Source of the DNA: Stegostoma tigrinum | Lineage: Eukaryota | Reading direction: 5' to 3' | DNA length: 64,000 nt | Assembly: GCF_030684315.1 (NCBI RefSeq) | Contig: NC_081382.1 | Span: 20,956,367 to 21,020,366 of the forward strand | Shown: positions 1-64,000 of the stretch, in pieces | Layout: each line of letters opens with the position of its first letter | Numbering within the stretch: the stretch's first letter is position 1 | Made by a program: the position numbers and the translations under genes | The notes under the pieces: model-generated | Told to the model about the DNA's origin: nothing | Database searches by the model: none | The model's input: only the letters and a program-made list of their open reading frames with translations

Positions 1-190
1 CTCAGTTCAAAAATCTAGCACCTCATACAGGTCTCATCAACCTGGGAGATTTATATTTAAAAACTTTAAGGAGACACTAAACATTCATTAGTGAATGCAT
101 AATTATAGAACTCTTCTGTTAATATTTTTGAGATTTTCCACTGGTCAGTGAATTTTATCCTCACATAATGAATCTCATTGAAGTTCAGAT

Positions 191-484
191 CATAGAGTCC
201 AGAAACAGGCCCTTTGGCCTAACAAGTCCACACTGACCCTTAGAGTATCCTGCCTAGACCCATTCCCCTATGAATCCACTTAATCTACACATTCCTGAAC
301 ACTATGGGCAATTTAGTATGACCAATCCACCTAGCCTGCATACCTTTGGACTGTGGGAGGAAACCCATGCACACACAGGGAGAATGTGCAAATTCCGTGT
401 AGATATTCACCCAAGGGTAGAATCGAACCAGTGTCCCTGGCACCATGAGGTAGCAGTGCTAACCACTGACCCACCATGCTAGCC
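191..484 (-). mobile_element. HE1-like tRNA-derived SINE (V-SINE type)
   Basis: Reverse complement has a degenerate tRNA-like head (GTGGGTCAGTGGTTAGCAC...GGTTCGATTC) and the same body and 3' tail (GGGCCTGTTTC...CTATG) as copies at 39451, 61146 and 63439. Family name is from recall. Confidence 0.8.
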
Positions 485-2154
485 ATTTTTTTAAAACTGG
501 TTTAGTCAACATTTTTTGACCCCTAACTATCCAGATCGAGGCGGTGATCATAAATCTGTTGTTCTGAGTTCAACCTGAGTTATCATTGTTTTTTTTAATG
601 CTCGCAATAACACTTATTATTTGAATAACAAGATATTAGTTAAATTTAATTTGAGGTCAGAATTTCATAAAGTACAAATTATGTAGTTGAAAATGCTGAT
701 TATTTACACCAAAACCGAAGCTTACATTACTTTAATATTTTAACATAAAGTTTAAGATGATTCATTGTGCTAGGCATGTTTTCTCAATATTAACTTACAT
801 TGAGATAAAAATTTGTGGTCCTGGACATATGTATCCTATTCTAACAGATCGTCATCTGATTGTGCCATTGTGAATCATCAGAATAACTAATTGAAGTGTT
901 GCATCTAAAACCATAGGATCTTTGGTGGAAGTGAAAAATAATAAAACATGTTGTTACAATTAAACTTTTCATTATTTTCAAACCACTTTTTCTAACAAAA
1001 TGCTTTTATTTTAAAGTAGGATCCTTTGTTGCACAGAAATCCCTTTTCTGAGGGTGGATGTGAGGATGTCAATTTTGAGGCAATTACAGAGCTGTTCTTT
1101 AAAGTGGTTCCAGAATACAAGCATAAAATATTGTGGTCAACCCACAAGGACTGGCTATTTTCTTCTGATAAAAATTTGTTTTGTATCTAACAGCATGAAG
1201 CAATTCTCAGCTGTCATTTTTTATGAAACATGTGCTCATTAAAGGATTCTTGAAAACGCATTTTTTTTGTTATTAATCAACCTAAACAGGGATGTTAATA
1301 TACACCTCTAGAGTGGGTGGTTCTTAAACACAGTCCTCCTGGCTCAGTAGATAGTAACCATACCATTATGCCACAAATGCCCTAAGGCTTAAGGTAATGA
1401 CAGTGACATGGAACTGGAAAATGTTTAGAGATTTAATTAATGTTTTGCACCTGTTGTTGTAGGGAAAATGTCACATAAATTGTACGATAAGCACATTTGA
1501 GATTTGTTGAAAGAATGGGCTGTGTATTGCCTTAAACGTGTTCTCGAAATGGAGCCTTAGTTTAATTGAAAGCTGCCTGCAAAATAGAATCAATATTTCA
1601 ACTGAATTCTGAGAAGTAGCCAAGAACCAAAACTGAAAGCCGCATGAGATCCTTAGTTAATTGTGAAGCACAAAGCTTCTACTCCATTCGTCTTAAGAGC
1701 TGGTATATATAAACAAGATACTCTTTCTGAGTTTTGGAAGGCTCATACCACCTCTAATGATGCATAAATGTCACATTCCCCTCAATGTTTTGATGAACAA
1801 GCTGGTTCAATTATAAAACACATTTAGAATTTGATCATTCCAGGACAATTCGCCACTGCCAGTAGCCATCTCTATGAAGTGAAATGTATTGAATGTGACT
1901 GATGGATAGAGGGATGAATTCTCCCAATGAATATCTCATTCAGCTTGGTCGATGGAATGTAAAGAGCCTCCCTTTGGCAAAAGATGTTAACTTTGCTATT
2001 TGTAGATTCTTTTTGGAGAGCATCTATGGATGCAACATTGATTAAAAGTAGCACGGCAGTCAAATAAGTCAATTTAAAAAAATAAGCAAATTGAGCAGGG
2101 GAGTAGCTTTCTTGAGGGACGAATTGAAATAAATGAGGTTTTGCAAAAATCAAG

Positions 2155-2460
2155 TTGAACCATGGTCAAACCACACTTAGGGTAGTGTGCACAATTCTAG
2201 TCTCTGCCTTGTAAAGAGTTGGAAGCCCTGGGAAAAATCAATGCCTACAGATATTAGAACTGAGATGTCCTACCCAGCATGAAAGCTGAATACAATGGGA
2301 ATCCTTTTCCTTTTCCTAAAGAGCAGCCCAAAGGATGTTTGCCGAAGGGATTTAAAATTATGCTAAACATGCCAATTGTGAAGGAGACCTAAGTTAGAAC
2401 CATAAATATATTACAGTTATCAATAAATCCACCGTGGAATTCAGGAGAATCACTTTCACG
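2155..2460 (+). mobile_element. Old, decayed CR1 LINE ORF2 3' fragment
   Basis: GGTCAAACCACACTTAGGGTAGTGTGCACAATTCT resembles the VRPHLEYCVQFW-coding segment of the younger CR1 copies. Confidence 0.5.
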
Positions 2461-2462
2461 TT

Positions 2463-2735
2463 ACATAGAACAGTACAGCACAGGAACAGGCCCTTTGGCC
2501 CATCATATCGGTGCCAACCATAATGTCATTCTAAATTAACCCCATCTGCTTGTACATGGTTTGTGTCACTCTATTCCATGCCTATTCATGAGTCTGTCTA
2601 AATGCCTCTGAAACATTGCGAATGCATCTGCTTCTATCACCTCCCCTGGCAACATGCTCCAGGCACCTCCCACTCTCTAAATAAAAAACTTGCCTTGCAC
2701 ATCTCCTTTAAACTTACCCCTCTCAATTTATACCT
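2463..2735 (-). mobile_element. CR1 LINE 3' end fragment
   Basis: Starts with CATAGAACAGTACAGCACAGGAACAGGCCC, the reverse complement of the CR1 3' UTR/tail seen at ~4020-4051. Confidence 0.7.
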
Positions 2736-2772
2736 AACTACCGTTAGTAAGTGGTGGAGAGGATTATAATCA

Positions 2773-4051
2773 TTGGATAGGATTTATAGTCACCTAGAAA
2801 AGAATAATTTGATTAGGGATAGTCAACACTGTTTTGTGAAGGGTAATTTATGCCTCACAAACCCTACTGAGTTCTTTGAGAAGGAGAACAAACAGGTAGT
2901 TTGGGGTAAATCGGTTGATGTGGTGTATATGGGTTTCAATAAAGTATTTGATAAGGTTCCCCACAGTAGGCTATTGCAGAAAATATGGAGGCACGGGATT
3001 GAGGGTGATTTAGTGGTTTGGATCAGAAATTGGCTACCTGTAAGAAGACAGAGGGTGGTGGTTGATGGGAAATGTTCATCCTGGAGTTCAGTTACTAGTG
3101 GTGTACTGCAAGGATCTGATTTGGGGCCACTGTTGTTTGTCATTTTTGTAAATAACCTGGATGAGAGCGTAGAAAGATGGGTTAGTAAATTTGCAGATGA
3201 CACGAAAGTCGGTGGCATTGTGGATTGTGAGGAAGGAAGTTGCAGCTTACAGAGGGACATAGATAAGCTGCAGAGCTGGGTTGAGAGGTGGCAAATGGAG
3301 TTTAATGCGAAAAAGTGCGAGGTGATTCACTTTGGAAGGAGTAGCAGGAATACAGAGTACTGGGCTAATGGTAAGATTCTTGGTGGTGTGGATGAGCTGA
3401 GAGATCTCAGTGTCCATGTGCATAGATCCCTGAAAGTTGCCACCCAGGTTGATACGGCTGTTAAGAAGGCATACGGTGTATTAGGTTTTATTGGTAGAGA
3501 GATTGAGCCATGAGGTCATGTTGCAGCTGTACAAAACACTGGTGCGGCCTCATTTGGAATATTGCGTACAGTTCTGGTCGCCGCATTATAGGAAGGATGT
3601 GGAAGCATTGCAAAGGAGATCCACCAGGATGTTGCCTGGTATGGAGGGAAGGTCTTATGAGAAAAGGCTGAGGGACTGAAGGCTGTTTTCATTCCAGAGA
3701 AGAAGTTTAAGAGGCGACTTAATAGAGACATACAAGATAGGGTAGGCGGTAAGAGACTTTTTCCTGGGATGTTGATGGCTAGCGCGAGGGAGCATAGCTT
3801 TAAATTGAGGGGTGATAGATATAGGGCAGATGTCAGAGTAGGTTCTTTACTCAGAGAGTAGTAAGGGCATTGAATGCACTGCCTGCAACAATAGGAGACT
3901 CGCCAACCTTAAGGGCATTTAAATGGTCATTGGACAAACATTTGGATGATAATGGAATAGTGTAAGTTGGATGGGCTTCAGATTGGTTTCACAGGTCGGC
4001 GCAACATCGAGGGCCGAAGGGCCTGTACTGTGCTGTAATGTTCTATGTTCT
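2773..4051 (+). mobile_element. 5'-truncated CR1 LINE (RT domain, 3' UTR, tail)
   Basis: Translations show RT motifs FDKVPH, GVLQGSDLGPLLF, KFADDTK, WQMEFNAKKC and LVRPHLEYCVQFWSP. Frameshift near 3500. Ends in a TGTTCTATGTTCT tail. Confidence 0.95.
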
Positions 4052-5379
4052 GATTTGGGGAAAAGACGTCCTGCATATAGTGTGGCGTTCAGACTGTACA
4101 TGGTTCTCCACTTGTAGTCTCACTACAGTTTTATACAGTTAGAATGCTAAAGATAAATAGTTCAGGCAAAAACCATGTCCCCACTCATAGGACAGCTGGA
4201 GAAGTGTATGAGTAGGAATGGAATTGAAGGGTACATTTAGGTTTGGACAAAGAGAGATAGAAGTCAGCCCATGCGGGGCCTAAATAGCTACTCACATGTG
4301 TTGGCTTAGATATTCTGTACCTGTGCTGTAAAATCTGTATAATTTCTCCTAATCTAGCACATAGTTTAATTTTTGTAGTTTCAAAAGCAAAATAATGTGA
4401 ATGGTGCAATATAGCTGTGCTGTGACAACATTTCCCGCAGAAAAATCTCCTGCTACTTCAAAGATGTTTATGCATATAAACAATTTGACAAGTGAGGTTT
4501 ATTCTAAACATGGAAACAAATCATTGCTTACAATTACTGATCAATGATGAATACACAAACAGGATTTGTAGCTTGACGTGATCTGAATTTCAGGGAACAA
4601 TGAAAATACCTAGAGCCTATTTTTTGATGTAGGGTAGTAGAAGATATAATATGAGATGTCTGGCCACAATAGACCATAAGAGCTGATGTGATGTCAATGT
4701 GGCTAAATGCATAGAATGATTTATGTTTTTGTTGGTAGCCTGGCGTGATTTTCAGTTTTCTTGTGGTTTGTTGGGTTTGGAAGGGTTAGTTGTCCTGCCA
4801 CAACTGGAATAGGAAAGACCTTCTTCCGTGAGCAGACAGAACAATAGAAAAATGGATTTAAAGCAATTATCAGTAGAATTTTCGCTCGGAGGTTTTCGGA
4901 ATTTACAACCCTCTGCGCATTTCAAAAATGGTCAGTAATGTCACAGCACTAAGTCTAGTAACTCACAGCTGTACGGCTAAGTAGATGGACAGGGGAATTA
5001 AGGTTTATTTTCCTGATGACAAAAGCACATCAGGATGAAGGGCCTTCTCCTGTGTTAGAAGTTCTTTTGATGATTTCATGTTAGCACCTTCCTGCAGATT
5101 GTGATAGATGTGTAGCTGTCACAGGAATTACTCTGAGAAGGTGTGACTGAGGAAAGTTGAGTACACTTTTGGCTTGACAGTGGAGGCTGTGCATGATCAC
5201 CAGTCAGGAGCCCATTTGTCACTGAAACAGACTTTGTTGTGGCCTTCTAATTCACATGCCACGTTAGCATCATGATTTCAGGGTTTTACAACCAATCAGA
5301 AAGGATGGGCAGAATCACAAATCAGTCTAAAGAAGGGGTGGCTGATCTGTGTGCTGGTTGCTGAAACAGCCGGATCAGA

Positions 5380-5950
5380 GGAATGGAAAGGGTATGTGTG
5401 GTAAACCTCTCCTCTTGTCTCAGTGCATGAGATTTCTGCTGTGTGATTCTGAGGGATTGACATGAGTTGCTCTATTCCACAGTGAGGAATGGAAGAAAAG
5501 GAATGTGGGATGAAGTGGCCCAAGTAGTTACCAGCAGGATTATGGGTCCCTCCAACCAGGTGACAGTGAACCATGAGGATCAAGGACCTCAAAAGGACAA
5601 GAAAAATGAATGGCATCACAGCCTCAGGGGGTCACGCTCTGACTTCCCCATTATTCTTCCCTCTTCCCATCGCCGTCATTAACTCTCCATCTCGTTCTCT
5701 CTCTCTCCCCCAACACCGTGCCCCCCACCCCCCCCCCCCCCCCGCATCTCTACCATATTTCTCACAATCACTTGTCACAAATGATCTTCCTACTCCTTTA
5801 CACAATCTATTATTCACACTCACAACTCACTGCTTTCTCTTCTTTGGGGAGAAAAGGTACAGAAATCCAGCAAGTGACAGAAAACAACAGGCTCTCATGA
5901 GGGACACCTTGATGGACACTGGACATGAATACCAGCATGGTCCATTGGGA
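5380..5950 (+). pseudogene. Decayed Myb/SANT-like (trihelix) ORF remnant of PIF/Harbinger accessory-gene type
   Basis: Broken frames read MWDEVAQVVTSRIMGP...RIKDLKR, resembling the W.EVA..V......RT..QC.KR..DL.R pattern. Heavily degraded, recognised by eye. Confidence 0.45.
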
Positions 5951-7232
5951 AGGAGGTCTTTCTCCAGAAAACCAGCACCAACTTGCAATGAGAACCTCAG
6001 CTTTGTGAGGTCCTGGTGCCCACATACATCGAGAGAACTGTTTCTCTGTTCATCAGCTCTGTTTTGGGCACTTCATTTCTTCACTCTTTGATCCAGATTT
6101 CGATCGGCTATGCTCTGTGGATAGGTATGTGGTGGGGAGGAGATGCCAGGTGTTGAAAGCACATTTGGAGATCTAGGCATGGCTGCAGCTGGCTAATTTC
6201 ACTGTTCAAAACCTTCCCAGCTGTCAGCTTCACTGAACAAATATAGCCCTCTGCCACCTTTTCTGGCTACTCCTGGTGAAAAAGCTTATGCTCCAGTTAT
6301 AGTTCATAACTCTGAGCTTAATCCTGAACAGATCCCTATTAATAAATCCCTATTAATTACTTTCCAGACATATCCACGGGTGTTCTCATTCTAACTAAGC
6401 GCCGCCCTGTGAAACTCAGAATTAGAAATGAACAAGTTGGGAGTCTCACCAAATGCCATTCCTTGGGCTTTTAAAACCCTGCCCAAACTTTGCCCCATCC
6501 CTAGCAGTTAAGACTACTCAATGTAGATTGTATCAGACATAATGGGAACTGCAGATGCTGGAGAATCCAAGTTAATAAAGTGTGAAGCTGGATGAACACA
6601 GCAGGCCCAGCAGCATCTCAGGAGCACAAAAGCTGACGTTTTGGGCCTAGACCATTCATCTGAGAGCGGGATGTGGTGAGGGTTCTGGAATAAATAGGGA
6701 GAGAGGGGGAGGCGGACCGAAGATGGAGAGAAAAGAAGATAGGTGGAGAGGAGAGTATAGGTGGGGAGGTAGGGAGGGCATAGGTCAGTCCAGGGAAGAC
6801 GGACAGGTCAAGGAGGTGGGATGAGGTTAGTAGGTAGGAAATGGAGGTGCGGCTTGGGGTAGGAGGAAGGGATGGGTGAGAGGAAGAACAGGTTAGGGAA
6901 GCAGAGACAGGCTGGGCTGGTTTTGGGATGCAGTGGGGGGAGGGGAAGAGCTGGGCTGGTTGTGTGGTGCAGTGGGGGGAGGGGAGATTTTGAAGCTGGT
7001 GAAGTCCACATTGATAGCATTGGGCTGCAGGGTTCCCAAGCGGAATATGAGTTGCTGTTCCTGCAACCTTCGGGTGGCATCATTGTGGCACTGCAGGAGG
7101 CCCATGATGGACATGTCATCTAAAGAATGGGAGGGGGAGTGGAAATGGTTCGCGACTGGGAGGTGCAGTTGTTTATTGCGAACCGAGCGAAGGTGTTCTG
7201 CAAAGCGGTCCCCAAGCCTCCGTTTGGTTTCC

Positions 7233-7894
7233 CAACGCATCATCCTCCGACACTTCTGCCATCTACAATCCGACCCCACCACCCAAGACATTTATCCATC
7301 CCCACCCTTGTCTGCTTTCCGGAGAGACCACTCTCTCCGTGACTCCCATGTTCGCTCCACGCTGCCCTCCGACCCCACCACACCCGGCACCTTGCCCTGC
7401 AACCGCAGGAAGTACTACACTTGCCCCCACACCTCCCCCCTCACCCCTAATACAGCCCCCAAGATGGCTTTCCATATTAAGCAGATGTTCACCTGCACAT
7501 CTGCCATTGTGGTATACTGTATCCATTGTACCCGGTGTGGCTTCCTCTACATTGAGGAAACCAAGCGGAGGCTTGGGGACCGCTTTGCAGAACACCTCCG
7601 CTCGGTTCGCAATAAACAACTGCACCTCCCAGTCGCGAACCATTTCAACTCCCCCTCCCATTCTTTAGATGGCATGTCCATCATGGGCCTCCTGCAGTGC
7701 CACAATGATGCCACCTGAAGGTTGCAAGAACAGCAACTCATATTCCGCTTGGGAACCCTGCAGCCCAATGGTATCAATGTGGACTTCACCAGCTTCAAAA
7801 TCTCCCCTTCCCCCACTGCATCCCAAAACCAGCCCAGTTCGTCCCCTCCACCTACTGCATCACACAACCAGCCCAGCCTGTCTCTGCCTCCCTA
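7233..7894 (+). pseudogene. PLE GIY-YIG endonuclease C-terminal coding remnant
   Basis: QRIILRHF...CNRRKYYTC...VVYCIHCTRCGFLYIEE...EHLRSV...ANHFNSPSHS, with a premature TGA at 7716-7718. Confidence 0.85.
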
Positions 7895-8125
7895 ACCTGT
7901 TCTTCCTCTCACCCATCCCTTCCTCCCACCCCAAGCCACACCTCCATTTCCTACCTATTAACCTCATCCCACCTCCTTGACCTGTCCGTCTTCCCTGGAC
8001 TGACCTATCCCCTCCCTACCTCCCCACCTATACTCTCCTCTCCACCTATCTTCTTTTCTCTCCATCTTCGGTCCGCCTCCCCCTCTCTCCCTATTTATTC
8101 CAGAACCCTCATCCCATCCCCCTCT

Positions 8126-8153
8126 CTGATGAAGGGTCTATGCCCGAAACATC
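8126..8153 (+). ncRNA. Minimal hammerhead-ribozyme motif (family A, mutated stem III)
   Basis: CTGATGA-A-GGGTCTATGCCC-GAAA-CATC, versus family consensus CTGATGAAGGGTCTAGGCCCGAAACGTC. Confidence 0.6.
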
Positions 8154-8544
8154 AGCTTTTGTGCTCCTGAGATGCTGCTTGGCCTGCTGTGTTCATCCAG
8201 CTCCACACTTTATTATCTTCAATGTAGATTGTGTTGATTTAACAATGAGCTGTACTATTTTGGTTGAACATCAATTTAAGTGAGTTTAATGAATGCCTTC
8301 TGTCATTGGATTTGGTGAATTTTCACATGCTGCCTTCCCTCTGTGCTCCATGTTCGTATCTGGCTTCAGCATGCCTCTCTCATTGAATCACGTGCCTACA
8401 GAGGCAATGGTGCTTCCTGCTGCCAGGATTATCCACCACAAATACTGTGGGGACCACATTTAAACACCAGCCGCACACCAGTCCGATTGCGACAAGCAAA
8501 GAATTGCCAATCCAAGTATGCTGCTTGACATTTGAAGCCATTTG

Positions 8545-9170
8545 AAGGAGGGGACTAAGAACAATAAGTTGGCAGCCCACTTGTAGACAGGAACCCGCAA
8601 GTACTTGTGGATGGGGATCCTTGTGGACAAGGAGGGCTAGCCTCTTCCCTCAGGACCATCAAAGGGAATCAGGCCACCAGACTCTGCCAGCATAGAATAA
8701 GATAGGAACCTGGGTCATGCTGGTTTGATGATCAAAAGAAATGTCAGTGATGCTGTAGGAAGGTCAATCCATTTCCTGTCTGCCTGGGAAATATTGCATC
8801 ATCTGTCTGCTACCTCATCTTCATTGTAATTCCATCAATGCACATAGCTCCCACCAAGGCTCATGGTCTACTACCTTTTAATGTTACCTCCAGCATCTTC
8901 CTTCTATAGCTCTCACTCACCTCATCCTCCCTAAATACAAAGCTCCCTACAGAGCTTCCTACATGCTCCCCCGGTACAGCATGCCATCTCTCCTGCTCCT
9001 ACACTCCCACAAGCAGCATCCCAGTCAGTTTCATCTCACTCAATTCCTTCATTTCTTCCATTGCAGGAGAAAATGTTGCATAATATGGGTAAAATAGCCA
9101 ATTTGGGCTAGCGAAGAAGCAAACATTTGTCTCCTCACCTCAAAAAGGAAGAAAATCCTTGAGTTAATGG
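8545..9170 (+). pseudogene. Decayed Myb/SANT-like ORF remnant (PIF/Harbinger accessory-gene type), possibly intron-containing
   Basis: Broken frames read RNPQVLVDG..RRASLFPQDHQR...TLPA...CRKVN. A pyrimidine tract plus TTGCAG|GAGAAAATG at ~9050-9075 looks like a splice acceptor. Confidence 0.45.
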
Positions 9171-9741
9171 AGTCGCAGAGTCGTAGAGCCCTACAGCAAG
9201 AAAACAGACCCTTCGGTTCAACCAGTCCAGGCCAACCATAATCCCAACTAAACTCGTCTTACCTGCCTGTGCTTAGTCCATCTCCATCCAAACATTTCTT
9301 ATTCATGTACTTAAACAGAAATTTATATGGAGATGCTGATACCTCTGTGAAGAATAAAGGGTCATTGTACTATGCGTTGCTGCTCACCTATTCGCACCAC
9401 TATGAAAGTATTCATAACTGGCACAACCTTCTAACCCTTTGAGCAATTTATTTCCTCTCTTCTCTTCTGCAGGCATCGTGGCACTCTCACAACTCCTCTG
9501 TTCTGAACAGACCAGTCCCACACCCATCAGCTCTTTCTTTATCCCTGAGGAAGAAATCCTAGATTTCCCCAGAGAATATCTCAACAAGGCTGCCTCCTGA
9601 ATCTTACAGCAGCTCAGCGACAGATACCCCACTCATCACTTGCTTAGACTAGACTCAGGACCACAGTCCAATGAGTTCACCACTGCCAACTGTCTGTGGC
9701 TGGTCAAGGGAGAAATGGTCCAGATCACTGACACTCAGGAC

Positions 9742-11124
9742 TTAGTTGGTAAAATTTTAGAATCCATTGTAAAGAATGAGATTTCTAAATTCTTGGAAGT
9801 GCAGTGTCAGATTAGAACAAGTCAACACAGATTTAGTAAGGGGAGGTCGTGCCTGACAAACCTGTTAGAATTCTTTGAAGAGGTAACAAGTATGTTAGAC
9901 CAGGGAAACCCAGTAGATATTATCTATCTAGACTTCCAAAAGGCCTTTGATGTGGTGCCTCACGGGAGGCTGCTGAGCAAGGTGAGGGCCCATGGTGTTC
10001 AAGGTGAGCTACTGGCTCAGATTGAGGATTGGCTGTCTGACAGGAGGCAGAGAGTTGGGATAAAAGGCTCTTTTTCGGAATGGCAACCGGTGACAAGTGG
10101 TGTCCCGCAGGGTTCAGTTTTGGGGCCACAGCTGTTCACCTTGTATATTAATGATCTGGATGAAGGGACTGGAGGCATTCTGGCGAAGTTTGCCGATGAC
10201 ACGAAGACAGGTGGACAGGCAGGTAGTACTGAGGAGGTGGAGAAGCTGTAGAAAGATTTAGACAGTTTAGGAGAGTGGTCCAGGAAATGGCTGATGAAAT
10301 TCAACGTGAGTAAATGTGAGGTTTTGCACTTTGGAAAAAAGAATACTCGCATGGACTATTTTCTAAATGGTGAGAAAATTCGCAAAGCAGAAGTACAAAG
10401 GAATCTGGGAGTGTTAGTTCAGGATTCTCTAAAGGTTAACTCGCAGGTAGAGTCCGTGATTAAGAAAGCGAATGTAATGTTGTTGTTTATCTCAAGAGGG
10501 TTGGAACATAAAAGCAGCGATGTGCTTTTGAGGCTTTATAAAGCTCTAGTTAGGCCCCATTTAGAATACAGTGTCCAATTTTGGGCCCCACACCTCAGGA
10601 AGGACATACTAGCCCTGGAGCGTGTCCAGCGGAAATTCACACGGATGATCCCTGGAATGGTAGGTTTAACGTATGATGAACGGCTAAGAATCCTGGGATT
10701 GTACTCATTAGAGTTTGGAAGGTTGAGGGGAGATCTAATAGAAACTTACAAGATAATGTATGGTTTAGAAGGGGTGGACGCTCGGATGTTGTTTCCGTTA
10801 GGTGGGGAGACTAGGACCCATGGGCGCAGCCTTAAAATTAGAGGGGGTAAATTTAAAACTGAAATGAGACGACATTTCTTCAGCCAGAGAGTGGTGGGCT
10901 TGTGGAATTCATTGCCACGGAGTGCAGTGGAGGCCAGGATGTTGGATGCCTTCAAGGCAGAGATCGACAAATTCTTGATCTCAGAAGGAATCAAGGGCTA
11001 CAGGGACAGTGCAGGGAAGTGGAGTTGAAATGTCCATCAGCCATGATTTAAATGGTGGACTGGACTTGATGGGCCGAATGGACTTACGTCCACTCCTATT
11101 TCTTATGGCCTTATGGACTTATGG
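9742..11124 (+). mobile_element. Young 5'-truncated CR1 LINE
   Basis: ORFs 9640-10251 and 10294-11028 are in the same frame, split by one TAG. Motifs [37 protein letters not shown] and WNSLP. Ends in a (CTTATGGA)n-like tail. Confidence 0.95.
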
Positions 11125-13699
11125 ACATCTGCTTAGGCCCAGGTAGGAGTGGGCCCCATAGTATTGGCCATTGATCACTTCATGTACATACATAGACAGT
11201 TATGAGAGCAGCAGGCAGGGTGGCCAGAGACACTCAGTAAACAGGGATAAAGGTTAGAGCAGGCTGTCTCCATGGACAGGTTGGTGGCCATCTCAGAAAG
11301 CCAGGAGCAGGCTGAACCTTCAGTGGTTGCTGAAAATACAGGCAGACTCACACGCTATCACTTCAATGACTGGTGATCAACATCAACAGTCAGGTGACTC
11401 CACCCCATTCCAGGGGCCACTTCCTCTGCAGGAGACAGGGTGGTGTCAGCAGGCACCTGGACAGAGCAGGACCACGCACAGGCCCCTCCACCTCCATCCT
11501 GCTAGCCATCCCCAACCCTGCGGAAGTTCAAGCCAAGGGGATGAATCTGGGCTTACACATGCCCTGGGACCATCTGCCCAACTCTTCCAGACAAATCACT
11601 TGCACAGCAGTGCAGGCTCCTTTCTCCCCCGAGCTGTGGATCCTGGCATTGCATCTAGATGGAATGGGAGGGCAAGGAGAAAGAAAATCCTTCAGGGGTA
11701 GTAAGTGGCCTTGTTGAAAGTTAATTGTACATATGACGTCACATCGGTGCACTTTAGGCCATTACATATCTGATTCACTGTCATTTTAGCTGTAGAACCA
11801 TTTAGCTGTGGTTACTGTGTCAGAACTAAGCAGCCTCCACATTCATCCCAAGGATGGCAGGGGTTATAGTGGAGTGATATTGTGCATTGCTGAGAAGCAT
11901 CCTGGAAACCAACAAATTTTAGCAATTCTTCATCATTATGTTCGTAACTACAGCCAAGGCATGGCCTTTTAGTGATGAGATCACTGATTGCAAGATTAGT
12001 ATGAATGCTTTGTGATCGGCCCTTGCCTCCACTTATGTTCTTCACTTACCATGTGATCCCACATGAGTGCAAAGATTCATTCCAGCAATGTGTCGTGTAA
12101 GGGAGCACACACTCAGTTAAGGATAGGCAATGTCCTAACCTTCATTAACATCTAAATTCTGCCTCTCAGTGAATTGTTCTGGTGCGTCGAATGCTGCGTT
12201 TCTCTGCCATATTGGAAGTGATGTTCCTCTTGCTCAATCTCCTCCTCTTCCTTCTTGGAAGACAGCTGACCCCCGGCATTGGGCACCCAGGCACCTGCTT
12301 GCTGATGTCTTTGTATCTCCTCAATTCTTCCATGCTGTCTTTGTACAATAGCGACAATAGCACCTGCCGTTGTTGGATCCTTTCGAGAAGGGTGCAATGA
12401 ACATACATGAGCATTATCAGAAAGAGAACAGCTTCTCAGTGATACAATTCCTTAGCAGTGCAAACATACTAAACAGAAATCCGGCTTTGTCAAAGGCCAT
12501 CATACAGTAGGGCATGGAAGCCTCAGAGAACAATGGTGATGTAATGTCAAGACATGGATCTCTGAGATTGAACATCAAATGCAGATACATTCATCACAAA
12601 CCATGTTGTACAAATACATTGGAATATTATAATCATAATAGGAGTATTCCCAACATATCTCCACTCTACCCCACCTGAACCACCCAAAAATGCAGCACTG
12701 CATGAAGGGTCCCTGTTCTCACATACCTTACAGTTCACTGTGAGGAGAAAGCAGCTCAGAGCCCATGGGGATCTGTTAGACATTTGAAATGTGCTTCAGC
12801 ATCAACAGCTGCAGGCAACACTTCTAATGTCAGCTTTGATCACTTCCGCTTCATCGGGAATTACTAGGAATAATTTGTCACGATCAATGGCATGGTCAAA
12901 ATCACTTGTGGCTAAGGTTTCTACATTACATTGTTGGTCAATGCATAAGCTGCACCTGCAGAGTCACCTATCGCATGTGTGCATTCTATTGACACCGAAT
13001 GCCTGGTTAGTGCCATTGACCCTTGAGGGGCCTCACATTGCTTAGAAGAGCACGCCGTCGGCACAGATAAAACAAGCACATCATCCACTGAGCATATGCT
13101 GACAGCCATTTCCCGGGTTTATTGCACAGTTAGGGTTTGGTTGAAACTGGAACCATATCCAGATCACCCTCCTGAGAGTGGAGTTAAGGCTCTGCCTGAG
13201 ATTCAAGATTGTCCCCATCAACCCCATCAATTTTGAGGCTCTCCACATTTCATGCAACCCTTTATTTGATAATCCACTATTCTCAGCCCTGGCCATGTCC
13301 ACTGTACACTATCCTACTTAGTGAAGCCAGGTTGGTGGTGACTTGAGAAAGCCTCTCCTCCTGTAATGCCCCATACTCTGTGATCCCACACTTTGGATCC
13401 CACCCTTATATTTAGAATTGCTTCCCTTTGCATCCCAGTTCCCACATTTATGATTCCCTTTTGAACTCCATCTCAGCCTGGACGGGTGCCTGATAACCCT
13501 GCTTGATGTGCTTGTTGCCTACTATTCAATGCCACAGAAAATATTCAAGTCATCATCTGCAACCATCATTTTAATTCACTGTCTGATCCACAGTGATTTA
13601 GGAAAAACCAGCGATTAGCTTTTCTTTACTGTCAGGTAACCAACCAGCCACCCTGTGGGTGCCTGTGTCTGATTCCTGTCAATACATGTGAGCAGACAT

Positions 13700-13920
13700 C
13701 TGTTTCCTGTGGTAGCATGATGTGTGTGTCTGTATGCTGGCAGTGAAGAGGAGAGAATGTGCAAGTATTCCTCCGTAGCTTGCAGACACTGGGAACTAAG
13801 CAAAACCATTTGCTGCAGATTCATTCCACCGGACATTTCCACCCAGGAGGTTCACCAATGCTGGAAAACTAGTCATGTACTGACATCCACCACCAGCAAC
13901 TCTGCTGCCCAATGCCCTGC
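13700..13920 (+). pseudogene. Possible third Myb/SANT-like Harbinger-type remnant
   Basis: Translation STQEVHQCWKTSHVL weakly resembles the S...RT..QC.K...DL helix. Confidence 0.25.
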
Positions 13921-14353
13921 GGGCAACATAGAAATATATTAAATAGGAGCTGTAGAGCATGTGTCCCTTGAGCTTATTCCATCATGGCTGAGGTGTTTAT
14001 GCTTCAAATTCCACAATCACAACCACAATGTGTTTTGACTCTTCTACTTTCCATCTAGTTTATCACCAATAATCAAGAAACAATCTCAATACAGCCTACC
14101 AGCAATGGCATCCATTGTCAGTCTGTAATTGCCATGCGGCATTATCCAAATCTGAAAGCTGTGGACAAGGAGTCTGTGTAACCCTGTAACCACCGCAAGT
14201 TATCTAGTTAATAAATTTAACAGATAATGATATAATCCAGAGTGATAGCCCAATTTCAAAATGAGATCTTCACAAGAAACTCATTTCAGAGAGAAAATTT
14301 TAGATGAAAGGACAAAACAATCAACACTCAAGAAACAGATAGGATCAAAAATA

Positions 14354-14538
14354 ATAAAATGTGAGGCTGGATGAACACAGCAGGCCAAGCAGCATCTCAG
14401 GAGCACAAAAGCTGACGTTTCGGGCCTAGACCCTTCATCAGAGGGTTGTGCTCCTGAGATGCTGCTTGGTTTGCTGTGTTCATCCAGCCTCACATTTTAT
14501 TATCTTGGAATTCTCCAGCATCTGCAGTTCCCATTATC
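14354..14538. mobile_element. Mini PLE family A fold-back
   Basis: Inverted copies of the family A 3' end. Exact 14-bp TSD TAGGATCAAAAATA at 14340-14353 and 14539-14552. Confidence 0.9.
14414..14441 (-). ncRNA. Minimal hammerhead-ribozyme motif (family A consensus)
   Basis: Minus strand reads CTGATGA-A-GGGT(CTAG)GCCC-GAAA-CG-TC: CUGAUGA and GAAA core, short stem II, palindromic ACGU stem III, GUC triplet. Confidence 0.75.
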
Positions 14539-14818
14539 TAGGATCAAAAATAGACAGGATCTTATCGAAAGAAAGTGGAAAAAGTAACTTTCATATATCA
14601 TAGCATTTGGCTAATACAGGCTTGAGGAAAATATTGCAATTGCTAAGAGGAAGGTCGAACTCAAAAGAATTTTTTGCTATTTGGAAGAGTCTAATAGTGA
14701 CAGCAATCTATTGATTGAAAATTTTGATTCAGTTTTACTTCCTCACTTTGCTGATTTCACTGCAGCACAATCAAACCGATGGATTTGGTTTCTAACCAAC
14801 AAGATTAAAAATTGAGAG

Positions 14819-14940
14819 ATAGTAGGAACTGCCCATGCTGGAGTCTGAGATAACAAGGAGTGGAGCTAGATGAACATAGCAGGCTGGGCAGCATCAGAGG
14901 AGCAGGAACGCTGAAGATTCGGGCCTGGGCCCTTCTTCAG
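14819..14940 (-). mobile_element. Solo 3' end of a PLE family A-related element
   Basis: Single diverged arm ending at the hammerhead core (CTGAAGAAGGGCCCAGGCCCGAA on minus). AAAATTGAGAG is duplicated at 14808-14818 and 14941-14951. Confidence 0.75.
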
Positions 14941-16219
14941 AAAATTGAGAGTGATTTGATAACTCTGGGGTCAGTTTTAAAAACCTACTACCAGCCTGCA
15001 ATATTTAATGTTGTTTTCTCAGCTACTCTCTGCAATGTCACTTCTATTCATAAATGCCTGTGCTTACAGCGTCTTTAACAGCTGCTAATGCAGATTGCAT
15101 GCGGTATTTTCAGGTCCCCAGTCAAAATTTAAATAATAAATACGACGTATTATTAATGCAGGAAAAGAAACTGTGTGAGATAATATAAAGTTGAAGCCCA
15201 ACGGCAGTCTTTTGCCTCTAAAACAGCATGAATGGTATTATTGAAGCCTTTTCTTTGTTCTACCATGGGACGTAGGCATCAATAACTGGCCAGCATTCAT
15301 TGCCTCTCCCTAGTTGCCCTTGAGAAGGTGGAAGTGAGCTGCCTTCTTAAACTATGCGCTGCATGTCAGCCCACAATGCCATTAGGGAGGGAATTCCAGG
15401 ATTTTGACACAGCGACAGTGGAGGGACAGAGGTGGGGTAGGGGGATATATTTCCAAGTGAGGATAGTAAGTGGCTTGAAAGGGAATTTGCAGGTGCGGGT
15501 GTTCCCATATATCTGCTGCCCTTGTCCTTCTAGATAGAAGGTGTCACAGCTTTGGATGGTGCTGTCTAAGAATCTTGTGTGAATTTCCGCAGTGTACCTT
15601 GTAGATGGTAAACACTGCCCCTGAGCATCGGTGTTGGAGGGAATGAATGTCTGTGTATGTACTGCCATTCAAGCATACTACTTTGATTTGGGATGGTATC
15701 AAGCTTATTGAGTCTGTTTGGCACTGCACTCATCCAGGCAAATTGAGAGTATTCCATCACAGTCGTGATTTGTGCCTTGTCGATGGTGAGCAGGCTTTTA
15801 GGAGCCAACAGGTTAGGTAAGTTACTTGCCACAATATTCCTAGCCTCTGACTTGCTTTTGTCACCACTGTATTTATATGGCGATTCCGGTTGAGTTTCCA
15901 GTCAACAGAATCCCGAGGATGTTGGTAGTGATCAGTGATGGTAATAACATTGATGGTCAAGGGACAGTGGTCAGCTTGTCTGTCATTGGAGATGATCATA
16001 CCCTGGCATCGTTGTGGCATAAAAGTTACTTGTGACTTGTGAGCCCAAGCCTGGATATTTTCATGGTCCTGCTGCATTTGAACATGGGCCACTTCAGTAT
16101 CCGAGGAGTCACGAATGGTGCTGAACATTTTGCAATCATCGGTGAACATCCCCACTTCTGACCGTATGATGGAGGAAAGGTCATTGATGAAGCAGCTGAA
16201 CTGTTGGACTGAGGGCACA

Positions 16220-17055
16220 GAAACATAGAAGATAGAAGCAAGAGGAGGCCATCAGCCCTTTGAGCCTACTCCGCCATTCTTCACAATCATGGCTAATTGT
16301 CCAACTCAATAGCCTAATCCTGCTTTCTCCCGATAACCTTTGATCCCATTTGCCCCAAGTGCTATATCTGGTCACCTCTTGAATACATTCTATGTTTTCG
16401 ATCAACTGCTTCCTGTGGTAATGAAGTCCACAGGCTCACCTTTCTTTGGGTGAAGAAATGTCCCCATATCTCCGTTCTAAATCGTCTACCCAGAATCCTC
16501 GGACTGTAACCCCTGGTTCTGGACACACCTACTATCAGGAACATCCTTCCTGCATCTACCCGTCCAGTCCTGTTAGAATTTTATAAGGCTGTATGAGATC
16601 CCCCCTCATTCATCTGAATGCTAGCAAATAAAATCCCAACCTAGTCAATCTCTCCTTATACGTCAGACCCACTATCCCCAGAATCAGCCGGCTAAATCTT
16701 CGCTGCACTCCCTTGAGAGCAAGAGCTCCCCTCCTCAGAAAAGGAGGCCAAAGCTCCACACTATATTCTAGGTATGGCCTCACCAAGGCCCTGTATAACA
16801 ACAACAACACTTCCCTGTTGCTGCACTCGTAACCTCTCGCAATGAAGGCCAAAATACCATTTGTTTTCTTTACCACCTGCTGTACCTGCATGCTTACCTT
16901 CAGCGGCTGGTGCACAAAGACACCCAGGTCCCTTCTCCAAATTTGCAGCAATTCAGGTAGTAATCTGCCTTCTTGTTTTTGCTAAACTCACATTTATCCA
17001 AATTATACTGCATCTGCCATTGATTTACCCACTCGCTCAACCTGTCAAGATCATG
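16220..17055 (-). mobile_element. 5'-truncated CR1 LINE
   Basis: Minus ORFs give WQMQYNLDKC, LVRPYLEY and FFTQR. The 3' tail is near 16220. Confidence 0.9.
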
Positions 17056-17139
17056 CTGAAGGACACTGCCATGAGCCTGCAGATATGTCCTGGAGCTGAG
17101 ATGACTGACCTCCAACAGCTACAACATTCTTCTTGTGAG

Positions 17140-18590
17140 AACAAAGTGTGGAGCTGGATGAACACAGCAGGCCAAGCAGCGTCTTAGGAGCACAAAAGCT
17201 GCCGTTTCGGGTCTAGACCCTTCATTAGAAAAGGGGGATGGGGAGAGGATTCTGAAAACAATACGGAGAGAGGGGGAGGCGGACCGAAAATTGATGGAGG
17301 AGAAGATAGGTGGAGAGAAGAGTATAGGTGGGGAGGTAGGAAGGGGATAGGTCAGTCCGGGGAGGACGGACAGGTCAAATGGGCAGGATGAGGTTAGTAG
17401 GTAGGAAATGGAGGAGCGGCTTGAGGTGGGAGGAGGGGATAGGTGAGAAGAAGAACAGGTTAGGGAGGCGGGGACGAGCTACGCTGGTTTTGGGATGCAG
17501 TGGGGGAAGGGGAGATTTTGAAGCTGGTGAAATCCACATTGATACCATTGGGCTGCAGGGTTCCCAAGTGGAATATGAGTTGCTGTTCCCGAAATCTACG
17601 GGTGGCATCATTATGGCACTGCAGAAGGCCCATGATGGACACGTCGTCTAAGGAATGGGAGGGGGAGTTAAAATGGTTCGCGACTGGGAGGTGCAGTTGT
17701 TTATTGCGAACCGAGCGGAGGTGTTCTGCAAGGCAGTCCCCAAACCTCCGCTTTGTTTCCCCAATGTAGAGGTAGCCACACCGGGTACAACGGATGCATC
17801 TGCAAAGCGGTCCCCAAGCCTCTGCTTGGTTTCCCCGATGTAGAGGAAGCCACAATGGGTACAGCTTATGCACCTGTTGTGGCTTCTTCTACATTGGGGA
17901 AACCAAGTGGAGGCTTGGGGACCGCTTTGCAGAACACCTCCGCTCGGTTCGCAATAAACAACTGCACGTCCCAGTTGCGACCCATTTAAACTCCCCCTCC
18001 CATTCCTTAGACGACATGTCCATCATGGCCCTCCTGCAGTGCCACAATGATGCCACTCAAAGGTTGCAGGAACAGCAACTCATATTCCACTTGGGAACCC
18101 TGCAGCCGAATGGGATCAGTGTGGACTTCACAAGCTTCAAAATCTCCCCTCCTCCCACTGCATTGCAAAACCAGCCCAGCTCGTCCCCTCCCCCCGCTGC
18201 ATTGCAAAACCAGCCCAGCTCATCCCCCCTTCCCTAACCTGTTCTTCCTCTCACCTATCCCCTCCTCTCACCTTAAGCCGCACCTCCATTTCCTACCTAC
18301 TAACCTCATCCCACCCCCCTGACCTGTCCATCCTCTCCGGATGACCTATCCCCTCCCTACCTCTCCACCTATACTCTCCTCTCCACCTATTTTCTCCCCC
18401 ATCCATTTTCGGTCCGGCTCCCATTCTCTCCCTATTTAGTTCAGAATCTTCACCCCATCCCCCTTTTCTGATGAAGGGTCTAGGCCGGAAACGTCAGCTT
18501 TTGTGCTCCTAAGATACTGCTTGTGTTCATCCAGCCCCACACTTCGTTATCTTGGATTCTCCAGCTTCTGCAGTTCCCATTATCTCTGAC
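17140..18590. mobile_element. PLE family A fold-back with rearranged centre
   Basis: Minus arm 17140-~17865 and plus arm ~17870-18590, both with YIGETK/EHLRSV/LGTLQPNG sequence. Exact 16-bp TSD ACATTCTTCTTGTGAG at 17124-17139 and 18591-18606. Confidence 0.92.
18468..18495 (+). ncRNA. Minimal hammerhead-ribozyme motif (family A)
   Basis: CTGATGAAGGGTCTAGGCCGGAAACGTC, with one stem II mismatch. Confidence 0.6.
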
Positions 18591-19514
18591 ACATTCTTCT
18601 TGTGAGTCAGGTGTGAGTCCAACCAGGGGAGAATTTGTCCCCAATACCCATTGATTCCAGCTTTCCTCAAAAATATTGCATTAGTGATCAGGGAATGAGG
18701 TAACACTAAAAACACAAGGTAATGTGCAGGGCACGGAATAATTTTCTGTTCACATTTATGTTGATTTTGCCTTTGTATACTATCATTGCTTAAAGGGTAT
18801 AATTCCATATCAGGATTTAAAATATTTTCAAATGGTTAATTAAAGTGAAAAATTATTCTTTAAACTTATTGGGCTTAGGTTAATACCTGCATCTATAAGT
18901 GGGTGCTTACCAGAGGAAATTGTGCAATGACGCACTTGCTATAGGTCATTTGAACATAGGTCAGTAAAAAAGTTGGATAATCACCACTATTGTTTCTGCA
19001 CTTGGTGGTGGGGGGCTGTTGAAAGACACAGAAACAGAAAGCTGCTTTGCCAAGATGTTATCCATGTGCTGCCTAAGGCATATCCTTGGTAAAGTGCCCA
19101 GAAGCTAAGAGCAGAAACCATTACTGATATTGTATTGAAATAATTGAGGAAGTGCATAATCTTTGGGAAAAATGGCTATTATTTTTCCTTGAATTGTTTC
19201 AGACAGAACGTTTCTGTGCTGGCAGAAATTTGTGACGTGCCGATTACTGCTTTTCCATTTTCACTTGAGATATTTCTAAAACAAAGCCATTTGGGAAGAG
19301 ACACACTAAGTTCTATCACAGATGAAGAAAGGACATTAAAATGCTTAAACTGACATGGCTAACTTAGCTGCTATGGGAGAAGCTTTACTGAAAACAAAGG
19401 CTTATCAATTATTTCACATAATTTGACATTTGTTAATTCCTGCTCCAAAAATAGTTTAGATTTTTAATAATTTCCTTGGAGGTGATTTAAATTAAATGTT
19501 AATGGATTGAGAGG

Positions 19515-19730
19515 GGGTAGTCTAATTTAGTTGGCTGGATGGCTGGTTTCCAATGCAAAGTGATGCCAACAGCATGGGTCTACTTCCTGTATTAGCTGAG
19601 GTCATTGTGAATGTACAGCCTTCTCAACCTCACCCTTCATTCCTAAGGCATGGTGATCCTCAGGTTAAACTCACCATCAGTTGTCTCTCACTCTTTAACG
19701 AGAACGTTGGACCATTATGACTTTTCCTTT
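19515..19730 (+). mobile_element. Old SINE-like repeat
   Basis: Degenerate tRNA-like head and a short body. Single copy in the window, recognised by resemblance only. Confidence 0.3.
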
Positions 19731-20645
19731 ACCAAATGGAGTACAGTTGAGGAAGGATTTTTATTTGCTTCATCTCATCAGGTAATGAAATCAATCTTTG
19801 CACTATAACTACAGCCTGAATTTCAAACTGTGAATGAAGATTACTGAAAGAAATGGGTTCTATGGAGCTGCTGGTATTTGAGGAAGGAGGGAGAAAATGC
19901 CAAGAAGGTGACCAACTAATGAATAAAAACTAAAACAGCTGGACACACCCCAAAGAAATCAGCTGCGAAATGTGTTTCTTGTAAATCTAGTAATCAGCGT
20001 CCAAAAATCATTGAAGTAGCCTCACTATCGGCCCTACCCTCCCACTTCCTTCTCCTTTTGCTTCATTTTCTTTCTTCACTCTACCCCCCCCATCTCACTT
20101 TTTGGGTTGTGTGCAGTTCACAGAAAGGTGGACAGCATTCATTGAAATGTTTGTTTGAAGTATTCCATTCATCTTTTAAATTGTCATGGAGTGTTTATTG
20201 AAGAGAGAGCTGCTTGAAGCAGGAAGACCACCCCATAGTTTCTCCACATGTGCTTCATTTGAGTAAGGCTTCGAGCCCGGTCTGTCAGTTTTAAACCAGC
20301 CTCGAGATCTGCATAAAATGACTGCAATTCTTTGCTATGAGCAGAGCATCCTGTTGCTTATTAACCTCTGTCAATCTGACCCCCTGCCCGCTCCTGTGTC
20401 CACTCAACCTAATGTCTCACTTGGGTCTTTGAAACCCTATAAAGTTTTAAACCAAAAGAAAAACTGAGCAAAATGCTAAATTTAGGGATAGACTCATAGA
20501 GTCATACAGTGCAGTAACATATCCTTCAGGCCAACCAGTCTGTGTTGACCATAATCCCAAACTAAACTTGTTAATTGAAAGCGCAAGATACCACATTTTA
20601 CACAAAATATTTTACAGCACTGGAATTAAACAAAGCCAGCGCTTA

Positions 20646-21281
20646 GGGTAGAATTTTCCTCTCCCTGATTGTGGTGAGAGAAGTGGTGAGAAAGTGAAAT
20701 AATTGAGCGAGCTTGCCAGGAGAGAAGCACAATATAGTGTTGGCGGAGAAGACCAGTTGGTGACTTCCTCAATTCTTCAGCAACGATGGCACCCCGGTGG
20801 TTAGTCAATGGCCATGTAAGGACCTTTTCACCTTCACGTGGCCCACCTGACAGGCAGATGGGAAAGGTGGCCATTTTCCTGACTGGTAGACCATGGTGAC
20901 CTGCCTGCTGAATTAGGGGAGGAGTCTGGAGGCATAAGATACAGAGCAAGGGAGCATTCTTTGAAAGCCACCCTCCTACCCTAGATTGGGAACCCCTCCT
21001 CTTCTTGCAACTCAGACTCTATGATAAGAATGCAAACAAAAACTCATCTTCTCACCCCTGAATCAGCTCAGGAGCAGGCCTCAACTGGCAGGACCTAGGA
21101 CTCAGAAACAGATAATCTCTGATTGGCCAACATCTTCTGGTGATTTGATAGGGTGAGAAACCCCCGAATGAGTTATTTGGCATGTGATATGGTCAATCAT
21201 CTCTCTGGCGGGGATGGAATGTTAGACACCACCTAATACATGGCACCCCTTCACTTCGTCAGGAGCAGGAAAATCCTGGCC
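20646..21281. mobile_element. Putative non-autonomous PIF/Harbinger-like DNA transposon
   Basis: Imperfect 14-bp terminal inverted repeats GGGTAGAATTTTCC / GGAAAATCCTGGCC around a GC-richer interior. TTA on the left, no matching TSD on the right. Confidence 0.45.
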
Positions 21282-22141
21282 GATATATTTTCTGAATAGA
21301 TTTTACACTTGAAAGCCTCAGCTTAACACACATAACCTGTTTCTAGTTCCACCCAAGGTTTTCTCCAAATGTTACACTTCTCCCTTCGCCTGGCACCAAA
21401 CCAAAGTGGTATCACAGCTGTTTGGAATTCACTTTGATTCTCTTCAATGTTCTAACTATTATCCAAAGGATGAAACATTTTAGTGTTCTTCCATGAGCAT
21501 TTGGCTATATGACCGTCTAACTCTCCTTAATCATTCGAATTTGTGGATACCAATCCCAAGTATGGGCTTCACTACCTTGTTGCTTTGTGGTCTACTAATA
21601 GCTTTTTCTCTTGCCTGTTTCCACACTATTGCAGCTCCAGACCGAAACTATCTTCATTCAGTGAGAGAAAATACAGATAAAATGAAACTAAAAGATTGCC
21701 ACACTGCAAACTATTCCCATGGCAATGTGTCACACTTGGCACGTCCAAAATTAAAATCACCTTCACCTTCTAAAACAGCCGGGGAAGTAAATCTAGGGGA
21801 ATTACATAAATAATTTAAAACTCTAATAGGGCCAACAGCACTCTTACAAGATGTATTGGTTTTGTTCCACATCTCTGAGAGGACCACCTATTGTTTGTGG
21901 TTATTACACTTAAGCTCTTTAAGTAACCATGGATCATCTTTTGAGTGGTAATTATTTTATGGGTTTTCCCCTGGGGACTCAAACTCAGTTTTTGTTTTAC
22001 CTCATTTACCTTACATTAAAAGTTTTATCTCTAAAACATATAAATCTTGAAATCATTTTCATGACATTGAATAAGTATAATCCAGAATTGAGTGAATTCA
22101 TGTCCAGTTACGGGGGTCCAATGCCGATCAATTCAATGCAA

Positions 22142-22585
22142 CAAAGTTTACTGTTGTTTTGAAAATATTCTCACTTCCAGCATTATGCATTTGAAAGATA
22201 AGTAACTCCAGCCACCTATAGAACTAGGCCTACAGCTGCTCCTAATTCCCATGCCTGTATGTTTATAGTGGTGTGGAGGTGCCGGTGTTGGACTGTGTTA
22301 GACAAGGTCAGAAGTCACACAACTTCACCTAATGAAGAAGCAGTACTCCGAAAGCTTGTAATTTCAAATAAACCTGTTGGACTGTAACCTGGTGTCATGT
22401 GACTTCTGACTTTATCCACCCCAGTCCAACAACGGCACCTCCACATCACAGAAATAGTTAGGCAAAGTCTACTGTTGTTTTGGAAATGTTTTCACTTTCG
22501 GTATTATGCAATTGAAAGACAAGTAATTCTAGCCACCTACAAGAGTAGGCATACAGCTGCTCCGAAACGCAATATCTGTGTGCTT
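22142..22585 (+). repeat. Diverged ~120-bp direct duplication (22142-22260 and 22463-22585)
   Basis: CAAAGTTTACTGTTGTTTTG...TACAGCTGCTCC versus CAAAGTCTACTGTTGTTTTG...TACAGCTGCTCC. Confidence 0.85.
22268..22449. mobile_element. PLE-like family C fold-back with degenerate hammerhead motif
   Basis: Inverted ends GTGGTGTGGAGGTGCCGGTGTTGGACTG / CAGTCCAACAACGGCACCTCCACATCAC. Internal CTAATGAAGAAGCAGTACTCCGAAAGCTT has a decayed CUGAUGA...GAAA core and an AAGCTT palindrome. Confidence 0.65.
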
Positions 22586-23049
22586 GTAATGAAAGTAGCA
22601 AAAATAAGATCAGATAAAGAACAGAATATTACACATGTACATTAGAGACTGATGGCCTAGAGCAAGTCCTGTACCCACTAATGCAAAGTAAAAGTACTTC
22701 TGTGGAGCTACTGTAGCAGGACTCGTGTTGACTATCATTGTCTGAAAGAAAATCTGTATGGATGAAAAGAGGAGAATAATCCAAATGTTTTACTCTAGGA
22801 TAAATTAATTGGTGTTCTGACATTCAAAACTACTGGAGTCAGTTAAACAAAATTTCCCTTTGACAGCTACCAGCTTGGGTTAAAACTCTGAAATGAGTAA
22901 GGAACACAATGATATATGTATCTGATGGTATTTCAACCATTGTTGACACATGCCTCTACGTTCAGGGACATAAGACAGCTTCTTGAGTTACTTCCCCATT
23001 CAATGGCTATCCACAGCCTGGCTCTACCTGCCTACTTTGTTGTGATATC

Positions 23050-24373
23050 TCTGAGTATGCTTGACTTGTAAAACTTTTACTGATATCAGATTTAAAGTTA
23101 TTAACTGAGCCAGCATCCGTTGCTTTCTGTTGGCACCTGTTGCATGCATCTTCAAACAGAATGCTGCTTTTACAAAGTGAGTTATAACTTATCCTAAATG
23201 GTCTACTTCATTTTTATGGTTCAGTCCCCTTGTCCTACCCTCCCCAGCAGCAGAAAAAAGTTTCTCTCTCACCATCCTTTCAATTCCTTTCAAAACACTA
23301 AATCGAATCACTATTTAACAGTTGACAGTCCAGGGTATACATCTCTAATTCTTGGAGTGCTGGTAATAAGTGAAAACGTGCTTCACCCCTTCCAAGGTCA
23401 TTCTTTCTAAGGTACATTCTGAGCTGTTCTGAGGTTTAACCAGGTGCTATGGTGCTGGAGCAAAACTGTGTCCCATACCTCCTGCCCACACTTTTATTTT
23501 GGCCTTTCCCCTTTTGACTCCAGCTCTCTAGGATTTGCTGTTTGTTCCTTCATATCGTATTACTGATTATGCCTGAATTACTACCAGGACCTCCTCAACA
23601 CTTTCAAGCACCACTGTGTTTAGGTATTTACCATTTTAAAAAATATCCACATTTATCTCTTTTTGATCCAACATGGAGGATTTCTCACTTAGCTGCATTG
23701 AAATCTATCTTCCAAAGCTCTTTCCAATCTCACTTAACCTGTCAATGTACCTTCATTGATAATAGGAACTGCAGACGCTGGAGAATCCGAGATAACAAGC
23801 TGCTTGGCCTGCTGTGTTCATCCAGCTCTACACCTTGTTATCAATGTCTCTTCATTATTTTGCACACCTTTCTACACGATTACTACTCTGTTATTCTTTG
23901 TGATTTTGGCTGTTTTGGATATAAATGGCTCACTGTCACCTTATCTAATTCCTGAATAACTATATTGAGTAGTTGGAAGTTAATTACAAATCTTGTAAAT
24001 CAATAGACTCCTCTCGCCAATTCAAGTACCATTATCCGTACTTTCTATCAATAATCTGGTTTCAGAGAAATTTATTTTTTGTTGACAGTCTGTTAAATGA
24101 GACATTATGGAATGCCTTTTGGAAGTCCGATGCTGTACATGCACAGCTATTGTCCTGCCAGTATGGTAGAAGCTTCCCAAAGAGATACCAGTACATTTTT
24201 AAAAAAGCAGCCTGTCCTTAACAATTTCACATTGCTTCTCTCTGATCAATTTAAGTGGTCAACTACTCTTCTTAATTACAGATTCCAGTAGCTTTTTTAC
24301 AACAGGCTGACATGTCTATAATTTCCGGGCTTCTCTCACTTGCATTCCTTGAATAATGTAGTTACATTTGGAA
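23050..24373 (-). mobile_element. Very old CR1-like LINE remnant hosting two mini PLEs
   Basis: Patchy similarity to the minus-strand CR1 copies (e.g. GGAATGCCTTTTGGAAGTCC, CTCACTTAGCTGCATTGAAATC). Confidence 0.45.
23758..23840. mobile_element. 83-bp mini PLE family A fold-back
   Basis: Tail plus short inverted arm. 16-bp TSD TCAATGTACCTTCATT / TCAATGTCTCTTCATT with 2 mismatches. Confidence 0.85.
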
Positions 24374-24611
24374 AATTGTATCAGAAATAATGGGAACTGC
24401 AGATGCTGGAGAATCCAAGACAACAAAGTGTGAAGCTGGATGAACACAGCAGGCCAAGCAGCATCTCAGGAGCACAAAAGCTGATGTTTCAGGCCTAGAC
24501 CCTTCATCAGAGAGCTCTCTGATGAAGGGTCTAGGCCCGAAACGTCAGCTTTTGTTGTCCTGAGATGCTGCTTGGCCTGCTGTGTTCATCCAGCTTCACA
24601 CTTTGTTGTCT
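24374..24611. mobile_element. Mini PLE family A palindrome with no central loop
   Basis: Axis at GAG|CTC (24514/24515) between back-to-back hammerhead motifs. Exact 15-bp TSD TAGTTACATTTGGAA at 24359-24373 and 24612-24626. Confidence 0.92.
24519..24546 (+). ncRNA. Minimal hammerhead-ribozyme motif (family A consensus)
   Basis: CTGATGAAGGGTCTAGGCCCGAAACGTC, exact consensus. Confidence 0.75.
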
Positions 24612-25668
24612 TAGTTACATTTGGAAGCAGGTTCCTCCTTGAAAGTAGTTTCTGACAAAAATAGCTAATATTTCATTCTCCAACAGCAAAACCATTTAGT
24701 TGAAAATACGTTGATTCTAACTTACGGAGGTTAAATTTAACAAAATACCATTTTAATCATGTATAAATGCCAGGCTGGATTTAATACATTAGCAGATAAT
24801 ATTTGAAATGCAATTTGCAATTCATATCTAAGGACAGTTGCAACATGATGAATAAACATCATAACTTTATTGTCAAAGTCAAATAAAGGTTTAAAAATTT
24901 GTGATTCACGTATATTTTATATGATCTTTTGCATCCTCTGCAATGTTCTATGCATCACAATTCACAATAAAATAAAAGAATTAATGTGTGTAGAATTAAG
25001 TGGAATGGATTGCACAGAAGCAGGCAATCAGCTAATGCCCTCAGTGCTTACATTCTATATGAATTTCATTCCACTCCTCTTCATCCGACTAACAACATAA
25101 CACTATGTGGTTTGAAAAGGGTAACAGGGAGATGTCAAGGGAATGGCACCAGTTGAGATGTTCAATAGGACAGTCAATGCTATGCTGTAACTATTCAGTG
25201 TTTATTTGATCCCATTGGATTTGGATTCACTGTGGTTAATAAGAAGGCATGCTATCTTCTTATGGCTTGATTTTGATGGACAACTTGGTTCGTTGTTCCA
25301 GCTGAATCTCGTGCTTTTCTTGTCAGTTGTGATCATGCTGTGTTTCAACTGAATCAAATCGATCGGTGCAGTCTATTTCTCTCCAAAGTGAAGGAGGATT
25401 ACAGGCAGCCAGACGCACATTCATAAAACATGAAAATCTGGAGGTTAATTTGAGTCAGCTGACATCATCATGACGAAGGATAAAGTCATGACTAGTTGTT
25501 ATTGCTTCGTGGAACTATGGACTTGGATGCTTGCTAATTGTAATTCAGCATTGTTACTTTTGGTCATAAATTGTGGTTCTTAATTGTCTTCCAGCATTGA
25601 AAACTATGCCAGCCTGTTGGATACAAAACAGATGTTTATCCATTAAAACAATTTTTTCAAATCTTATT

Positions 25669-25868
25669 GAGATAATGGGAACTGCAGATGCTGGAGAATC
25701 CAAGATAACAAAGTGTGGAGCTGGATGAACACAGCAGGCTAAGCAGCATCTTAGGAGCATCTTAGCTTTTTTCTGATGAAGAGTCTAGGCCTGAAACGTC
25801 AGCTTTTGTGCTCCTAAAATGCTGCTTGGCCTGCTGTGTTCATCCAGCTCCACACTTTGTTATCTTAC
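25669..25868. mobile_element. Mini PLE family A fold-back
   Basis: Inverted arms, hammerhead motif at 25773-25800, degenerate TSD TTCAAATCTTATTGA / TTCAAATTCTACTGA. Confidence 0.85.
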
Positions 25869-26009
25869 TTCAAATTCTACTGATGATCAGCTGCATGGCT
25901 TTTTAACAGGAATTGCATTCTTCGGTCTCATCCTTAAACCTTTGATAATGCCTGTCAAGTCTTAATAGCACTGAGTAACTGAAACTGCAGTCAAATGGAA
26001 ACCTTGACT

Positions 26010-26066
26010 AAAACGAAGTACTGTGAATGCTAGTGAACTGAAACAAACAGCAGAAATTGCTGGAGA
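26010..26066 (-). mobile_element. Old PLE family B-related end (appears to continue at 27612)
   Basis: ...CAGAAATTGCTGGAGA joins AAACTCAGCAGGTCT at 27613, as in intact family B copies (AAATTGCTGGAAAAGCTCAGCAGGTCT). Confidence 0.5.
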
Positions 26067-26467
26067 TAATTTCCCACAGCTAACCCACCCTAACCCGCAC
26101 ATCCCTGTGCACTATGGGTAATTTCCCACAGCTAACCCACCCTAACCCGCACATCCCTGTGCACTATGGGTAATTCCCCACGGCTAACCCACCCTAACCC
26201 GCACATCCCTGTGCACTATGGGTAATTTCCCACAGCTAACCCACCCTAACCCGCACATCCCTGTGCACTATGGGTAATTTCCCACAGCTAACCCACCCTA
26301 ACCCCCACATCCCTGTGCACTATGGGTAATTCCCCACGGCTAACCCACCCTAACCCGCACATCCCTGTGCACTATGGGTAATTCCCCATGGCTAACCCAC
26401 CCTAACCCGCACATCCCTGTGCACTATGGGTAATTTCCCACAGCTAACCCACCCTAACCTGCACATC
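26067..26467. repeat. 52-bp minisatellite (~7.7 units) expanded inside an HE1-like SINE
   Basis: Unit TAATTTCCCACAGCTAACCCACCCTAACCCGCACATCCCTGTGCACTATGGG starts at 26067, 26119, 26171, 26223, 26275, 26327, 26379 and 26431, then runs directly into SINE body to ~26570. Confidence 0.95.
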
Positions 26468-26574
26468 TTTGAACTGTGGGACGAAACCAGAGCACCCAGA
26501 GGAACCCCACGCAGACATGGGTCCGGAGGGGTGGGGGTTGGGCGCGGGAGAAGATGCAAACTCCACACTGTTCT

Positions 26575-26925
26575 TTATTCATAGATGGGGTGAGGGTATC
26601 GCTGGCTAGACAGCATTTCTTGCCCATCCCTAGCTGCTCAGAGGGCGGTCAAGAGACAACCACACTTGCTGTGGGTCTGGAGTCATGTGTAGGTCAGACC
26701 AGCTAAAGGATTGCAGTCTCCCTCCCTAAAGGACAGCCGTGTCCAACCCAGATGGGATTTTCCAACAATCGCCAAACTCTTAATTCTGGGTTTTATTTTT
26801 TTTTTAATTGAATTTAAATTCCACCGTCTGCCATGGCGAGATTCGAACCGAGGTCCCTAGATCATTACCTGACTCTCTAGATTAACAGGACAGCGATAAC
26901 ACCACGAGGCCATCACCTTCCTGTT
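26575..26925 (-). mobile_element. tRNA-derived SINE family 2 (3' tail shared with LINE family X)
   Basis: Minus strand has a TGGCCTCGTGG A-box and GGTTCGAATCT B-box. The tail CAGCATTTCTTGCCCATCCCTAG matches the LINE X end at ~15290-15320. Paralogs at 44870, 57725 and 30440. Confidence 0.75.
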
Positions 26926-27109
26926 CACCCCCCCACCCCAGTTTGATCCATGGTCACATGCAGACTGTCAGGAATGTTGTAGCGTGTGGAATCAATGGGA
27001 TAGCAGAAATGTGAATGCAAAAATTGAGCTCCAGTGAGCTGAGAGAAATATTTAATGAAGGATTTTTCAGGCCGGAGGAAGGTTTCTGACAGAGTTCCCT
27101 AAGGATTAT

Positions 27110-27611
27110 AAGAAGGATGTGGAAGCTTTGGAAAGGGTGCAGAGGAGATTTACCAGGATGCTGCCTGGTATGGAGGGAAGGTCTTACGAGGAAAGGCGGA
27201 GGGACTTGAGGCTGTTTTCATTAGAGAGAAGAAGGTTGAGAGGTGACTTAATTGAAACATATAAAATAATCAGAGGGTTAGGCAGGGTGGATAGGGAGAG
27301 CCTTTTTCCTAGGATGGTGACGGCGAGCGCGACGGGGCATAGCTTTAAATTGAGGGGTGAAAGATATAGGACAGATGTCAGAGGCAGTTTCTTTACTCAG
27401 AGAGTAGTAAGGGAATGGAACACTTTGCCTGCAACGGTAGTAGATTCGCCAACTTTAAGTACATTTAAGTCGTCATTGGATAAGCACATGGACGTACGTG
27501 GAATAGTGTAGGTTAGATGGGCATGAGATCGGTATGACAGGTCGGCACAACATCGAGGGCCGAAGGGCCTGTACTGTGCTGTAATGTTCTATGTTCTATG
27601 TTCTATGTTCT
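27110..27611 (+). mobile_element. Young CR1 LINE 3' end
   Basis: ORF ALERVQRRFTRMLPGM...WNTLP and a (TGTTCTA)n tail. Same subfamily as 3590-4051. Confidence 0.95.
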
Positions 27612-27735
27612 AAACTCAGCAGGTCTAACAGTACTGAGGAGAAAATAGATTTCAATTTGAAGCTTTAACTCTGTTTCTTTCCCCACAGATGCTGCCAGAC
27701 CTCTGGGTTACTCCAGCAATTTCTGTTTTAGTTTG
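27612..27735. mobile_element. Old PLE family B fold-back remainder
   Basis: AAACTCAGCAGGTCT...TTAACTCTGTTTC...CACAGATGCTGCCAGACC inverted arms. Confidence 0.6.
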
Positions 27736-28129
27736 TTAGAATTCTTGAACTGTGATCAGAATGTGTTTTACGTATTGGCTGTGTCCCTACCTTGCGCATA
27801 GCTAGTGACTAGATGACACAAGAGCTGTCAGCATGCAATGGTAGTGTTTGTGTTCCTGCCTCTGAGCCTGATGGTTGTTGCTCAAGTCGTATTAGCCCCA
27901 GAGGTGTATAATAGCATGTCTTTATGGGTTGATTAAAAGAAATAACTGCATAATAACTGTGAACAGAAACTGATTGACCTCCAAATTTTGCTCTACATTG
28001 CCATCTCCTGGACACTGTTTGTAGTTCCATCAGGAGAGGCAACATTTTCATTCTGAATATTTCCACAGGCAAACATGAACGTAGAAGAATGAGTCAAAAT
28101 TGTAGTAACAGATGCTGGACAGAAAAATG

Positions 28130-28420
28130 CAAATACACAAGACTAGAACTGATAATTAGGGCCAAACTATTCAGGGGAGACGTTAGGAAGCACTTACATA
28201 AAAGATGGTAGATGTTTGGAACTCTCTTCTTCAAATTACACTGGATACTGGATCAGATGTTAATTGTAAGTCTGGAATAAATCATTTTTTGTTCAGCTAA
28301 TGTATTAAGAGATATGGGCTAAAGGCAGGAATATGGAATTAGGTGACGGATCTGCCAGAATCTCATTGAATGGTGAAACAGGTTCAAGGGCCTGAATAGC
28401 CTACTCCTGTTTCTATGTTC
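28130..28420 (+). mobile_element. Old CR1 3' fragment
   Basis: TGGAACTCTCTTC and a CTACTCCTGTTTCTATGTTCC-type tail. Confidence 0.6.
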
Positions 28421-29654
28421 CTCTGACTTTTAATGACATGTAAACATGATGTAATTATATTTCTGCTGAACTACAATCTTGTTCAATGTGTACCATTCCT
28501 TGTTCAAATTGTTTGTTACAAGTGCCTTAAATTATTTCACCCAATTTCCTTACGGAATAAATAACTTCTTGACTATCAATTCGGTGTAATATTAATTGTA
28601 CCAAATGCAGGCTTAATGCTAACAAGCAATGCTTTCTTTTTGTGAAAGACATCATTACCCCATATGCACTTGAAAGAAAAAAAACATGCAATTATAAGAC
28701 ATTTGCTAAGCTCTGAGACATTCTAAAGTGGTCCACAGTGAAAAAAAGCTTTATTTGGAATTAGTAGTCTAATTATGGTGTTTAAAATAATGAAAGGACT
28801 CAGTCAGATGACTCCAGATCAATGAGACTTAATCTTAAAATTCAAACTCAGCCTTTCGCTGGTAAAATCTTGAGCATTTTTTCAAACAGAGTAAAGAATA
28901 TCCAGAAATCTGTCTACAAAATGTAGTGGATGCTGGGGTCAATGGATAACTTAAATGGTTTTTTTGTATAGTTAGTGTATCAGGGAATATGGAGTTGACC
29001 TAGAGATTGGCCAGGAGCAGACTTGAGGAGCTGAGCAAACGACTACTTCTTCTACAAGTAACAAGCTGAAATGTGGCAGCCCGACTTGCGCACAGCAAAG
29101 GCCCACATACAGAAACTCAATAAATGCGCCAAAGGCATACACTTCTAGGGGAAAAATATTGACCAGGTTACTGGGGGAGCTGACTTGTTGTTTTCTGAAA
29201 GAATACCTTGAACATTTATATCAGTCTGTGAGGGCCTTCAGGGTCTTAATGTACTGCAACTACCGCGAAATGTATAATGAGAAACATGAGGACCTCAGTT
29301 GGCCTTGGGGTGGAAAGACCATTCTTCACCTTCCCACCACTGATAAGATTTCCCAGTTGGAAATGAGCACTCACCTCTCCCTATTCCCTCGCTATTTCAC
29401 ATCCCTGCAGCATGTCCCTGGATGGCTGGTAAATTGCAACCACCATGAAGTTGTTTGAACCATGAGGAGAAGAAAAATGGCTGCAACTGAAGAATACCTA
29501 GTCCACTCCATCCCTGATGCTGCACCCAGAAGATACAAGTGACCCTTCAAGTGATTTTCACTGCACCTACCTTCAACTTGTCTTGTTTAAATCCAATTAG
29601 CTTTTCATTTTTTTGGTAAAGACTCAGTAAGAAAAAAACTACTAGTGAGCCATG

Positions 29655-29740
29655 GATAACGCAGTGTAGAGCTGGAGGGACACAGCAGGCCAGGCTGCAT
29701 CAGAGGAGTAGGAAAGTCGATGTTTTAGGTCAGGACTCAC
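29655..29740 (-). mobile_element. Diverged PLE family A-related end fragment
   Basis: GATAACGCAGTGTAGAGCTGGAGGGACACAGCAGGCCAGG resembles the family A end. Confidence 0.6.
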
Positions 29741-30439
29741 TCATGGGCCACATACAACTTAGACCGTTCCAGGCACAACTGTTCGGTACTTGGATCAAAG
29801 AAAAGAGTTCAACATCTTTAAATCACATTTTTTTCTATTGGTTCATGGAATAAAAGATGGGTCTTTCTTTGCCAGAGTACAGATTTGATGTTATTTTTGC
29901 TCTTGATGATTTAAAAGAAACAATAACCTGCATAACATCAATATGAAATACAATATCATCCTAACATATTTAACAGGGGCATTAAGCAAGAAAAATTGGG
30001 CACTGGGACCTGGATGTTTGTGAGCTTGAATAATATTCAAAATGGTGAGTGGGACCTGCTGCAGATATCCTGCCTCCATTTCTAACTCCAGATTTGACCA
30101 ATGGAGAAAGGGGTGGGATGTGATTCATGTATGAAGGAATTCTGAACTCAGCAGCACCAGTTAAACTGAGTGCCGAGTTCGAACAGACTATATTTCAGCT
30201 GTTGGAAGAACCTTTAACCCCCTTGGGTTGGATGCTCAAATTTATGGAGTAGACTTAAATGTTGTTGAAGCACAGATAAGGTCAGTTTAAATGTCACATT
30301 CTGAAGCTATTTCAATCCCCAGCCCTTTAAAAAAATTAAAAGAAAGACAGATTGCTGGTACCAGTGGAAACGTAAAAAAAAACCTGATGTATTGCTTAGT
30401 GGTGCAATGTCTGTTCTAACCACTTTAGTAGTTGTTCAG

Positions 30440-30830
30440 ATGAGGTGGCATGATGGGTATATTAATGAACAAGCGTTTCATACCATTAGATCTATTGGCA
30501 TTGGTTTAATTTGAATCATGAGTTTAAATCGTATCATCTCCAATGGTAAAGGGTGCATTTAACTAATAATTCTGGAGTTAGAACTAGTCTCAATAATGGT
30601 GACCCTGAAACTCTCATCAGTTGACATAAACAAAACATTCACTAAAACTCTTTAGACAAGGAAATCTGCTATCCTTAACAAAGATGGCCTACTGTCCCTC
30701 CAGTCTTGCAGTAATGTAGTTGGCTCTTAACTGCACTCTGTATTTGTCCAGTAGGTTACATGATTCTGGGGTAATTAAATATGGGCAACAAATGCTCATG
30801 ACACCTTGCTCATGATACTGCATCTCTTGA
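30440..30830 (+). mobile_element. Old SINE family 2 copy
   Basis: AAGGAAATCTGCTATCCTTA...TTGGCTCTTAACTGC...ATGGGCAACAAATGCT is similar to 57725-58050. Confidence 0.55.
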
Positions 30831-31169
30831 AAAAATAAATCAAAGGAAAGTTACTTATTGTCATTTTCCTAATGCGTCTTCACAAATTTTTGGATGGTTT
30901 CCAAAGGTAAAATTGTCTCAGTGGGGTTCAGTTTAACTGACAGATTAAGGGACCTGTTCATAAGTTGTTCATCTTTGATGCAAGGTATGAATAAGTTTTT
31001 TTTCAAATTAGTGGTTAAGCACTCAAGATGTTAAAAAGATTTTGAATGAGCATTCATGAATGGTAATTTTATGCACCTTTTTTGAAATTTCATTGGAGAC
31101 CAATAAGCTTCGAATAACAAAATGAAGAATCCACGATGATGTGCTGAACTTTTACTGTAATACTCAGGT

Positions 31170-32450
31170 CTATCTTACCTCCACCCCTGCCTTAAACTAT
31201 CATCCATATGCCTATCTAATTGCTACTTAAATGCCCCTAATGAAGCCGACTTCACTACCCTCTCTGGCAATGCATTCCACACCCCTACCACTCTCTGAGT
31301 AAAGAACCTACCTCTGATGTCTCCCCGATATCTGCCTCCACTTACTTTAAAACTATGTCCCCTCATAATAGCTACCTCCGTCCTAAGAAAGAGTCTCTGG
31401 CTGTCCACTCTATCTGATAATTTTGTACACCTCTATCAAGTCACGTCTCATCCTTCATCATTCTAAAGAGAAAAGCCCTAGCTCTTTCAACCTTTCCTCA
31501 TAAGACCTTCCCTCCATTTCAGGCAACGTCCTGGTAAATCTCCTCTGCACCTTTTCCAACATTTCCACATCTTTCTTGTAATGAGGCGACCAGAACTGGA
31601 CACAATACTCCAGATGTGGCTGAACCAGGCTTTTGTACAGCTGGAGCATAACTTCACTGCTCTTGAACTCAATCCCTCTATTAATGAAAGCTAACACACC
31701 ATATGCCTTCTTAACAACTCTATCCACCTGGGTGGCAGCTTTCAGGGAACTGTGGATATGAACTCCAAGACCCCTCTACTCCCCCACACTGCCAAGAATC
31801 TTCCTGTTAACTCTGTGTTCTGCTTCCAAGTTTATCCTTCCAAAATGAATCACCTCGCACTTTTCAGCATTGAACTCCATCTGTCACTTCTCAGCCCAGC
31901 TCTGCGTCCTATCAATGTCCCTATGTAACCAACAGCCCTCTGCACTGTCTACAATTCGACCCACCTTCGTATCGTCTGCAAAATTACTAATCCACCCTTC
32001 CACTCCTTCATCCAAATCATTTACAAAAATCACAAATAGGAGGACCCAGAACAGATCCTTGTGGTACACGACTCATAACTGAACACCATGTGGAATATTT
32101 TCCATCCACTACCACCCTTTGTCTTCTAAGGGTCAGCCAATTCTGAATCCAATCTGCCACATTCCCCGCTATCCCATGCCTCCTTACCTTCTGCATGAAC
32201 CTACCATGGGGAACTTTATCAAATGCCTTAGTTAAATCCATGTATATCACATCCACTCTCCACCTTCATCCACATGTTTGGTCACCACTTCAACGAATTC
32301 GATAAGTTTTGTAAGGCATGATCTACCCGTCACAAATCCAAAATGAGTATCACGAATCAAACTGTGCCTTTCCAAGTGATCATTAATCCTAAGTCTCAGA
32401 GCCCCTTTTCCCAATAATTTGCCCACCACTGACATAAGATTAACTGGCCT
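31170..32450 (-). mobile_element. 5'-truncated CR1 LINE (frameshifted)
   Basis: Minus ORFs give [42 protein letters not shown] and WNALP. Confidence 0.95.
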
Positions 32451-32601
32451 GAAGGATGTATAGGCATCCCCAACCTATAACAACATGTAATCAACTTGAG
32501 TTCTATGGGCATTAAATTTGACACACCTCTGTAGAACCTCCTCAACCCGCTCTGGATGGTGAAATCACAGAAGTGGCTGCACAGACAGTCTCTTTGCATC
32601 A

Positions 32602-33350
32602 AGTCATACAGTCAGTGATATACAGCATGGAAACAGACCCTTTGCTCTAACTCACCTATGCCAATCAGGTATCTTATATAAATCTAGTCCAATTTGCCAG
32701 CATTTGGCCCATATCTCTCTAAATCTTACCTGTTCATAAACCCATCCAGATGCCTTTTAAATGTTGTAATTGTACCAGCCTCCGCCACTTCCACTATCAG
32801 ATCATTCCATACACACAGCACCCTTTGCGTGAAAAGATTGTCCCTTAGGCCCCCTTTAAATCTTTAAAACTATGCCCACTGGTTTTGGACTCCCCCACTC
32901 TAGGGAAAACACCTTGTCTATTTACCTTATCCATGTCCCTCACAATATTACAAACCTGCATAAGGTCACCCCTCAGCCTCCGACACTCCAGGGGAAATAG
33001 TCTCAGCAAACTCAGCATCTCCTTACAGCTCAAACCCCCCAATCCCAACAACATCTTTGTAAATCTTTTCTGAGCCCTTTCATGTTTCACAACATCCTTC
33101 CTATGGCAGGCAAACAAGAATTGCATGCAGTATTCCAAAAGTGGCCAAACCAATGTTCTGTATAGCAGTACATTACTCCCAACTCCTATACTCAATGCAC
33201 TGACCAACAAGGGCAAGCATACCAAACACCGCCTTCACTCCCCTGTCTACCTGTGACTCCGCTTTCAAGGAACTGTGAACCTGCACTTGAAGGTCTCTTT
33301 GTTCAGCAACAGTCCCCAGGAATTTACCATTGGGTGTTTAAGTCCTGCCT
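32602..33350 (-). mobile_element. CR1 LINE 3' fragment
   Basis: Minus ORF LYRTLVWPLLEYCMQF...RRLRGDL, with a CR1/HE1-type tail at ~32602-32640. Confidence 0.9.
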
Positions 33351-34574
33351 TACCTTCTTTTCAGTCTCTGGATCTAACCTCTGTCTTGCTATTTATGAAC
33401 ATGGAGGGTATAAGGGCCATGGAGAGGAGGAGCAGGTGGGGCTAGAGGGCCTTAAATCTTAAAATTCACCCGTTATGACATTCCAGAGAACAAAAGCAAG
33501 CCTATTAACCAGCTCACCTCCACACTTGAGCATCACCATGCCTGTCTGCACTCTATCTGTACCCGGCACCTCTCTTCCCCGAGATCATGAGATTTGAGAC
33601 CATTTGTCTGAGTTTTATCTGATGGGTTTGAAACTATGTGACTCTTCCAGCACTGTCTCATTACGGAACATCTGGCCATCAGTCAAAGGACGAGATTTCA
33701 CAATGTGAATGATTTTAAGGGGACAGAAGATGGAGGCACTTCAAGAAGGAGTTGCAAAGCATTGTTACTAGGCAGTTTAAAGAGACCCATCAATGATAAG
33801 GCAAAATTGAGGACATGCGCAAGGAGCCAGAACATAGCATCCAGTGAGAATATTTTCCGTGGTTTTTTGAGAAATAATCAATTACTTTGAAAAGCATTTG
33901 ACTCTGAGTTCTAGGTTTTTGTTAAACTAACTAACTAACTCAATGTAAAATGAGTTTTACATTTTACCTAATGTAAAACATCCAAGCACAAGTTGAGCCT
34001 TGACATATCACTGAAAAGAGATGAGAACTACATTTTACTTTGCCACATATTAGTTGTGAGAAATCATTTGTAACAACATGCTAATTATGCAATAATTAAT
34101 GCCACATGAATTATTGCAGTCATGCATTAAGTCAAGACAATCAATTTAGATTTGTTTTGAAACTACGTAGAAATTTTAAAGTTGAGGATTTCTTTGTGAA
34201 AAGCTCTGTGCAGCTGTGTTTCAGACTAATCAGTAACCATATTGATGCTACTTTGTTCAGGGATTAGCATTTGGAAGTCACCATTAACAGACTTTGGTTA
34301 CCCACTGTACAGCACGATGTAAATTGATCTTTTGGGCCCATTGCTGCACAGACAGTTTTGCTTTGGGTTCGTGACAAACACCTGAATGGAAACCTCTAAG
34401 CCAATTTGCCAGACATTGCCTTTTACAATTAAATTACACAAATACAGTGCACACAGGCAGCACGTGGTTACATATATTTGAGGGTAGGAAATGAAAAGCT
34501 GGCAGAATGATTTCTTTTACCAAAACAATGCAGCACTCCTGATTCTGCAAAGTATCTTCGCTGCTTGGTGGTCT

Positions 34575-34779
34575 GCTACACCTAGAGTGCACTATCACAG
34601 CTACACTTTGAGTGCACTATCACAGCTACACCTAGAGTGCACTATCACAGCTACACCTAGAGTGCACTATCACAGCTACACCTAGAGTGCACTATCACAG
34701 CTACACCTAGAGTGCACTATCACAGCTACACCTAGAGTGCACTATCACAGCTACACTTTGAGTGCACTATCACAGCTAC
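34575..34779. repeat. 25-bp minisatellite (~8.2 units)
   Basis: Unit GCTACACCTAGAGTGCACTATCACA. Units 2 and 8 share the variant ...CACTTTGAG... Confidence 0.95.
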
Positions 34780-34805
34780 TCTGAGGGCTGCCTGTTTAAA
34801 AATTT

Positions 34806-34956
34806 GATGTGGCTTTGGACTGAGGTGGGCAAAGTCAGAAGTCACATGACACCAAGTGATAGTCCAAAGGGTTTATTTGAAATCACAACTTTTGGAGCAT
34901 AGCCATTTCAAATAAACCTGTAGGACTATAACCTGGTATCGTGTGACTTCTGAGTT
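34806..34956. mobile_element. PLE-like family C fold-back
   Basis: AGTCAGAAGTCACATGACACC...TTTATTTGAAAT is inverted to ATTTCAAATAAACC...GTGTGACTTCTGA. Left arm is longer. TGTTTAAAA is duplicated on both flanks. Confidence 0.7.
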
Positions 34957-36499
34957 TGTTTAAAATTAAATGTACAAAAGCAAATCCATTTCTGCAGCAT
35001 TCATTCTACTTGCCAGGGACTGAAATTCTTATTCTCACATTCATTAAGTGGCGCTGTGCTTTACACAATTATATTTTATCCATGTCTGCGCAGAACTGTT
35101 GTTTTCTCAGCAGCACAGGAAATAATGCGAATGTCATTGTGATGCAGACCATGGGTAAAATGACACCACCTCTAATGAAATCTGCTTTGCGACATTTTCT
35201 GGTTGCCTGTGGGTACAAATTAGTCATAAGAATTCTATTGCTTTTGTACTTGGAATTGCAATCTCGCTTTGAAATAAGTGAACAACATCAAAACATTTGA
35301 GCAGGTCATCAGAACTCTGAAGCTTAAACTAAACCATACATTTGGCTCCTCCACACTGAAATGTTAAATTTCAAGTTAGTATTGAACCGGAGAAGAATAC
35401 TCTCTGGTCCAAAATCTCAAAACACGCTCCACCAAATAAGTGGAGCTACAGGAAGAAAATCTTAAAATTCAGTCCAATGATCAAGAACAAAATGATGATT
35501 ATTTTCTTCTTCTCTGTAAACATCTTCTATCAGAGTATTAGGCCTCAGAACTGAACTTTGACTTTTGATCTTTGCGATGATATTTGAGAGATTGTGGCAA
35601 GCATTCCATGTCAAGGTGGGATATCTGTCAGTAAGAAACGGAAAATTTTGAAAACCAGTTGACCCCAAAACGCAGAGAATGTGTTGGAAAACAGTGAACA
35701 GAAAGGAAATCAAATAACAGAAGTAGAACAAGCCAATTTTGGCAAATTAAGTTAAATGCAAAATTTATTCAGTAAAATGTGCTCATTAAATGTGCAATGG
35801 GAATTAATTACAGGAAGATGCTTGTTATAGTTTTCATTATTCTCAAGTTTTGCCTGAAATATGCAGAAAGCACATTGTATGACACAATGCAAGCTTAGTG
35901 TTTCCAAAGTACGTAACTGTGACACCCTCGTTTTAATATATGTCTTGTGAGGCAAATTTTCCAAATTTATATCGTATAGATATTTGATGGATTTATTGTG
36001 AACAAGTACGGTGGTATTTTTCAGTCAATAAGCTGAAAGAATAAAACTAAGAGAATAAAACATAGTTTAAAGTTTAAATTAACTTGACTGCTTTTCAGTT
36101 GGCTAAGTCATGAACAGGGCATTCTGGACATCTGCACTTAGCAGCATTTAATACAAGTTTCTAAGCACCAGAGAAAACTAGACTAGAATAATAAAACATC
36201 AGAATGCAGGGGTAAGTCATTTTCCACATTCAATTCAAGTAATGTCCTAACTAGAGCTACTCAAAATTAACCCACTGCTCTGATTTCTTCCTATAATCTG
36301 CTCGTTTCCTATGATCTTCTTCTGAGCATCACTTCAAATGTTTAAACAACTTACTCTGAAAAGTCACAGAAGTTTCAGTTTTAAAATTTCCTGACAAAGC
36401 AGTTTGAGTTCCAGCAACATCTGTAACAAGAATTCATTTCCGAGCTTCACCCTCCACTCTCAGAGTGACATGTCCTTGTTACCCAGAGACTATAAGGTT

Positions 36500-37500
36500 G
36501 CCATTTCTGACAAAGGCAGCATTTTTTGCCTACCCTTAGATGCCCTGAGCAGGTGCACTAAATATCATGATGATATGTACACTGTTCTATTATGGATTGG
36601 AGTTCCAGGATTTTGACACTGTGTCTGTGAAGGAGCAGGATGCTTTTCCCAGTCCAGGACAAAGTTCCTAAGTGCCTGATGTCTTCAACCTCTTGAGGTA
36701 ATGCAGGTTGCAAATTGGGAAGGTAATGCTGAGAAGTCTTGGTGTGTTGCTGGAGTGTATCTTGCAGTGATTTTACATTGTGGCCGTGGGTACTGATGGT
36801 GAAAGTAGTAGATGAAGTGTTGATTAAATGGTGGAGAAACTCGGCAGGTCTGAGCATCTGTGGAGTGAAAAAGAGTTAATGTTTCAAGTCCAGTACAAGT
36901 CTTATTCAGTACAGATTCCCAACATTTTTAGTATTTTGCTTTTATGCTGATCAAATGGATTGTTATTTTCCTTGATCGGATCAATCTACTTGAGTGTTGT
37001 TGAGGCATCGCTGTAGCCAGGAACGTGGATATTATGCCATGAAATCTTTACCAGGACTTAGTAGGTGGTGGAGAGGTTTTGGAGATGCCTGAGCAGAATT
37101 GATTTGTGCAATTTCTGACCTCCTCCAACAGCTGCTCCATTTATGTAGGCAATCTAGTTGAGTTTATGCCCACTGTGGCGCCCAGAATGCTAATGTTGGG
37201 GGATTTTATAATAGTGATACCAGTGCATACCAAAAGGTAGTAGAGTGTCTCTTGTCAAAAGTGGTTAATGGTTAACACTTGAGCCATTTGCTTAACACCC
37301 CGACCAAGTCCAGATGTTATCCAGGTCATGCTGCATGGAGTGCTTCAAGAATGCAAATTATACTGAACACAGGGCAATTACTCCCATAATCCCTTACTTG
37401 CCTGAGAAAATAGTCCCCTTATGAACTTGTGATGGAGGAAGATCACCAACAAACCGACTTCAGAGAGTTGAGCCTAGAATCTTACCTACATAAATTCTTT
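36500..37500 (-). mobile_element. Old LINE family X remnant
   Basis: GGAGTTCCAGGATTTTGACAC and later blocks match 15390-16200. Confidence 0.55.
36832..36944. mobile_element. Old mini PLE family B-related insertion
   Basis: GGAGAAACTCGGCAGGTCTGAGCATCTGTGGAG...GAGTTAATGTTTC. 14-bp TSD TGTTGATTAAATGG / TGCTGATCAAATGG. Confidence 0.65.
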
Positions 37501-37589
37501 AACTGGGGATGAGTTGGTTGGCCTTCAAAAATCACAGGCATTCCCCTGTAAATGCAATATGATATTAATTACCAAAGAACATAGCTTCT

Positions 37590-38870
37590 ATACTCTGACA
37601 GGTGGTGAGGGAGCCAATGGGAAGGAAAAAATGTACTTGGTCTTATCCTCAACAATCTCCCTGTCACAGATGCTCCTGTCCCACACAGTACCAGGAAAAG
37701 TGGCACCAAACAGTCTTTCTGGAGACCAAGTCCCATCTTCACATTGAGGATATCCACCATTGTATTGGGTGTCACTAGCACCATGCTACATAGGATATAT
37801 TTTAAACAATTCCGGGAACTTAACTTGAGACTGGGCATCCATGAGGCACTATGGGCCATCAGCAGCAGTGAAGTCATGCTTCAATACAATCTGTAACTTC
37901 ATGGCATGGCATTGCCTCCAGTATACCATTACCATCAAGTCAAGGAATTAAACATGGTTCAATGAAGAGTGCAGGAGGCACTCCAGGAGCAGCACCAGAC
38001 ATACCTAAAAATGAGGTGTCAACATGGTGAAGCTGCCAAACAGACCTACATGAATTCTAAGCAGCGTCAGCCGCAAATGATAATTGCCATGTCCTTAGCT
38101 TAGCTGTTCAAGGGCAGCTCTGATGCTGACATTTACCTTCAATGTGAAAAATTGCCCACAAATGTCCTATATACAAAAGCAGGACAAATCCAACTCAACT
38201 AATTACCACCCATCACCCTAAGCTCAATCATCAATAAAGAAGTGGAAGGTGTCAGTAACAGTGCTATCAAGCAGCATTTGCTCAGCAATGACCTGCTCAG
38301 TCACATGCAGTTTGGGTTCCACCAGGGCCACTCAGCTCCTGACCTCATTATAGCCTTAGTTCAAACGTGGACAAAAAAGGCTGAATTCCAGAGATGAGGA
38401 GACAATGACTGTCCTTGTCACATAGGCATCATTTGTCCACATATGGCCTTAAGAAGCCCTGGCTAAACTGGAGTCAGTGGGAACATTATCCACTGACTGT
38501 AGTCGTTCTGACACACAGGAAAATGGTTGTGTTTGTTCAAAGTCAGTCATCTCAGCTCCAGGACATCTCTGCAGGAGTTCCTCAAGATAGTGACCTCGGC
38601 CCAGCCATCTTCAACTGCTTCTTCAATGACGTTTCCTTCATTGTAAGGTCAGAAGTGGGGATGTTTGCTGATGATTGCACAGTGTTCTGCACCATTTGTG
38701 ACTTGTCAGATACAGAAGTAGTCTATGTCCAAATGTAGCAAGAGGTGGACAGTATCCAAGCTTGGGCTGACAAGTGGCAAGTAACATTAATACCACACAA
38801 GCACCAGGCAATCACCATCTCCAGCAAGAAGCATCCAACCACCACCTCTTTACATTCAATGGCACTACCA
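37590..38870 (+). mobile_element. LINE family X (CR1/L2-like) RT region, decayed
   Basis: ORF 38415-38738 reads AGVPQDSDLGPAIFNCFFND...GMFADDC, with an upstream QFGF-like segment. Confidence 0.85.
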
Positions 38871-39058
38871 ATTGTTAAATAGATACAGCTTCACAGAACT
38901 GTTAATGATTCCACTACCATTACAGTGCCGACGATTAAAAATCGGCTTTCATTAGTAAAACTTGGTTGGATTCTGTATGTCCTTTTTGTCAGCAGGACAT
39001 ATCTGGAGCATTTTGCAAAACGTCTCAGAATTTCACCCCCAAGTCTGCTCTTAATCTT

Positions 39059-39199
39059 AAATAAAAACCAAAAGAACTGCGGATGCTGTAAATCAGGAAC
39101 AAAAACAAAGTTTCTGGAAAAGCTCACCAGGCCTGGCAGCATCTGTGAAGGAGAAAACAGAGTTAACGTTTTAGGTCCAGTGACCCTTCCTCAGAACTC
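39059..39199 (-). mobile_element. Solo PLE family B 3' end
   Basis: 14-bp TSD CTGCTCTTAATCTT / CTGCTGTTAATCTT at 39045-39058 and 39200-39213. The 5' boundary coincides with the start of hammerhead stem I. Confidence 0.85.
39160..39199 (-). ncRNA. Family B type-I hammerhead motif (GAAA mutated to AAAA)
   Basis: Minus strand: GAGTT-CTGAGGA-A-GGGTC(ACTG)GACCT-AAAA-CGTT-AACTC. Stem I is GAGTT/AACTC, with an AACGTT palindrome. Confidence 0.65.
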
Positions 39200-39450
39200 C
39201 TGCTGTTAATCTTCTCTACTGAAGTGGAAATCCTTCAAATATTTCAAGTCCCTTGTTAAAATTTACTGATCACTGTTGCCATGCTTGTGTGGTACGTAAG
39301 CACTGGGATAGACCAGTTGGTCTAAATGGCCTGCTTCTCTGCTGTAAATTCAAAGTAATCTGTGTTACGTATTTTCTCTGCCTTAACAGTTCTTTTCTGC
39401 CACCCAAATCTCTACAGTATTTTAACTAAAGCTAACCAGTATTTTCTACA

Positions 39451-39747
39451 TGGCACAGTGGCTCAGTGGTTAGTACTACTGCCTGAAAGTGCCAGAGATC
39501 CAGATCTTGATTCCACCCTCAGGTGACTGTGTGGAGTTTGCACGGGTTTCCTCCAGAAGCTCTGGTTTCCTCCCACAACCCAAAGATGTGCAAGTTAGGT
39601 GGATTGGCCATGCTAAACTGCCCATAATTTTGAGGGTCCTGTCAATTAGGTGGGTTATAGGGGGATGGGTCTGGGATGGATGATCTGAGAGTCAGTGTGC
39701 ATTTGTTGGGCTGAAGAGCCTGTTTCCACATTATAGGGATTCTATGA
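39451..39747 (+). mobile_element. HE1-like SINE
   Basis: TGGCTCAGTGG A-box, degenerate B-box, CCCAAAGATGTGCAAGTTAGG core, GGATTCTATG tail. Confidence 0.85.
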
Positions 39748-42654
39748 TGTTTTTATTCATTCATTTCTTTCACTCTGTGACAATAGTTATAAAACTCAAA
39801 ATGCAGTTTATTTTCTTTTAATGATTTTTCAATTTTTTTTTGAAATGATTGGTCATTTTATATTGTGCTCTAGGCCTCCGTTCATCCACATCTTTCCATT
39901 GTGTGCAACATTCTCTTAGCTTCTTTTCAAAAAGGTTTTAATTTAGACTTCTGCACACCAAGTTGCTTCTACTGCCTGTTTGCCTATCCACAACTTGACA
40001 TCTTCTTCCCAAGAACTTTTACACTCTTTGTCCCTACTTGTCAAACATGATCTTTCTGTGTCATCAGAAGTTTGTGTTCTTAAAACTTAATTCATATCTT
40101 CTAGATACTGAATTATAGCCTTTATTGTAACAGTCGTTCATTCTAACACCTAGTTTCTGTCCATCATGAAATGTTTCCTGCAGTGCTATTTCTTTGAACA
40201 TGCACCAATGAGTTTCAAACAAATAAGGCTCCTTTATCAAATGCCTTGTGAAAAATACTTCATCCACTCCAGTACCTTTATCTAACTAATCAATCACATC
40301 ATCAAAAAACAGTACTATGTCTATAAATTTCCTTTCTATGTCCATTTGAGAATTTGTTGGGAAAGTGTAACTACACAATGGAATTTCCTTGTAACCTCTG
40401 GAAACCAACATAAAGAAAATGTCATGAAGCAATACCTCACGATAACAATAAGTGTCAGTTCTGCACAGTTTGTGTTTGTTAATGAGAACACAGCATGTTA
40501 TGCTGTAAACCTATTCACTATTGTAGTCTTAGAATGACTATGTGCCAAATAAAGTAGAAATCAAATCCGTTCTTTCAGTTTCAAAGCTGTTGACAATTGA
40601 ACTCATTACCTGAACTGTGTAAAACAAAGGCTCACATAGTTCCGTTTTACCCAAAAGATCTTGGTCTCAATGTCTTTTAGAGCAAAGTCTATTTGTAGCA
40701 TTTATTGAGTAAAGGTAAATAAGCCACAGCAAAATCTGTTTTGTGCTACATTTAAATCGCAGATACTTATCCTGTTTGATTTTGTGCTGCACTGTTAGAG
40801 ACATTTTGTGTGCAATTTTCCATGAATATGTCTCAGAATTGTTTTATGATTGCTCCATAATAGTAACAAGCTAATCTAATGAATGAGTTCGTCATATCAC
40901 CTGGATATGACGGTGTTGACATATTTGCTTTCCTGGAATAAGCTTCTGACTCATTCAGTGCTGAAACCACAGCACCCAGTATAAACAGATGGCAAGAATC
41001 TACCTTTTAAAACATCACACATGGACAGAAAATAATACATTATTTACATGTTAATCTGGATAATGAATGAATCATGCATCATATTTACAATCCCTAAAAA
41101 TGATCAACAATCAAAGCAGTCTGTTGAATAACACAGTTTTCTTTGATTCTAAGTAATGCTGTGTTTACGTGTCTGGGTCATGAGATAACCAGAATTATCT
41201 TTTGGTAACAGATCCTGTTGCAGTCTTTCACATCTATGTTTAAAGGTTCTTATTAAAATTTAACCTTTTGAAGTTCATTTTATTTCAGGTTTATTACCTT
41301 TTATTTTATATTCCAAGATAAAGCTTGCATTTATTCAACAATGCCTGAGGGTATTCCATAACACTTTTTAAAAAAGCATTTTGAAGGGAAGCGACTGTTG
41401 CAATCCAGGAAATGTGGGATTTCTCTATGACTTGCTGTGCCCTTTTCAGAATGGATGGAAGATTGTAAGATTCTGAGCAATTAACGCTTTAAGCATCATT
41501 AAATAGATAAATGGACAAGGCTTATAACTTGTTTCTACCCCACAAGTAAGCAACTGCACAACATTAAATGCAACTAAATGAGAAGCAAGACAATGAGATA
41601 TTGCTATTATGAAATAAATGGTGCAGCATTGCTGACAGTAATTTTTGGATTTTTGTGTTTAGCCCCCTTAAATTCCCTGAAATGTAATTTGGAAACACTG
41701 CAATCATGGTGAACACTATTAGCCTCACTGTCAGTATGGCAATTAATTGTGGTTCAATATCAATAATTACAAGAATCTGCTAGTTAGAGCAGAATTACAT
41801 TTTAAAACTCTCTTTGGTTATCCTTTTATGGTGAAGAAAATGTTAAAAGCTTTCTGATGCATCTCAGACTTTGGCTACATTTGAAGCATTTCTGAGCCAA
41901 GACAATTTAATCACCTTCAGGCAAACCTGGAGACTATAAATGCCACAGTAAAGATTACAGTTTGAGTAATCATTGACATGTTCTCCCAATTTTTGAAAAG
42001 CACATCTAATTTTTTTTCTTGACAAAAGCTTAATACCACAAGTTGTGTTTAAACTTTTCAAATGAAAATGTCCACGTTAAAACTTTGTAAACATAATTTA
42101 CCTTCATCTTTGCGTTGGACAAGAGTTGATCCACTACAGGAATTTCTCATTTGCAAAATGTAAACCATCCAATGTAAAGTTCTTGCTTTTGCATCACCTG
42201 TACTGTTTACGCTGTATGAGTAAGACCAAATCCTGGAGTATGGGGTGTAGTTTATTTTTCAGCTGGAATACATATGATGTGCTGAATGGCTTCCTTCTGT
42301 TCAATAACTTTTCTATGACTCTATAAGTAGTGAATCTTTATATTGCAGCTAGAACATGTTAATAATTCATTCCAGAAGTACAGTCTAATGAGAAACAGAA
42401 TAATTACTGATACACAGAATAAAGCTCACAAGAAAACAATTTCTACAAGAAACAAAACCGACACTAAAGGCTTGCATTGACTTACATGAAGAACATAAAC
42501 TGATAGTAAAACATCTGAAAGATGTACCTAGTGATGTTCAATGTGGAAACTGACGAAGTAAATCCTGATGTGAAAATTTATAAGAATGTGAACTCAAACA
42601 AATGGTGTATCTCACTGTTTAAATGATAAGCATGCAATGGATTAAAAACAGCAT

Positions 42655-42797
42655 GTTGCTGTTACTTGGATCTTGCTGTGTGTAAATTTGCTGCCACGTT
42701 TCCCACAGTAGCTGCACTGCAAAACCATTTCATTGGCTGCAAAATGTTTCAGGAAGTTCTGGGGTTAGGAAACGTCCTAGAAATGCAAACTTTCTTT
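42655..42797 (+). mobile_element. DeuSINE-like 3' tail fragment
   Basis: CTTGCTGTGTGTAAATTTGCTGCCACGTTTCC...AAATGCAAACTTTC is homologous to the reverse complement of 63295-63438. Confidence 0.5.
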
Positions 42798-43689
42798 CTA
42801 ACTCACTTGTATAGCATTGCAGGCTCCAAAATCATGCTTACCATGAATCTAACATGGACTGCCAGGAAGAAGAATGGCTGGTCAATCACTAGTCTCTAAT
42901 GAATGGAGACGAACCGATGTGCACAAAGATGTCAAAGATACACTGACCAAAATTATAATGCTATTCTCCAAGAAGCCCACTAAATAGCCTTTGCCCTCAT
43001 TGTCAATTCTACAGGTAGAAGTCACACACCCACACTATCACTATGAAATGTTGAATAAATATTCTGAGAGGAATTTCAAAAATAAATTAGCACTTTTTAA
43101 GTTGAAGACAACTCAAAGCCAAATGATCAAAATGAGTGTTGGGGACAGAACTAACAGCATTCATAAATGAGCTAGAAATGATTCAATTTATGTCACATTC
43201 AGGTTGTCAAGTGTACTTCAGTGCACAGCCAGCCTTGAGATCCCAAATTAAAAGCAGCAAAGTGATTCTCCTGCGCCAGATGGCATCCCTGTTTGTTTTC
43301 ACATTCCTGACACTGTGCCTGTTAGAGCAGCATTAGATGCTAAAGCTGGAGCTCTTCTGTCTCCAGATGTGAAGGTCAGTGAGTGTCTGCCCTGAGTTTA
43401 TTACTTTTACCAACTGCGGATTTAAACAGCAGGAATGTTGATTTTTTTTTAAAAGGTGGAGGAATTCAAAGTCCCAGCAGCTTCATTAATCAGGGTTTAA
43501 ACATAAACAGGCAGAAACTTCATGCCCAAGGCAGGATTCCAAAATCACTGACGTGTCATTCAGCTCAAAAATCTGATCGTTCTGCCAAATGGAGGGTATA
43601 GCCAGAAAATAATTTACAACCGCTCACTATCTCAGAGCATTGTGGAAATATCTCTGTGTCATAAATTTCTATATGTTTTAAAGTGATGT

Positions 43690-43910
43690 GCAAGCAAAAC
43701 AAGGGTGATGTGAGAAGATTTTTTTTCCCTTAGCAAATTTTTAGACTATGGAATGCATTGCCTGGAAATGTAATGGAAACAGGTTCAAGTGAGGCATTCA
43801 AGAGGGCATTAGATATTTTATTGATTGTATCGGTGTACAGGAATATGGGGAAACAGCAGGAGATTAGAATGAGGTAGACTGGCCTCCATCTGCATCATAA
43901 TAATTCTGTG
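43690..43910 (+). mobile_element. Old CR1 3' fragment
   Basis: TGGAATGCATTGCCTGG (WNALP) and GCATTCAAGAGGGCATTAGAT. Confidence 0.65.
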
Positions 43911-43919
43911 ATTGAGAAA

Positions 43920-44160
43920 GTGTGCGTGTGTGTGTGTGTGTGTGGGTGTGTGTGTGTGTGTGTCTGTGTGTCTGTGTGTGTACGTGTTTGTGTGAGTATG
44001 TGTGTGCATGAGTGTGTACGTGGGTGGGTACATGGGTGGGTGTATGTGTGTGTATAGGTGTGTGGGTGTGGATGTGTGTATGTATGCACATGTGTGTGGG
44101 AGATGGAGAGAGAACGTCTGTTAGTATGTCTGTAGGTTGTGTCTGTGAGTGCGTGTTTGT
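43920..44160. repeat. Imperfect (GT)n microsatellite
   Basis: Directly visible GT/CA dinucleotide run. Confidence 0.95.
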
Positions 44161-44164
44161 GGTA

Positions 44165-44735
44165 TGTCAGTCATCTCAGCTCCCGGACATCTCTACAGGA
44201 GTTTGTCAGGGTAGTGTTTAGGCCCAACCATCTTCTGCTTCATTGCTGACTTTCCCCCCATCATAAGATCAGCAGTGGAGGTGTTCACTGATGATTGCAC
44301 AATGTTCAGCACCATTTGTAATTCCTCAGATACTGAAGTGCCCAGATACAATCACTGAATCCCCCACTATCAACATCCTGGGAGTTATTGTTGATCAGAA
44401 ACTCATCTGGACTCACCACATACATGTAGTGGCTACAAGAGCAGGTCAGAGGCTAGGAATACTGCAGCGAGTAACTCACCTCCCGACTCCCCAAAACCTG
44501 TTCAACATCTACAAGGCACAAGTCAGGAGCATGATGTAATATGCCTGGAGGAGTACAGCCCCAACAACATTCAAGAAACTTGACACCATCCAGGACAAAG
44601 CAGCCCTCTTAATCGGCACTGCATCCACAAGCATCCACTCCCTCCACCACCGACCCTCAGTAGCAGCAGTGTGTGCTACCTACAAGACGCTCTGCAGAAA
44701 TTCACCAAAGATCCTCAGACAGCACTTTCTAAGCC
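44165..44735 (+). mobile_element. LINE family X fragment
   Basis: GTCAGTCATCTCAGCTCC...; ORF ILGVIVDQKLIWTHHI...YKAQVRSMM. Confidence 0.85.
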
Positions 44736-44869
44736 CAATTTTGGCAGTAGCCCTTAGATGCTAGTGAGGAAGACTTTGCACAGTTGACAGGGCTGTTTCT
44801 GCCGTTGTCTTTTCCGGTGCCTAGGTTGATCACTGGTGATGCATCCAATTTCATTTCCTTGCGACTTTG

Positions 44870-45200
44870 TCATGATTAGTACAACTGAATAACTTGCCAG
44901 GCCATTTCAGAGGGCAGTTGAGAGTCAACCACATTGCTGTGGGTCTGCAGTCACATGTAGGCCAGACCAGGTGAGGGTGGCAGCTTTCCTTCCCTGAGGG
45001 ACATTAGTAAACCAGATGGGTTTTTCCAACAATCGGCAATGATTTCATGGCCATCATTAGATTCTTAATTCCAGATTATCTTTTAACTGAATTCAAATTG
45101 CAGCATCTACCATGATGGGATCAAACCGGGGTTCCCAGAACATTATCTGGGTCTTTGTGGATTAATAGTCTAGCGATAATACCAATGGGCCATCACTTTT
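44870..45200 (-). mobile_element. SINE family 2 copy
   Basis: GAGTCAACCACATTGCTGTGGGTCTGCAGTCACATGTAGG... matches 26640-26925. Confidence 0.75.
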
Positions 45201-45254
45201 CTCTTAATAATTAACCCATAGTGTAAGAGGCACAAATGAACACAGTAGACATAT

Positions 45255-46210
45255 AATATGCAGGTGCAGAATTAGGTTATTGGCCCATTGATTCTGCTCT
45301 GTCATTCAACTATATGTTTCTCAACTCCATTCTTCTGTCTTTTCCCAATAAATCTTTAGCCCAAATTCAGCAGTATATCTCTGCTTTTGTGTTCTAGCTC
45401 TCTTGAAATGAATGCTAACATTGCCTTCTTAACTGCTAACTGAACTTGGATTCTTAGGTCAGAGATAATGGGAACTGCAGATGCTGGAGAATCCGAGATA
45501 ACAAGGTGTGAAGCTGGATGAACACAGCAGGCCAAACAGCATCTTAGGAGCACAAAAGCTGATGTTTCGGGTCTAATACAACTGAGACAAAATCACAATT
45601 TCATCAGGTTTGATGAAGGGTCTAGACCCAAAACGTCAGCTTTTGTGCTCCTAAGATGCTGCTTGGCCTGCTGTGTTCATCCAGCTTCACACTTTGTTAT
45701 CTCGGATTCCTAGGTCGCTTTGTTCTTCAGATTTCTAAAGCTTTTCCCCATTTTGAATATAGACTACACCTCTGTTCTTCCCACTAAAGTGCACAGCCTC
45801 ACACTTTCCCACATTGTATTCCATCTGCCACTTCATTGCCCTCTGTCCTAGATTGTCCGAGTCCTTCTGCAGCCTCCCAACTTCATCAACATGACTTGAT
45901 CCTCCACTTTGTGTTATTTGCAAATTTAGCAACAATGCCCTTAGTTCCTTTGACCAGGTCATTAATTTGTAACATGAATAGTTGTGTTCCCAACACAGAC
46001 CTTGCAGAACTCCCCTAGTCACAGGCTACCATCCTGAAAACAAAAACTCTCATCCCCGCTCTCTGCAAACTGTCAGTCAGCCAATCCTTGATCTATACCA
46101 GTAGCTCGCCTCGAACATCATGGACTCTTTTCTTATTTAGCAGCCTCCTGAGTGGCACCTTGTCAAACGCCTTCTGGAAATCCAGATAAATTTGTTTCAC
46201 TGGCTCACTG
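45255..46210 (-). mobile_element. CR1 LINE fragment interrupted by a mini PLE
   Basis: Minus ORFs give KWQMEYNVGKCEAVHF and MLAFISRELE. Confidence 0.85.
45461..45700. mobile_element. Mini PLE family A fold-back with captured genomic DNA at its centre
   Basis: Inverted arms. Flank duplication CTTGGATTCTTAGGTC / CTCGGATTCCTAGGTC. Centre 45572-45597 matches 46915-46940. Confidence 0.9.
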
Positions 46211-47624
46211 CTTCCCCATTACTTTGTCCTTCCTGGGTGTCCTTGTAGAATAAATGAAGTCTCTAGAAGTTTTATGATTGGAAGACTATAAATACTCCAA
46301 ACATCCCATTCATTAAACTTGAAAAAACAAGCTAAAGATGGCAGAAAGAGTTCAAAAAATAACTTCTGTAGGATTGCCTTCTTTAACAAGCTTTCTGTCA
46401 AAGAAAAAAAGCACTACCATGTTTTCATTACATTCTTTGTTGATGTTTTCCCAAGGTTTTTGTTATGCTGTCATGAATGTTTGTCCGAGTTTCAAAAGTT
46501 ACAGTTAATACAGTATGGTGTTCCAGGTACACAATTTTATTAATAGTTTAAAACAGCTATTAAATGATTAGCTGTCATTAATGTTGTGTTAAAGTGGAAC
46601 TGTGTTTGTATATAACAATATTACCCATTTGAGATTGAATGTGTTACATGAATAGAAACTGTATTCATTGTCCAGTATGTGGGAGCACGAGCTTTGTTTG
46701 ATTGTTAAAATGTTACATTTGTTATTGCTTCTTCATGGCTGCTGAGCCTGCCTTCTGGGTGTGCTTCTATGCAAGGTATGAGGAGGCTTGTGAATGTTGG
46801 GGATCTTGAGTTGGCATGGAAGCAGCATAGGGCAACTGAGTGAGATGGTAGGTTGTGCGAGTTAGGGGCTTAGCATGTGCGGTGGGGTGTTGTAGAGAGA
46901 TAAGCCTAAGGGCTTCTAATACAACTGGGACAAAATCACAGAGATTTAAGATGTGTCTTCTAACTAGACAGCCTCAAAACTTGCCCTTGCCTGTGGCTGT
47001 CTAGGTTCTGGGTTTGGCAGGCACAATGAAATCCCAACTCCACCCTCCCCAATTGCAAATTGAGTCTGAATGCCCGTAAAATGTCAGACAGGTCTCCCAA
47101 GTTAGGGAATTTCTCAAATCAAGCTGCCAGTCTTGGTAGCAAACATTCAGCCATAGTTCTACAGGCAGTTTCTCTGACAGTCCTTATGTGGGCCACTAAA
47201 AAAAAGTGTGTTTGTAAAAAGAAATATTGAGTATCGGCTGCAGAATGTCGACCAGCATAAAGAATTTTCTAGATCACAGAGCAAGTACATTTTTACAGTT
47301 GTCCTTTGTCTCCCCTCCCTGGGACATGAAGAGGAAAACAAATAATGATTCCTGCTCCTCTTGGCCCACAGAAAGCCATTTTTATAAGCAGGCTATAAAA
47401 ACAAAAGGCTGTTGTTGCCCATTCAGGGTGGGGGGGTTGATCCAAGTCATCTGGTGAAAATTCAAAATGCATCCAGAGCTTTCGGTCTTATTATTTCCAA
47501 AACTCACACCAATGTTAACAATTTCCTTTTACATGGCACCTTTTCCATTTGGTAAAGCATCCCAAGGGGCTTCACAAAAACTAAACGTGTGGTCTAACTG
47601 TAAAAGTCTTCAGTCAGTAGGTGA

Positions 47625-47837
47625 AAGAACTGCGGATGCTGTAAATCAGGAACGAAAGCAAAATTGCTGGAAAAGCTCAGCAGGTCTGGCAGCATCTGTG
47701 AAAGAAAAAACAGAGTCAAAGTTTCAGGCCTGGTGATCCTTCCTCAGAACTAGTCCGGACACGAAACGTTAACTCTGTTTTTTCCTTCACAGATGCTGCC
47801 GGACCTGCTGAACTTTTCCAGCAATTTTGTTTTTGTT
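47625..47837. mobile_element. Mini PLE family B fold-back
   Basis: AAAGAACTGCGGATGCTG...CCTTCCTCAGAAC followed by inverted GAAACGTTAACTC...CAGATGCTGCC...TTTTGTT. Weak ~10-bp TSD. Confidence 0.85.
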
Positions 47838-48707
47838 GTTGGTGAAAAATGTTACTGTAGCCACTTAAGGCGACATTTATATTTTTTATGCCTATGTGTC
47901 TTGGTCCACCTCCTGTAGTGTAACTGTCTGACTGGTAAACTGATTGCATGTCCACTACGCCAGTTTAAAATCTAAGTTAAATTGGAGTTTTGGGTGTCCA
48001 AAACAACAGGTCATGAATGTAGGTTGTTTTTGAGGAATCTGGTCAAAAAAATAGGAGAAACCTCATTTGTTAGGGAGTAATAAGATTACGGGCATTGCTT
48101 CTGTATTGAATAGTTGTAGTGCAAAGGGAAAGTTGAATAACTAGAAGGACATGTTAATGGAGTTAGGTGAAGTGAAATGGAAAATGGCCTGTATGGAGAC
48201 CAAATGACCTCTGAGCTATATAGCTCTAAAATATACAAACAAATATACATCCTGCATGAATAAGAAGCAAGAGTCAAGAAAAATGTAAGAACTTTTGGCG
48301 GAAACATACACTACATTTAGGGCCTTTTATGAGCTTCTCAGAATATATTATCAACCTTTAGAGTAAAGATATTTATGTATTTAGTATATGCTAATAGAGA
48401 ATGATTTTCAAGTTAGATGTCTCCGTGAATTATGAGGAACTTCACCTGAGTTGAGGAAGGAGAGCATCTCTAATTCTCACTGAGACAGAAATATCTATCA
48501 GAGCTTGGAATACAAAAAGATTCGTCATATGTCTGTCAATGATGCATCCTTTTTTAGATAGTCTTTTAGATTCTCAGAAATGAATGCAGAAGTATGTCCT
48601 CAATCTTTTCTACAACATTCCAATATGCTTTAAAGGAAATTTCTTGACTTAGAGGTATCAAATCTCAATCATAGTTGTTACAAACCACTTTTCAAAGTTT
48701 TACAAGT

Positions 48708-49138
48708 CTGGATAAACACAGCAGGCCAAGCAGCATCAGAGGAGCAGGAAAATTTGATGTTTCGGGCCTAGACCCTTCATCAGAGAGGGGGATGGGGAGA
48801 GGGTTCTGAAATAAATAGGGAGAGAGGGGGAGGCAGATCGAAGATGCATAGAGGAGAAGATAGGTGGAGAGGTAGGGAGGGGATAGGTCAGTCCGGGGAG
48901 GACGGACAGGCCAAGGGGGCAGGATGAGGATAGTAGGTAGGAAACGGAGGTGCGGCTTGAGGTGGGAGGAGGGGATAGGTGAGCGGAAGAACAGGTTAGG
49001 GAGGCGGGGACAAGCTGGGCTGGTTTTGTGATGCAGAGGGGGAGGGGACGAGCTGGGCTCACCTATAGTCTCCTCTCCACCTATCTTCTCCTCTATTCAT
49101 CTTCGGACCAGCCCAGCTCGAACCCTCCCCCCACTGCA
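48708..49138. mobile_element. Rearranged PLE family A fragment
   Basis: Minus arm 48708-~49059 with hammerhead motif and G-rich UTR, followed by two short plus-strand pieces out of order. Confidence 0.8.
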
Positions 49139-49514
49139 AAATGTAGTTATCGTAAGGATCAGAAGAGAACTTTTGAAATGCATTAAACATTTCCTCGGGG
49201 TAAACAGAAATTCGTTGACAATGTTTCTCTGCAGGTGTAAATGGCTCTTTCTATCTCATCTAAAATCTGAAAGAATGAGAGTCATTCAAGTTTATGACTG
49301 AGACAGTTAAATGGGTAGTGACCTCAGCTCAAAGATAATGAATAGGTCTGTGCTCCAGATGTGGACTAACCCAATGGTTAATGTGGAAGAATGATCAAGT
49401 ACAAAAGTTCTGGTAGGGGAGGCTGTTGTATGCAGAGATTTCAGTGGAACTCAGTGACATCACTCCTGCCACCACTTTCAGGTGGAAACCATGGGCAACA
49501 TATGAAAGTGGAAT

Positions 49515-49610
49515 AACAAAGTGTAGAGCTGGATGAGCACATCAAGCCTGTGTTCATTTAGTTCTCCACCTTGTTATCTCAGATTCTCCAGTATCTGCAG
49601 TTCCTACTAT
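49515..49610. mobile_element. Mini PLE family A fold-back (old)
   Basis: Short inverted arm plus tail. 16-bp TSD CATATGAAAGTGGAAT / CATGTGGAAGTGGAAT. Confidence 0.75.
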
Positions 49611-51218
49611 CATGTGGAAGTGGAATTTTCTTTCTGACACTAGCAGTTACAGAGGATGTCCTTCCTGGTCTCCTAAAAGGAATTCGGGCAGGTTTCAAGT
49701 CTTGTGCCAGCAAAACCAACGCAGAAAAGGGGCTTTTTTTTCAGTTCATGAAGCTCCTCTAAGTGGCCCATCCACCTACAAATGTACACTCTGCATACTT
49801 GTCTACAGAGGCCTTCGCAGTTTTGCAATTGATGATCTTATCATCTTCACAAAGAGAACATTCAAACAAAACAGGCCTGCATAAACATTAGAGAGTGATC
49901 TCCTTTTCATCTTTATCTGTAACTTGCATCTTTTCTTACTTGAAATCTTCATATTTTATCCAATAATGACCCACAGCTCATGGACTGCAGCACTTTAAGA
50001 AGATAGCTGATCCACCTTCTCAAGGGCAACCAGGGATGGGCAATAAGTGCTGGCCAGTCAGAAACACCCATGTACAATAGTGGATAAAAACAAATTTACC
50101 ATTTCTAACTGAAGTAATTTGCAGGAATAGTTGTGTAAATAACATTTCATTGAAATATAAATCTACATATTTTTAAAATCAAATGTTACAGAAACATTAA
50201 AGTTAATAAGGGGTTACATATAAGTTTATATTTTTTTCAGTTAATGGGCCATTCAGAAGAAACATCTGATTTGTGGCTGTGACACCAAAACCAGTTTGAA
50301 AAGAAGTGGAGCAAGAACTGGGATTATGCCAATTGCTTGGAATTGCTTTGTTGTTGAACAAAGTTCATTAAAGACTTCAACACCTTTTGTCACTAAATCT
50401 TTTTAAAAACCCTTAGTTCTAAATAAAAAGAAATTAGATTGTTAATTTCACCTTTGCGTTATTCCTTTTTAAAAGCTGCCCATTGAAAAGTGACACTGAT
50501 TTAATGCAATGGGTCAGTGAGATTATCCATTGAACAATTCAGCTGCAGAGACTACGAAAGGTTTAAAAAGTTTGATCATGTTATTTAGACTGCAAAACTT
50601 CAATTGTTTAATAATCATTCCAGGAGAATAACCATCCACTATATTGAACATTGTTTAGTTCAGATGCATGAAGTTTGTCTTGCATGGTGTTTAAGTTGCT
50701 TTTTTCAAACACTCACATTTCAGTGTCTTCTAGATTTCCTAGATTGAAACGTACAGGACCACAATAAGAGTCTTTATTTACTACTTTGCTGCAAACACTT
50801 TAAAATGTTGCTTTTTATTCTGCTGCAAGCATGAAAATACAATCTTTACAGATTTAAATTCACGGCTTTTAAAAAAAATTCCAAATGCCTCGTCCTTTTT
50901 TGGCCTGAAGTCAGTAGTAAAGATAACTTATTCCCATGGCAAGGAGAGAAAGCTTTACATTATAAACATCAGGTTCTAATTAAATTCAAAACAAGCATTG
51001 AAGCTGGCAAAAAAGAGAGGGAAATACTGAGCATTACAGCTTAATTTATCCTTGTGCTGGCCTGTGAACTGAAGTGCTTGAATGGAACAATTTGTGTCAG
51101 AAATTACCATCACAAAAGTTGCATTAACAGAGAAACAATAAGCAAGAGGCTTGGACAGTGGAGGAAGTGAGGCCAAGTTTTAGATTACTTTTCTTAAATG
51201 AAAGCAGAAATCAAGGCA

Positions 51219-51310
51219 GATGAAGGGTGTAAACCAAAATGTCGACTTTCCTGCTCATCTGTTGCTGTCTGACCTGCTGTGTTCCTCCAACTCCACACTG
51301 TATTGACTTG
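51219..51310 (+). mobile_element. Diverged PLE family A-related solo end
   Basis: GATGAAGGGTGTAAACCAAAATGTCGACTTTCCTGCTC...CTCCACAC, starting at a decayed hammerhead core. Confidence 0.6.
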
Positions 51311-51545
51311 AACAAAATCAAATGTTTGGATGCTATAAACATTGAAATACTTTCTACTATCCCATAATGGTCAATCCTAATCTCCACTGAAATGTTGTCA
51401 AAAACTGTAAAATGTCCAGAATACATGGGCATTTTTCATATTGCACAAATAAAAAAAACAAAGCTAAACATACTCTCCCAAACAGAACTATCAATAATAC
51501 AAAATCATCCATTACTGTGGCAAGTTAGCTGTAAATAGATATTGT

Positions 51546-52092
51546 AACCAGGATTTTGCAGGGCAGCGGTCACACTGTCTACTGGCAAGAAAGTTGGCAA
51601 CAATCTCACCCTGGACAGCAAATGGGAGATTCAATCTGAATTTTAAGTAATTAACTGCCTGCTATCAGAGCAATGATCCCCTTAAGGGGACGATTCCAAT
51701 CCTAACAGGGGCTGGCCATCACACCGTCAGAAACTCTTCAATTCTAGCAATACCATTCGAAGGAACGGCTATTCCTGTGACCAGAACTAGGAAGATCCAG
51801 GGTCACCTCTGTGGGCCTTAGGATGCTTTAGCATCATGCTCCCACCGGACGTCTGCAAGAAGGTTTATCTGGAGTTCAGCCAAGTGGTGTAGGACACTCC
51901 CTTTCCACCACCGGGTAAATATCTGCAATGGTAGGAAAACAACCTTAAGTCTCCTTCAGTTGGCCATTAAGGGGACATAACTGGTGTCTAGACAATGGGG
52001 CCATCTGCCACCTCTTCCACTACTGACATCCCAATATTCTATCCATGTCCCTGCCTCTCAGCAAGCTACCTGAGGTCCTGTAAAATCCAGTT
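51546..52092. mobile_element. Putative non-autonomous Harbinger-like TIR element
   Basis: Ends AACCAGGATTTTGCAGG / CCTGTAAAATCCAGTT are imperfect inverted repeats, similar to those of 20646-21281. Confidence 0.45.
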
Positions 52093-53175
52093 CAATGTTC
52101 TATTGTTCAACAATGGCATCGGTCAGATAAACTAAATTGCTTATTCAAAATATCAACATTCTACCAGGTCTAATAATAAAACATGATGGATAATCAACCA
52201 TGCTTCAAATTCTGATTCTGTGTTGACAATGAATAGAGCAGTGTTGAATAAATATTGGCATTCGAGGACAAGAAGTAAAATAGCACAAAACCTTGGTGCA
52301 AAAGTGTAAGGCATACCGTTGACTGACACGTATTTCTTCATTAAGTATGAAAATGGGTGTTTGCACTTACTTAGCTGTGATCCATGCGCATAAAGTCCAA
52401 TGTGCTCAAAAAACAGTCACTGGGGCATGTTTACGTTTCAACATAACCCATCTTAATCCATTCAGAAAAACACAAAATAAAGATCTGGTCTCCATGAAGA
52501 GAAAAACCATTCATAAAATTCAAGCAAAATCCACAAGAATTACCTTGATTTCTCTGCTGCAACTGAAAACTAGATTGCAATGTGAAGGTACAATCTGAAA
52601 AATGCAGTTGGGGTATATCCAAATTCAAGAGTTGCAGGTATGGCCAGTTATAGGGCAATGAGTTTAGTCCAGTGGAAGATTCAATGGTCAGAGAACGCCA
52701 ATGAAATTTGGCATATTGTTGCCATGTGAGTCAATATTTTCAATATTCTTCAACCATCTTTATTGATTTGTGTCCAGATTGCATGTTTTCCTGGATACAG
52801 ATGTGAAGGAAACACCAGGACCCTAAATCTACATTTATAATAAAAACGCGCCTATGTAAATATATAGTGCTATAAAGAACACCCACTTTTCAGTAAGAAC
52901 CAAAAGAACTGAGGATGCTGTAAATCAGGAACAAAAACAAAGTTGCCGGAAAAGCTCAGCAGGTCTGGCAGCATCTATGGAGGAGAAAAAAGAGTTAACG
53001 TTTCAGAGTCGGTTCTGAGGAAGGGTTACCGGACCCAAAACGTTAACTCTTTTTTTCTCCTCCACAGATGCTGCCAGACCTGCTGAGCTTTTCCAGCAAC
53101 TTAGTTTTTGTGATAATAAAATGTGAGGCTGGATGAACACAGCAGGCCAAGCAGCATCTCAGGAGCACAAAAGCT

Positions 53176-53203
53176 GACGTTTCGGGCCTAGACCCTTCAT
53201 CAG
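53176..53203 (-). ncRNA. Minimal hammerhead-ribozyme motif (family A consensus)
   Basis: Minus strand reads CTGATGAAGGGTCTAGGCCCGAAACGTC. Confidence 0.75.
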
Positions 53204-53427
53204 AGAGGGGGATGGGGGGAGGGAACTGGAATAAATAGGGAGAGAGGGGGAGGCGGACCGAAGATGGAGAGTAAAGAAGATAGGTGGAGAGGGTGTAGGT
53301 GGGGAGGTAGGGAGGGGATCGGTCAGTCCAGGGAAGACGGACAGGTCAAGGAGGTGGGATGAGGTTAGTAGGTAGCTGGGGGTGCGGCTTGGGGTGGGAG
53401 GAAGGGATGGGTGAGAGGAAGAACCGG

Positions 53428-54145
53428 TTAGGGAGGCAGAGACAGGTTGGACTGGTTTTGGGATGCAGTGGGTGGGGGGGAAGAGCTGGGCTGGTAGTGT
53501 GGTGCAGTGGGGGGAGGGGATGAACTGGGCTGGTTTAGGGATGCAGTGGGGGAAGGGGAGATTTTGAAACTGGTGAAGTCCACATTGATACCATATGGCT
53601 GCAGGGTTCCCAGGCGGAATATGAGTTGCTGTTCCTGCAACCTTCGGGTGGCATCATTGTGGCAGTGCAGGAGGCCCATGATGGACATGTCATCAAGAGA
53701 ATGGGAGGGGGAGTGGAAATGGTTTGCGACTGGGAGGTGCAGTTGTTTGTTGCGAACTGAGCGGAGGTGTTCTGCAAAGCGGTCCCCAAGCCTCCGCTTG
53801 GTTTCCCCAATGTAGAGAAAGCCGCACCGGGTACAGTGGATGCAGTATACCACATTGGCAGATGTGCAGGTGAACCTCTGCTTAATGTGGAATGTCATCT
53901 TGGGGCCTGGGATGGGGGTGAGGGAGGAGGTGTGGGGACAAGTGTAGCATTTTCTGCGGTTGCAGGGGAAGGTGCCGGGTGTGGTGGGGTTGGAGGGCAG
54001 TGTGGAGCGAACGAGGGAGTCATGGAGAGAGTGGTCTCTCCGGAAAGCAGACAGGGGTGGGGATGGAAAAATGTCTTGGGTGGTGGGGTCGGATTGTAAA
54101 TGGCGGAAGTGTCGGAGGATAATGCGTTGTATCCGGAGGTTGGTA
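53428..54145 (-). pseudogene. Uninterrupted 3' part of PLE ORF: Cys-rich linker plus GIY-YIG endonuclease (Neptune-like)
   Basis: NLRIQRIILRHF...CNRRKCYTC...VVYCIHCTRCGFLYIGETKRRLGDRFAEH...ANHF..PSHS...RRLQEQQLIFRLGTLQPYGIN. 5'-truncated with no RT. Confidence 0.9.
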
Positions 54146-54726
54146 GCTCCACACTGCCCTCCAACCCCACCACACCCGGCACCTTCCCCTGCAACCGCAG
54201 AAAATGCTACACTTGTCCCCACACCTCCTCCCTCACCCCCATCCCAGGCCCCAAGATGACATTCCACATTAAGCAGAGGTTCACCTGCACATCTGCCAAT
54301 GTGGTATACTGCATCCACTGTACCCGGTGCGGCTTTCTCTACATTGGGGAAACCAAGCGGAGGCTTGGGGACCGCTTTGCAGAACACCTCCGCTCAGTTC
54401 GCAACAAACAACTGCACCTCCCAGTCGCAAACCATTTCCACTCCCCCTCCCATTCTCTTGATGACATGTCCATCATGGGCCTCCTGCACTGCCACAATGA
54501 TGCCACCCGAAGGTTGCAGGAACAGCAACTCATATTCCGCCTGGGAACCCTGCAGCCATATGGTATCAATGTGGACTTCACCAGTTTCAAAATCTCCCCT
54601 TCCCCCACTGCATCCCTAAACCAGCCCAGTTCATCCCCTCCCCCCACTGCACCACACTACCAGCCCAGCTCTTCCCCCCCACCCACTGCATCCCAAAACC
54701 AGTCCAACCTGTCTCTGCCTCCCTAA
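54146..54726 (+). pseudogene. Mirror copy of the PLE GIY-YIG coding region
   Basis: Translation is identical to the minus-strand arm from STLPSNPTTPG onward. Confidence 0.9.
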
Positions 54727-54950
54727 CCGGTTCTTCCTCTCACCCATCCCTTCCTCCCACCCCAAGCCGCACCCCCAGCTACCTACTAACCTCATCCCAC
54801 CTCCTTGACCTGTCCGTCTTCCCTGGACTGACCGATCCCCTCCCTACCTCCCCACCTACACCCTCTCCACCTATCTTCTTTACTCTCCATCTTCGGTCCG
54901 CCTCCCCCTCTCTCCCTATTTATTCCAGTTCCCTCCCCCCATCCCCCTCT

Positions 54951-54978
54951 CTGATGAAGGGTCTAGGCCCGAAACGTC
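54951..54978 (+). ncRNA. Minimal hammerhead-ribozyme motif (family A consensus)
   Basis: CTGATGAAGGGTCTAGGCCCGAAACGTC. Confidence 0.75.
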
Positions 54979-55364
54979 AGCTTTTGTGCTCCTGAGATGC
55001 TGCTTGGCCTGCTGTGTTCATCCAGCCTCACATTTTATTATCTTGGAATCTCCAGCATCTGCAGTTCCCATTATCTCTGAACTTAGTTTTTGTTCCCACT
55101 TTTCAGTAGATGAGCTACAGCACCATCACTAGTAACAGTGTGCAATTATAGCCCAGTATATTTACGCAGGCAATTGCCAGTCTAAATGTGGACAAAGGAA
55201 TTTCTTGTGCAATTATATAGAATGAATGTTTTTAAAATGAGAATTGATTTACGTTTGTGTTCTCCAGTCTATCTCTCACCTAATCCCATTTCACCAGAAG
55301 GCTACACTTGTTCTTGACTCTCTCTTGTGAAATACCACAGAAACCTGATAATACATATTTTATA

Positions 55365-55591
55365 GATAACAAAGTGTGGAGCTGGATGAACATAGCAGGC
55401 CAAGCAGCATCTCAGGAGCACAAAAGCTGACCTTTTGGGCCTAGACCCTTCATCAGAGTTCTCTCTGATGAAGGGTCTAGGCCCAAAACATCAGCTTTTG
55501 TGCTCCTGAGATGCTGCTTGGCCTGCTGTGTTCATCCAGCTTCACACTTTGTTATCTTGGATTCTCCAGCATCTGCAGTTCCCATTATCAC
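55365..55591. mobile_element. Mini PLE family A palindrome
   Basis: Centre CCTTCATCAGAG-TT-CTCTCTGATGAAGG. TSD TAATACATATTTTATA / TAATATGTATTTTATA, where CA versus TG fits decay of one CpG. Confidence 0.9.
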
Positions 55592-56009
55592 TAATATGTA
55601 TTTTATATATAGTTGCGCATGTGCATTTGAATTAAAACAATCCTGGTCCCAGTTGCTTGAAAATTCTGACATTTTGCCCACGTGTTAAAGTTTACGTGAT
55701 TTTGCGAAGTAATTCTATTCCAATCCTGGCAACTTAATTTTTGTTGATATGTCATCCTTTAATAAAACAAAATTGTAACTGTACCAGAAAACTTCTTTTG
55801 TATGAATAAAGACAGCCTTACTGATTTAATGCACATTTTATTTTACGTCAAATTTACTTACTGTACATGTTTGTTTTCATGTTTGACTTTGGAACAGCAG
55901 CAGTCACATTTCCCCAAAACCTCTGTGAAGGCCAAAAGGAATGATTGAATACACTAATGGATTCTAGATCTCTCATTTAATCAGACATACAGTGGGATTA
56001 TGTTCTTGC

Positions 56010-56150
56010 AAAGAAAGAATTTGCATTTACATAGTATGCTTCATTCCCTTGAGGCATCTCAAAGCATTTTACAGTCATTGAATTACGTTTATTGTTAGGT
56101 TGGCGAACTTTCTGTATCTTGCCAGTAGGTCAGCCATGCAGTCACAGAGC
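56010..56150 (-). mobile_element. DeuSINE-like 3' tail fragment
   Basis: AAAGAATTTGCATTTACATAGTATGCTTC...CTCAAAGCATTTTACAG is similar to 63295-63438. Confidence 0.45.
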
Positions 56151-56575
56151 TTCAAACAGATTTGGCCAAATTTTCAACTGGATCCGAAGAGGCGTTTTCA
56201 CATTCAAACACCAAACCTTGACTTTAGTTTCAAAGAAATCCGATTTTCCCCTGCATTCATGACCCTGCACCATTTCCCTCTGCTCTTTCTGCGGACAGGG
56301 AATGCCTGGAGTGCAAACTGCATACCCTTCCTCATTTTAAACAGGGGGACAAACGTCGGATTTTGATCTACGCACCATTTTCAGCTGGCAGTGCTGGATT
56401 TCAGAAGCCTGTTAAACAGTACTTCGGATTTGAGAACTTGTGAAGAAGATAAAATGCCCACTAACTAGGACTGGGCTGACCACAGTGACAAACTAGGCAG
56501 TCGCCCATGGCAGCACACCTTGAGGAGTGCCAATTTTGAATGCCAATTAGATAAACAAAAATTCCCTCTAGTCTT

Positions 56576-56714
56576 AGATAACAAAGTGTGGAGCTGGATC
56601 TAGGCCCAAAGCGTCAGTTTTTGTGCTCCTGAGATGCTGCTTAGCCTGCTGTGTTCATCCAGCTCCACACTTTGTTATCTTGGATTCTCCAGCATCTGCA
56701 ATTCCCATTATCTC
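56576..56714. mobile_element. Mini PLE family A fold-back
   Basis: 24-bp inverted stub plus tailed arm. 14-bp TSD TTCCCTCTAGTCTT / TTCCCTCTAATCTT. Confidence 0.88.
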
Positions 56715-57724
56715 TTCCCTCTAATCTTCTCATTTTCTCTGTTTTTTTGTAAATTTGGGAGTGAACAGGAGTATTTTGTCAGGAGTGGAAATGGATGCCA
56801 AACTCATAATTAGCATAATGCGCTAAAAGCCTTTGGGGCCAGCCTGCTGCTGAGGAAATATCCTGAAACCTAAAAGTGAAGTCTTTCCACATCTTTGATG
56901 TATCTGTTAGATGTTGTATTAGAGTGTAAATGTTTTTTACTGCTGTGATTTTGACATGGAAAGGTTATGTTGAACATTACGTTGAACACCACTATGTAAT
57001 TTGCATGTGCAATATCATGTTTTTCTAACAAAGAAAGTGCCACAATACATTGAATATTATTTTTAAAAAGTCTTTCACTGTCACATTTTTGTGCTCTAAT
57101 TTAGTTGGACTGAAAGGTATTACTCTGTTCGTGGAGCAGTAAGATTTTATTCTGACATCAGTTCCATTATGAGTGCATGGCTGGGTTTAAAAAGCTTGAA
57201 CTGAGCAGGTCACCCTAGTGATTCAAAAACTACTGAAATTAAGCCCATAAATAATAGGATATATATTTTATACAGTTACTAGTTTATTTATAACGTTTTT
57301 TTAACCTTGGATTTTTGGTCCATTATCAGATATAATGAGATGTATTTAGAGTTTTCTTAGATTGCCACAGATGTAATGGTTTTCCAATGACTACAGTAAG
57401 TGTAATTGCTATTGAGTGTTTCCTAATAACTGTATGTAGTGCAGCATGGGTTAGCGATATGGAACATTGATTGGGCCAAAACGAAATTGTGGTGTGGCAT
57501 CAAACAATATGAGGTAGCATGCAGTAGAAGGGGATGGCTGTGAGATGGGTAAAAGGTGAAGTTTAGGCGTCTCAAAACAGCTTTGGAAGCCTGGCCATTG
57601 TATTTGAGAACCTAAAGCTATTCTGACTAGCCCACGTCCTCATTGACATGCTTGTCACAGCTCGCAAAATGCGCCACAAACCTGACCACTGTGTGAAAAG
57701 GTGACAAATTCTAATAAAGCTGCT

Positions 57725-58050
57725 GATGGCCTCGTGGCATTGTCACTAGGCTTTTAATCCAGAGACCCAGGTAATGTTCTGGGGACATGGGTTCATATCC
57801 TACCATTGCAGATAGTTGAATTTGAGTTCTTTAACAAAACAATAAATTAGGAGTCTGATAATAACCAAGAAACCATTGTCAATTTTCGGATATCCATCTG
57901 GTTCACCAATGGTCTTTAGGAAAGGAACCTGCTGCCCTTAGCCAGTGTGGCTTATGTGTGATTCAGACCCATAATAATGTGATTGATTCTTAACTGCCCT
58001 CTGGGAAGTAAATGTTGACCTAGTCAGCAGTGGCCACATCCCATGAAGGA
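57725..58050 (+). mobile_element. SINE family 2 copy
   Basis: TGGCCTCGTGG A-box, GGGTTCATATCC B-box, body matching 26575-26925. Confidence 0.75.
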
Positions 58051-59554
58051 ATGTCTAAAAGAGGAGAAAATGGGCCTGGAGCATTCCTTGCAATTTGGGT
58101 TTCCCTGAGATGGGACAATCATTCGGTCCATTTTGTCTTTTCAGAATTTTTCAGTGTTTCAGGAGTCCTTTAAAGTGCAACAACTCTTATTTTCTGGACA
58201 ATGGGACAGTTAGTTTGCCTACTGCAACGTCCCAGAAACAACAACTTGGTGAAAAATTCATGGATTGTTCCAATTCACTTATTTTTGTGTTTCTCGTTAG
58301 AATACCGTCAGTCAATGCAACTTCCTGATCTTATTTGAAGGGAGCTGTGAGATCATTAACATTCAACTGCAGCATCAAATCATCAAACAAGGCTCTGCAG
58401 TAAGTGATTACTAAGCAATATCAGTCAGGACAATCTCCAGGTTTCATCAATAGTCTTACTTACAATGGCGATTGCTATTAGCAGTTGTTCTATCATAGCC
58501 TTGTGGTCCTCATTTGAGTGTCCCATCCATTTTACAATTTGCAATGGTGTCAAGTTCCATTCCCTGCTCATTTGGATTGATTGTTGTCTGCCCTAGATTA
58601 ATTATCCTCCACCTCCTAATCCTATTTCATCAGAAGATTTTGGCCTTGAAATACTTCTATATTCTGATCACGATATATATGATGTTGTAATGAGACCATG
58701 TTATTAGGCAGGTTTACAAGGCAACAATATTGCTTCTATTTAAATCAAGCATTTCTGCTGAAATGGTTTTATATCATACAAAAACATTCTTCTTATCCAT
58801 TGGAGTTTCTTAACATGCAAATAGTGAAAGCTATGCTATCTTAAATTGCAGCGCATATCAGACGTCTAATCAGGCTTTTCTGCAAATGGATTTTATAGGC
58901 TTACCAAGTATTTTAGCACAAGCGTATGTTCTCTAATGCACAGAAGTATGGCCTTTTATTTCATAAGATTCAAATGGTGAAACCCTTAATGTACATTCGG
59001 CCAAGTCCTTTCTGAATAGTAGCTTATTCTTATCCCAGCGCCATGCTCTTTCTATTGCATTTAGTTTTTTGCTTGGTCAGTGTCAGGAACAAACTCACAC
59101 CATCCACTGGATGCACAGACTCCACCTATTTACGTTCTAATGGTTTCATATCCTCAATCCTTATTGAAGAGAATCTTAATTGGGGCAGATTCATATTTGG
59201 TTTAGAAAATTGTGCATGTGTTACACCCAGGGATACTTAAGTAAAAGAAAGTGTAATTGGGTATTCAGGTTAATCTTAGAGTGAGATGTAAAACAATTGA
59301 TTGTGCAGAATTACCTAAAAATAGTAGACTGTACCATGTGTATTGAGTGTATTGTATGCTCATATGTTGTGTCTGTGGAGTATATCTATGGTGAAGACCT
59401 GTGTCTGTAACAATGAATGTTACAATGCCTTTGAAGAATTCCTTCACCTTCCTTCGATTTTCATTGCCTCATAATCCAAAACTGGTTTACTTCTGTATAC
59501 CACTTAAAATGCACCTGAAAATGTTAATCAATAGATTGACCAGTTTGCTAAAAT

Positions 59555-59780
59555 GAGAACAAAAGCAAAATGCAGTGGATGCTGAAGATCTGAAATAATA
59601 TCAGGAAATGCTTGGGAAATTTAGCATGTCTGGCAGCCGCTGTACAGAGAGAAAGAGAGAGAGAGAGCTAATGTTTTGAGTACAATGTGACAGCTCTGAT
59701 GGAGTGTCAGATTAGACAAATTACGTTTAAAAGGCTGCTGCCAGACCTGCAGAATTTCTCTAGCACTTTCTGAGTTTAGT
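59555..59780. mobile_element. Old PLE family B-related fold-back
   Basis: TGTCTGGCAGC...GCTGCCAGACCTGC inverted arms, with a decayed CTGATGGA core in the middle. Confidence 0.6.
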
Positions 59781-60029
59781 TAGAAAATGACATCAAATGC
59801 TGAAACAAAGAGTTTGAAATAGATCAATCATGCTCCGACCTCTGTAAGGAAGTTTTCTGCAGCTTGGCACTGTTTAGGGAACAAAGAATGGATTAAAATG
59901 GCAGATTAGAATACATAGCTCTGTAAAATCAGCCATTCCTGGATTAATCAGGCAATACAAAGCTGGGTACCAGTTCTTCAGATAAACACTGCAAGAAAAA
60001 GATAAATGCCACATATACACAGGACAAAA

Positions 60030-60340
60030 TATTTTTATTCATTAATGGGACTTTTGCATCACTTGCAAGGCCAACATTTATTGTCCATCCCTAACTCTCC
60101 TTCAGATGTAGTAGTGAGCCAGCTTCATGAACAGATGTAGCCTGTGTGGAGAAGGGACACATACAGTGCTATGTGGAGGTGGTTCCCAGATCTTGATGCA
60201 ACAACAAGATGAGGAGCATTGGTAACTTGTCAAGTTAGGATGGAGTGTGACTTTGAGGGGAACTTGCAGCTGGATATTTCCATGCTCCTGCAGACCTTTA
60301 TTTTTCAATTGATAAAAAATCTCACAGGTTTGAGTTGCTG
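60030..60340 (-). mobile_element. LINE family X 3' end fragment
   Basis: GGCCAACATTTATTGTCCATCCCTAA...GACTTTGAGGGGAACTTGCAG matches 15290-15500. Confidence 0.65.
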
Positions 60341-61145
60341 AAAACATCGGGTGTCAATGTTTAAGATAGTGAATAATCCACAGCCACCAGGGACAGAAAT
60401 TTCCCAGCCTCTAAACAACCTGGGAGGTGGCAAGAGAATTGGGAAAACTAGCGAGAATGGAAAAAAAATCAGATTGCCGAGGTCAAGAAAATATATCAGA
60501 ATATATGCATGAGCTTTTAACAGTTAGTTGAGAATCTCACTAGTGAGTTGCAAGCAGCCTATTTGCATGTACCAACATCTTATTATTAACAAAACTTGCC
60601 TCATTTACATGCAGCTTGCAGTTTTTCCCAAGTCATGAGTTTCTTCTTCAAGCATCAATCTTGGACAGTACTCCCCAAAACCTCAGGTCACACTCTATGG
60701 GTAGTGACCACTTTGATCCCCAACAACAGAGGCTCGCATTGGCAGAACACCAGCCTCACCACATCATCAGAGAACAACTTGATTGCACTTGAAACACAGA
60801 TGAGTACTTCAATCCTGCATTTTGGAGCTCACATTGCAATGCTGCAGCCAGATTGCACTGTACAGAAGGACAGCACATTATTATCTTATTTCATTATTAT
60901 TACACATTATCTCCTGCATCGGATCAGAGTGTGTCACAGGGCTCTTAGCTTGCTTTCTTAGTCTGCGTTCACTTCTACTTGAATACTTACAGTATTCCTG
61001 CCTTGCCTTGTCTTATTGTGCTGTGCCATTTCATCCAGAACATTTACTTGCATCTCCAGAGCACTGCCCATGAACAGGATGCCAATCTGCCAGTGTCGGC
61101 CATACCCCTTGGAAATTTTCACACACTGGAACTTTGCAGGGCAAG

Positions 61146-61462
61146 GGTGGCACGGTGGCTCAGTAGTTAGCACTGCTGCCTCACAGCACCAGGGACCCAG
61201 GTTCGATTCCACCCTCGGGCGACTCTCTGTTTCTGAGGTCGTTTGCACGCTCTTCCCCGTGTCTGTGTGGGTGTCCTACGGTTTCCTCCCACAGTCCGAA
61301 GATGTGCAGGTTAGGTAAATTGTCCGCGCTAAATTCCCCATAGTGTTCAGGGATGTGTAGATTAGATGGGTTATGGGGGATGGGTCTGGGTGGGATGCTC
61401 TTTGTGTCAGTGTGGACTTGTTGAGCCAAAGGGCCTGTTTCCACACTGGAGGGGTTCTATGA
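61146..61462 (+). mobile_element. HE1-like SINE
   Basis: A-box TGGCTCAGTAG (~61156), B-box GGTTCGATTCC (61200-61210), CR1-like 3' tail. Confidence 0.9.
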
Positions 61463-61874
61463 AAAATTATATGAAATTCCTGGTTTGCAGCAAGGCAACA
61501 CTAAGTAGCTGGGTTTAAATCTGGCACCAGTGGCATGAGCACCAGAGGGTGGTAGTGAGCACAAGATAATGCAAGAACAGAGCAATGGAGACCTGGTACA
61601 TATGAGATGAGCAATGCAAGATTGCATGAATAAGTCACTACAGCTCGTGGAGAGAAAGCCTCTACTAAACTCGCCAAAATTGACACTTGATCAAATATTT
61701 GGAAAATATAGACCAAGAGTTGAAAGTTAACCTCCAGGTTACTGACGTAAGCAACTCATCAAGAATTAACTTATAACAAAAGCTTTCACATTCTCTTTGA
61801 ATACTTTATCAATAATTACAAAAATGTAGAGATGGGAAGAAAATCTATTTGACTGACAGCAAGAAACACCAGTT

Positions 61875-62195
61875 CGGAGGGAGATAGGTTGGATTTGGTG
61901 AGGGGGGCAGAGAAATTAAGTCGGCCAACAGCATGTCGACAGTTCTCAATGAAGAGATCGAGCGCAGGTAAAAGATCAGAGGGAGGGACCCAGGTAAAGG
62001 GAAAGTGTTGGAACTGGGCAAAGGGGTCTGTGGGACAGGGGGAAGACTCTTGTCTAAAGAAATGTGCATAGAGGCGAAGATGGCTGAAGAAGAGTTCTGA
62101 GGAAGGGTCACCAGACCTGAAACATTACCTCTAACTTTTTTCTTCACAGATCCTGTCAGATGAGCTGAGCTTTTCCAGCTGCTTCTGTTTTTGTT
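61875..62195. mobile_element. PLE family B insertion with purine-rich 5' segment
   Basis: 15-bp TSD CAAGAAACACCAGTT / CAAGAAACACCAATT. Hammerhead motif GAGTTCTGAGGAAGGGTCACCAGACCTGAAAC at ~62092-62123. Confidence 0.75.
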
Positions 62196-62424
62196 CAAGA
62201 AACACCAATTAGTGATTGAAGGATCTCTGTGCTTTTCAGAGTCGAGCTATAACAACTGATATGTTGGCTGACCAATGAAAGTAGAGTGGGAATATGGGGC
62301 TAGAGAAGTTGGAGGCCAGAGGTTATGTGTTGAAATCTTCAGGAATTGTGGGACTAGGGACGTGCACTGAAGTAGGGTGAGGGTTGGAGCACCTGGGCTG
62401 TGGAACTGTGCTTTTACACGGCAA

Positions 62425-62530
62425 ATCAGTTCTGAAGAATGGCCACTGGACCAAAAAGATTAATTCTGTTTCTCTCTCCACAGATGCTGCCAGAGCTGTC
62501 AAGTTTCTCCAGCAATTTTTGATTTTGTGC
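62425..62530 (+). mobile_element. Old solo PLE family B end
   Basis: CAGTTCTGAAGAATGGCCACTGGACC...CACAGATGCTGCCAGA. Confidence 0.65.
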
Positions 62531-63294
62531 TTTTACACAGCTGTATCCAACCTTTGTCAGCAATATCACCAGAAACACTCCAATTGTCACATACTTCAAG
62601 TTCAAGACTGGCTTCAGCAGCCCTCTCCCACAATGAAATTATGTGCAGGCAATAGCTTTCTGCAGACCAAAGCAAATTCATATAAGGTTGCCTTACCAGT
62701 TAAACCTATCCTTTTGAAGTGTCTGAAAGTGAGATACTATTAACATCAAAATTATTTCTAATTAAAGTTTTAATGCTAAGTTTGTTGAACAGAAGGTTGT
62801 GTTGTGTAAGTCAATGCTTATGAATGGACGAACATTCATGTTACATTGGTTCCACCCATTCCACTGATGCCACAGGCAGACTGTAGGTGAGGAAAAGGAC
62901 TTCTACTCCGCTTTTTGTGGGAGCAGACGTACTTAAGACAGTTCCCTAAAATCCTATAATTATGCCTGGCCACCTTTAGTTGTGCTTATTGCTGTTATGT
63001 AATAAACCTTCTTACAAACAAGAACAATGTCTCTTTTGTTGATACTCTACAATGATATAGATTGGCCCAAGACAAAGGAATACTGATAACAGAGGACTGC
63101 CTCCCACGATGGCAAATACCACAAAGAACCAGCAGTGGTCATTTGTAAGTTCACAACCCTTCAGTGTGAAAATAAGGTAGAAAGCATTGACCTAGGTCAT
63201 TTCCACCTTCTAATATTTGATTACAGAACAGCAGTGTCAGAGGCTATGTCACAGGACGCTTGCCTGTTTTCTCTATAAGAGAAAATGGCACATA

Positions 63295-64000
63295 ACAAAA
63301 GACTTAGATTTATACAGCATCTTTCACAACTTCAGGATAGCAAAAAGAACTGTACAGTCAACAAAGTACTTTGGAAGTGTAGTAAATTCAATAGCCAATT
63401 TGTATACAGTGAGCTCCCACCAACAACAATGTGACAATGATTAGATTAGATTAGATTCCCTATAGTGTGGAAACAGGCTCTTCGGCCCAACAAGTCCACA
63501 CCACCCCTTGGATCATCCCACCCAGACCCATCCCCCTATAACCCACACACCCTTGAACACTATGGGCAATTTGGCACAGCCAATCCACCTAGCCTGCACA
63601 TATTTGGACTGTGGGAGGAAACTGGAGCACCCGGAGGAAACCCACGCAGACTCGGGGAGATTGTGCAAACTCCGCACAGACAGCTGCAGGAGGCTGGAAT
63701 CGAACCCAGGTCCCTGGTGCTGTGAGGCTGCAGTGCTAACCACTGAGCCACCGTGCCGCCCCGAAGGATAATCCACTTTATTTCAAATTATAATGGTTAA
63801 AGATTCAGACTAATTCCCTTACTCTTCTTCCAAATAGTGTCAATGCGAGCAGGGCCTTGTTTTAACATTTCATTCAAAAGGCAGCACCTCCATTAGTGCA
63901 GCCCTATAACTACTGCACTGAAGTGTTAGCCAGGTTTTTATGCTCAAGTCACTGGAGTGAGACATGTATCCATAACCTTTGGCTCAGAGCTGAGGGTACA
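63295..64000 (-). mobile_element. Old DeuSINE-like element split by an HE1-like SINE
   Basis: Minus strand GGAGGTGCTGCCTTTTGAATGAAATGTTAAA resembles the Deu-domain core GGAGGTGCCGTCTTTCGGATGAGACG as recalled. Tail at 63295-63438. Confidence 0.55.
63439..63762 (-). mobile_element. Young HE1-like SINE
   Basis: Minus strand GGCGGCACGGTGGCTCAGTGG, B-box GGTTCGATTCC, (AATCT)n tail. Confidence 0.92.

Follow-up and report, generated by a model that had tools for sequence, protein, structure and literature searches.

Head-to-head insertions of Penelope-like elements in Stegostoma tigrinum: one tailed arm and two fixed 5' ends

In the window, a stretch of 64,000 nucleotides of Stegostoma tigrinum DNA (GCF_030684315.1 NC_081382.1:20956367-21020366), short sequences recur as two inverted copies of one 3' end joined head to head. 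Which elements are inserted in this form, and how does one insertion come to hold two copies? A preliminary description had counted about 20 insertions and recognized head-to-head ends of Penelope-like elements (PLEs) in three families (A, B and C). Both points were borne out by self-BLAST, family BLAST and a site inventory: 14 head-to-head hairpins (10 of family A, 2 of B and 2 of C) lie beside about 11 solo or decayed PLE ends, giving 25 sites in total. Arms range from 8 bp plus tail (23758) up to 1,035 bp (53112).

Insertion sites in the window

The sites are given below with their flanking duplications (TSDs).

6518-8232: family A hairpin; tailed arm 6535-7233 (minus), untailed arm 7233-8218 (plus); exact 14-bp TSD, 6518/8219
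14340-14552: short family A hairpin; untailed arm (minus) extends to the hammerhead core, tailed arm (plus) begins immediately beyond the cut site; exact 14-bp TSD, 14340/14539
14808-14951, minus: older A-like solo tailed end, beginning at the hammerhead; 11-bp TSD
17124-18606: family A hairpin; arms of about 730 bp; exact 16-bp TSD, 17124/18591
22268-22455: family C hairpin; no TSD found
23742-23856: family A mini hairpin; arms of 8 bp plus tail and 44 bp; 16-bp TSD, 2 mismatches
24359-24626: family A hairpin; centre 24514/24515; both arms begin at the putative transcription start; hammerhead motif in each; exact 15-bp TSD, 24359/24612
25656-25879: short family A hairpin; 11-bp TSD, 2 mismatches
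27658-27733, plus: decayed B-like end
29662-29726, 36826-36890, 49548-49611, 51219-51310, 59736-59769, 62460-62530: similar decayed ends
34793-34965: family C hairpin; candidate 9-bp TSD
39045-39213, minus: family B solo tailed end, beginning at the putative start site and bearing one extra G; 14-bp TSD, 1 mismatch
45448-45716: short family A hairpin; central 35-bp filler; 13-bp TSD, 1 mismatch
47617-47849: family B hairpin; 12-bp TSD, 2 mismatches
48705-49138, minus: older family A solo end; 5' part rearranged; no TSD found
52882-55108: family B hairpin (52898-53111) with a young A insertion at its right end; exact 14-bp TSD, 52882/55095
53098-55093: young family A hairpin; untailed arm 53112-54146 (minus), tailed arm 54140-55079 (plus); exact 14-bp TSD, 53098/55080
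55349-55607: short family A hairpin; hammerhead core reached by both arms; 16-bp TSD, 2 mismatches
56562-56728: family A hairpin; untailed arm of 23 bp; 14-bp TSD, 1 mismatch
61840-62200: family B untailed end beginning at the putative start site (62092), fused to an antisense PLE ORF piece (61861-62100; 57% to aa 354-433 of family A)

The six duplications reported earlier as exact were all exact and correctly placed. The earlier figure of at least 14 TSDs of 14-16 bp was slightly high; 10 were found (6 exact, 4 with 1-2 mismatches), besides one of 13 bp and four shorter ones (9-12 bp). When the right boundary was shifted as a chance control, repeats of at least 9 bp appeared in 0 of 257 cases. 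Among young hairpins, the TSD measured 13-17 bp in 70 of 80. A paralogous empty site was found for 16 of 93 hairpins, each with a single TSD copy and no arm. TSDs beyond chance, together with these empty sites, uphold the claim of one integration event per hairpin. The pairs might instead have arisen by inverted duplication after insertion, by gene conversion or as a fold-back assembly artefact, as the 100% identity of some young arms could suggest; with whole pairs enclosed by TSDs, empty paralogs, arms that differ by the tail and old pairs that diverged independently, we consider this highly improbable.

The insertion targets are not microsatellites. The target bias is alike outside both TSD ends, where position -3 favours a purine (n = 72; p 2e-10 and 2e-8). 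Solo ends are tailed and untailed about equally often, and their TSDs are shorter or absent; 30 of 65 young solos had none, and some of these may be decayed hairpins. The hairpin had been called the default product, which is an overstatement, as hairpins make up about half to two-thirds of insertions: 23 of 35 for family A in unselected DNA (16 of 27 with the window left out), and about 47% after correction in the end-selected sample.

Master elements and known relatives

The sampled DNA came mostly from one contig (C1) and three blocks, one of which, a tandem duplication, was trimmed to 95 kb. Open frames of at least 1,000 aa were present in about 70 of 150 scored matches, and frames of at least 1,074 aa in all 20 masters fetched. 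One master, L182, has RT and GIY-YIG domains, includes a partial tandem as well as an inverted arm, and is flanked by a 15-bp TSD. Its ORF of 1,085 aa matched RVT_1 (E 4.7e-5) and GIY-YIG (E 0.004), both below gathering scores, and has 811 homologs with an identical domain set. Intact family A masters of about 1,085 aa carry RT and GIY-YIG and have ends matching the hairpins, so RT-bearing elements with these ends do exist. In family B, RT+EN shows about 50% identity; family C retains decayed EN/RT pieces at 28-40%. These data support the assignment of the hairpins in all three families to PLE insertions.

Within the young hairpin at 53098-55093, whose arms are 100% identical across 897 bp, the following parts are recognizable.

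54100-54726, plus: open frame; C-terminal part of the family A ORF, comprising CX4CxxC linker and GIY-YIG endonuclease (GIY-YIG E 4e-4, under gathering score)
54947, plus: equivalent of the main 5'-end pile-up (reference unit 3481; putative capped transcription start)
54951-54978, plus: minimal hammerhead motif of type I; cut predicted after 54978, with the second 5'-end pile-up at 54979 (unit 3513)
55043-55079, plus: 36-bp tail, bounded by 3' end sites at 55042 (site 1) and about 55078 (site 2)

A single ORF with RT and C-terminal GIY-YIG, DKG, CCHH and a CX2-5CxxC linker is described for Neptune/Nematis-type PLEs, along with partial tandems, an adjacent inverted 5'-truncated copy, a 30-40 bp tail at one end and a hammerhead in the pseudo-LTR (PMC8557442, in the sections available). 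The shark elements agree. DKG in RT and CCHH with two Cys inside the GIY-YIG core were present when the translation was judged by eye against that description; the linker reads CX4CxxC in families A and B (L270, L278); and a pseudo-LTR, a 5'-truncated copy in partial tandem ahead of the full unit, was seen in L171, L175-177, L179-182 and L187-190. The optional tail at one end and the inverted 5'-truncated copy of EN+ PLEs are likewise present: of 136 hairpins, 132 carry the 36-bp tail on one arm and not on the other.

The design as such is not new, and inverted PLE architecture has been published (PMC2377424, PMC8557442). An insertion flanked by inverted repeats is the most frequent form of D. 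virilis Penelope (PMC2377424), and the inverted architecture is drawn as typical of PLEs (PMC8557442). The latter account has the inverted copy present 'often' and ascribes the tail to resolution of an intermediate, whereas the shark hairpins follow the one-tail rule almost without exception, have TSDs of 13-17 bp, do not target microsatellites and are mostly non-coding. Penelopes of Adineta vaga share the inverted pLTR, the one-sided tail and a TSD around the whole unit, but their TSDs are 8-10 bp and self-priming was proposed (PMC3846280). Copy numbers in D. virilis and A. vaga are small, unlike those of the shark families (PMC2377424, PMC3846280, in the parts available). Missed earlier was the informative part, the one-tail rule together with the pair of fixed 5' ends; these and other genome-wide footprints are absent from the literature searched.

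Could the hairpins be MITE-like TIR DNA transposons moved by a DDE transposase? Many hairpins of similar size (about 225 bp) with TSDs, and 5,841 with both arms starting at the hammerhead core at most 30 nt apart, would suit that reading, and in annotation short hairpins would be taken for MITEs or microRNA precursors. However, the ends are asymmetric, arms run from 8 bp to more than 3.5 kb, centres vary by copy and each hairpin ends in the 3' termini of RT+GIY-YIG elements, leaving this reading next to no likelihood. Fixed symmetric TIRs were not found, and the RT-bearing masters refute a MITE identity. Animal (non-LTR) retrozymes were also rejected: they form head-to-tail arrays (bioRxiv 10.64898/2026.07.22.740005, in the part available), whereas the shark copies are mainly head-to-head pairs or solos, many without a whole motif. 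A shared trait with metazoan PLEs and animal retrozymes is that motifs far outnumber full elements (PMC4209133, bioRxiv 10.64898/2026.07.22.740005).

Family A and its older relatives make up 7-11% of the sampled DNA. Ends number about 190 per Mb; for the whole genome this would be about 6e5, provided that two 200-kb blocks are typical. Young copies, in the tens of thousands, offer counts on the Penelope transposition cycle, still termed undefined in recent papers, and exact positions for bench tests.

Origin of the two arms

Two 3' end sites, 36 nt apart, leave one arm tailed and its partner untailed; against free choice, the one-tail rule has p about 1e-34. In family B, 19 of 19 hairpins pair one long with one short 3' end. 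The shorter arm was the tailed one in 31 of 80 hairpins, the untailed one in 31, and 18 were equal. By size class, 57 hairpins comprised 39 short-short, 15 long-long (4.8 expected under the null) and 3 mixed pairs, and long arm lengths were nearly independent (rho 0.31, p 0.08, n = 34). Arm junctions have 0-4 nt of overlap or short filler, the latter in 11 of 37, and some centres are perfect palindromes.

Sister arms point to a common source element. Recurrent variants were shared 168 times and discordant 34 times in 40 sister pairs, as against 866 and 11,332 in 1,560 non-sister pairs. In sister arms, private CpG changes are mostly unshared (8 shared vs 47 not); hence the sharing is not due to later conversion. 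The 34 discordant lineage variants cluster in a few hairpins (L036, L201, L034, L202 and L230), and some arm pairs may come from two sources.

Each hairpin is a single EN+ PLE insertion, probably made when both strands are primed as a pair and copying starts at two sites, likely of one RNA. An RT-GIY-YIG protein, probably paired, would nick both strands about 14 nt apart and prime reverse transcription at both nicks. Of the two copies, one would begin at site 1 and its partner at site 2 on RNA of one source element, likely one molecule. Both cDNAs would be antisense and would not pair along their length; joining of their 3' ends, presumably by end-joining, would leave a head-to-head pair within a 13-17 bp duplication. 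A single surviving priming would give a solo end. The earlier proposal of priming on both strands of a staggered cut of about 14 nt gains support from the one-tail rule and the symmetric target preference. Both-strand-primed, RNA-templated insertion is relevant to gene-writing tools.

Paired priming with each active site on its own RNA, both transcribed from one locus, seems unlikely to us. It accounts for shared source variants with occasional discordant pairs, and suits the near-independent long arm lengths as well as start-site arms joined to cut-site arms (9 of the first 100 matches listed). Yet an extra rule is needed for 132 of 136 hairpins to combine a start at site 1 with one at site 2, and short and long arms are mixed in only 3 of 57 pairs, though every full transcript offers both kinds of template. 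Fold-back self-priming, in which a single cDNA snaps back and copies itself into the second arm, yields shared variants and correlated size classes at no cost, and perfect palindromes at some centres. But a copy never exceeds its template, so the tailed arm should always be the longer, which fails in the 31 of 80 hairpins with a longer untailed arm; the exact stop at site 1, both types of solo end and the target bias at both nicks are left unexplained, and filler also speaks against it. As a general route self-priming is disfavoured, and we hold it to be very unlikely.

L1 twin priming is a related process, giving 5' inversions when both target strands prime and two cDNAs are joined. L1, however, inverts two non-overlapping parts of one RNA, whereas both shark arms copy the same 3' end, start at two fixed internal sites and lack a poly(A) tail. 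An in vitro precedent for the paired priming proposed here is PAc, a Poseidon element of Anolis carolinensis, which nicks and extends both strands and starts RT internally at two sites, one at each end of the tail; it also has an AT-rich nick site, a minimal hammerhead and a predicted dimer (PMC11167929). Poseidon is without the Cys linker of shark families A and B, and the available sections of that paper do not tie the two start sites to the two arms of inverted insertions and find the start site to be no different between strands (PMC11167929).

The hammerhead motif and the 5' ends

A minimal-hammerhead descriptor found 46 motifs in 559 kb, compared with 0-2 in 10 Markov shuffles; motifs in families B and C were identified by eye. 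Like the minimal hammerheads of metazoan PLEs (PMC4209133), they have the core boxes, an unpaired base before helix II, a G-C closing pair and a palindromic helix III. Helix I of family A has just 2 bp, and in its minimum-energy fold the 5' RNA does not form the hammerhead. Rfam gave no hammerhead family match on the hairpins, only sub-threshold microRNA-precursor matches. Most products had been described as non-coding ribozyme hairpins; the non-coding part stands (42 of 57), and the ribozyme part was overstated, the core often being missing. Among 39 short hairpins it was reached in both arms in 10, one arm in 15 and neither in 14.

The 5' ends of many short arms fall on one of two fixed points, one 4 nt before the hammerhead core and the other at the predicted cut site. 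The first peak (unit 3481) had 4,888 genome-wide matches, against 106 for a control five bases upstream. By hand counts, a G preceded 70 of 100 matches listed at this site and 26 of 100 at the cut site (Fisher p 6e-10); for the family B start site it was 47 of 100 listed. A cap-derived extra G is known at full-length L1 5' ends (cited in PMC4038843), and the extra G here makes a capped transcription start the likely origin of the main pile-up. D. virilis Penelope likewise has promoter and start site in the pseudo-LTR (PMC2377424). It may be noted that, among 17 of 40 fetched start-site loci with a resolvable TSD, the G was foreign to target and element in one, and in six other G cases it doubles as the TSD's last base.

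The second peak (unit 3513) had 1,346 matches, about 95% of them true junctions among the matches listed (about 1,280). After by-eye removal of mutated intact copies, its neighbours had about 380 (-2) and about 315 (+1); peak corrections were estimated from the first 100 matches listed per pattern. With no G excess, this pile-up suggests RNA self-cleaved in vivo at the predicted hammerhead cut.

Alternatively, under paired priming, both pile-ups could mark RT stalls or microhomology at short palindromes instead of RNA ends, a reading we find rather doubtful. A 4-nt palindrome follows the cut site, and the start site becomes palindromic where two arms meet; at -2, about 13 of 100 listed junctions rely on a 4-nt match with the partner; and in family B the signal at the cut site is weak (58 matches, of which about 28 are true; 38 at -1, of which about 8 are true). 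Against it, the cut-site peak spans a single base and exceeds its neighbours about 3-4-fold even though the pattern excludes perfect palindromes, and matches joined to apparent flank are about 42 of 100 there and about 6 of 100 at -2 among those listed. Moreover, 28 of 50 listed symmetric junctions fall on the cut site and 1 on an equally long palindrome 5 nt away, a helix II stall would fall 8 nt further 5', and the G excess is unequal between the peaks.

For the 5' ends as RNA ends, we regard as evenly balanced the fuller model of a two-active-site complex on one RNA whose commonest products are leader run-offs ending at the cap or the hammerhead cut. Short hairpins would be run-off copies of the RNA's first 64-132 nt, and long arms would derive from templates in which element sequence precedes the start sites, either the 3' copy or tandem or read-through RNA. 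A role of the hammerhead has been proposed without in-vivo evidence (PMC4209133, in the part available). In vitro, PAc does not require it, and the available sections report no RNA-seq ends at its cut site, unlike the shark genomic copies, which peak there (PMC11167929). If true, the model would provide the first in-vivo evidence of metazoan minimal hammerheads cutting their own element's RNA, and a single cause behind the tail, the inverted pseudo-LTR and the many orphan hammerheads of animal genomes.

A few short tandem arrays without the core were seen among the junction matches.

Penelope-like hairpins in the window and in the genome

When the window was compared with itself, the inverted pairs were visible. 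Family searches together with the inventory gave 14 hairpins (10 of family A, 2 of family B, and 2 of family C), each made of two arms of the same 3' end joined head-to-head. Solo or decayed ends numbered about 11. The preliminary description had quoted six flanking duplications (TSDs) as exact, and all six are exact. Its count of at least 14 TSDs of 14-16 bp was a little high, as 6 exact TSDs and 4 with 1-2 mismatches were found in that range; one further TSD measured 13 bp and four measured 9-12 bp. A young family A hairpin at 53098 is nested in a family B hairpin that has its own TSD; young family A copies within family B or C ends were also seen at locus L181 and at 168.9 kb of the C20 block. 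The hairpins are real and had been correctly classed as Penelope-like elements (PLEs); their architecture is known, and they hold more mechanistic information than was seen at first. Other features of the window are listed below.

Remnants and repeats in the window
2770-3513, RVT_1 match, E 1.5e-20
9601-10251, RVT_1 match, E 1.1e-19
15757-16251, RVT_1 match, E 0.03
26067-26467, minisatellite, 52-bp unit, 7.7 copies, 96% match
34575-34779, minisatellite, 25-bp unit, 8.2 copies, 96% match
61861-62200, antisense piece of the N-terminal half of a PLE ORF, linked to a family B end beginning at the inferred start site

The RVT_1 matches are unlike the PLE protein, and are likely to be LINE or other retroelement remnants. 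The junction at 61861-62200 is a non-overlapping, L1-like inversion.

The long arms encode a GIY-YIG domain. Ends were counted genome-wide with exact patterns, and a 55-nt family A end had 54,653 exact copies in the 3.2-Gb genome; an endonuclease query returned 298,896 candidates. Frames of at least 1,000 aa occurred around about 70 of 150 scored N-terminal peptide matches, and in 20/20 of those fetched. The fetched locus L182 has the typical layout: TSD, a 497-bp inverted untailed arm, a 212-bp pseudo-LTR, a full 3.6-kb tailed unit, and TSD. Its protein combines RT and GIY-YIG with DKG and CCHH motifs and a CX4CxxC linker, a kind of linker assigned to Neptune and Nematis in PMC8557442. The closest named homolog of the family A protein is from bamboo shark (77%). 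Family B ends are preceded by an RT and endonuclease about 50% identical to those of A, with a linker identical in type, and family C ends by decayed endonuclease and RT pieces (28-40%). The hairpins at L188 (G000:C4:68.97 Mb) and L177 (C28:38.48 Mb) measure about 7.9 kb and have both arms full-length, with frames of 1,084-1,120 aa, each hairpin being enclosed by one TSD of 13-14 bp. A short Pro/Thr/Ala/Asp/Gly repeat of variable copy number precedes the RT in the family A ORF (L182:5900-6070 region; P0001 aa ~250-295), and because of it the family A frames vary from about 1,074 to 1,120 aa.

PLEs are already known to have inverted truncated copies, tails on one side, TSDs, and minimal hammerheads. 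Hence, the shark elements are further PLEs of known type. Nothing was found in the literature searched on shark PLE hairpins, a rule of exactly one tail per hairpin, a shared source of the arms, a symmetric target, or 5' ends at a cap or cut site, some of which may be described in subscription papers, Repbase/Dfam entries, figures, or bioRxiv supplements.

Insertion of hairpins and solo ends

We annotated 323 non-redundant family A sites from the window, three unselected blocks (200, 95, and 200 kb), and 185 fetched loci; the second block was shortened to 95 kb as the rest was a tandem duplicate. The stretch L131-L150 (G000:C10:30.0-30.2 Mb) is a segmental duplication in tandem, repeating about every 92-97 kb, and each copy carries the same PLE insertions.

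Among 80 young hairpins, the TSD was 13-17 bp in 70 (mode 14-15) and 8-12 bp in 3, with none in 7. When the boundaries were shifted as a control, repeats of at least 9 bp appeared in 0/257. For 16 of the 93 hairpins tested a paralogous empty site was obtained, in which a further copy of the host repeat runs across the site with a single TSD and without an arm; within the genome sequence sampled, the other 77 had no paralog of the site. Two young hairpins were compared with contigs from four runs, three of them DNA-like and one RNA-like, where repeats dominated and no clear empty allele appeared.

Hairpins made up 23/35 insertions in unselected DNA (16/27 without the window). The end-selected sample held 39 hairpins and 32 solos, or about 47% hairpins once we corrected for their two chances of detection. 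No TSD was found for 30 of 65 young solos, and most others had one of 8-13 bp. Therefore, hairpins are a main product of insertion but not the sole one.

Tails, priming, and the source of the two arms

The arms end at two fixed positions 36 nt apart, site 1 (untailed) and site 2 (tailed). One arm ran to site 1 and the other to site 2 in 132 of 136 hairpins; three were tail-less, one of which has a duplicate copy that retains the tail, and one was two-tailed. If each arm chose freely, half of the hairpins would be one-tailed. The long and short 3' ends of family B were likewise paired in all 19 hairpins; the 39 decayed ends of family C included just 3 hairpins, few and old. Young solos were about evenly split (41 tailed vs 35 untailed).

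The second arm might be made by simple fold-back copying. This is incompatible with the arm lengths: of 80 hairpins, 31 had the tail on the shorter arm, 31 had it on the longer arm, and 18 had arms of equal length. The window by itself had suggested that the tail always sits on the shorter arm, an idea that failed on the same counts. With the two ends read on opposite strands, the six bases outside the TSD showed the same bias on either side, a purine at -3 (p 2e-10 and 2e-8, n=72), as expected with one enzyme cutting both nicks. Arm junctions had overlaps of 0-4 nt in 26/37 and filler in 11/37. For an anole element, PMC11167929 describes extension on both strands from two sites bounding the tail, and the one-tail pattern of the shark agrees with these start sites.

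Recurrent non-CpG variants were compared between arms. In 40 sister pairs 168 were shared and 34 discordant, against 866 shared and 11,332 discordant in 1,560 non-sister pairs. Private CpG changes in sister arms were mostly unshared (8 shared vs 47 unshared); hence, the shared variants are not mainly due to later conversion. By size class, 57 hairpins comprised 39 short-short, 15 long-long, and 3 mixed pairs (null mean 4.8 long-long), the lengths of long arms being nearly independent. The simplest reading is that one RNA was copied twice; alternatively, two RNAs from one locus may have served as templates.

5' ends and unusual products

Positions are those of the family A reference unit, the natural copy L182:5187-8798 (core 3485, predicted hammerhead cut 3512/3513, site 1 3576, site 2 3612). 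The 146 validated 5' ends piled up at 3479-3490 (57) and 3513-3522 (17), with 0.03-0.05 per base upstream. Genome-wide, 5,841 hairpins had both arms beginning at the core. Arms starting at 3481 gave 4,888 pattern matches, and the identical design five bases upstream gave 106. By hand count, G preceded the 3481 start in 70 of the first 100 matches, where about 26 would be expected from the genome; among the 44 matches in flank-like context the count was about 27. The family B peak is likewise 4 nt upstream of its own core (2,381 matches, preceding G in 47/100); it coincides with an initiator-like sequence and with the base that opens a 4-bp helix I. In the 17 TSD-resolved solos among 40 fetched, all 4 blunt joins and both 2-nt overlaps had G at the junction, one further solo had a lone untemplated G, and G was missing from the longer overlaps and from most fillers. 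A cap-derived extra G has an L1 precedent, cited in PMC4038843, and the start site of D. virilis Penelope lies within the pseudo-LTR (PMC2377424). Judged from these DNA junctions, unit 3481 is probably a capped transcription start. A 3' splice site behind the pile-up suited the family B sequence, not that of family A, and was dropped.

A hammerhead descriptor found 46 motifs in 559 kb, against 0-2 in shuffles; nine were in the window, eight of them inside PLEs. No Rfam hammerhead model matched. The predicted cut site gave 1,346 matches with a pattern that excludes perfect palindromes, and G was at background (26/100). The control at -2 gave 1,126 matches, of which about 66% were mutated intact copies (about 380 remain), and that at +1 gave 553, about 43% mutated (about 315 remain). 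Among the first 50 of 1,444 symmetric junctions, 28 fell on the cut site, against 1 on the equal palindrome at a distance of 5 nt; a third palindrome had about 8. The junctions point with good probability to 3513 as the uncapped end of self-cleaved RNA in family A. Against this count the few family B ends at the cut site (about 28, vs about 8 at -1), the 2-bp helix I of family A, and the lowest-energy fold of the leader, which is not a hammerhead. PMC4209133 describes in-vivo evidence on the role of the hammerhead as lacking, and in PMC11167929 no RNA ends are seen at the hammerhead cut site.

Coding sequence was absent from 42/57 unselected hairpins. The core was reached in both arms of 10 of the 39 short hairpins, in one arm of 15, and in neither of 14. 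Short hairpins are by-products remade at every insertion and form no ribozyme-transposon family; their propagation as units was rejected because the centres differ between copies.

Head-to-tail repeats of 106-bp period, at G000:C1:144587913-144588157 and three other matches, have the tail, extended by about 4 bases, fused to the hammerhead cut site. They resemble retrozymes but are without the core, and may stem from template jumps or circular RNA. Insertions at L226:6541-6967, L220:8908-9502, and L104:829-2427 carry post-tail sequence (unit 10-95, 1-169, or 1-1090); with jumps in this group from about 1080-1090 to about 3350-3400, their templates are internally deleted or jumped. Short tandem arrays at L217:1735, L218:3953-4069, and L204:6742 repeat a piece of about 47 bp of an older A-like end, spanning from after the cut site to site 1.

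Follow-up and report, generated by a model that had tools for sequence, protein, structure and literature searches.

Fold-back insertions of a Penelope-like element in Stegostoma tigrinum, and their possible origin from two reverse-transcription starts

The insertion at 6532-8218 of the window (the whole stretch of 64,000 nucleotides of Stegostoma tigrinum contig NC_081382.1 that was analysed) is a real Penelope-like fold-back, ordinary in form. With a probability of roughly 0.6, fold-backs of this family form when reverse transcription begins twice at a staggered cut, once on either strand and usually on one RNA, and two family members contributed to the arms of the window element. Evidence that the starts are two and staggered, usually with one source, is a more useful result than the single element.

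Structure and family of the insertion

Two exact copies of a 14-bp TSD (TCAATGTAGATTGT; 6518..6531 and 8219..8232, plus strand) bound the insert, confirming that one exact TSD encloses both arms, as stated in the preliminary description. The left (short) arm (6532..7232, minus strand) is 5'-truncated and contains the end of the GIY-YIG domain, the 3' region and the end of the pLTR. It alone carries a 3' tail of ~37 nt (6532..6568, minus strand), which in full-length copies lies between the upstream pLTR and the ORF, as seen in L175 and L328, two tandem copies. The right (long) arm (7233..8218, plus strand) is also 5'-truncated, and has no tail; 323 nt of 5' sequence specific to it (7233..7555, plus strand) cover the end of the RT region, a zinc-finger-like linker and the start of GIY-YIG. 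The arms are placed head to head, are 95% alike over an overlap of 664 nt, and meet at a junction with ~1 nt of overlap; with the 323 nt confined to the right arm and the 37-nt tail to the left (shorter) arm, each has sequence that its partner lacks. A motif scan found a hammerhead-like minimal core (CTGATGA...GAAA) at 8126..8149 (plus strand), and both boxes are broken in the left-arm copy. An Rfam search returned no family at the gathering score. Public contigs from two samples confirmed the left junction (6300-6555), and gave only fragments inside the repeat.

Judged from its sequence features, the window element is an EN+ Penelope-like element (PLE), and its motifs, by which the clade was named, would make it Neptune-type. 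It represents a 3' end only; the single ORF with RT followed by a C-terminal GIY-YIG was found in another family copy (L181): an open frame of 1,079 aa matching PF00078 (E 1.8e-5) and PF01541 (E 2.5e-4), with both scores slightly below the Pfam cut-offs. The 161-aa piece of the window element itself had no Pfam match at E 0.001. A CCHH motif with two Cys between GIY and YIG was read by eye in the right arm (VVYCIHCTRCGFLYI, then RFAEH and VANH). The linker zinc finger upstream of GIY-YIG (CX2-5CxxC) appears as CNRRKCYTC in the young element at 53112, and has lost one Cys in the right arm relative to the family reference L181. The definitions of both motifs follow the relevant sections of PMC8557442, where the linker feature is also attributed to Nematis. 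The hallmarks of an EN+ PLE unit were present: a pLTR/partial tandem, an inverted 5'-truncated copy, a tail of 30-40 bp and a TSD. One locus of the genome (L328:4549-8870) holds a whole canonical unit, consisting of an inverted tailed arm, a partial pLTR with tail and a full-length copy within one TSD.

Genome arms sorted into old, middle and young classes. Over 545 sites, the left and right arms differed from the class majorities at 11 and 10 (middle), 30 and 29 (young), and 30 and 25 sites (old), respectively. Both arms therefore belong to the middle class. The preliminary description had noted HFHS in the left arm and HFNS in the right, which is correct and due to one base (7141/7647), and had likened the arms to the elements at 53112 and 17140, respectively. 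Membership in these two subfamilies did not hold: left and right arms differed at 31 and 30 sites from the 53112 arm, and at 60 and 55 or 60 and 56 sites from the two 17140 arms.

The window contains further repeats. The young fold-back at 53076-55090 has arms 100% identical over 897 nt, a 137-nt spacer, a tail on the right (shorter) arm and a 14-bp TSD, while the old fold-back at 17120-18610 holds an extra element piece of ~65 nt at its junction (17799-17863), as if the template had been switched where the arms were joined; a similar junction insert occurs at another locus (L330). Mini fold-backs lie at 14341-14539, 24375-24616, 25669-25870, 45459-45709 and 55339-55596; their arms measure roughly 60-100 nt and end around the hammerhead motif, and the scored ones have one tail and their own TSD. 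Tandem arrays occupy 25963-26571 (52-nt period, adjoining a mini fold-back) and 34550-34824 (25-nt period). A second short palindromic repeat family (47651-47837 and 52931-53111) is about 81-83% self-complementary, with one copy abutting the 53112 element, and another dispersed repeat is present in opposite orientations at 2778-3951 and 31198-32391 (73% alike over 1.2 kb).

Tail placement and two probable primings

Fold-backs were collected from 1,997,352 bases of the same genome, giving 570 arms and 143 fold-backs, 119 of which were TSD-verified. The sample is non-random, most loci being the best matches to arms of the three long elements of the window or of two young relatives. The TSD filter permitted layouts with a tail on both arms or on neither, and the 24 excluded fold-backs without a verified TSD comprised 18 with one tail, six with none and none with two. 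TSD length was 14-16 bp in 80 of 109 cases. A TSD also enclosed 31 of 152 non-fold-back arms, 16 of them tailed; such single-arm insertions count against the mechanism proposed below.

Exactly one arm was tailed in 118 of the 119 verified fold-backs, neither arm in one, and both arms in none. When both arms were at least 150 nt (n = 84), the tailed arm exceeded its partner at the 5' end in 34 and fell short of it in 35, while the two ended within 15 nt of each other in 15; 20,000 shuffles gave a mean of 1.85 and a maximum of 8 pairs within 15 nt. A tail always on the longer or always on the shorter arm, as considered for halves of a tandem transcript or for snap-back, was rejected by the near-equal 34 and 35. 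When it is the shorter arm that has the tail, each arm includes sequence absent from its partner and cannot have been copied from it as DNA, which implies that both were copied from RNA. Together with the single tail and its independence of arm length, this points to two primings. Overlapping arms, neither of which contains the other, and the one-sided tail thus support the earlier proposal that a single cut had both its strands used for reverse transcription, in a manner unlike L1 twin priming. One tail each time and shared stop points would be expected from one RNA with two staggered starts, while independent choice of starts on two free RNAs would be expected to give many two-tail and no-tail insertions. 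The equal-length arms could alternatively originate from later loss of a hairpin loop.

In the proposed mechanism, the enzyme would nick the two strands 14-16 nt apart; copying from one nick would begin where the pLTR ends, and from the other ~36 nt further 3', which would give the tail. The second start would re-copy the same RNA, displacing the first cDNA, and the two cDNA ends would then be joined, in most cases with at best slight microhomology. A more specific version is tentative: overlapping twin priming, in which a complex of two RTs starts at positions 36 nt apart from opposite nicks, thereby producing inverted arm and one-sided tail together in a single step, takes up a second RNA in at least a fifth of events and recombines between sources as in retroviruses, with the window element as such a product.

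One young fold-back (L183:4295-8998), with a perfect 17-bp TSD and the tail on the short arm, bears a mark common to its arms: 36 sense A>G changes, identical in both arms, while T>C changes are absent; the arms show four differences over 1,480 sites. No A>G changes of this kind occur where the long arm is unpaired, and the RT and EN frames are open in both arms. A 5' G precedes 1 of the 36 edited positions, compared with 35 of 194 A sites. ADAR has a 5' neighbour preference, and the changes are ADAR-like, fitting editing that became fixed in the genome. The simplest reading suggests that a single edited RNA served as template for both arms; conversion between the arms, or a source copy that was edited but is missing from the assembly, could also give this result. 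No other copy with this A>G pattern was found among 40 scored of 9,119 candidates. Single-arm A>G differences at three loci (L299, L313 and L330) were rejected as proof of two RNAs owing to search bias, most matches to the L183 query having A>G at an L183 site, and two A>G changes in L328 were an alignment artefact at the junction.

Sources of the two arms

Differing repeat units had been taken as a sign of two templates. Their order was as described (left arm: unit 2, spacer 2, unit 3; right arm: unit 1, spacer 1, unit 2), and their size was 39 bp (13 aa), not ~42 bp: motifs 2 and 3, spaced 39 bp, remain in the left arm, where unit 1 is lost (6919..6970, minus strand), and motifs 1 and 2, with the same spacing, in the right arm, where unit 3 is lost (7818..7869, plus strand). 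Among 69 middle-class arms at loci found with repeat-free queries, 54 had three units and 13 had two. The two-unit forms had varied breakpoints and backgrounds, and their partners often had three units with matching flanking alleles, by which unit number was ruled out as a lineage marker. Only 1 of 101 young arms had two units, most of these arms having been found with three-unit queries. Since unit loss recurs by slippage, the unit pattern is no evidence of two templates, and each arm of the window element probably lost one 39-bp unit in this way.

For lineage markers, allele frequencies were taken from arms unselected at each site, using 14 non-CpG markers of the overlap and three of the repeat region. 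The arms of the window element, which was picked for looking discordant, differed at 4 of the 17, in phase: 7141/7647, 6967/7860, 6608/8180 and 6585/8203 (left/right). The left arm has the newer alleles and the right the older: polarisation against the old class was feasible at three of the sites, where the majority allele of that class is in the right arm and the alternative in the left, and the fourth is linked likewise. Each of the four pairwise linkage tables tested was significant. Mutation is expected to yield 0.21 differences in 17 (P 7e-5; 0.002 with a doubled rate and all sites as transitions). The four differences span 592 nt, nearly the whole overlap, in one direction. An AU test with 40 other arms did not reject sisterhood of the two arms (p 0.159), and the exact 13-marker haplotype of either arm occurred in none of 112 other arms. 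A second RNA present at insertion may have brought sequence of a second family member into one arm, at slightly below even odds; later entry of this sequence by ectopic conversion is possible, and private mutation alone, or mutation or error, is a doubtful source of the differences.

Family-wide, arms mostly shared one source, with a real minority excess of discordance. At markers outside the search-query span, discordance was 10/253 in young pairs (5 of 25 elements; 0.5 expected from mutation and 81.2 from random pairing) and 20/139 in middle pairs (8 of 13 elements; 2.4 and 48.2 expected, respectively). It is this distance below random pairing that indicates a common source for most arms, two templates being a minority outcome in which a second RNA and later ectopic conversion were not told apart by these data. 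Two RNAs from one active locus would match one RNA at every lineage marker. Discordance within the query span (young 24/342, middle 50/373) was set aside because the search favours the rare alleles of the query, and a first tally (130 against 27.8 expected, 66 pairs) was inflated by the same bias. A tree of 308 arms, the check proposed in the preliminary description, placed 16 of 47 pairs as sisters, with many others on unsupported branches. The proposal of two different templates is thus plausible for the window element, on grounds other than those first given: four in-phase markers differ, although the AU test does not reject sisterhood. As a family rule it is not supported, given arm concordance and L183.

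Discordance climbed with arm divergence, from 8/265 at <0.3% to 39/255 at >3% (Spearman 0.49, all markers), which fits later conversion; its presence in very young pairs (L373 at 0.07% and L319 at 0.24% non-marker divergence) fits a second RNA. Where young pairs are discordant, their arms often have rare source alleles in common and disagree in one patch (L319, L373 and L113). At L319:2516-3911, the right arm has the youngest haplotype 3' and an older young-class tract 5' (reference 2350-2545), with the same rare 3' alleles as the left arm. L129, which was found by a young query and has a perfect 17-bp TSD, combines a middle-class left arm with a right arm whose 5' part is of the middle class and whose 3' part is of the young class. 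In 16 multi-marker pairs (selected and unselected markers), discordant sites clustered as in unrelated arms (mean quantile 0.48), and 24 mosaic lineage haplotypes were counted among 64 arms.

Among the alternatives, one template followed by ectopic conversion from other copies, during break repair at the palindrome, is possible as an account of these differences. In addition to the rise with divergence, which at unselected markers is from 4% in young to 14% in middle pairs, it draws on the patch-like form of the differences and on thousands of potential donors (4,990-11,110 candidates). It is opposed by the discordance already present in the very young L373 and L319, by the one-directional 592-nt span in the window element, and by old arms without common middle alleles (3487G 0/52, 3241C 1/44), although these are more diverged from the donors.

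The use of two RNAs as a rule, by an enzyme dimer holding one RNA per strand, is rather unlikely. Arms would then be alike since a germ cell usually expresses one locus, and the window element would have caught two sources. Such a rule agrees with discordance beyond mutation in both the young and middle classes at unselected markers (5/25 and 8/13 elements), with the unrelated-like spread in the 16 multi-marker pairs, with the class mixture of L129 inside a perfect TSD, and with the protein dimer predicted for the anole enzyme (PMC11167929). On the other hand, the single tail in 118 of 119 fold-backs and the excess of equal-length arms are easier to obtain with one RNA, the 36 edits of L183 are in both arms, the young discordant pairs share rare alleles and differ in patches, and mini fold-backs were discordant at 9 of 151 markers, against 3.7 expected.

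One template with private mutation and slippage, the marker matches being due to chance or hot spots, is unlikely. In its favour, of 21 substitutions outside the repeat, 17 are found in unselected arms to be rare or CpG-type, units are lost repeatedly (13/69 middle-class arms), and the AU p value of 0.159 is compatible with it; however, it faces the P of 7e-5 for 4 of 17 markers, the stability of these sites in other classes (2918C in 97/97 young; 3487G in 0/52 old) and the family-wide surplus at unselected markers.

Self-priming snap-back, with the second arm copied from the first cDNA or from an antisense template as for rotifer elements, is improbable. It was proposed from junction palindromes in the passages of PMC3846280 on these units, and near-symmetric identical arms do exist (L190); the arms at 53112 are identical as well, but are separated by the 137-nt spacer. 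In 35 of 84 fold-backs, including the window element, the shorter arm is tailed and the longer has extra 5' sequence, and the window junction overlaps by only ~1 nt. These tail-on-short-arm cases refute snap-back as the general route, while the near-symmetric subset might still use it. An assembly or polishing error that placed common family alleles into one arm is very improbable: the differences do favour family-common alleles and public contigs back the left junction (6300-6555) only, but the youngest pairs, which should be the easiest to misplace, differ least (0 in L100:6839, L101 and L190).

Comparison with known systems

The fold-back structure is already known, and the value of this study lies in the family-level arm test. 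In the sections of Craig et al. 2021 (PMC8557442) and Arkhipova et al. 2013 (PMC3846280) on EN+ PLEs, the unit has an inverted copy, a one-sided tail and an enclosing TSD. The present family shares with the canonical units, as outlined there, an inverted 5'-truncated copy at the 5' end in head-to-head arrangement, a 30-40 bp tail at one end, a TSD round the whole unit, a putative hammerhead motif in the pLTR, and RT followed by GIY-YIG. These accounts present the tail as optional or often at one end, whereas here it was on one arm in 118 of 119 fold-backs, independently of length. The same passages explain the tail by endonuclease resolution and take self-priming as the cause of the inversion, and PMC8557442 describes the origin of inverted units and tails as still undefined. 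Our counts argue against the published self-priming as a general route.

According to the main results of Frangieh et al. 2024 (PMC11167929), the anole Poseidon enzyme PAc cuts both strands in vitro and extends them from a pair of adjacent internal start sites that delimit the tail, and a dimer is predicted; no start-site difference between the strands was found there, and hammerhead mutants had no effect on in vitro insertion of the anole element. Cutting and extension of both strands, start sites bounding the tail and a predicted dimer are the points in common with the window family. PAc differs in belonging to the Poseidon clade, which has no linker zinc finger, and the inverted unit and the number of RNAs lie outside the scope of that paper as far as its main results go. 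Minimal hammerheads of PLEs were proposed to act as dimers (PMC4209133). RNA pairing mediated by the hammerhead, as in the preliminary description, was unsupported, with no link here between dimers and template choice.

In openly readable main texts, no arm-versus-arm template test or overlapping twin-priming model for PLEs was found; subscription papers or supplements may hold one. In the parts bearing on this point, PMC10191854 and bioRxiv 10.64898/2026.07.22.740005 cite L1 twin priming and add nothing further. For the existing in vitro system, our results predict one tail per insertion, a length-independent tail, and a stop point and an editing mark that are shared. If insertion draws on a second RNA, PLEs would have a built-in recombination route; if later conversion acts instead, arm divergence is useless for dating insertions.

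Retroviral copy-choice between two RNAs would yield patchwork arms and mosaic haplotypes. The mosaic haplotypes found here (24 among 64 arms) resemble this outcome, whereas linkage by a particle or dimer is unshown here, and conversion explains the patches equally well. In L1 twin priming, reportedly described by Ostertag and Kazazian in 2001, the second primer is said to act ahead of the first, giving non-overlapping parts and one 3' end. The likeness lies in both target strands priming cDNA, likely on one RNA, and in an inversion inside one TSD; in contrast to L1, the arms of the window element have an overlap of 664 nt, the 3' end is present in each, and there is no poly(A).

Follow-up and report, generated by a model that had tools for sequence, protein, structure and literature searches.

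The window is the whole 64-kb stretch of Stegostoma tigrinum contig NC_081382.1 analysed here, and its copies of hammerhead families A, B and C are truncated insertions of Penelope-like retroelements (PLEs). Sequence analysis supports the identity of the motifs as minimal type-I hammerheads in the pseudo-LTRs (pLTRs) of several PLE families. The features are as follows, with positions counted from the first nucleotide of the window.

6533..8219: head-to-head family A insertion with endonuclease fragments, mutated hammerheads at 6635-6662(-) and 8126-8153(+), 14-bp TSD
14345..14539: short head-to-head family A insertion, exact hammerhead at 14414-14441(-), 13-bp TSD
17137..18589: older head-to-head family A insertion, hammerheads at 17201-17228(-) and 18468-18495(+), 16-bp TSD
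22329..22357, +: family C copy, G5>A, damaged stems, inside a short inverted insertion at about 22270-22447
24381..24612: short head-to-head family A insertion, hammerheads at 24483-24510(-) and 24519-24546(+), both arms stopping 4 nt above C3
39165..39194, -: family B copy, G12 mutated
47660..47830: family B head-to-head insertion, mutated hammerhead at 47718-47747(-), 3' half from about 47760(+) as its inverted arm
53015..53044, +: family B copy, G12 mutated, inverted arm upstream
53112..55082: young head-to-head PLE insertion, 897-nt arms 100% complementary, short tail on the left, long tail on the right, 14-bp TSD
53176..53203, -: exact family A hammerhead, on the other arm of the insertion that holds the 54951 copy
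53428..54393, -: 3' part of a 5'-truncated PLE ORF with thumb, CX4CX2C linker and GIY-YIG endonuclease, mirrored at 54100-54726(+)
54917..54923, +: TATA-like box TATTTAT, 34 nt above C3 and 30 nt above the modal 5' end
54947..54950, +: CTCT, modal 5' end of A copies (putative RNA start), its last two bases forming the 5' strand of the 2-bp stem I
54951..54978, +: exact family A hammerhead, 4-bp stem II, stem III ACGU, cut site after GUC at 54978
54979..55082, +: pLTR past the cut site, short 3' end at +60 to +68, long 3' end at +96 to +102
55364..55592: short head-to-head family A insertion, mutated hammerheads at 55429-55456(-) and 55465-55492(+)
62097..62126, +: family B copy, stems III and I mutated
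62432..62461, +: decayed family B copy, 7 mismatches

Family A is represented by 16 sites within 8 mismatches, and the four exact copies given in a preliminary description of this DNA, at 14414(-), 24519(+), 53176(-) and 54951(+), are all present. That description also placed mutated family B copies at 39160(-), 47760(+), 53012(+) and 62092(+). Three of these correspond to the mutated copies at 39165, 53015 and 62097, and position 47760(+) holds only a 3' half. Family B has five window sites within 8 mismatches, none of which retains an intact core plus stem III, and the young insertion at 53112..55082 sits within the tail of the B copy at 53015. The family C copy reported near 22329 is indeed located there in mutated form; it is the sole C copy of the window and is not intact.

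Exact pattern counts across the genome give 92,176 copies of the family A 28-mer, 4,129 of the family B motif and 94 of the family C motif, with no match to the reversed control of any of the three. A fourth family, D, has 8,722 exact copies. A minimal-hammerhead descriptor applied to 1.424 Mb (the window plus 136 unselected 10-kb stretches) identified 105 sites, compared with 3, 0 and 1 in three dinucleotide shuffles, and the sites are therefore not due to chance. The core CUGANGA ... GAAA ... UH is present in families A to D, and individual B and C copies of the window are mutated. An Rfam scan of the window returned no hammerhead model; its five matches at E<=1 were all to miRNA-hairpin models, below gathering scores and on inverted repeats.

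The motifs are of a known kind, as the motif class, the palindrome and the idea of a dimer have all been published. Cervera and de la Pena (2014; PMC4209133) described PLE type-I hammerheads with an extra nucleotide after A9, a G10.1-C11.1 pair and a palindromic 15.2-16.2 region, for which low activity in vitro was reported and a dimer was proposed. The families found here share this architecture as well as the lack of a loop 3. The published hammerheads also occur as several families per genome, with mostly truncated copies and some close opposite-strand pairs. The S. mansoni families of that study differ in having a stem I of 4-5 bp and a stem II of 7-8 bp, whereas those found here have 2-4 and 4-6 bp respectively. 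The copy number differs too, with 92,176 copies of one exact motif compared to about 4,000 and 9,000 motifs for coelacanth and Xenopus. The term shark is absent from one searched supplement file of PMC4209133.

Base pairs were read in the four families with a structure-anchored script. Stem II differs between families and still pairs in each, as had been claimed, with 4 bp in A, 5 in B, 5 in C and 6 in D, and the G10.1-C11.1 pair is present. Stem III was described as always self-complementary (ACGT, AACGTT, AAGCTT); it is palindromic, but in the active fold the palindrome running from A15.1 to U16.1 is only 4 nt long with no loop (ACGU in A, B and D, AGCU in C), and the 6-mers take in core positions A14 and U17. 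A palindromic stem III is found at 85 of the 105 descriptor sites, and most exceptions represent CpG decay. The extra nucleotide after A9 occurs at 104 of the 105 sites; it is an A in families A, B and C but a U in D. Stem I measures 2 bp in A, confirming the earlier estimate by eye, 4 bp in B, and 3-4 bp in both C and D. The 5-bp stem I (GAGTT) proposed for family B is not supported, as the native upstream sequence is CAGTT (1,447 exact copies carry it), which gives 4 bp. The 2-bp stem I of family A is outcompeted in folding, and is seen in young and old copies alike.

Conservation of the core across copies had been suggested as a check on these motifs. The copies decay neutrally, with 1.26% divergence in the core (13/1,034) and 1.30% in the tail (61/4,700; p=1.0), so that this test is invalid and only changes between families are informative. 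Between families the core is constant and pairs are swapped around it: 2.1-1.1 is U-A in A and B, C-G in C and A-U in D; 15.2-16.2 is C-G in A, B and D and G-C in C; and stem II position 2 is G-C or U-A. The three designs of the preliminary description are separate families, although A and B are less independent than this implies because their stem III is identical and their tails are related.

The family A hammerhead is located at both ends of a Neptune-like element encoding a reverse transcriptase (RT) and a GIY-YIG endonuclease, about 3.5 kb apart (L151-L153). Of 30 junction loci selected by their long ORF matches, 3 contain full-length direct tandems, with hammerheads 3,564, 3,471 and 3,556 nt apart. 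The single ORF of family A begins approximately 138 nt past the cut site, and its translation contains DKG, YIDD, CX4CX2C and C-terminal GIY-YIG motifs. The Pfam models RVT_1 and GIY-YIG both match this ORF below their curated cut-offs. The CX2-5CxxC linker and CCHH motif, which characterise Neptune/Nematis-type EN+ PLEs according to PMC8557442, are seen directly in the translation. For family B, a related thumb/endonuclease lies upstream in four of seven long copies and in L292, and both B and D are located downstream of endonuclease fragments. The link of family C to a PLE ORF is weak (one of three further fetched copies, E=0.049), and no ORF was seen in five sampled long copies, L291 or L294.

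Neighbouring copies within 500 nt are mostly inverted, with 49 head-to-head and 12 direct. Among 72 head-to-head A pairs, 66 combine a long and a short tail, 3 have two short tails, none has two long tails and 3 are unclassified. The roughly 35 nt separating the short and long 3' ends of A correspond to the PLE tail. A TSD of at least 8 nt, mostly of 13-16 bp, flanks 49 of 66 A pairs, compared to 4 of 300 controls. Family B pairs are less strict (n=22; 15 long+short, 4 short+short, 3 unclassified), and the family C insertion of the window seemingly has two long arms. The inverted truncated copy, the 30-40 nt tail at one end and the TSD are features of the EN+ PLE insertion unit, and the canonical unit outlined in PMC8557442 and PMC3846280 likewise has a pLTR, an inverted 5'-truncated copy and a tail at one end. 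Relative to that unit, the present data add counts, with long+short tails in 66 of 69 classified pairs and 5' ends at the stem I edge of the hammerhead. The arms of a pair share subfamily variants in 26 of 42 cases, compared to 7.2 when shuffled. Either arm may extend further 5' (23 vs 17 A pairs, 12 equal). Fold-back of a single long-tailed cDNA was discarded as the only source of inverted arms, since in 23 of 52 pairs it is the short-tailed arm that extends further 5'.

In 44 of 66 A pairs both arms are limited to hammerhead and tail, and internally deleted direct tandems occur among L121-L150, as would be expected if the short copies were a separate non-autonomous, retrozyme-like element spread by self-cleaved circles. 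According to a 2026 preprint (10.64898/2026.07.22.740005), animal retrozymes descend from PLEs and are present in one chondrichthyan genome. Such an origin is nevertheless highly improbable here: junctions are not the same in different copies, short insertions have the same tails and TSDs as long ones, and the short pairs are inverted rather than arranged head-to-tail. No head-to-tail array of non-coding hammerhead units of the non-LTR retrozyme type was found in the 64-kb window, and close neighbours are mostly inverted.

The genome shows no footprint of cleavage, with 5' ends of copies hardly ever falling at the cut site. Among young A copies, 140 of 160 continue through it and none begins there; one older A copy does. 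The density of A 5' ends per nt reaches 0.061 at -35 to -26, whereas the cut site has 0.007 and positions still further upstream have 0.001; the peak is spread over about 10 nt and BLAST ends are fuzzy. In family B, counted on 112 copies after 29 A copies were removed from an initial 141, 56 of 71 copies at risk end at the hammerhead edge compared to 4 of 105 at the cut. At pattern-selected loci the 5'-end mode lies at -4 from C3 in B (9/30) and at -7 in C (6/30). The 27 family D copies exhibit no pile-up at the hammerhead edge, with three ending at -17. TATA-like boxes are located at -34 (A), -32 (B) and -37 (C) from C3, which is 28-30 nt above the 5'-end peak. This spacing was noticed after the fact, the box of A departs from the canonical sequence, and A is related to B. 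A TATA box and an Inr-like sequence have already been noted in an Adineta vaga pLTR (PMC8557442; PMC3846280). Given the 5' ends at the hammerhead edge and the box above them, transcription in A, B and C likely starts at the stem I edge under a TATA-like promoter, such that the RNA begins with stem I. This start would explain the shortness of stem I.

The same pile-up could arise if RT stalls, or cDNA ends join, at the self-complementary hammerhead sequence, with stem I being short for reasons unrelated to a promoter. In its favour, palindromes abound in the motif, inverted junctions make up many of the short copies, with near-perfect fold-backs at stem I among them (L055, L067), and ends are already elevated inside the hammerhead (0.009-0.014 per nt). 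This explanation is considered unlikely for the following reasons. About 13 young A copies that lack an upstream inverted arm also have their ends between -33 and -27 relative to the cut, and in several pairs the arms meet in a blunt joint at -32 or are separated by short inserts. The peak is placed 5' of the structured part, and in A, B and C alike a TATA-like box is found 28-30 nt above it.

The predicted fold of the monomer is a register-shifted rod in which stem I has a probability of 0.00. In nearest-neighbour folding, which ignores tertiary contacts and protein, the active dimer is much less stable than alternative folds in each of the four families (A: -5.5 vs -39.8 kcal/mol). This dominance of the rod, together with the 2-bp stem I in young and old copies and the lack of young copies starting at the cut site, would also suit a family A hammerhead that in practice is no longer catalytic and persists either as a passenger or for a role in folding or protein binding, with palindromes that might pair two RNAs without building an active site. 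Catalytic mutants reportedly still insert in vitro (PMC11167929), and PLE clades without hammerheads thrive (PMC8557442). Loss of catalysis is judged quite improbable: the catalytic positions are all kept across four families with different stems, and a D. virilis motif with a 2-bp helix I cleaved weakly once helix III was extended (PMC4209133). As for palindromes pairing two RNAs, the variants shared between arms need no RNA-RNA pairing.

The probable reading is that the hammerheads of these PLE families start the RNA, occupying its first 30-40 bases, that they are predicted to be misfolded and slow alone, and that cutting would require the two pLTRs of a full-length transcript to pair with each other via the 4-nt palindrome, probably aided by the element's own protein; the window copies are truncated insertions of such elements. 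Close neighbours are mostly on opposite strands and cannot dimerise in cis, so only the pair of pLTRs within one full-length transcript, or short tandems with internal deletions, could form a cis dimer. During insertion, each of the two ends of a staggered cut of about 14 nt would prime reverse transcription of a single uncleaved RNA, the two RT start sites lying some 35 nt from each other, and short copies may result where the reverse transcriptase runs off the RNA 5' end. Cleavage, as suggested by the literature, would be dimer-dependent and protein-assisted, its likely job being release of unit-length RNA. A fuller version can be put forward tentatively and with considerable doubt, in which the TATA box directs initiation 4-7 nt ahead of the core, twin priming occurs on one uncleaved RNA, and paired 5' and 3' hammerheads cut off a capped 32-nt leader, freeing a unit-length RNA that could form a circle and re-establish the promoter.

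A close counterpart is PAc (Poseidon, Anolis carolinensis; Frangieh et al. 2024, PMC11167929). In that study, the tail arises from two RT start sites, unprocessed RNA is the main substrate and the hammerhead requires protein. PAc resembles family A in having a tail of 30-40 nt set by two RT start sites, the cutting of both strands, insertion from uncleaved RNA and the absence of ends at the cut site. It differs in that the PAc ORF starts in stem II, whereas the A ORF starts well past the cut and has the Neptune-type linker, and the parts of the study covered here describe no start site or TATA relation, unlike the case for A.

The function of PLE hammerheads is described as unclear in PMC8557442; if true, the reading of the motif as the transcript 5' end places it in the PLE cycle. 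The contribution of this genome lies in scale and precise ends, as tens of thousands of young copies record where RT started and stopped, and young copies show insertion templates that were uncut at the primed hammerhead. The counts of read-through at the cut site, the 5'-edge pile-up with a TATA-like box in A, B and C, and the long+short tail counts are added by the present analysis. The families also offer a natural series of 2-bp vs 4-bp stem I. A 2-bp helix I like that of family A is known from the Drosophila virilis Penelope hammerhead variant (PMC4209133), in which helix I marks the end of an intron and two nucleotides are inserted into helix III; family A differs in having no splice acceptor upstream of C3. 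In family B, a candidate splice acceptor was noticed by eye just past the cut site.

All four exact 28-mer sites of hammerhead family A were confirmed at the window positions assigned to them in the preliminary description, which set out three families of minimal type-I hammerheads (A, B and C), a kind proposed to act as dimers. Five family B sites were located in the window and are mutated copies as described, with an intact core and stem III in 0/5, and the site at 47760 (+) is a 3' half. Family C has one site at the expected position, in a copy that carries G5>A. A search of the 3.2-Gb genome for the exact motifs counted 92,176 A, 4,129 B and 94 C copies, and each reversed-motif control gave 0 matches. 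A minimal-hammerhead descriptor was run on 1.424 Mb, made up of the window plus 136 unselected stretches of 10 kb, and identified 105 sites vs 3, 0 and 1 in shuffles. Stem III is palindromic in 85 of these sites, and 104 of them require the extra nucleotide. The descriptor run also uncovered a fourth family (D) that numbers 8,722 exact copies genome-wide; its extra nucleotide is U, and a further locus is L293. An example is:

L208:2513-2546, + strand, family D hammerhead identified with the descriptor

The motif class was recognised correctly: the hammerheads are real and of a published kind, and the Stegostoma tigrinum families are new members of it. PMC4209133 sets out this class of motif, including its extra nucleotide and palindrome, along with the dimer model and the low activity.

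Stem II, read off natural copies, has 4 pairs in A, 5 in B and C and 6 in D, and its opening pair is G-C in every intact copy. Stem III reads ACGU in A, B and D but AGCU in C. For stem I, families C and D have 3-4 bp and A has 2 bp, which bears out the earlier estimate for A. The 5-bp stem I proposed for B does not hold, since the native upstream sequence is CAGTT and stem I is 4 bp; the fifth pair is contributed by flanks or fold-back arms. At two genomic loci (L055 and L067), a fold-back centred on stem I is nearly perfect and greatly lengthens stem I of the family B hammerhead, which, if transcribed, could adopt a stabler fold than the native motif. The core is constant and paired positions swap from one family to another, the meaningful sign of selection as judged from an informal comparison of four related families. 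Of the 94 young A copies that span the motif, 38 match the reference exactly, and the core, at non-CpG sites, has diverged to the same degree as the tail (1.26% vs 1.30%). For A the predicted fold is a rod that pairs CUGAUG with CGUCAG, 2 nt off the active register, and the pairing probability of stem I is 0.00. In each of the four families the active dimer is predicted to be much less stable than alternative folds, and these predictions are consistent with low intrinsic hammerhead activity. The whole stem-loop of family A stem II, GGGUCUAGGCCC, is almost its own complement, and in the predicted dimer fold it makes an intermolecular helix of 12 bp.

The family A hammerheads at 53203 (-) and 54951 (+) have the 3' end of a GIY-YIG-domain ORF on their upstream side. 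Longer genomic A copies encode a reverse transcriptase (RT; DKG, YIDD), a CX4CX2C linker and a GIY-YIG endonuclease, the layout given for the Penelope-like elements (PLEs) Neptune and Nematis in PMC8557442. The junction of the family A pseudo-LTR (pLTR) and ORF has 949 exact genome copies, and 3/30 fetched junction loci continue into the ORF. These three run hammerhead-ORF-hammerhead in direct orientation with spacings of 3,564, 3,471 and 3,556 nt, and have broken reading frames of ~1,050 codons. A related thumb/endonuclease lies upstream of family B in 4/7 long copies and at L292, and an endonuclease fragment lies upstream of family D in 5/9 long copies; this GIY-YIG endonuclease is a different one. 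The ORF link of family C is weak (1/3 copies with two collinear pieces, E=0.049). The window also contains LINE-type reverse transcriptase fragments unrelated to PLEs (RVT_1 matches at 2770-3513 and 9601-11028) and tandem arrays at 26067-26467 (52-nt unit, 7.7 copies) and 34575-34779 (25-nt unit, 8.2 copies), with 96% matches.

The unselected sample held 284 tail-bearing A copies, 163 of them with at least 88% identity, and 160 young copies were kept after stretch-edge copies were dropped. Counted from the cut site, their 3' ends cluster at +60 to +68 and again at +96 to +102, and the span between these is the PLE tail. Of the 160, 140 read through the cut site and none begins there, while 53 of the 114 reaching that far end at the hammerhead 5' edge (-35 to -26), ~13 of them without an upstream inverted arm. 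With 29 A copies taken out, 56/71 family B copies at risk stop at the hammerhead edge and 4/105 at the cut site. In a separate sample of loci picked for an intact core, 29/30 B loci end at most 6 nt from the first core position, C3 (mode -4), and 27/30 C loci at most 7 nt from it (mode -7); in family D, 5' ends do not accumulate at the hammerhead edge. A TATA-like box starts at -34 (A), -32 (B) or -37 (C) from C3, which is 30, 28 and 30 nt upstream of the respective modal 5' ends, and the B modal end falls within TCAGTT, which we take to be initiator-like. From sequence, we infer a putative transcription start at stem I. After the family B cut site (e.g. window 39140-39164, -), TTAAC over the cut site is followed by a pyrimidine tract, CAG and then ATG, an arrangement similar to a splice acceptor with a branch-point-like TTAAC.

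Where adjacent A copies lie no more than 500 nt apart, 49 such neighbours are head-to-head, 12 direct and 8 tail-to-tail. The 72 head-to-head A pairs within 4.5 kb combine the two 3'-end classes as long+short in 66, short+short in 3 and long+long in 0 (3 unclassified), and of the 22 family B pairs 15 are long+short and 4 short+short, with 3 unclassified. Target-site duplications of at least 8 nt, mostly 13-16, flank 49/66 long+short A pairs vs 4/300 random flank pairs. The 5' extents of the two A arms correlate (rho 0.52), and the farther-reaching arm varies (23 vs 17 of 52 pairs, 12 equal). A five-site haplotype is common to both arms in 26/42 young A pairs vs 7.2 when shuffled (maximum 16 in 2,000), although later homogenisation of the arms might also produce this sharing. 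The simplest reading of the arm architecture is twin priming, in which the two ends of a staggered cut would each prime at a different site of a single RNA. At window 53015-55100, a young A insertion interrupts the tail of a family B copy and has 14 bp of that tail duplicated, and A is therefore younger than B here.

PMC11167929 shows two RT starts, uncleaved RNA as the main substrate and cleavage assisted by protein; the inverted-plus-tail PLE unit, TATA and Inr in a rotifer pLTR and the Drosophila promoter are covered across PMC8557442, PMC3846280, PMC2377424, PMC6765202 and PMC6155905, a set in which hammerhead function in EN+ PLEs is called unclear; and preprint 10.64898/2026.07.22.740005 includes one chondrichthyan genome. 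Literature searches, with subscription journals mostly outside their coverage, returned no paper joining Penelope-like, TATA, hammerhead and transcription start (a weak negative), one paper on a TATA box together with a Penelope-like pLTR, nothing on-topic by title for Penelope twin priming and inverted copies, and an incidental mention of 'shark' for shark Penelope hammerhead ribozyme.

Close head-to-head pairs are unable to pair in cis because their hammerheads lie on opposite strands, and cis pairing is limited to tandem transcripts. Many of the fetched junction copies (L122-L149) are internally deleted direct tandems with the ORF start joined to the ORF end, which leaves only a few hundred nt between two hammerheads on the same strand; such tandems are candidate natural sources of cis dimers.
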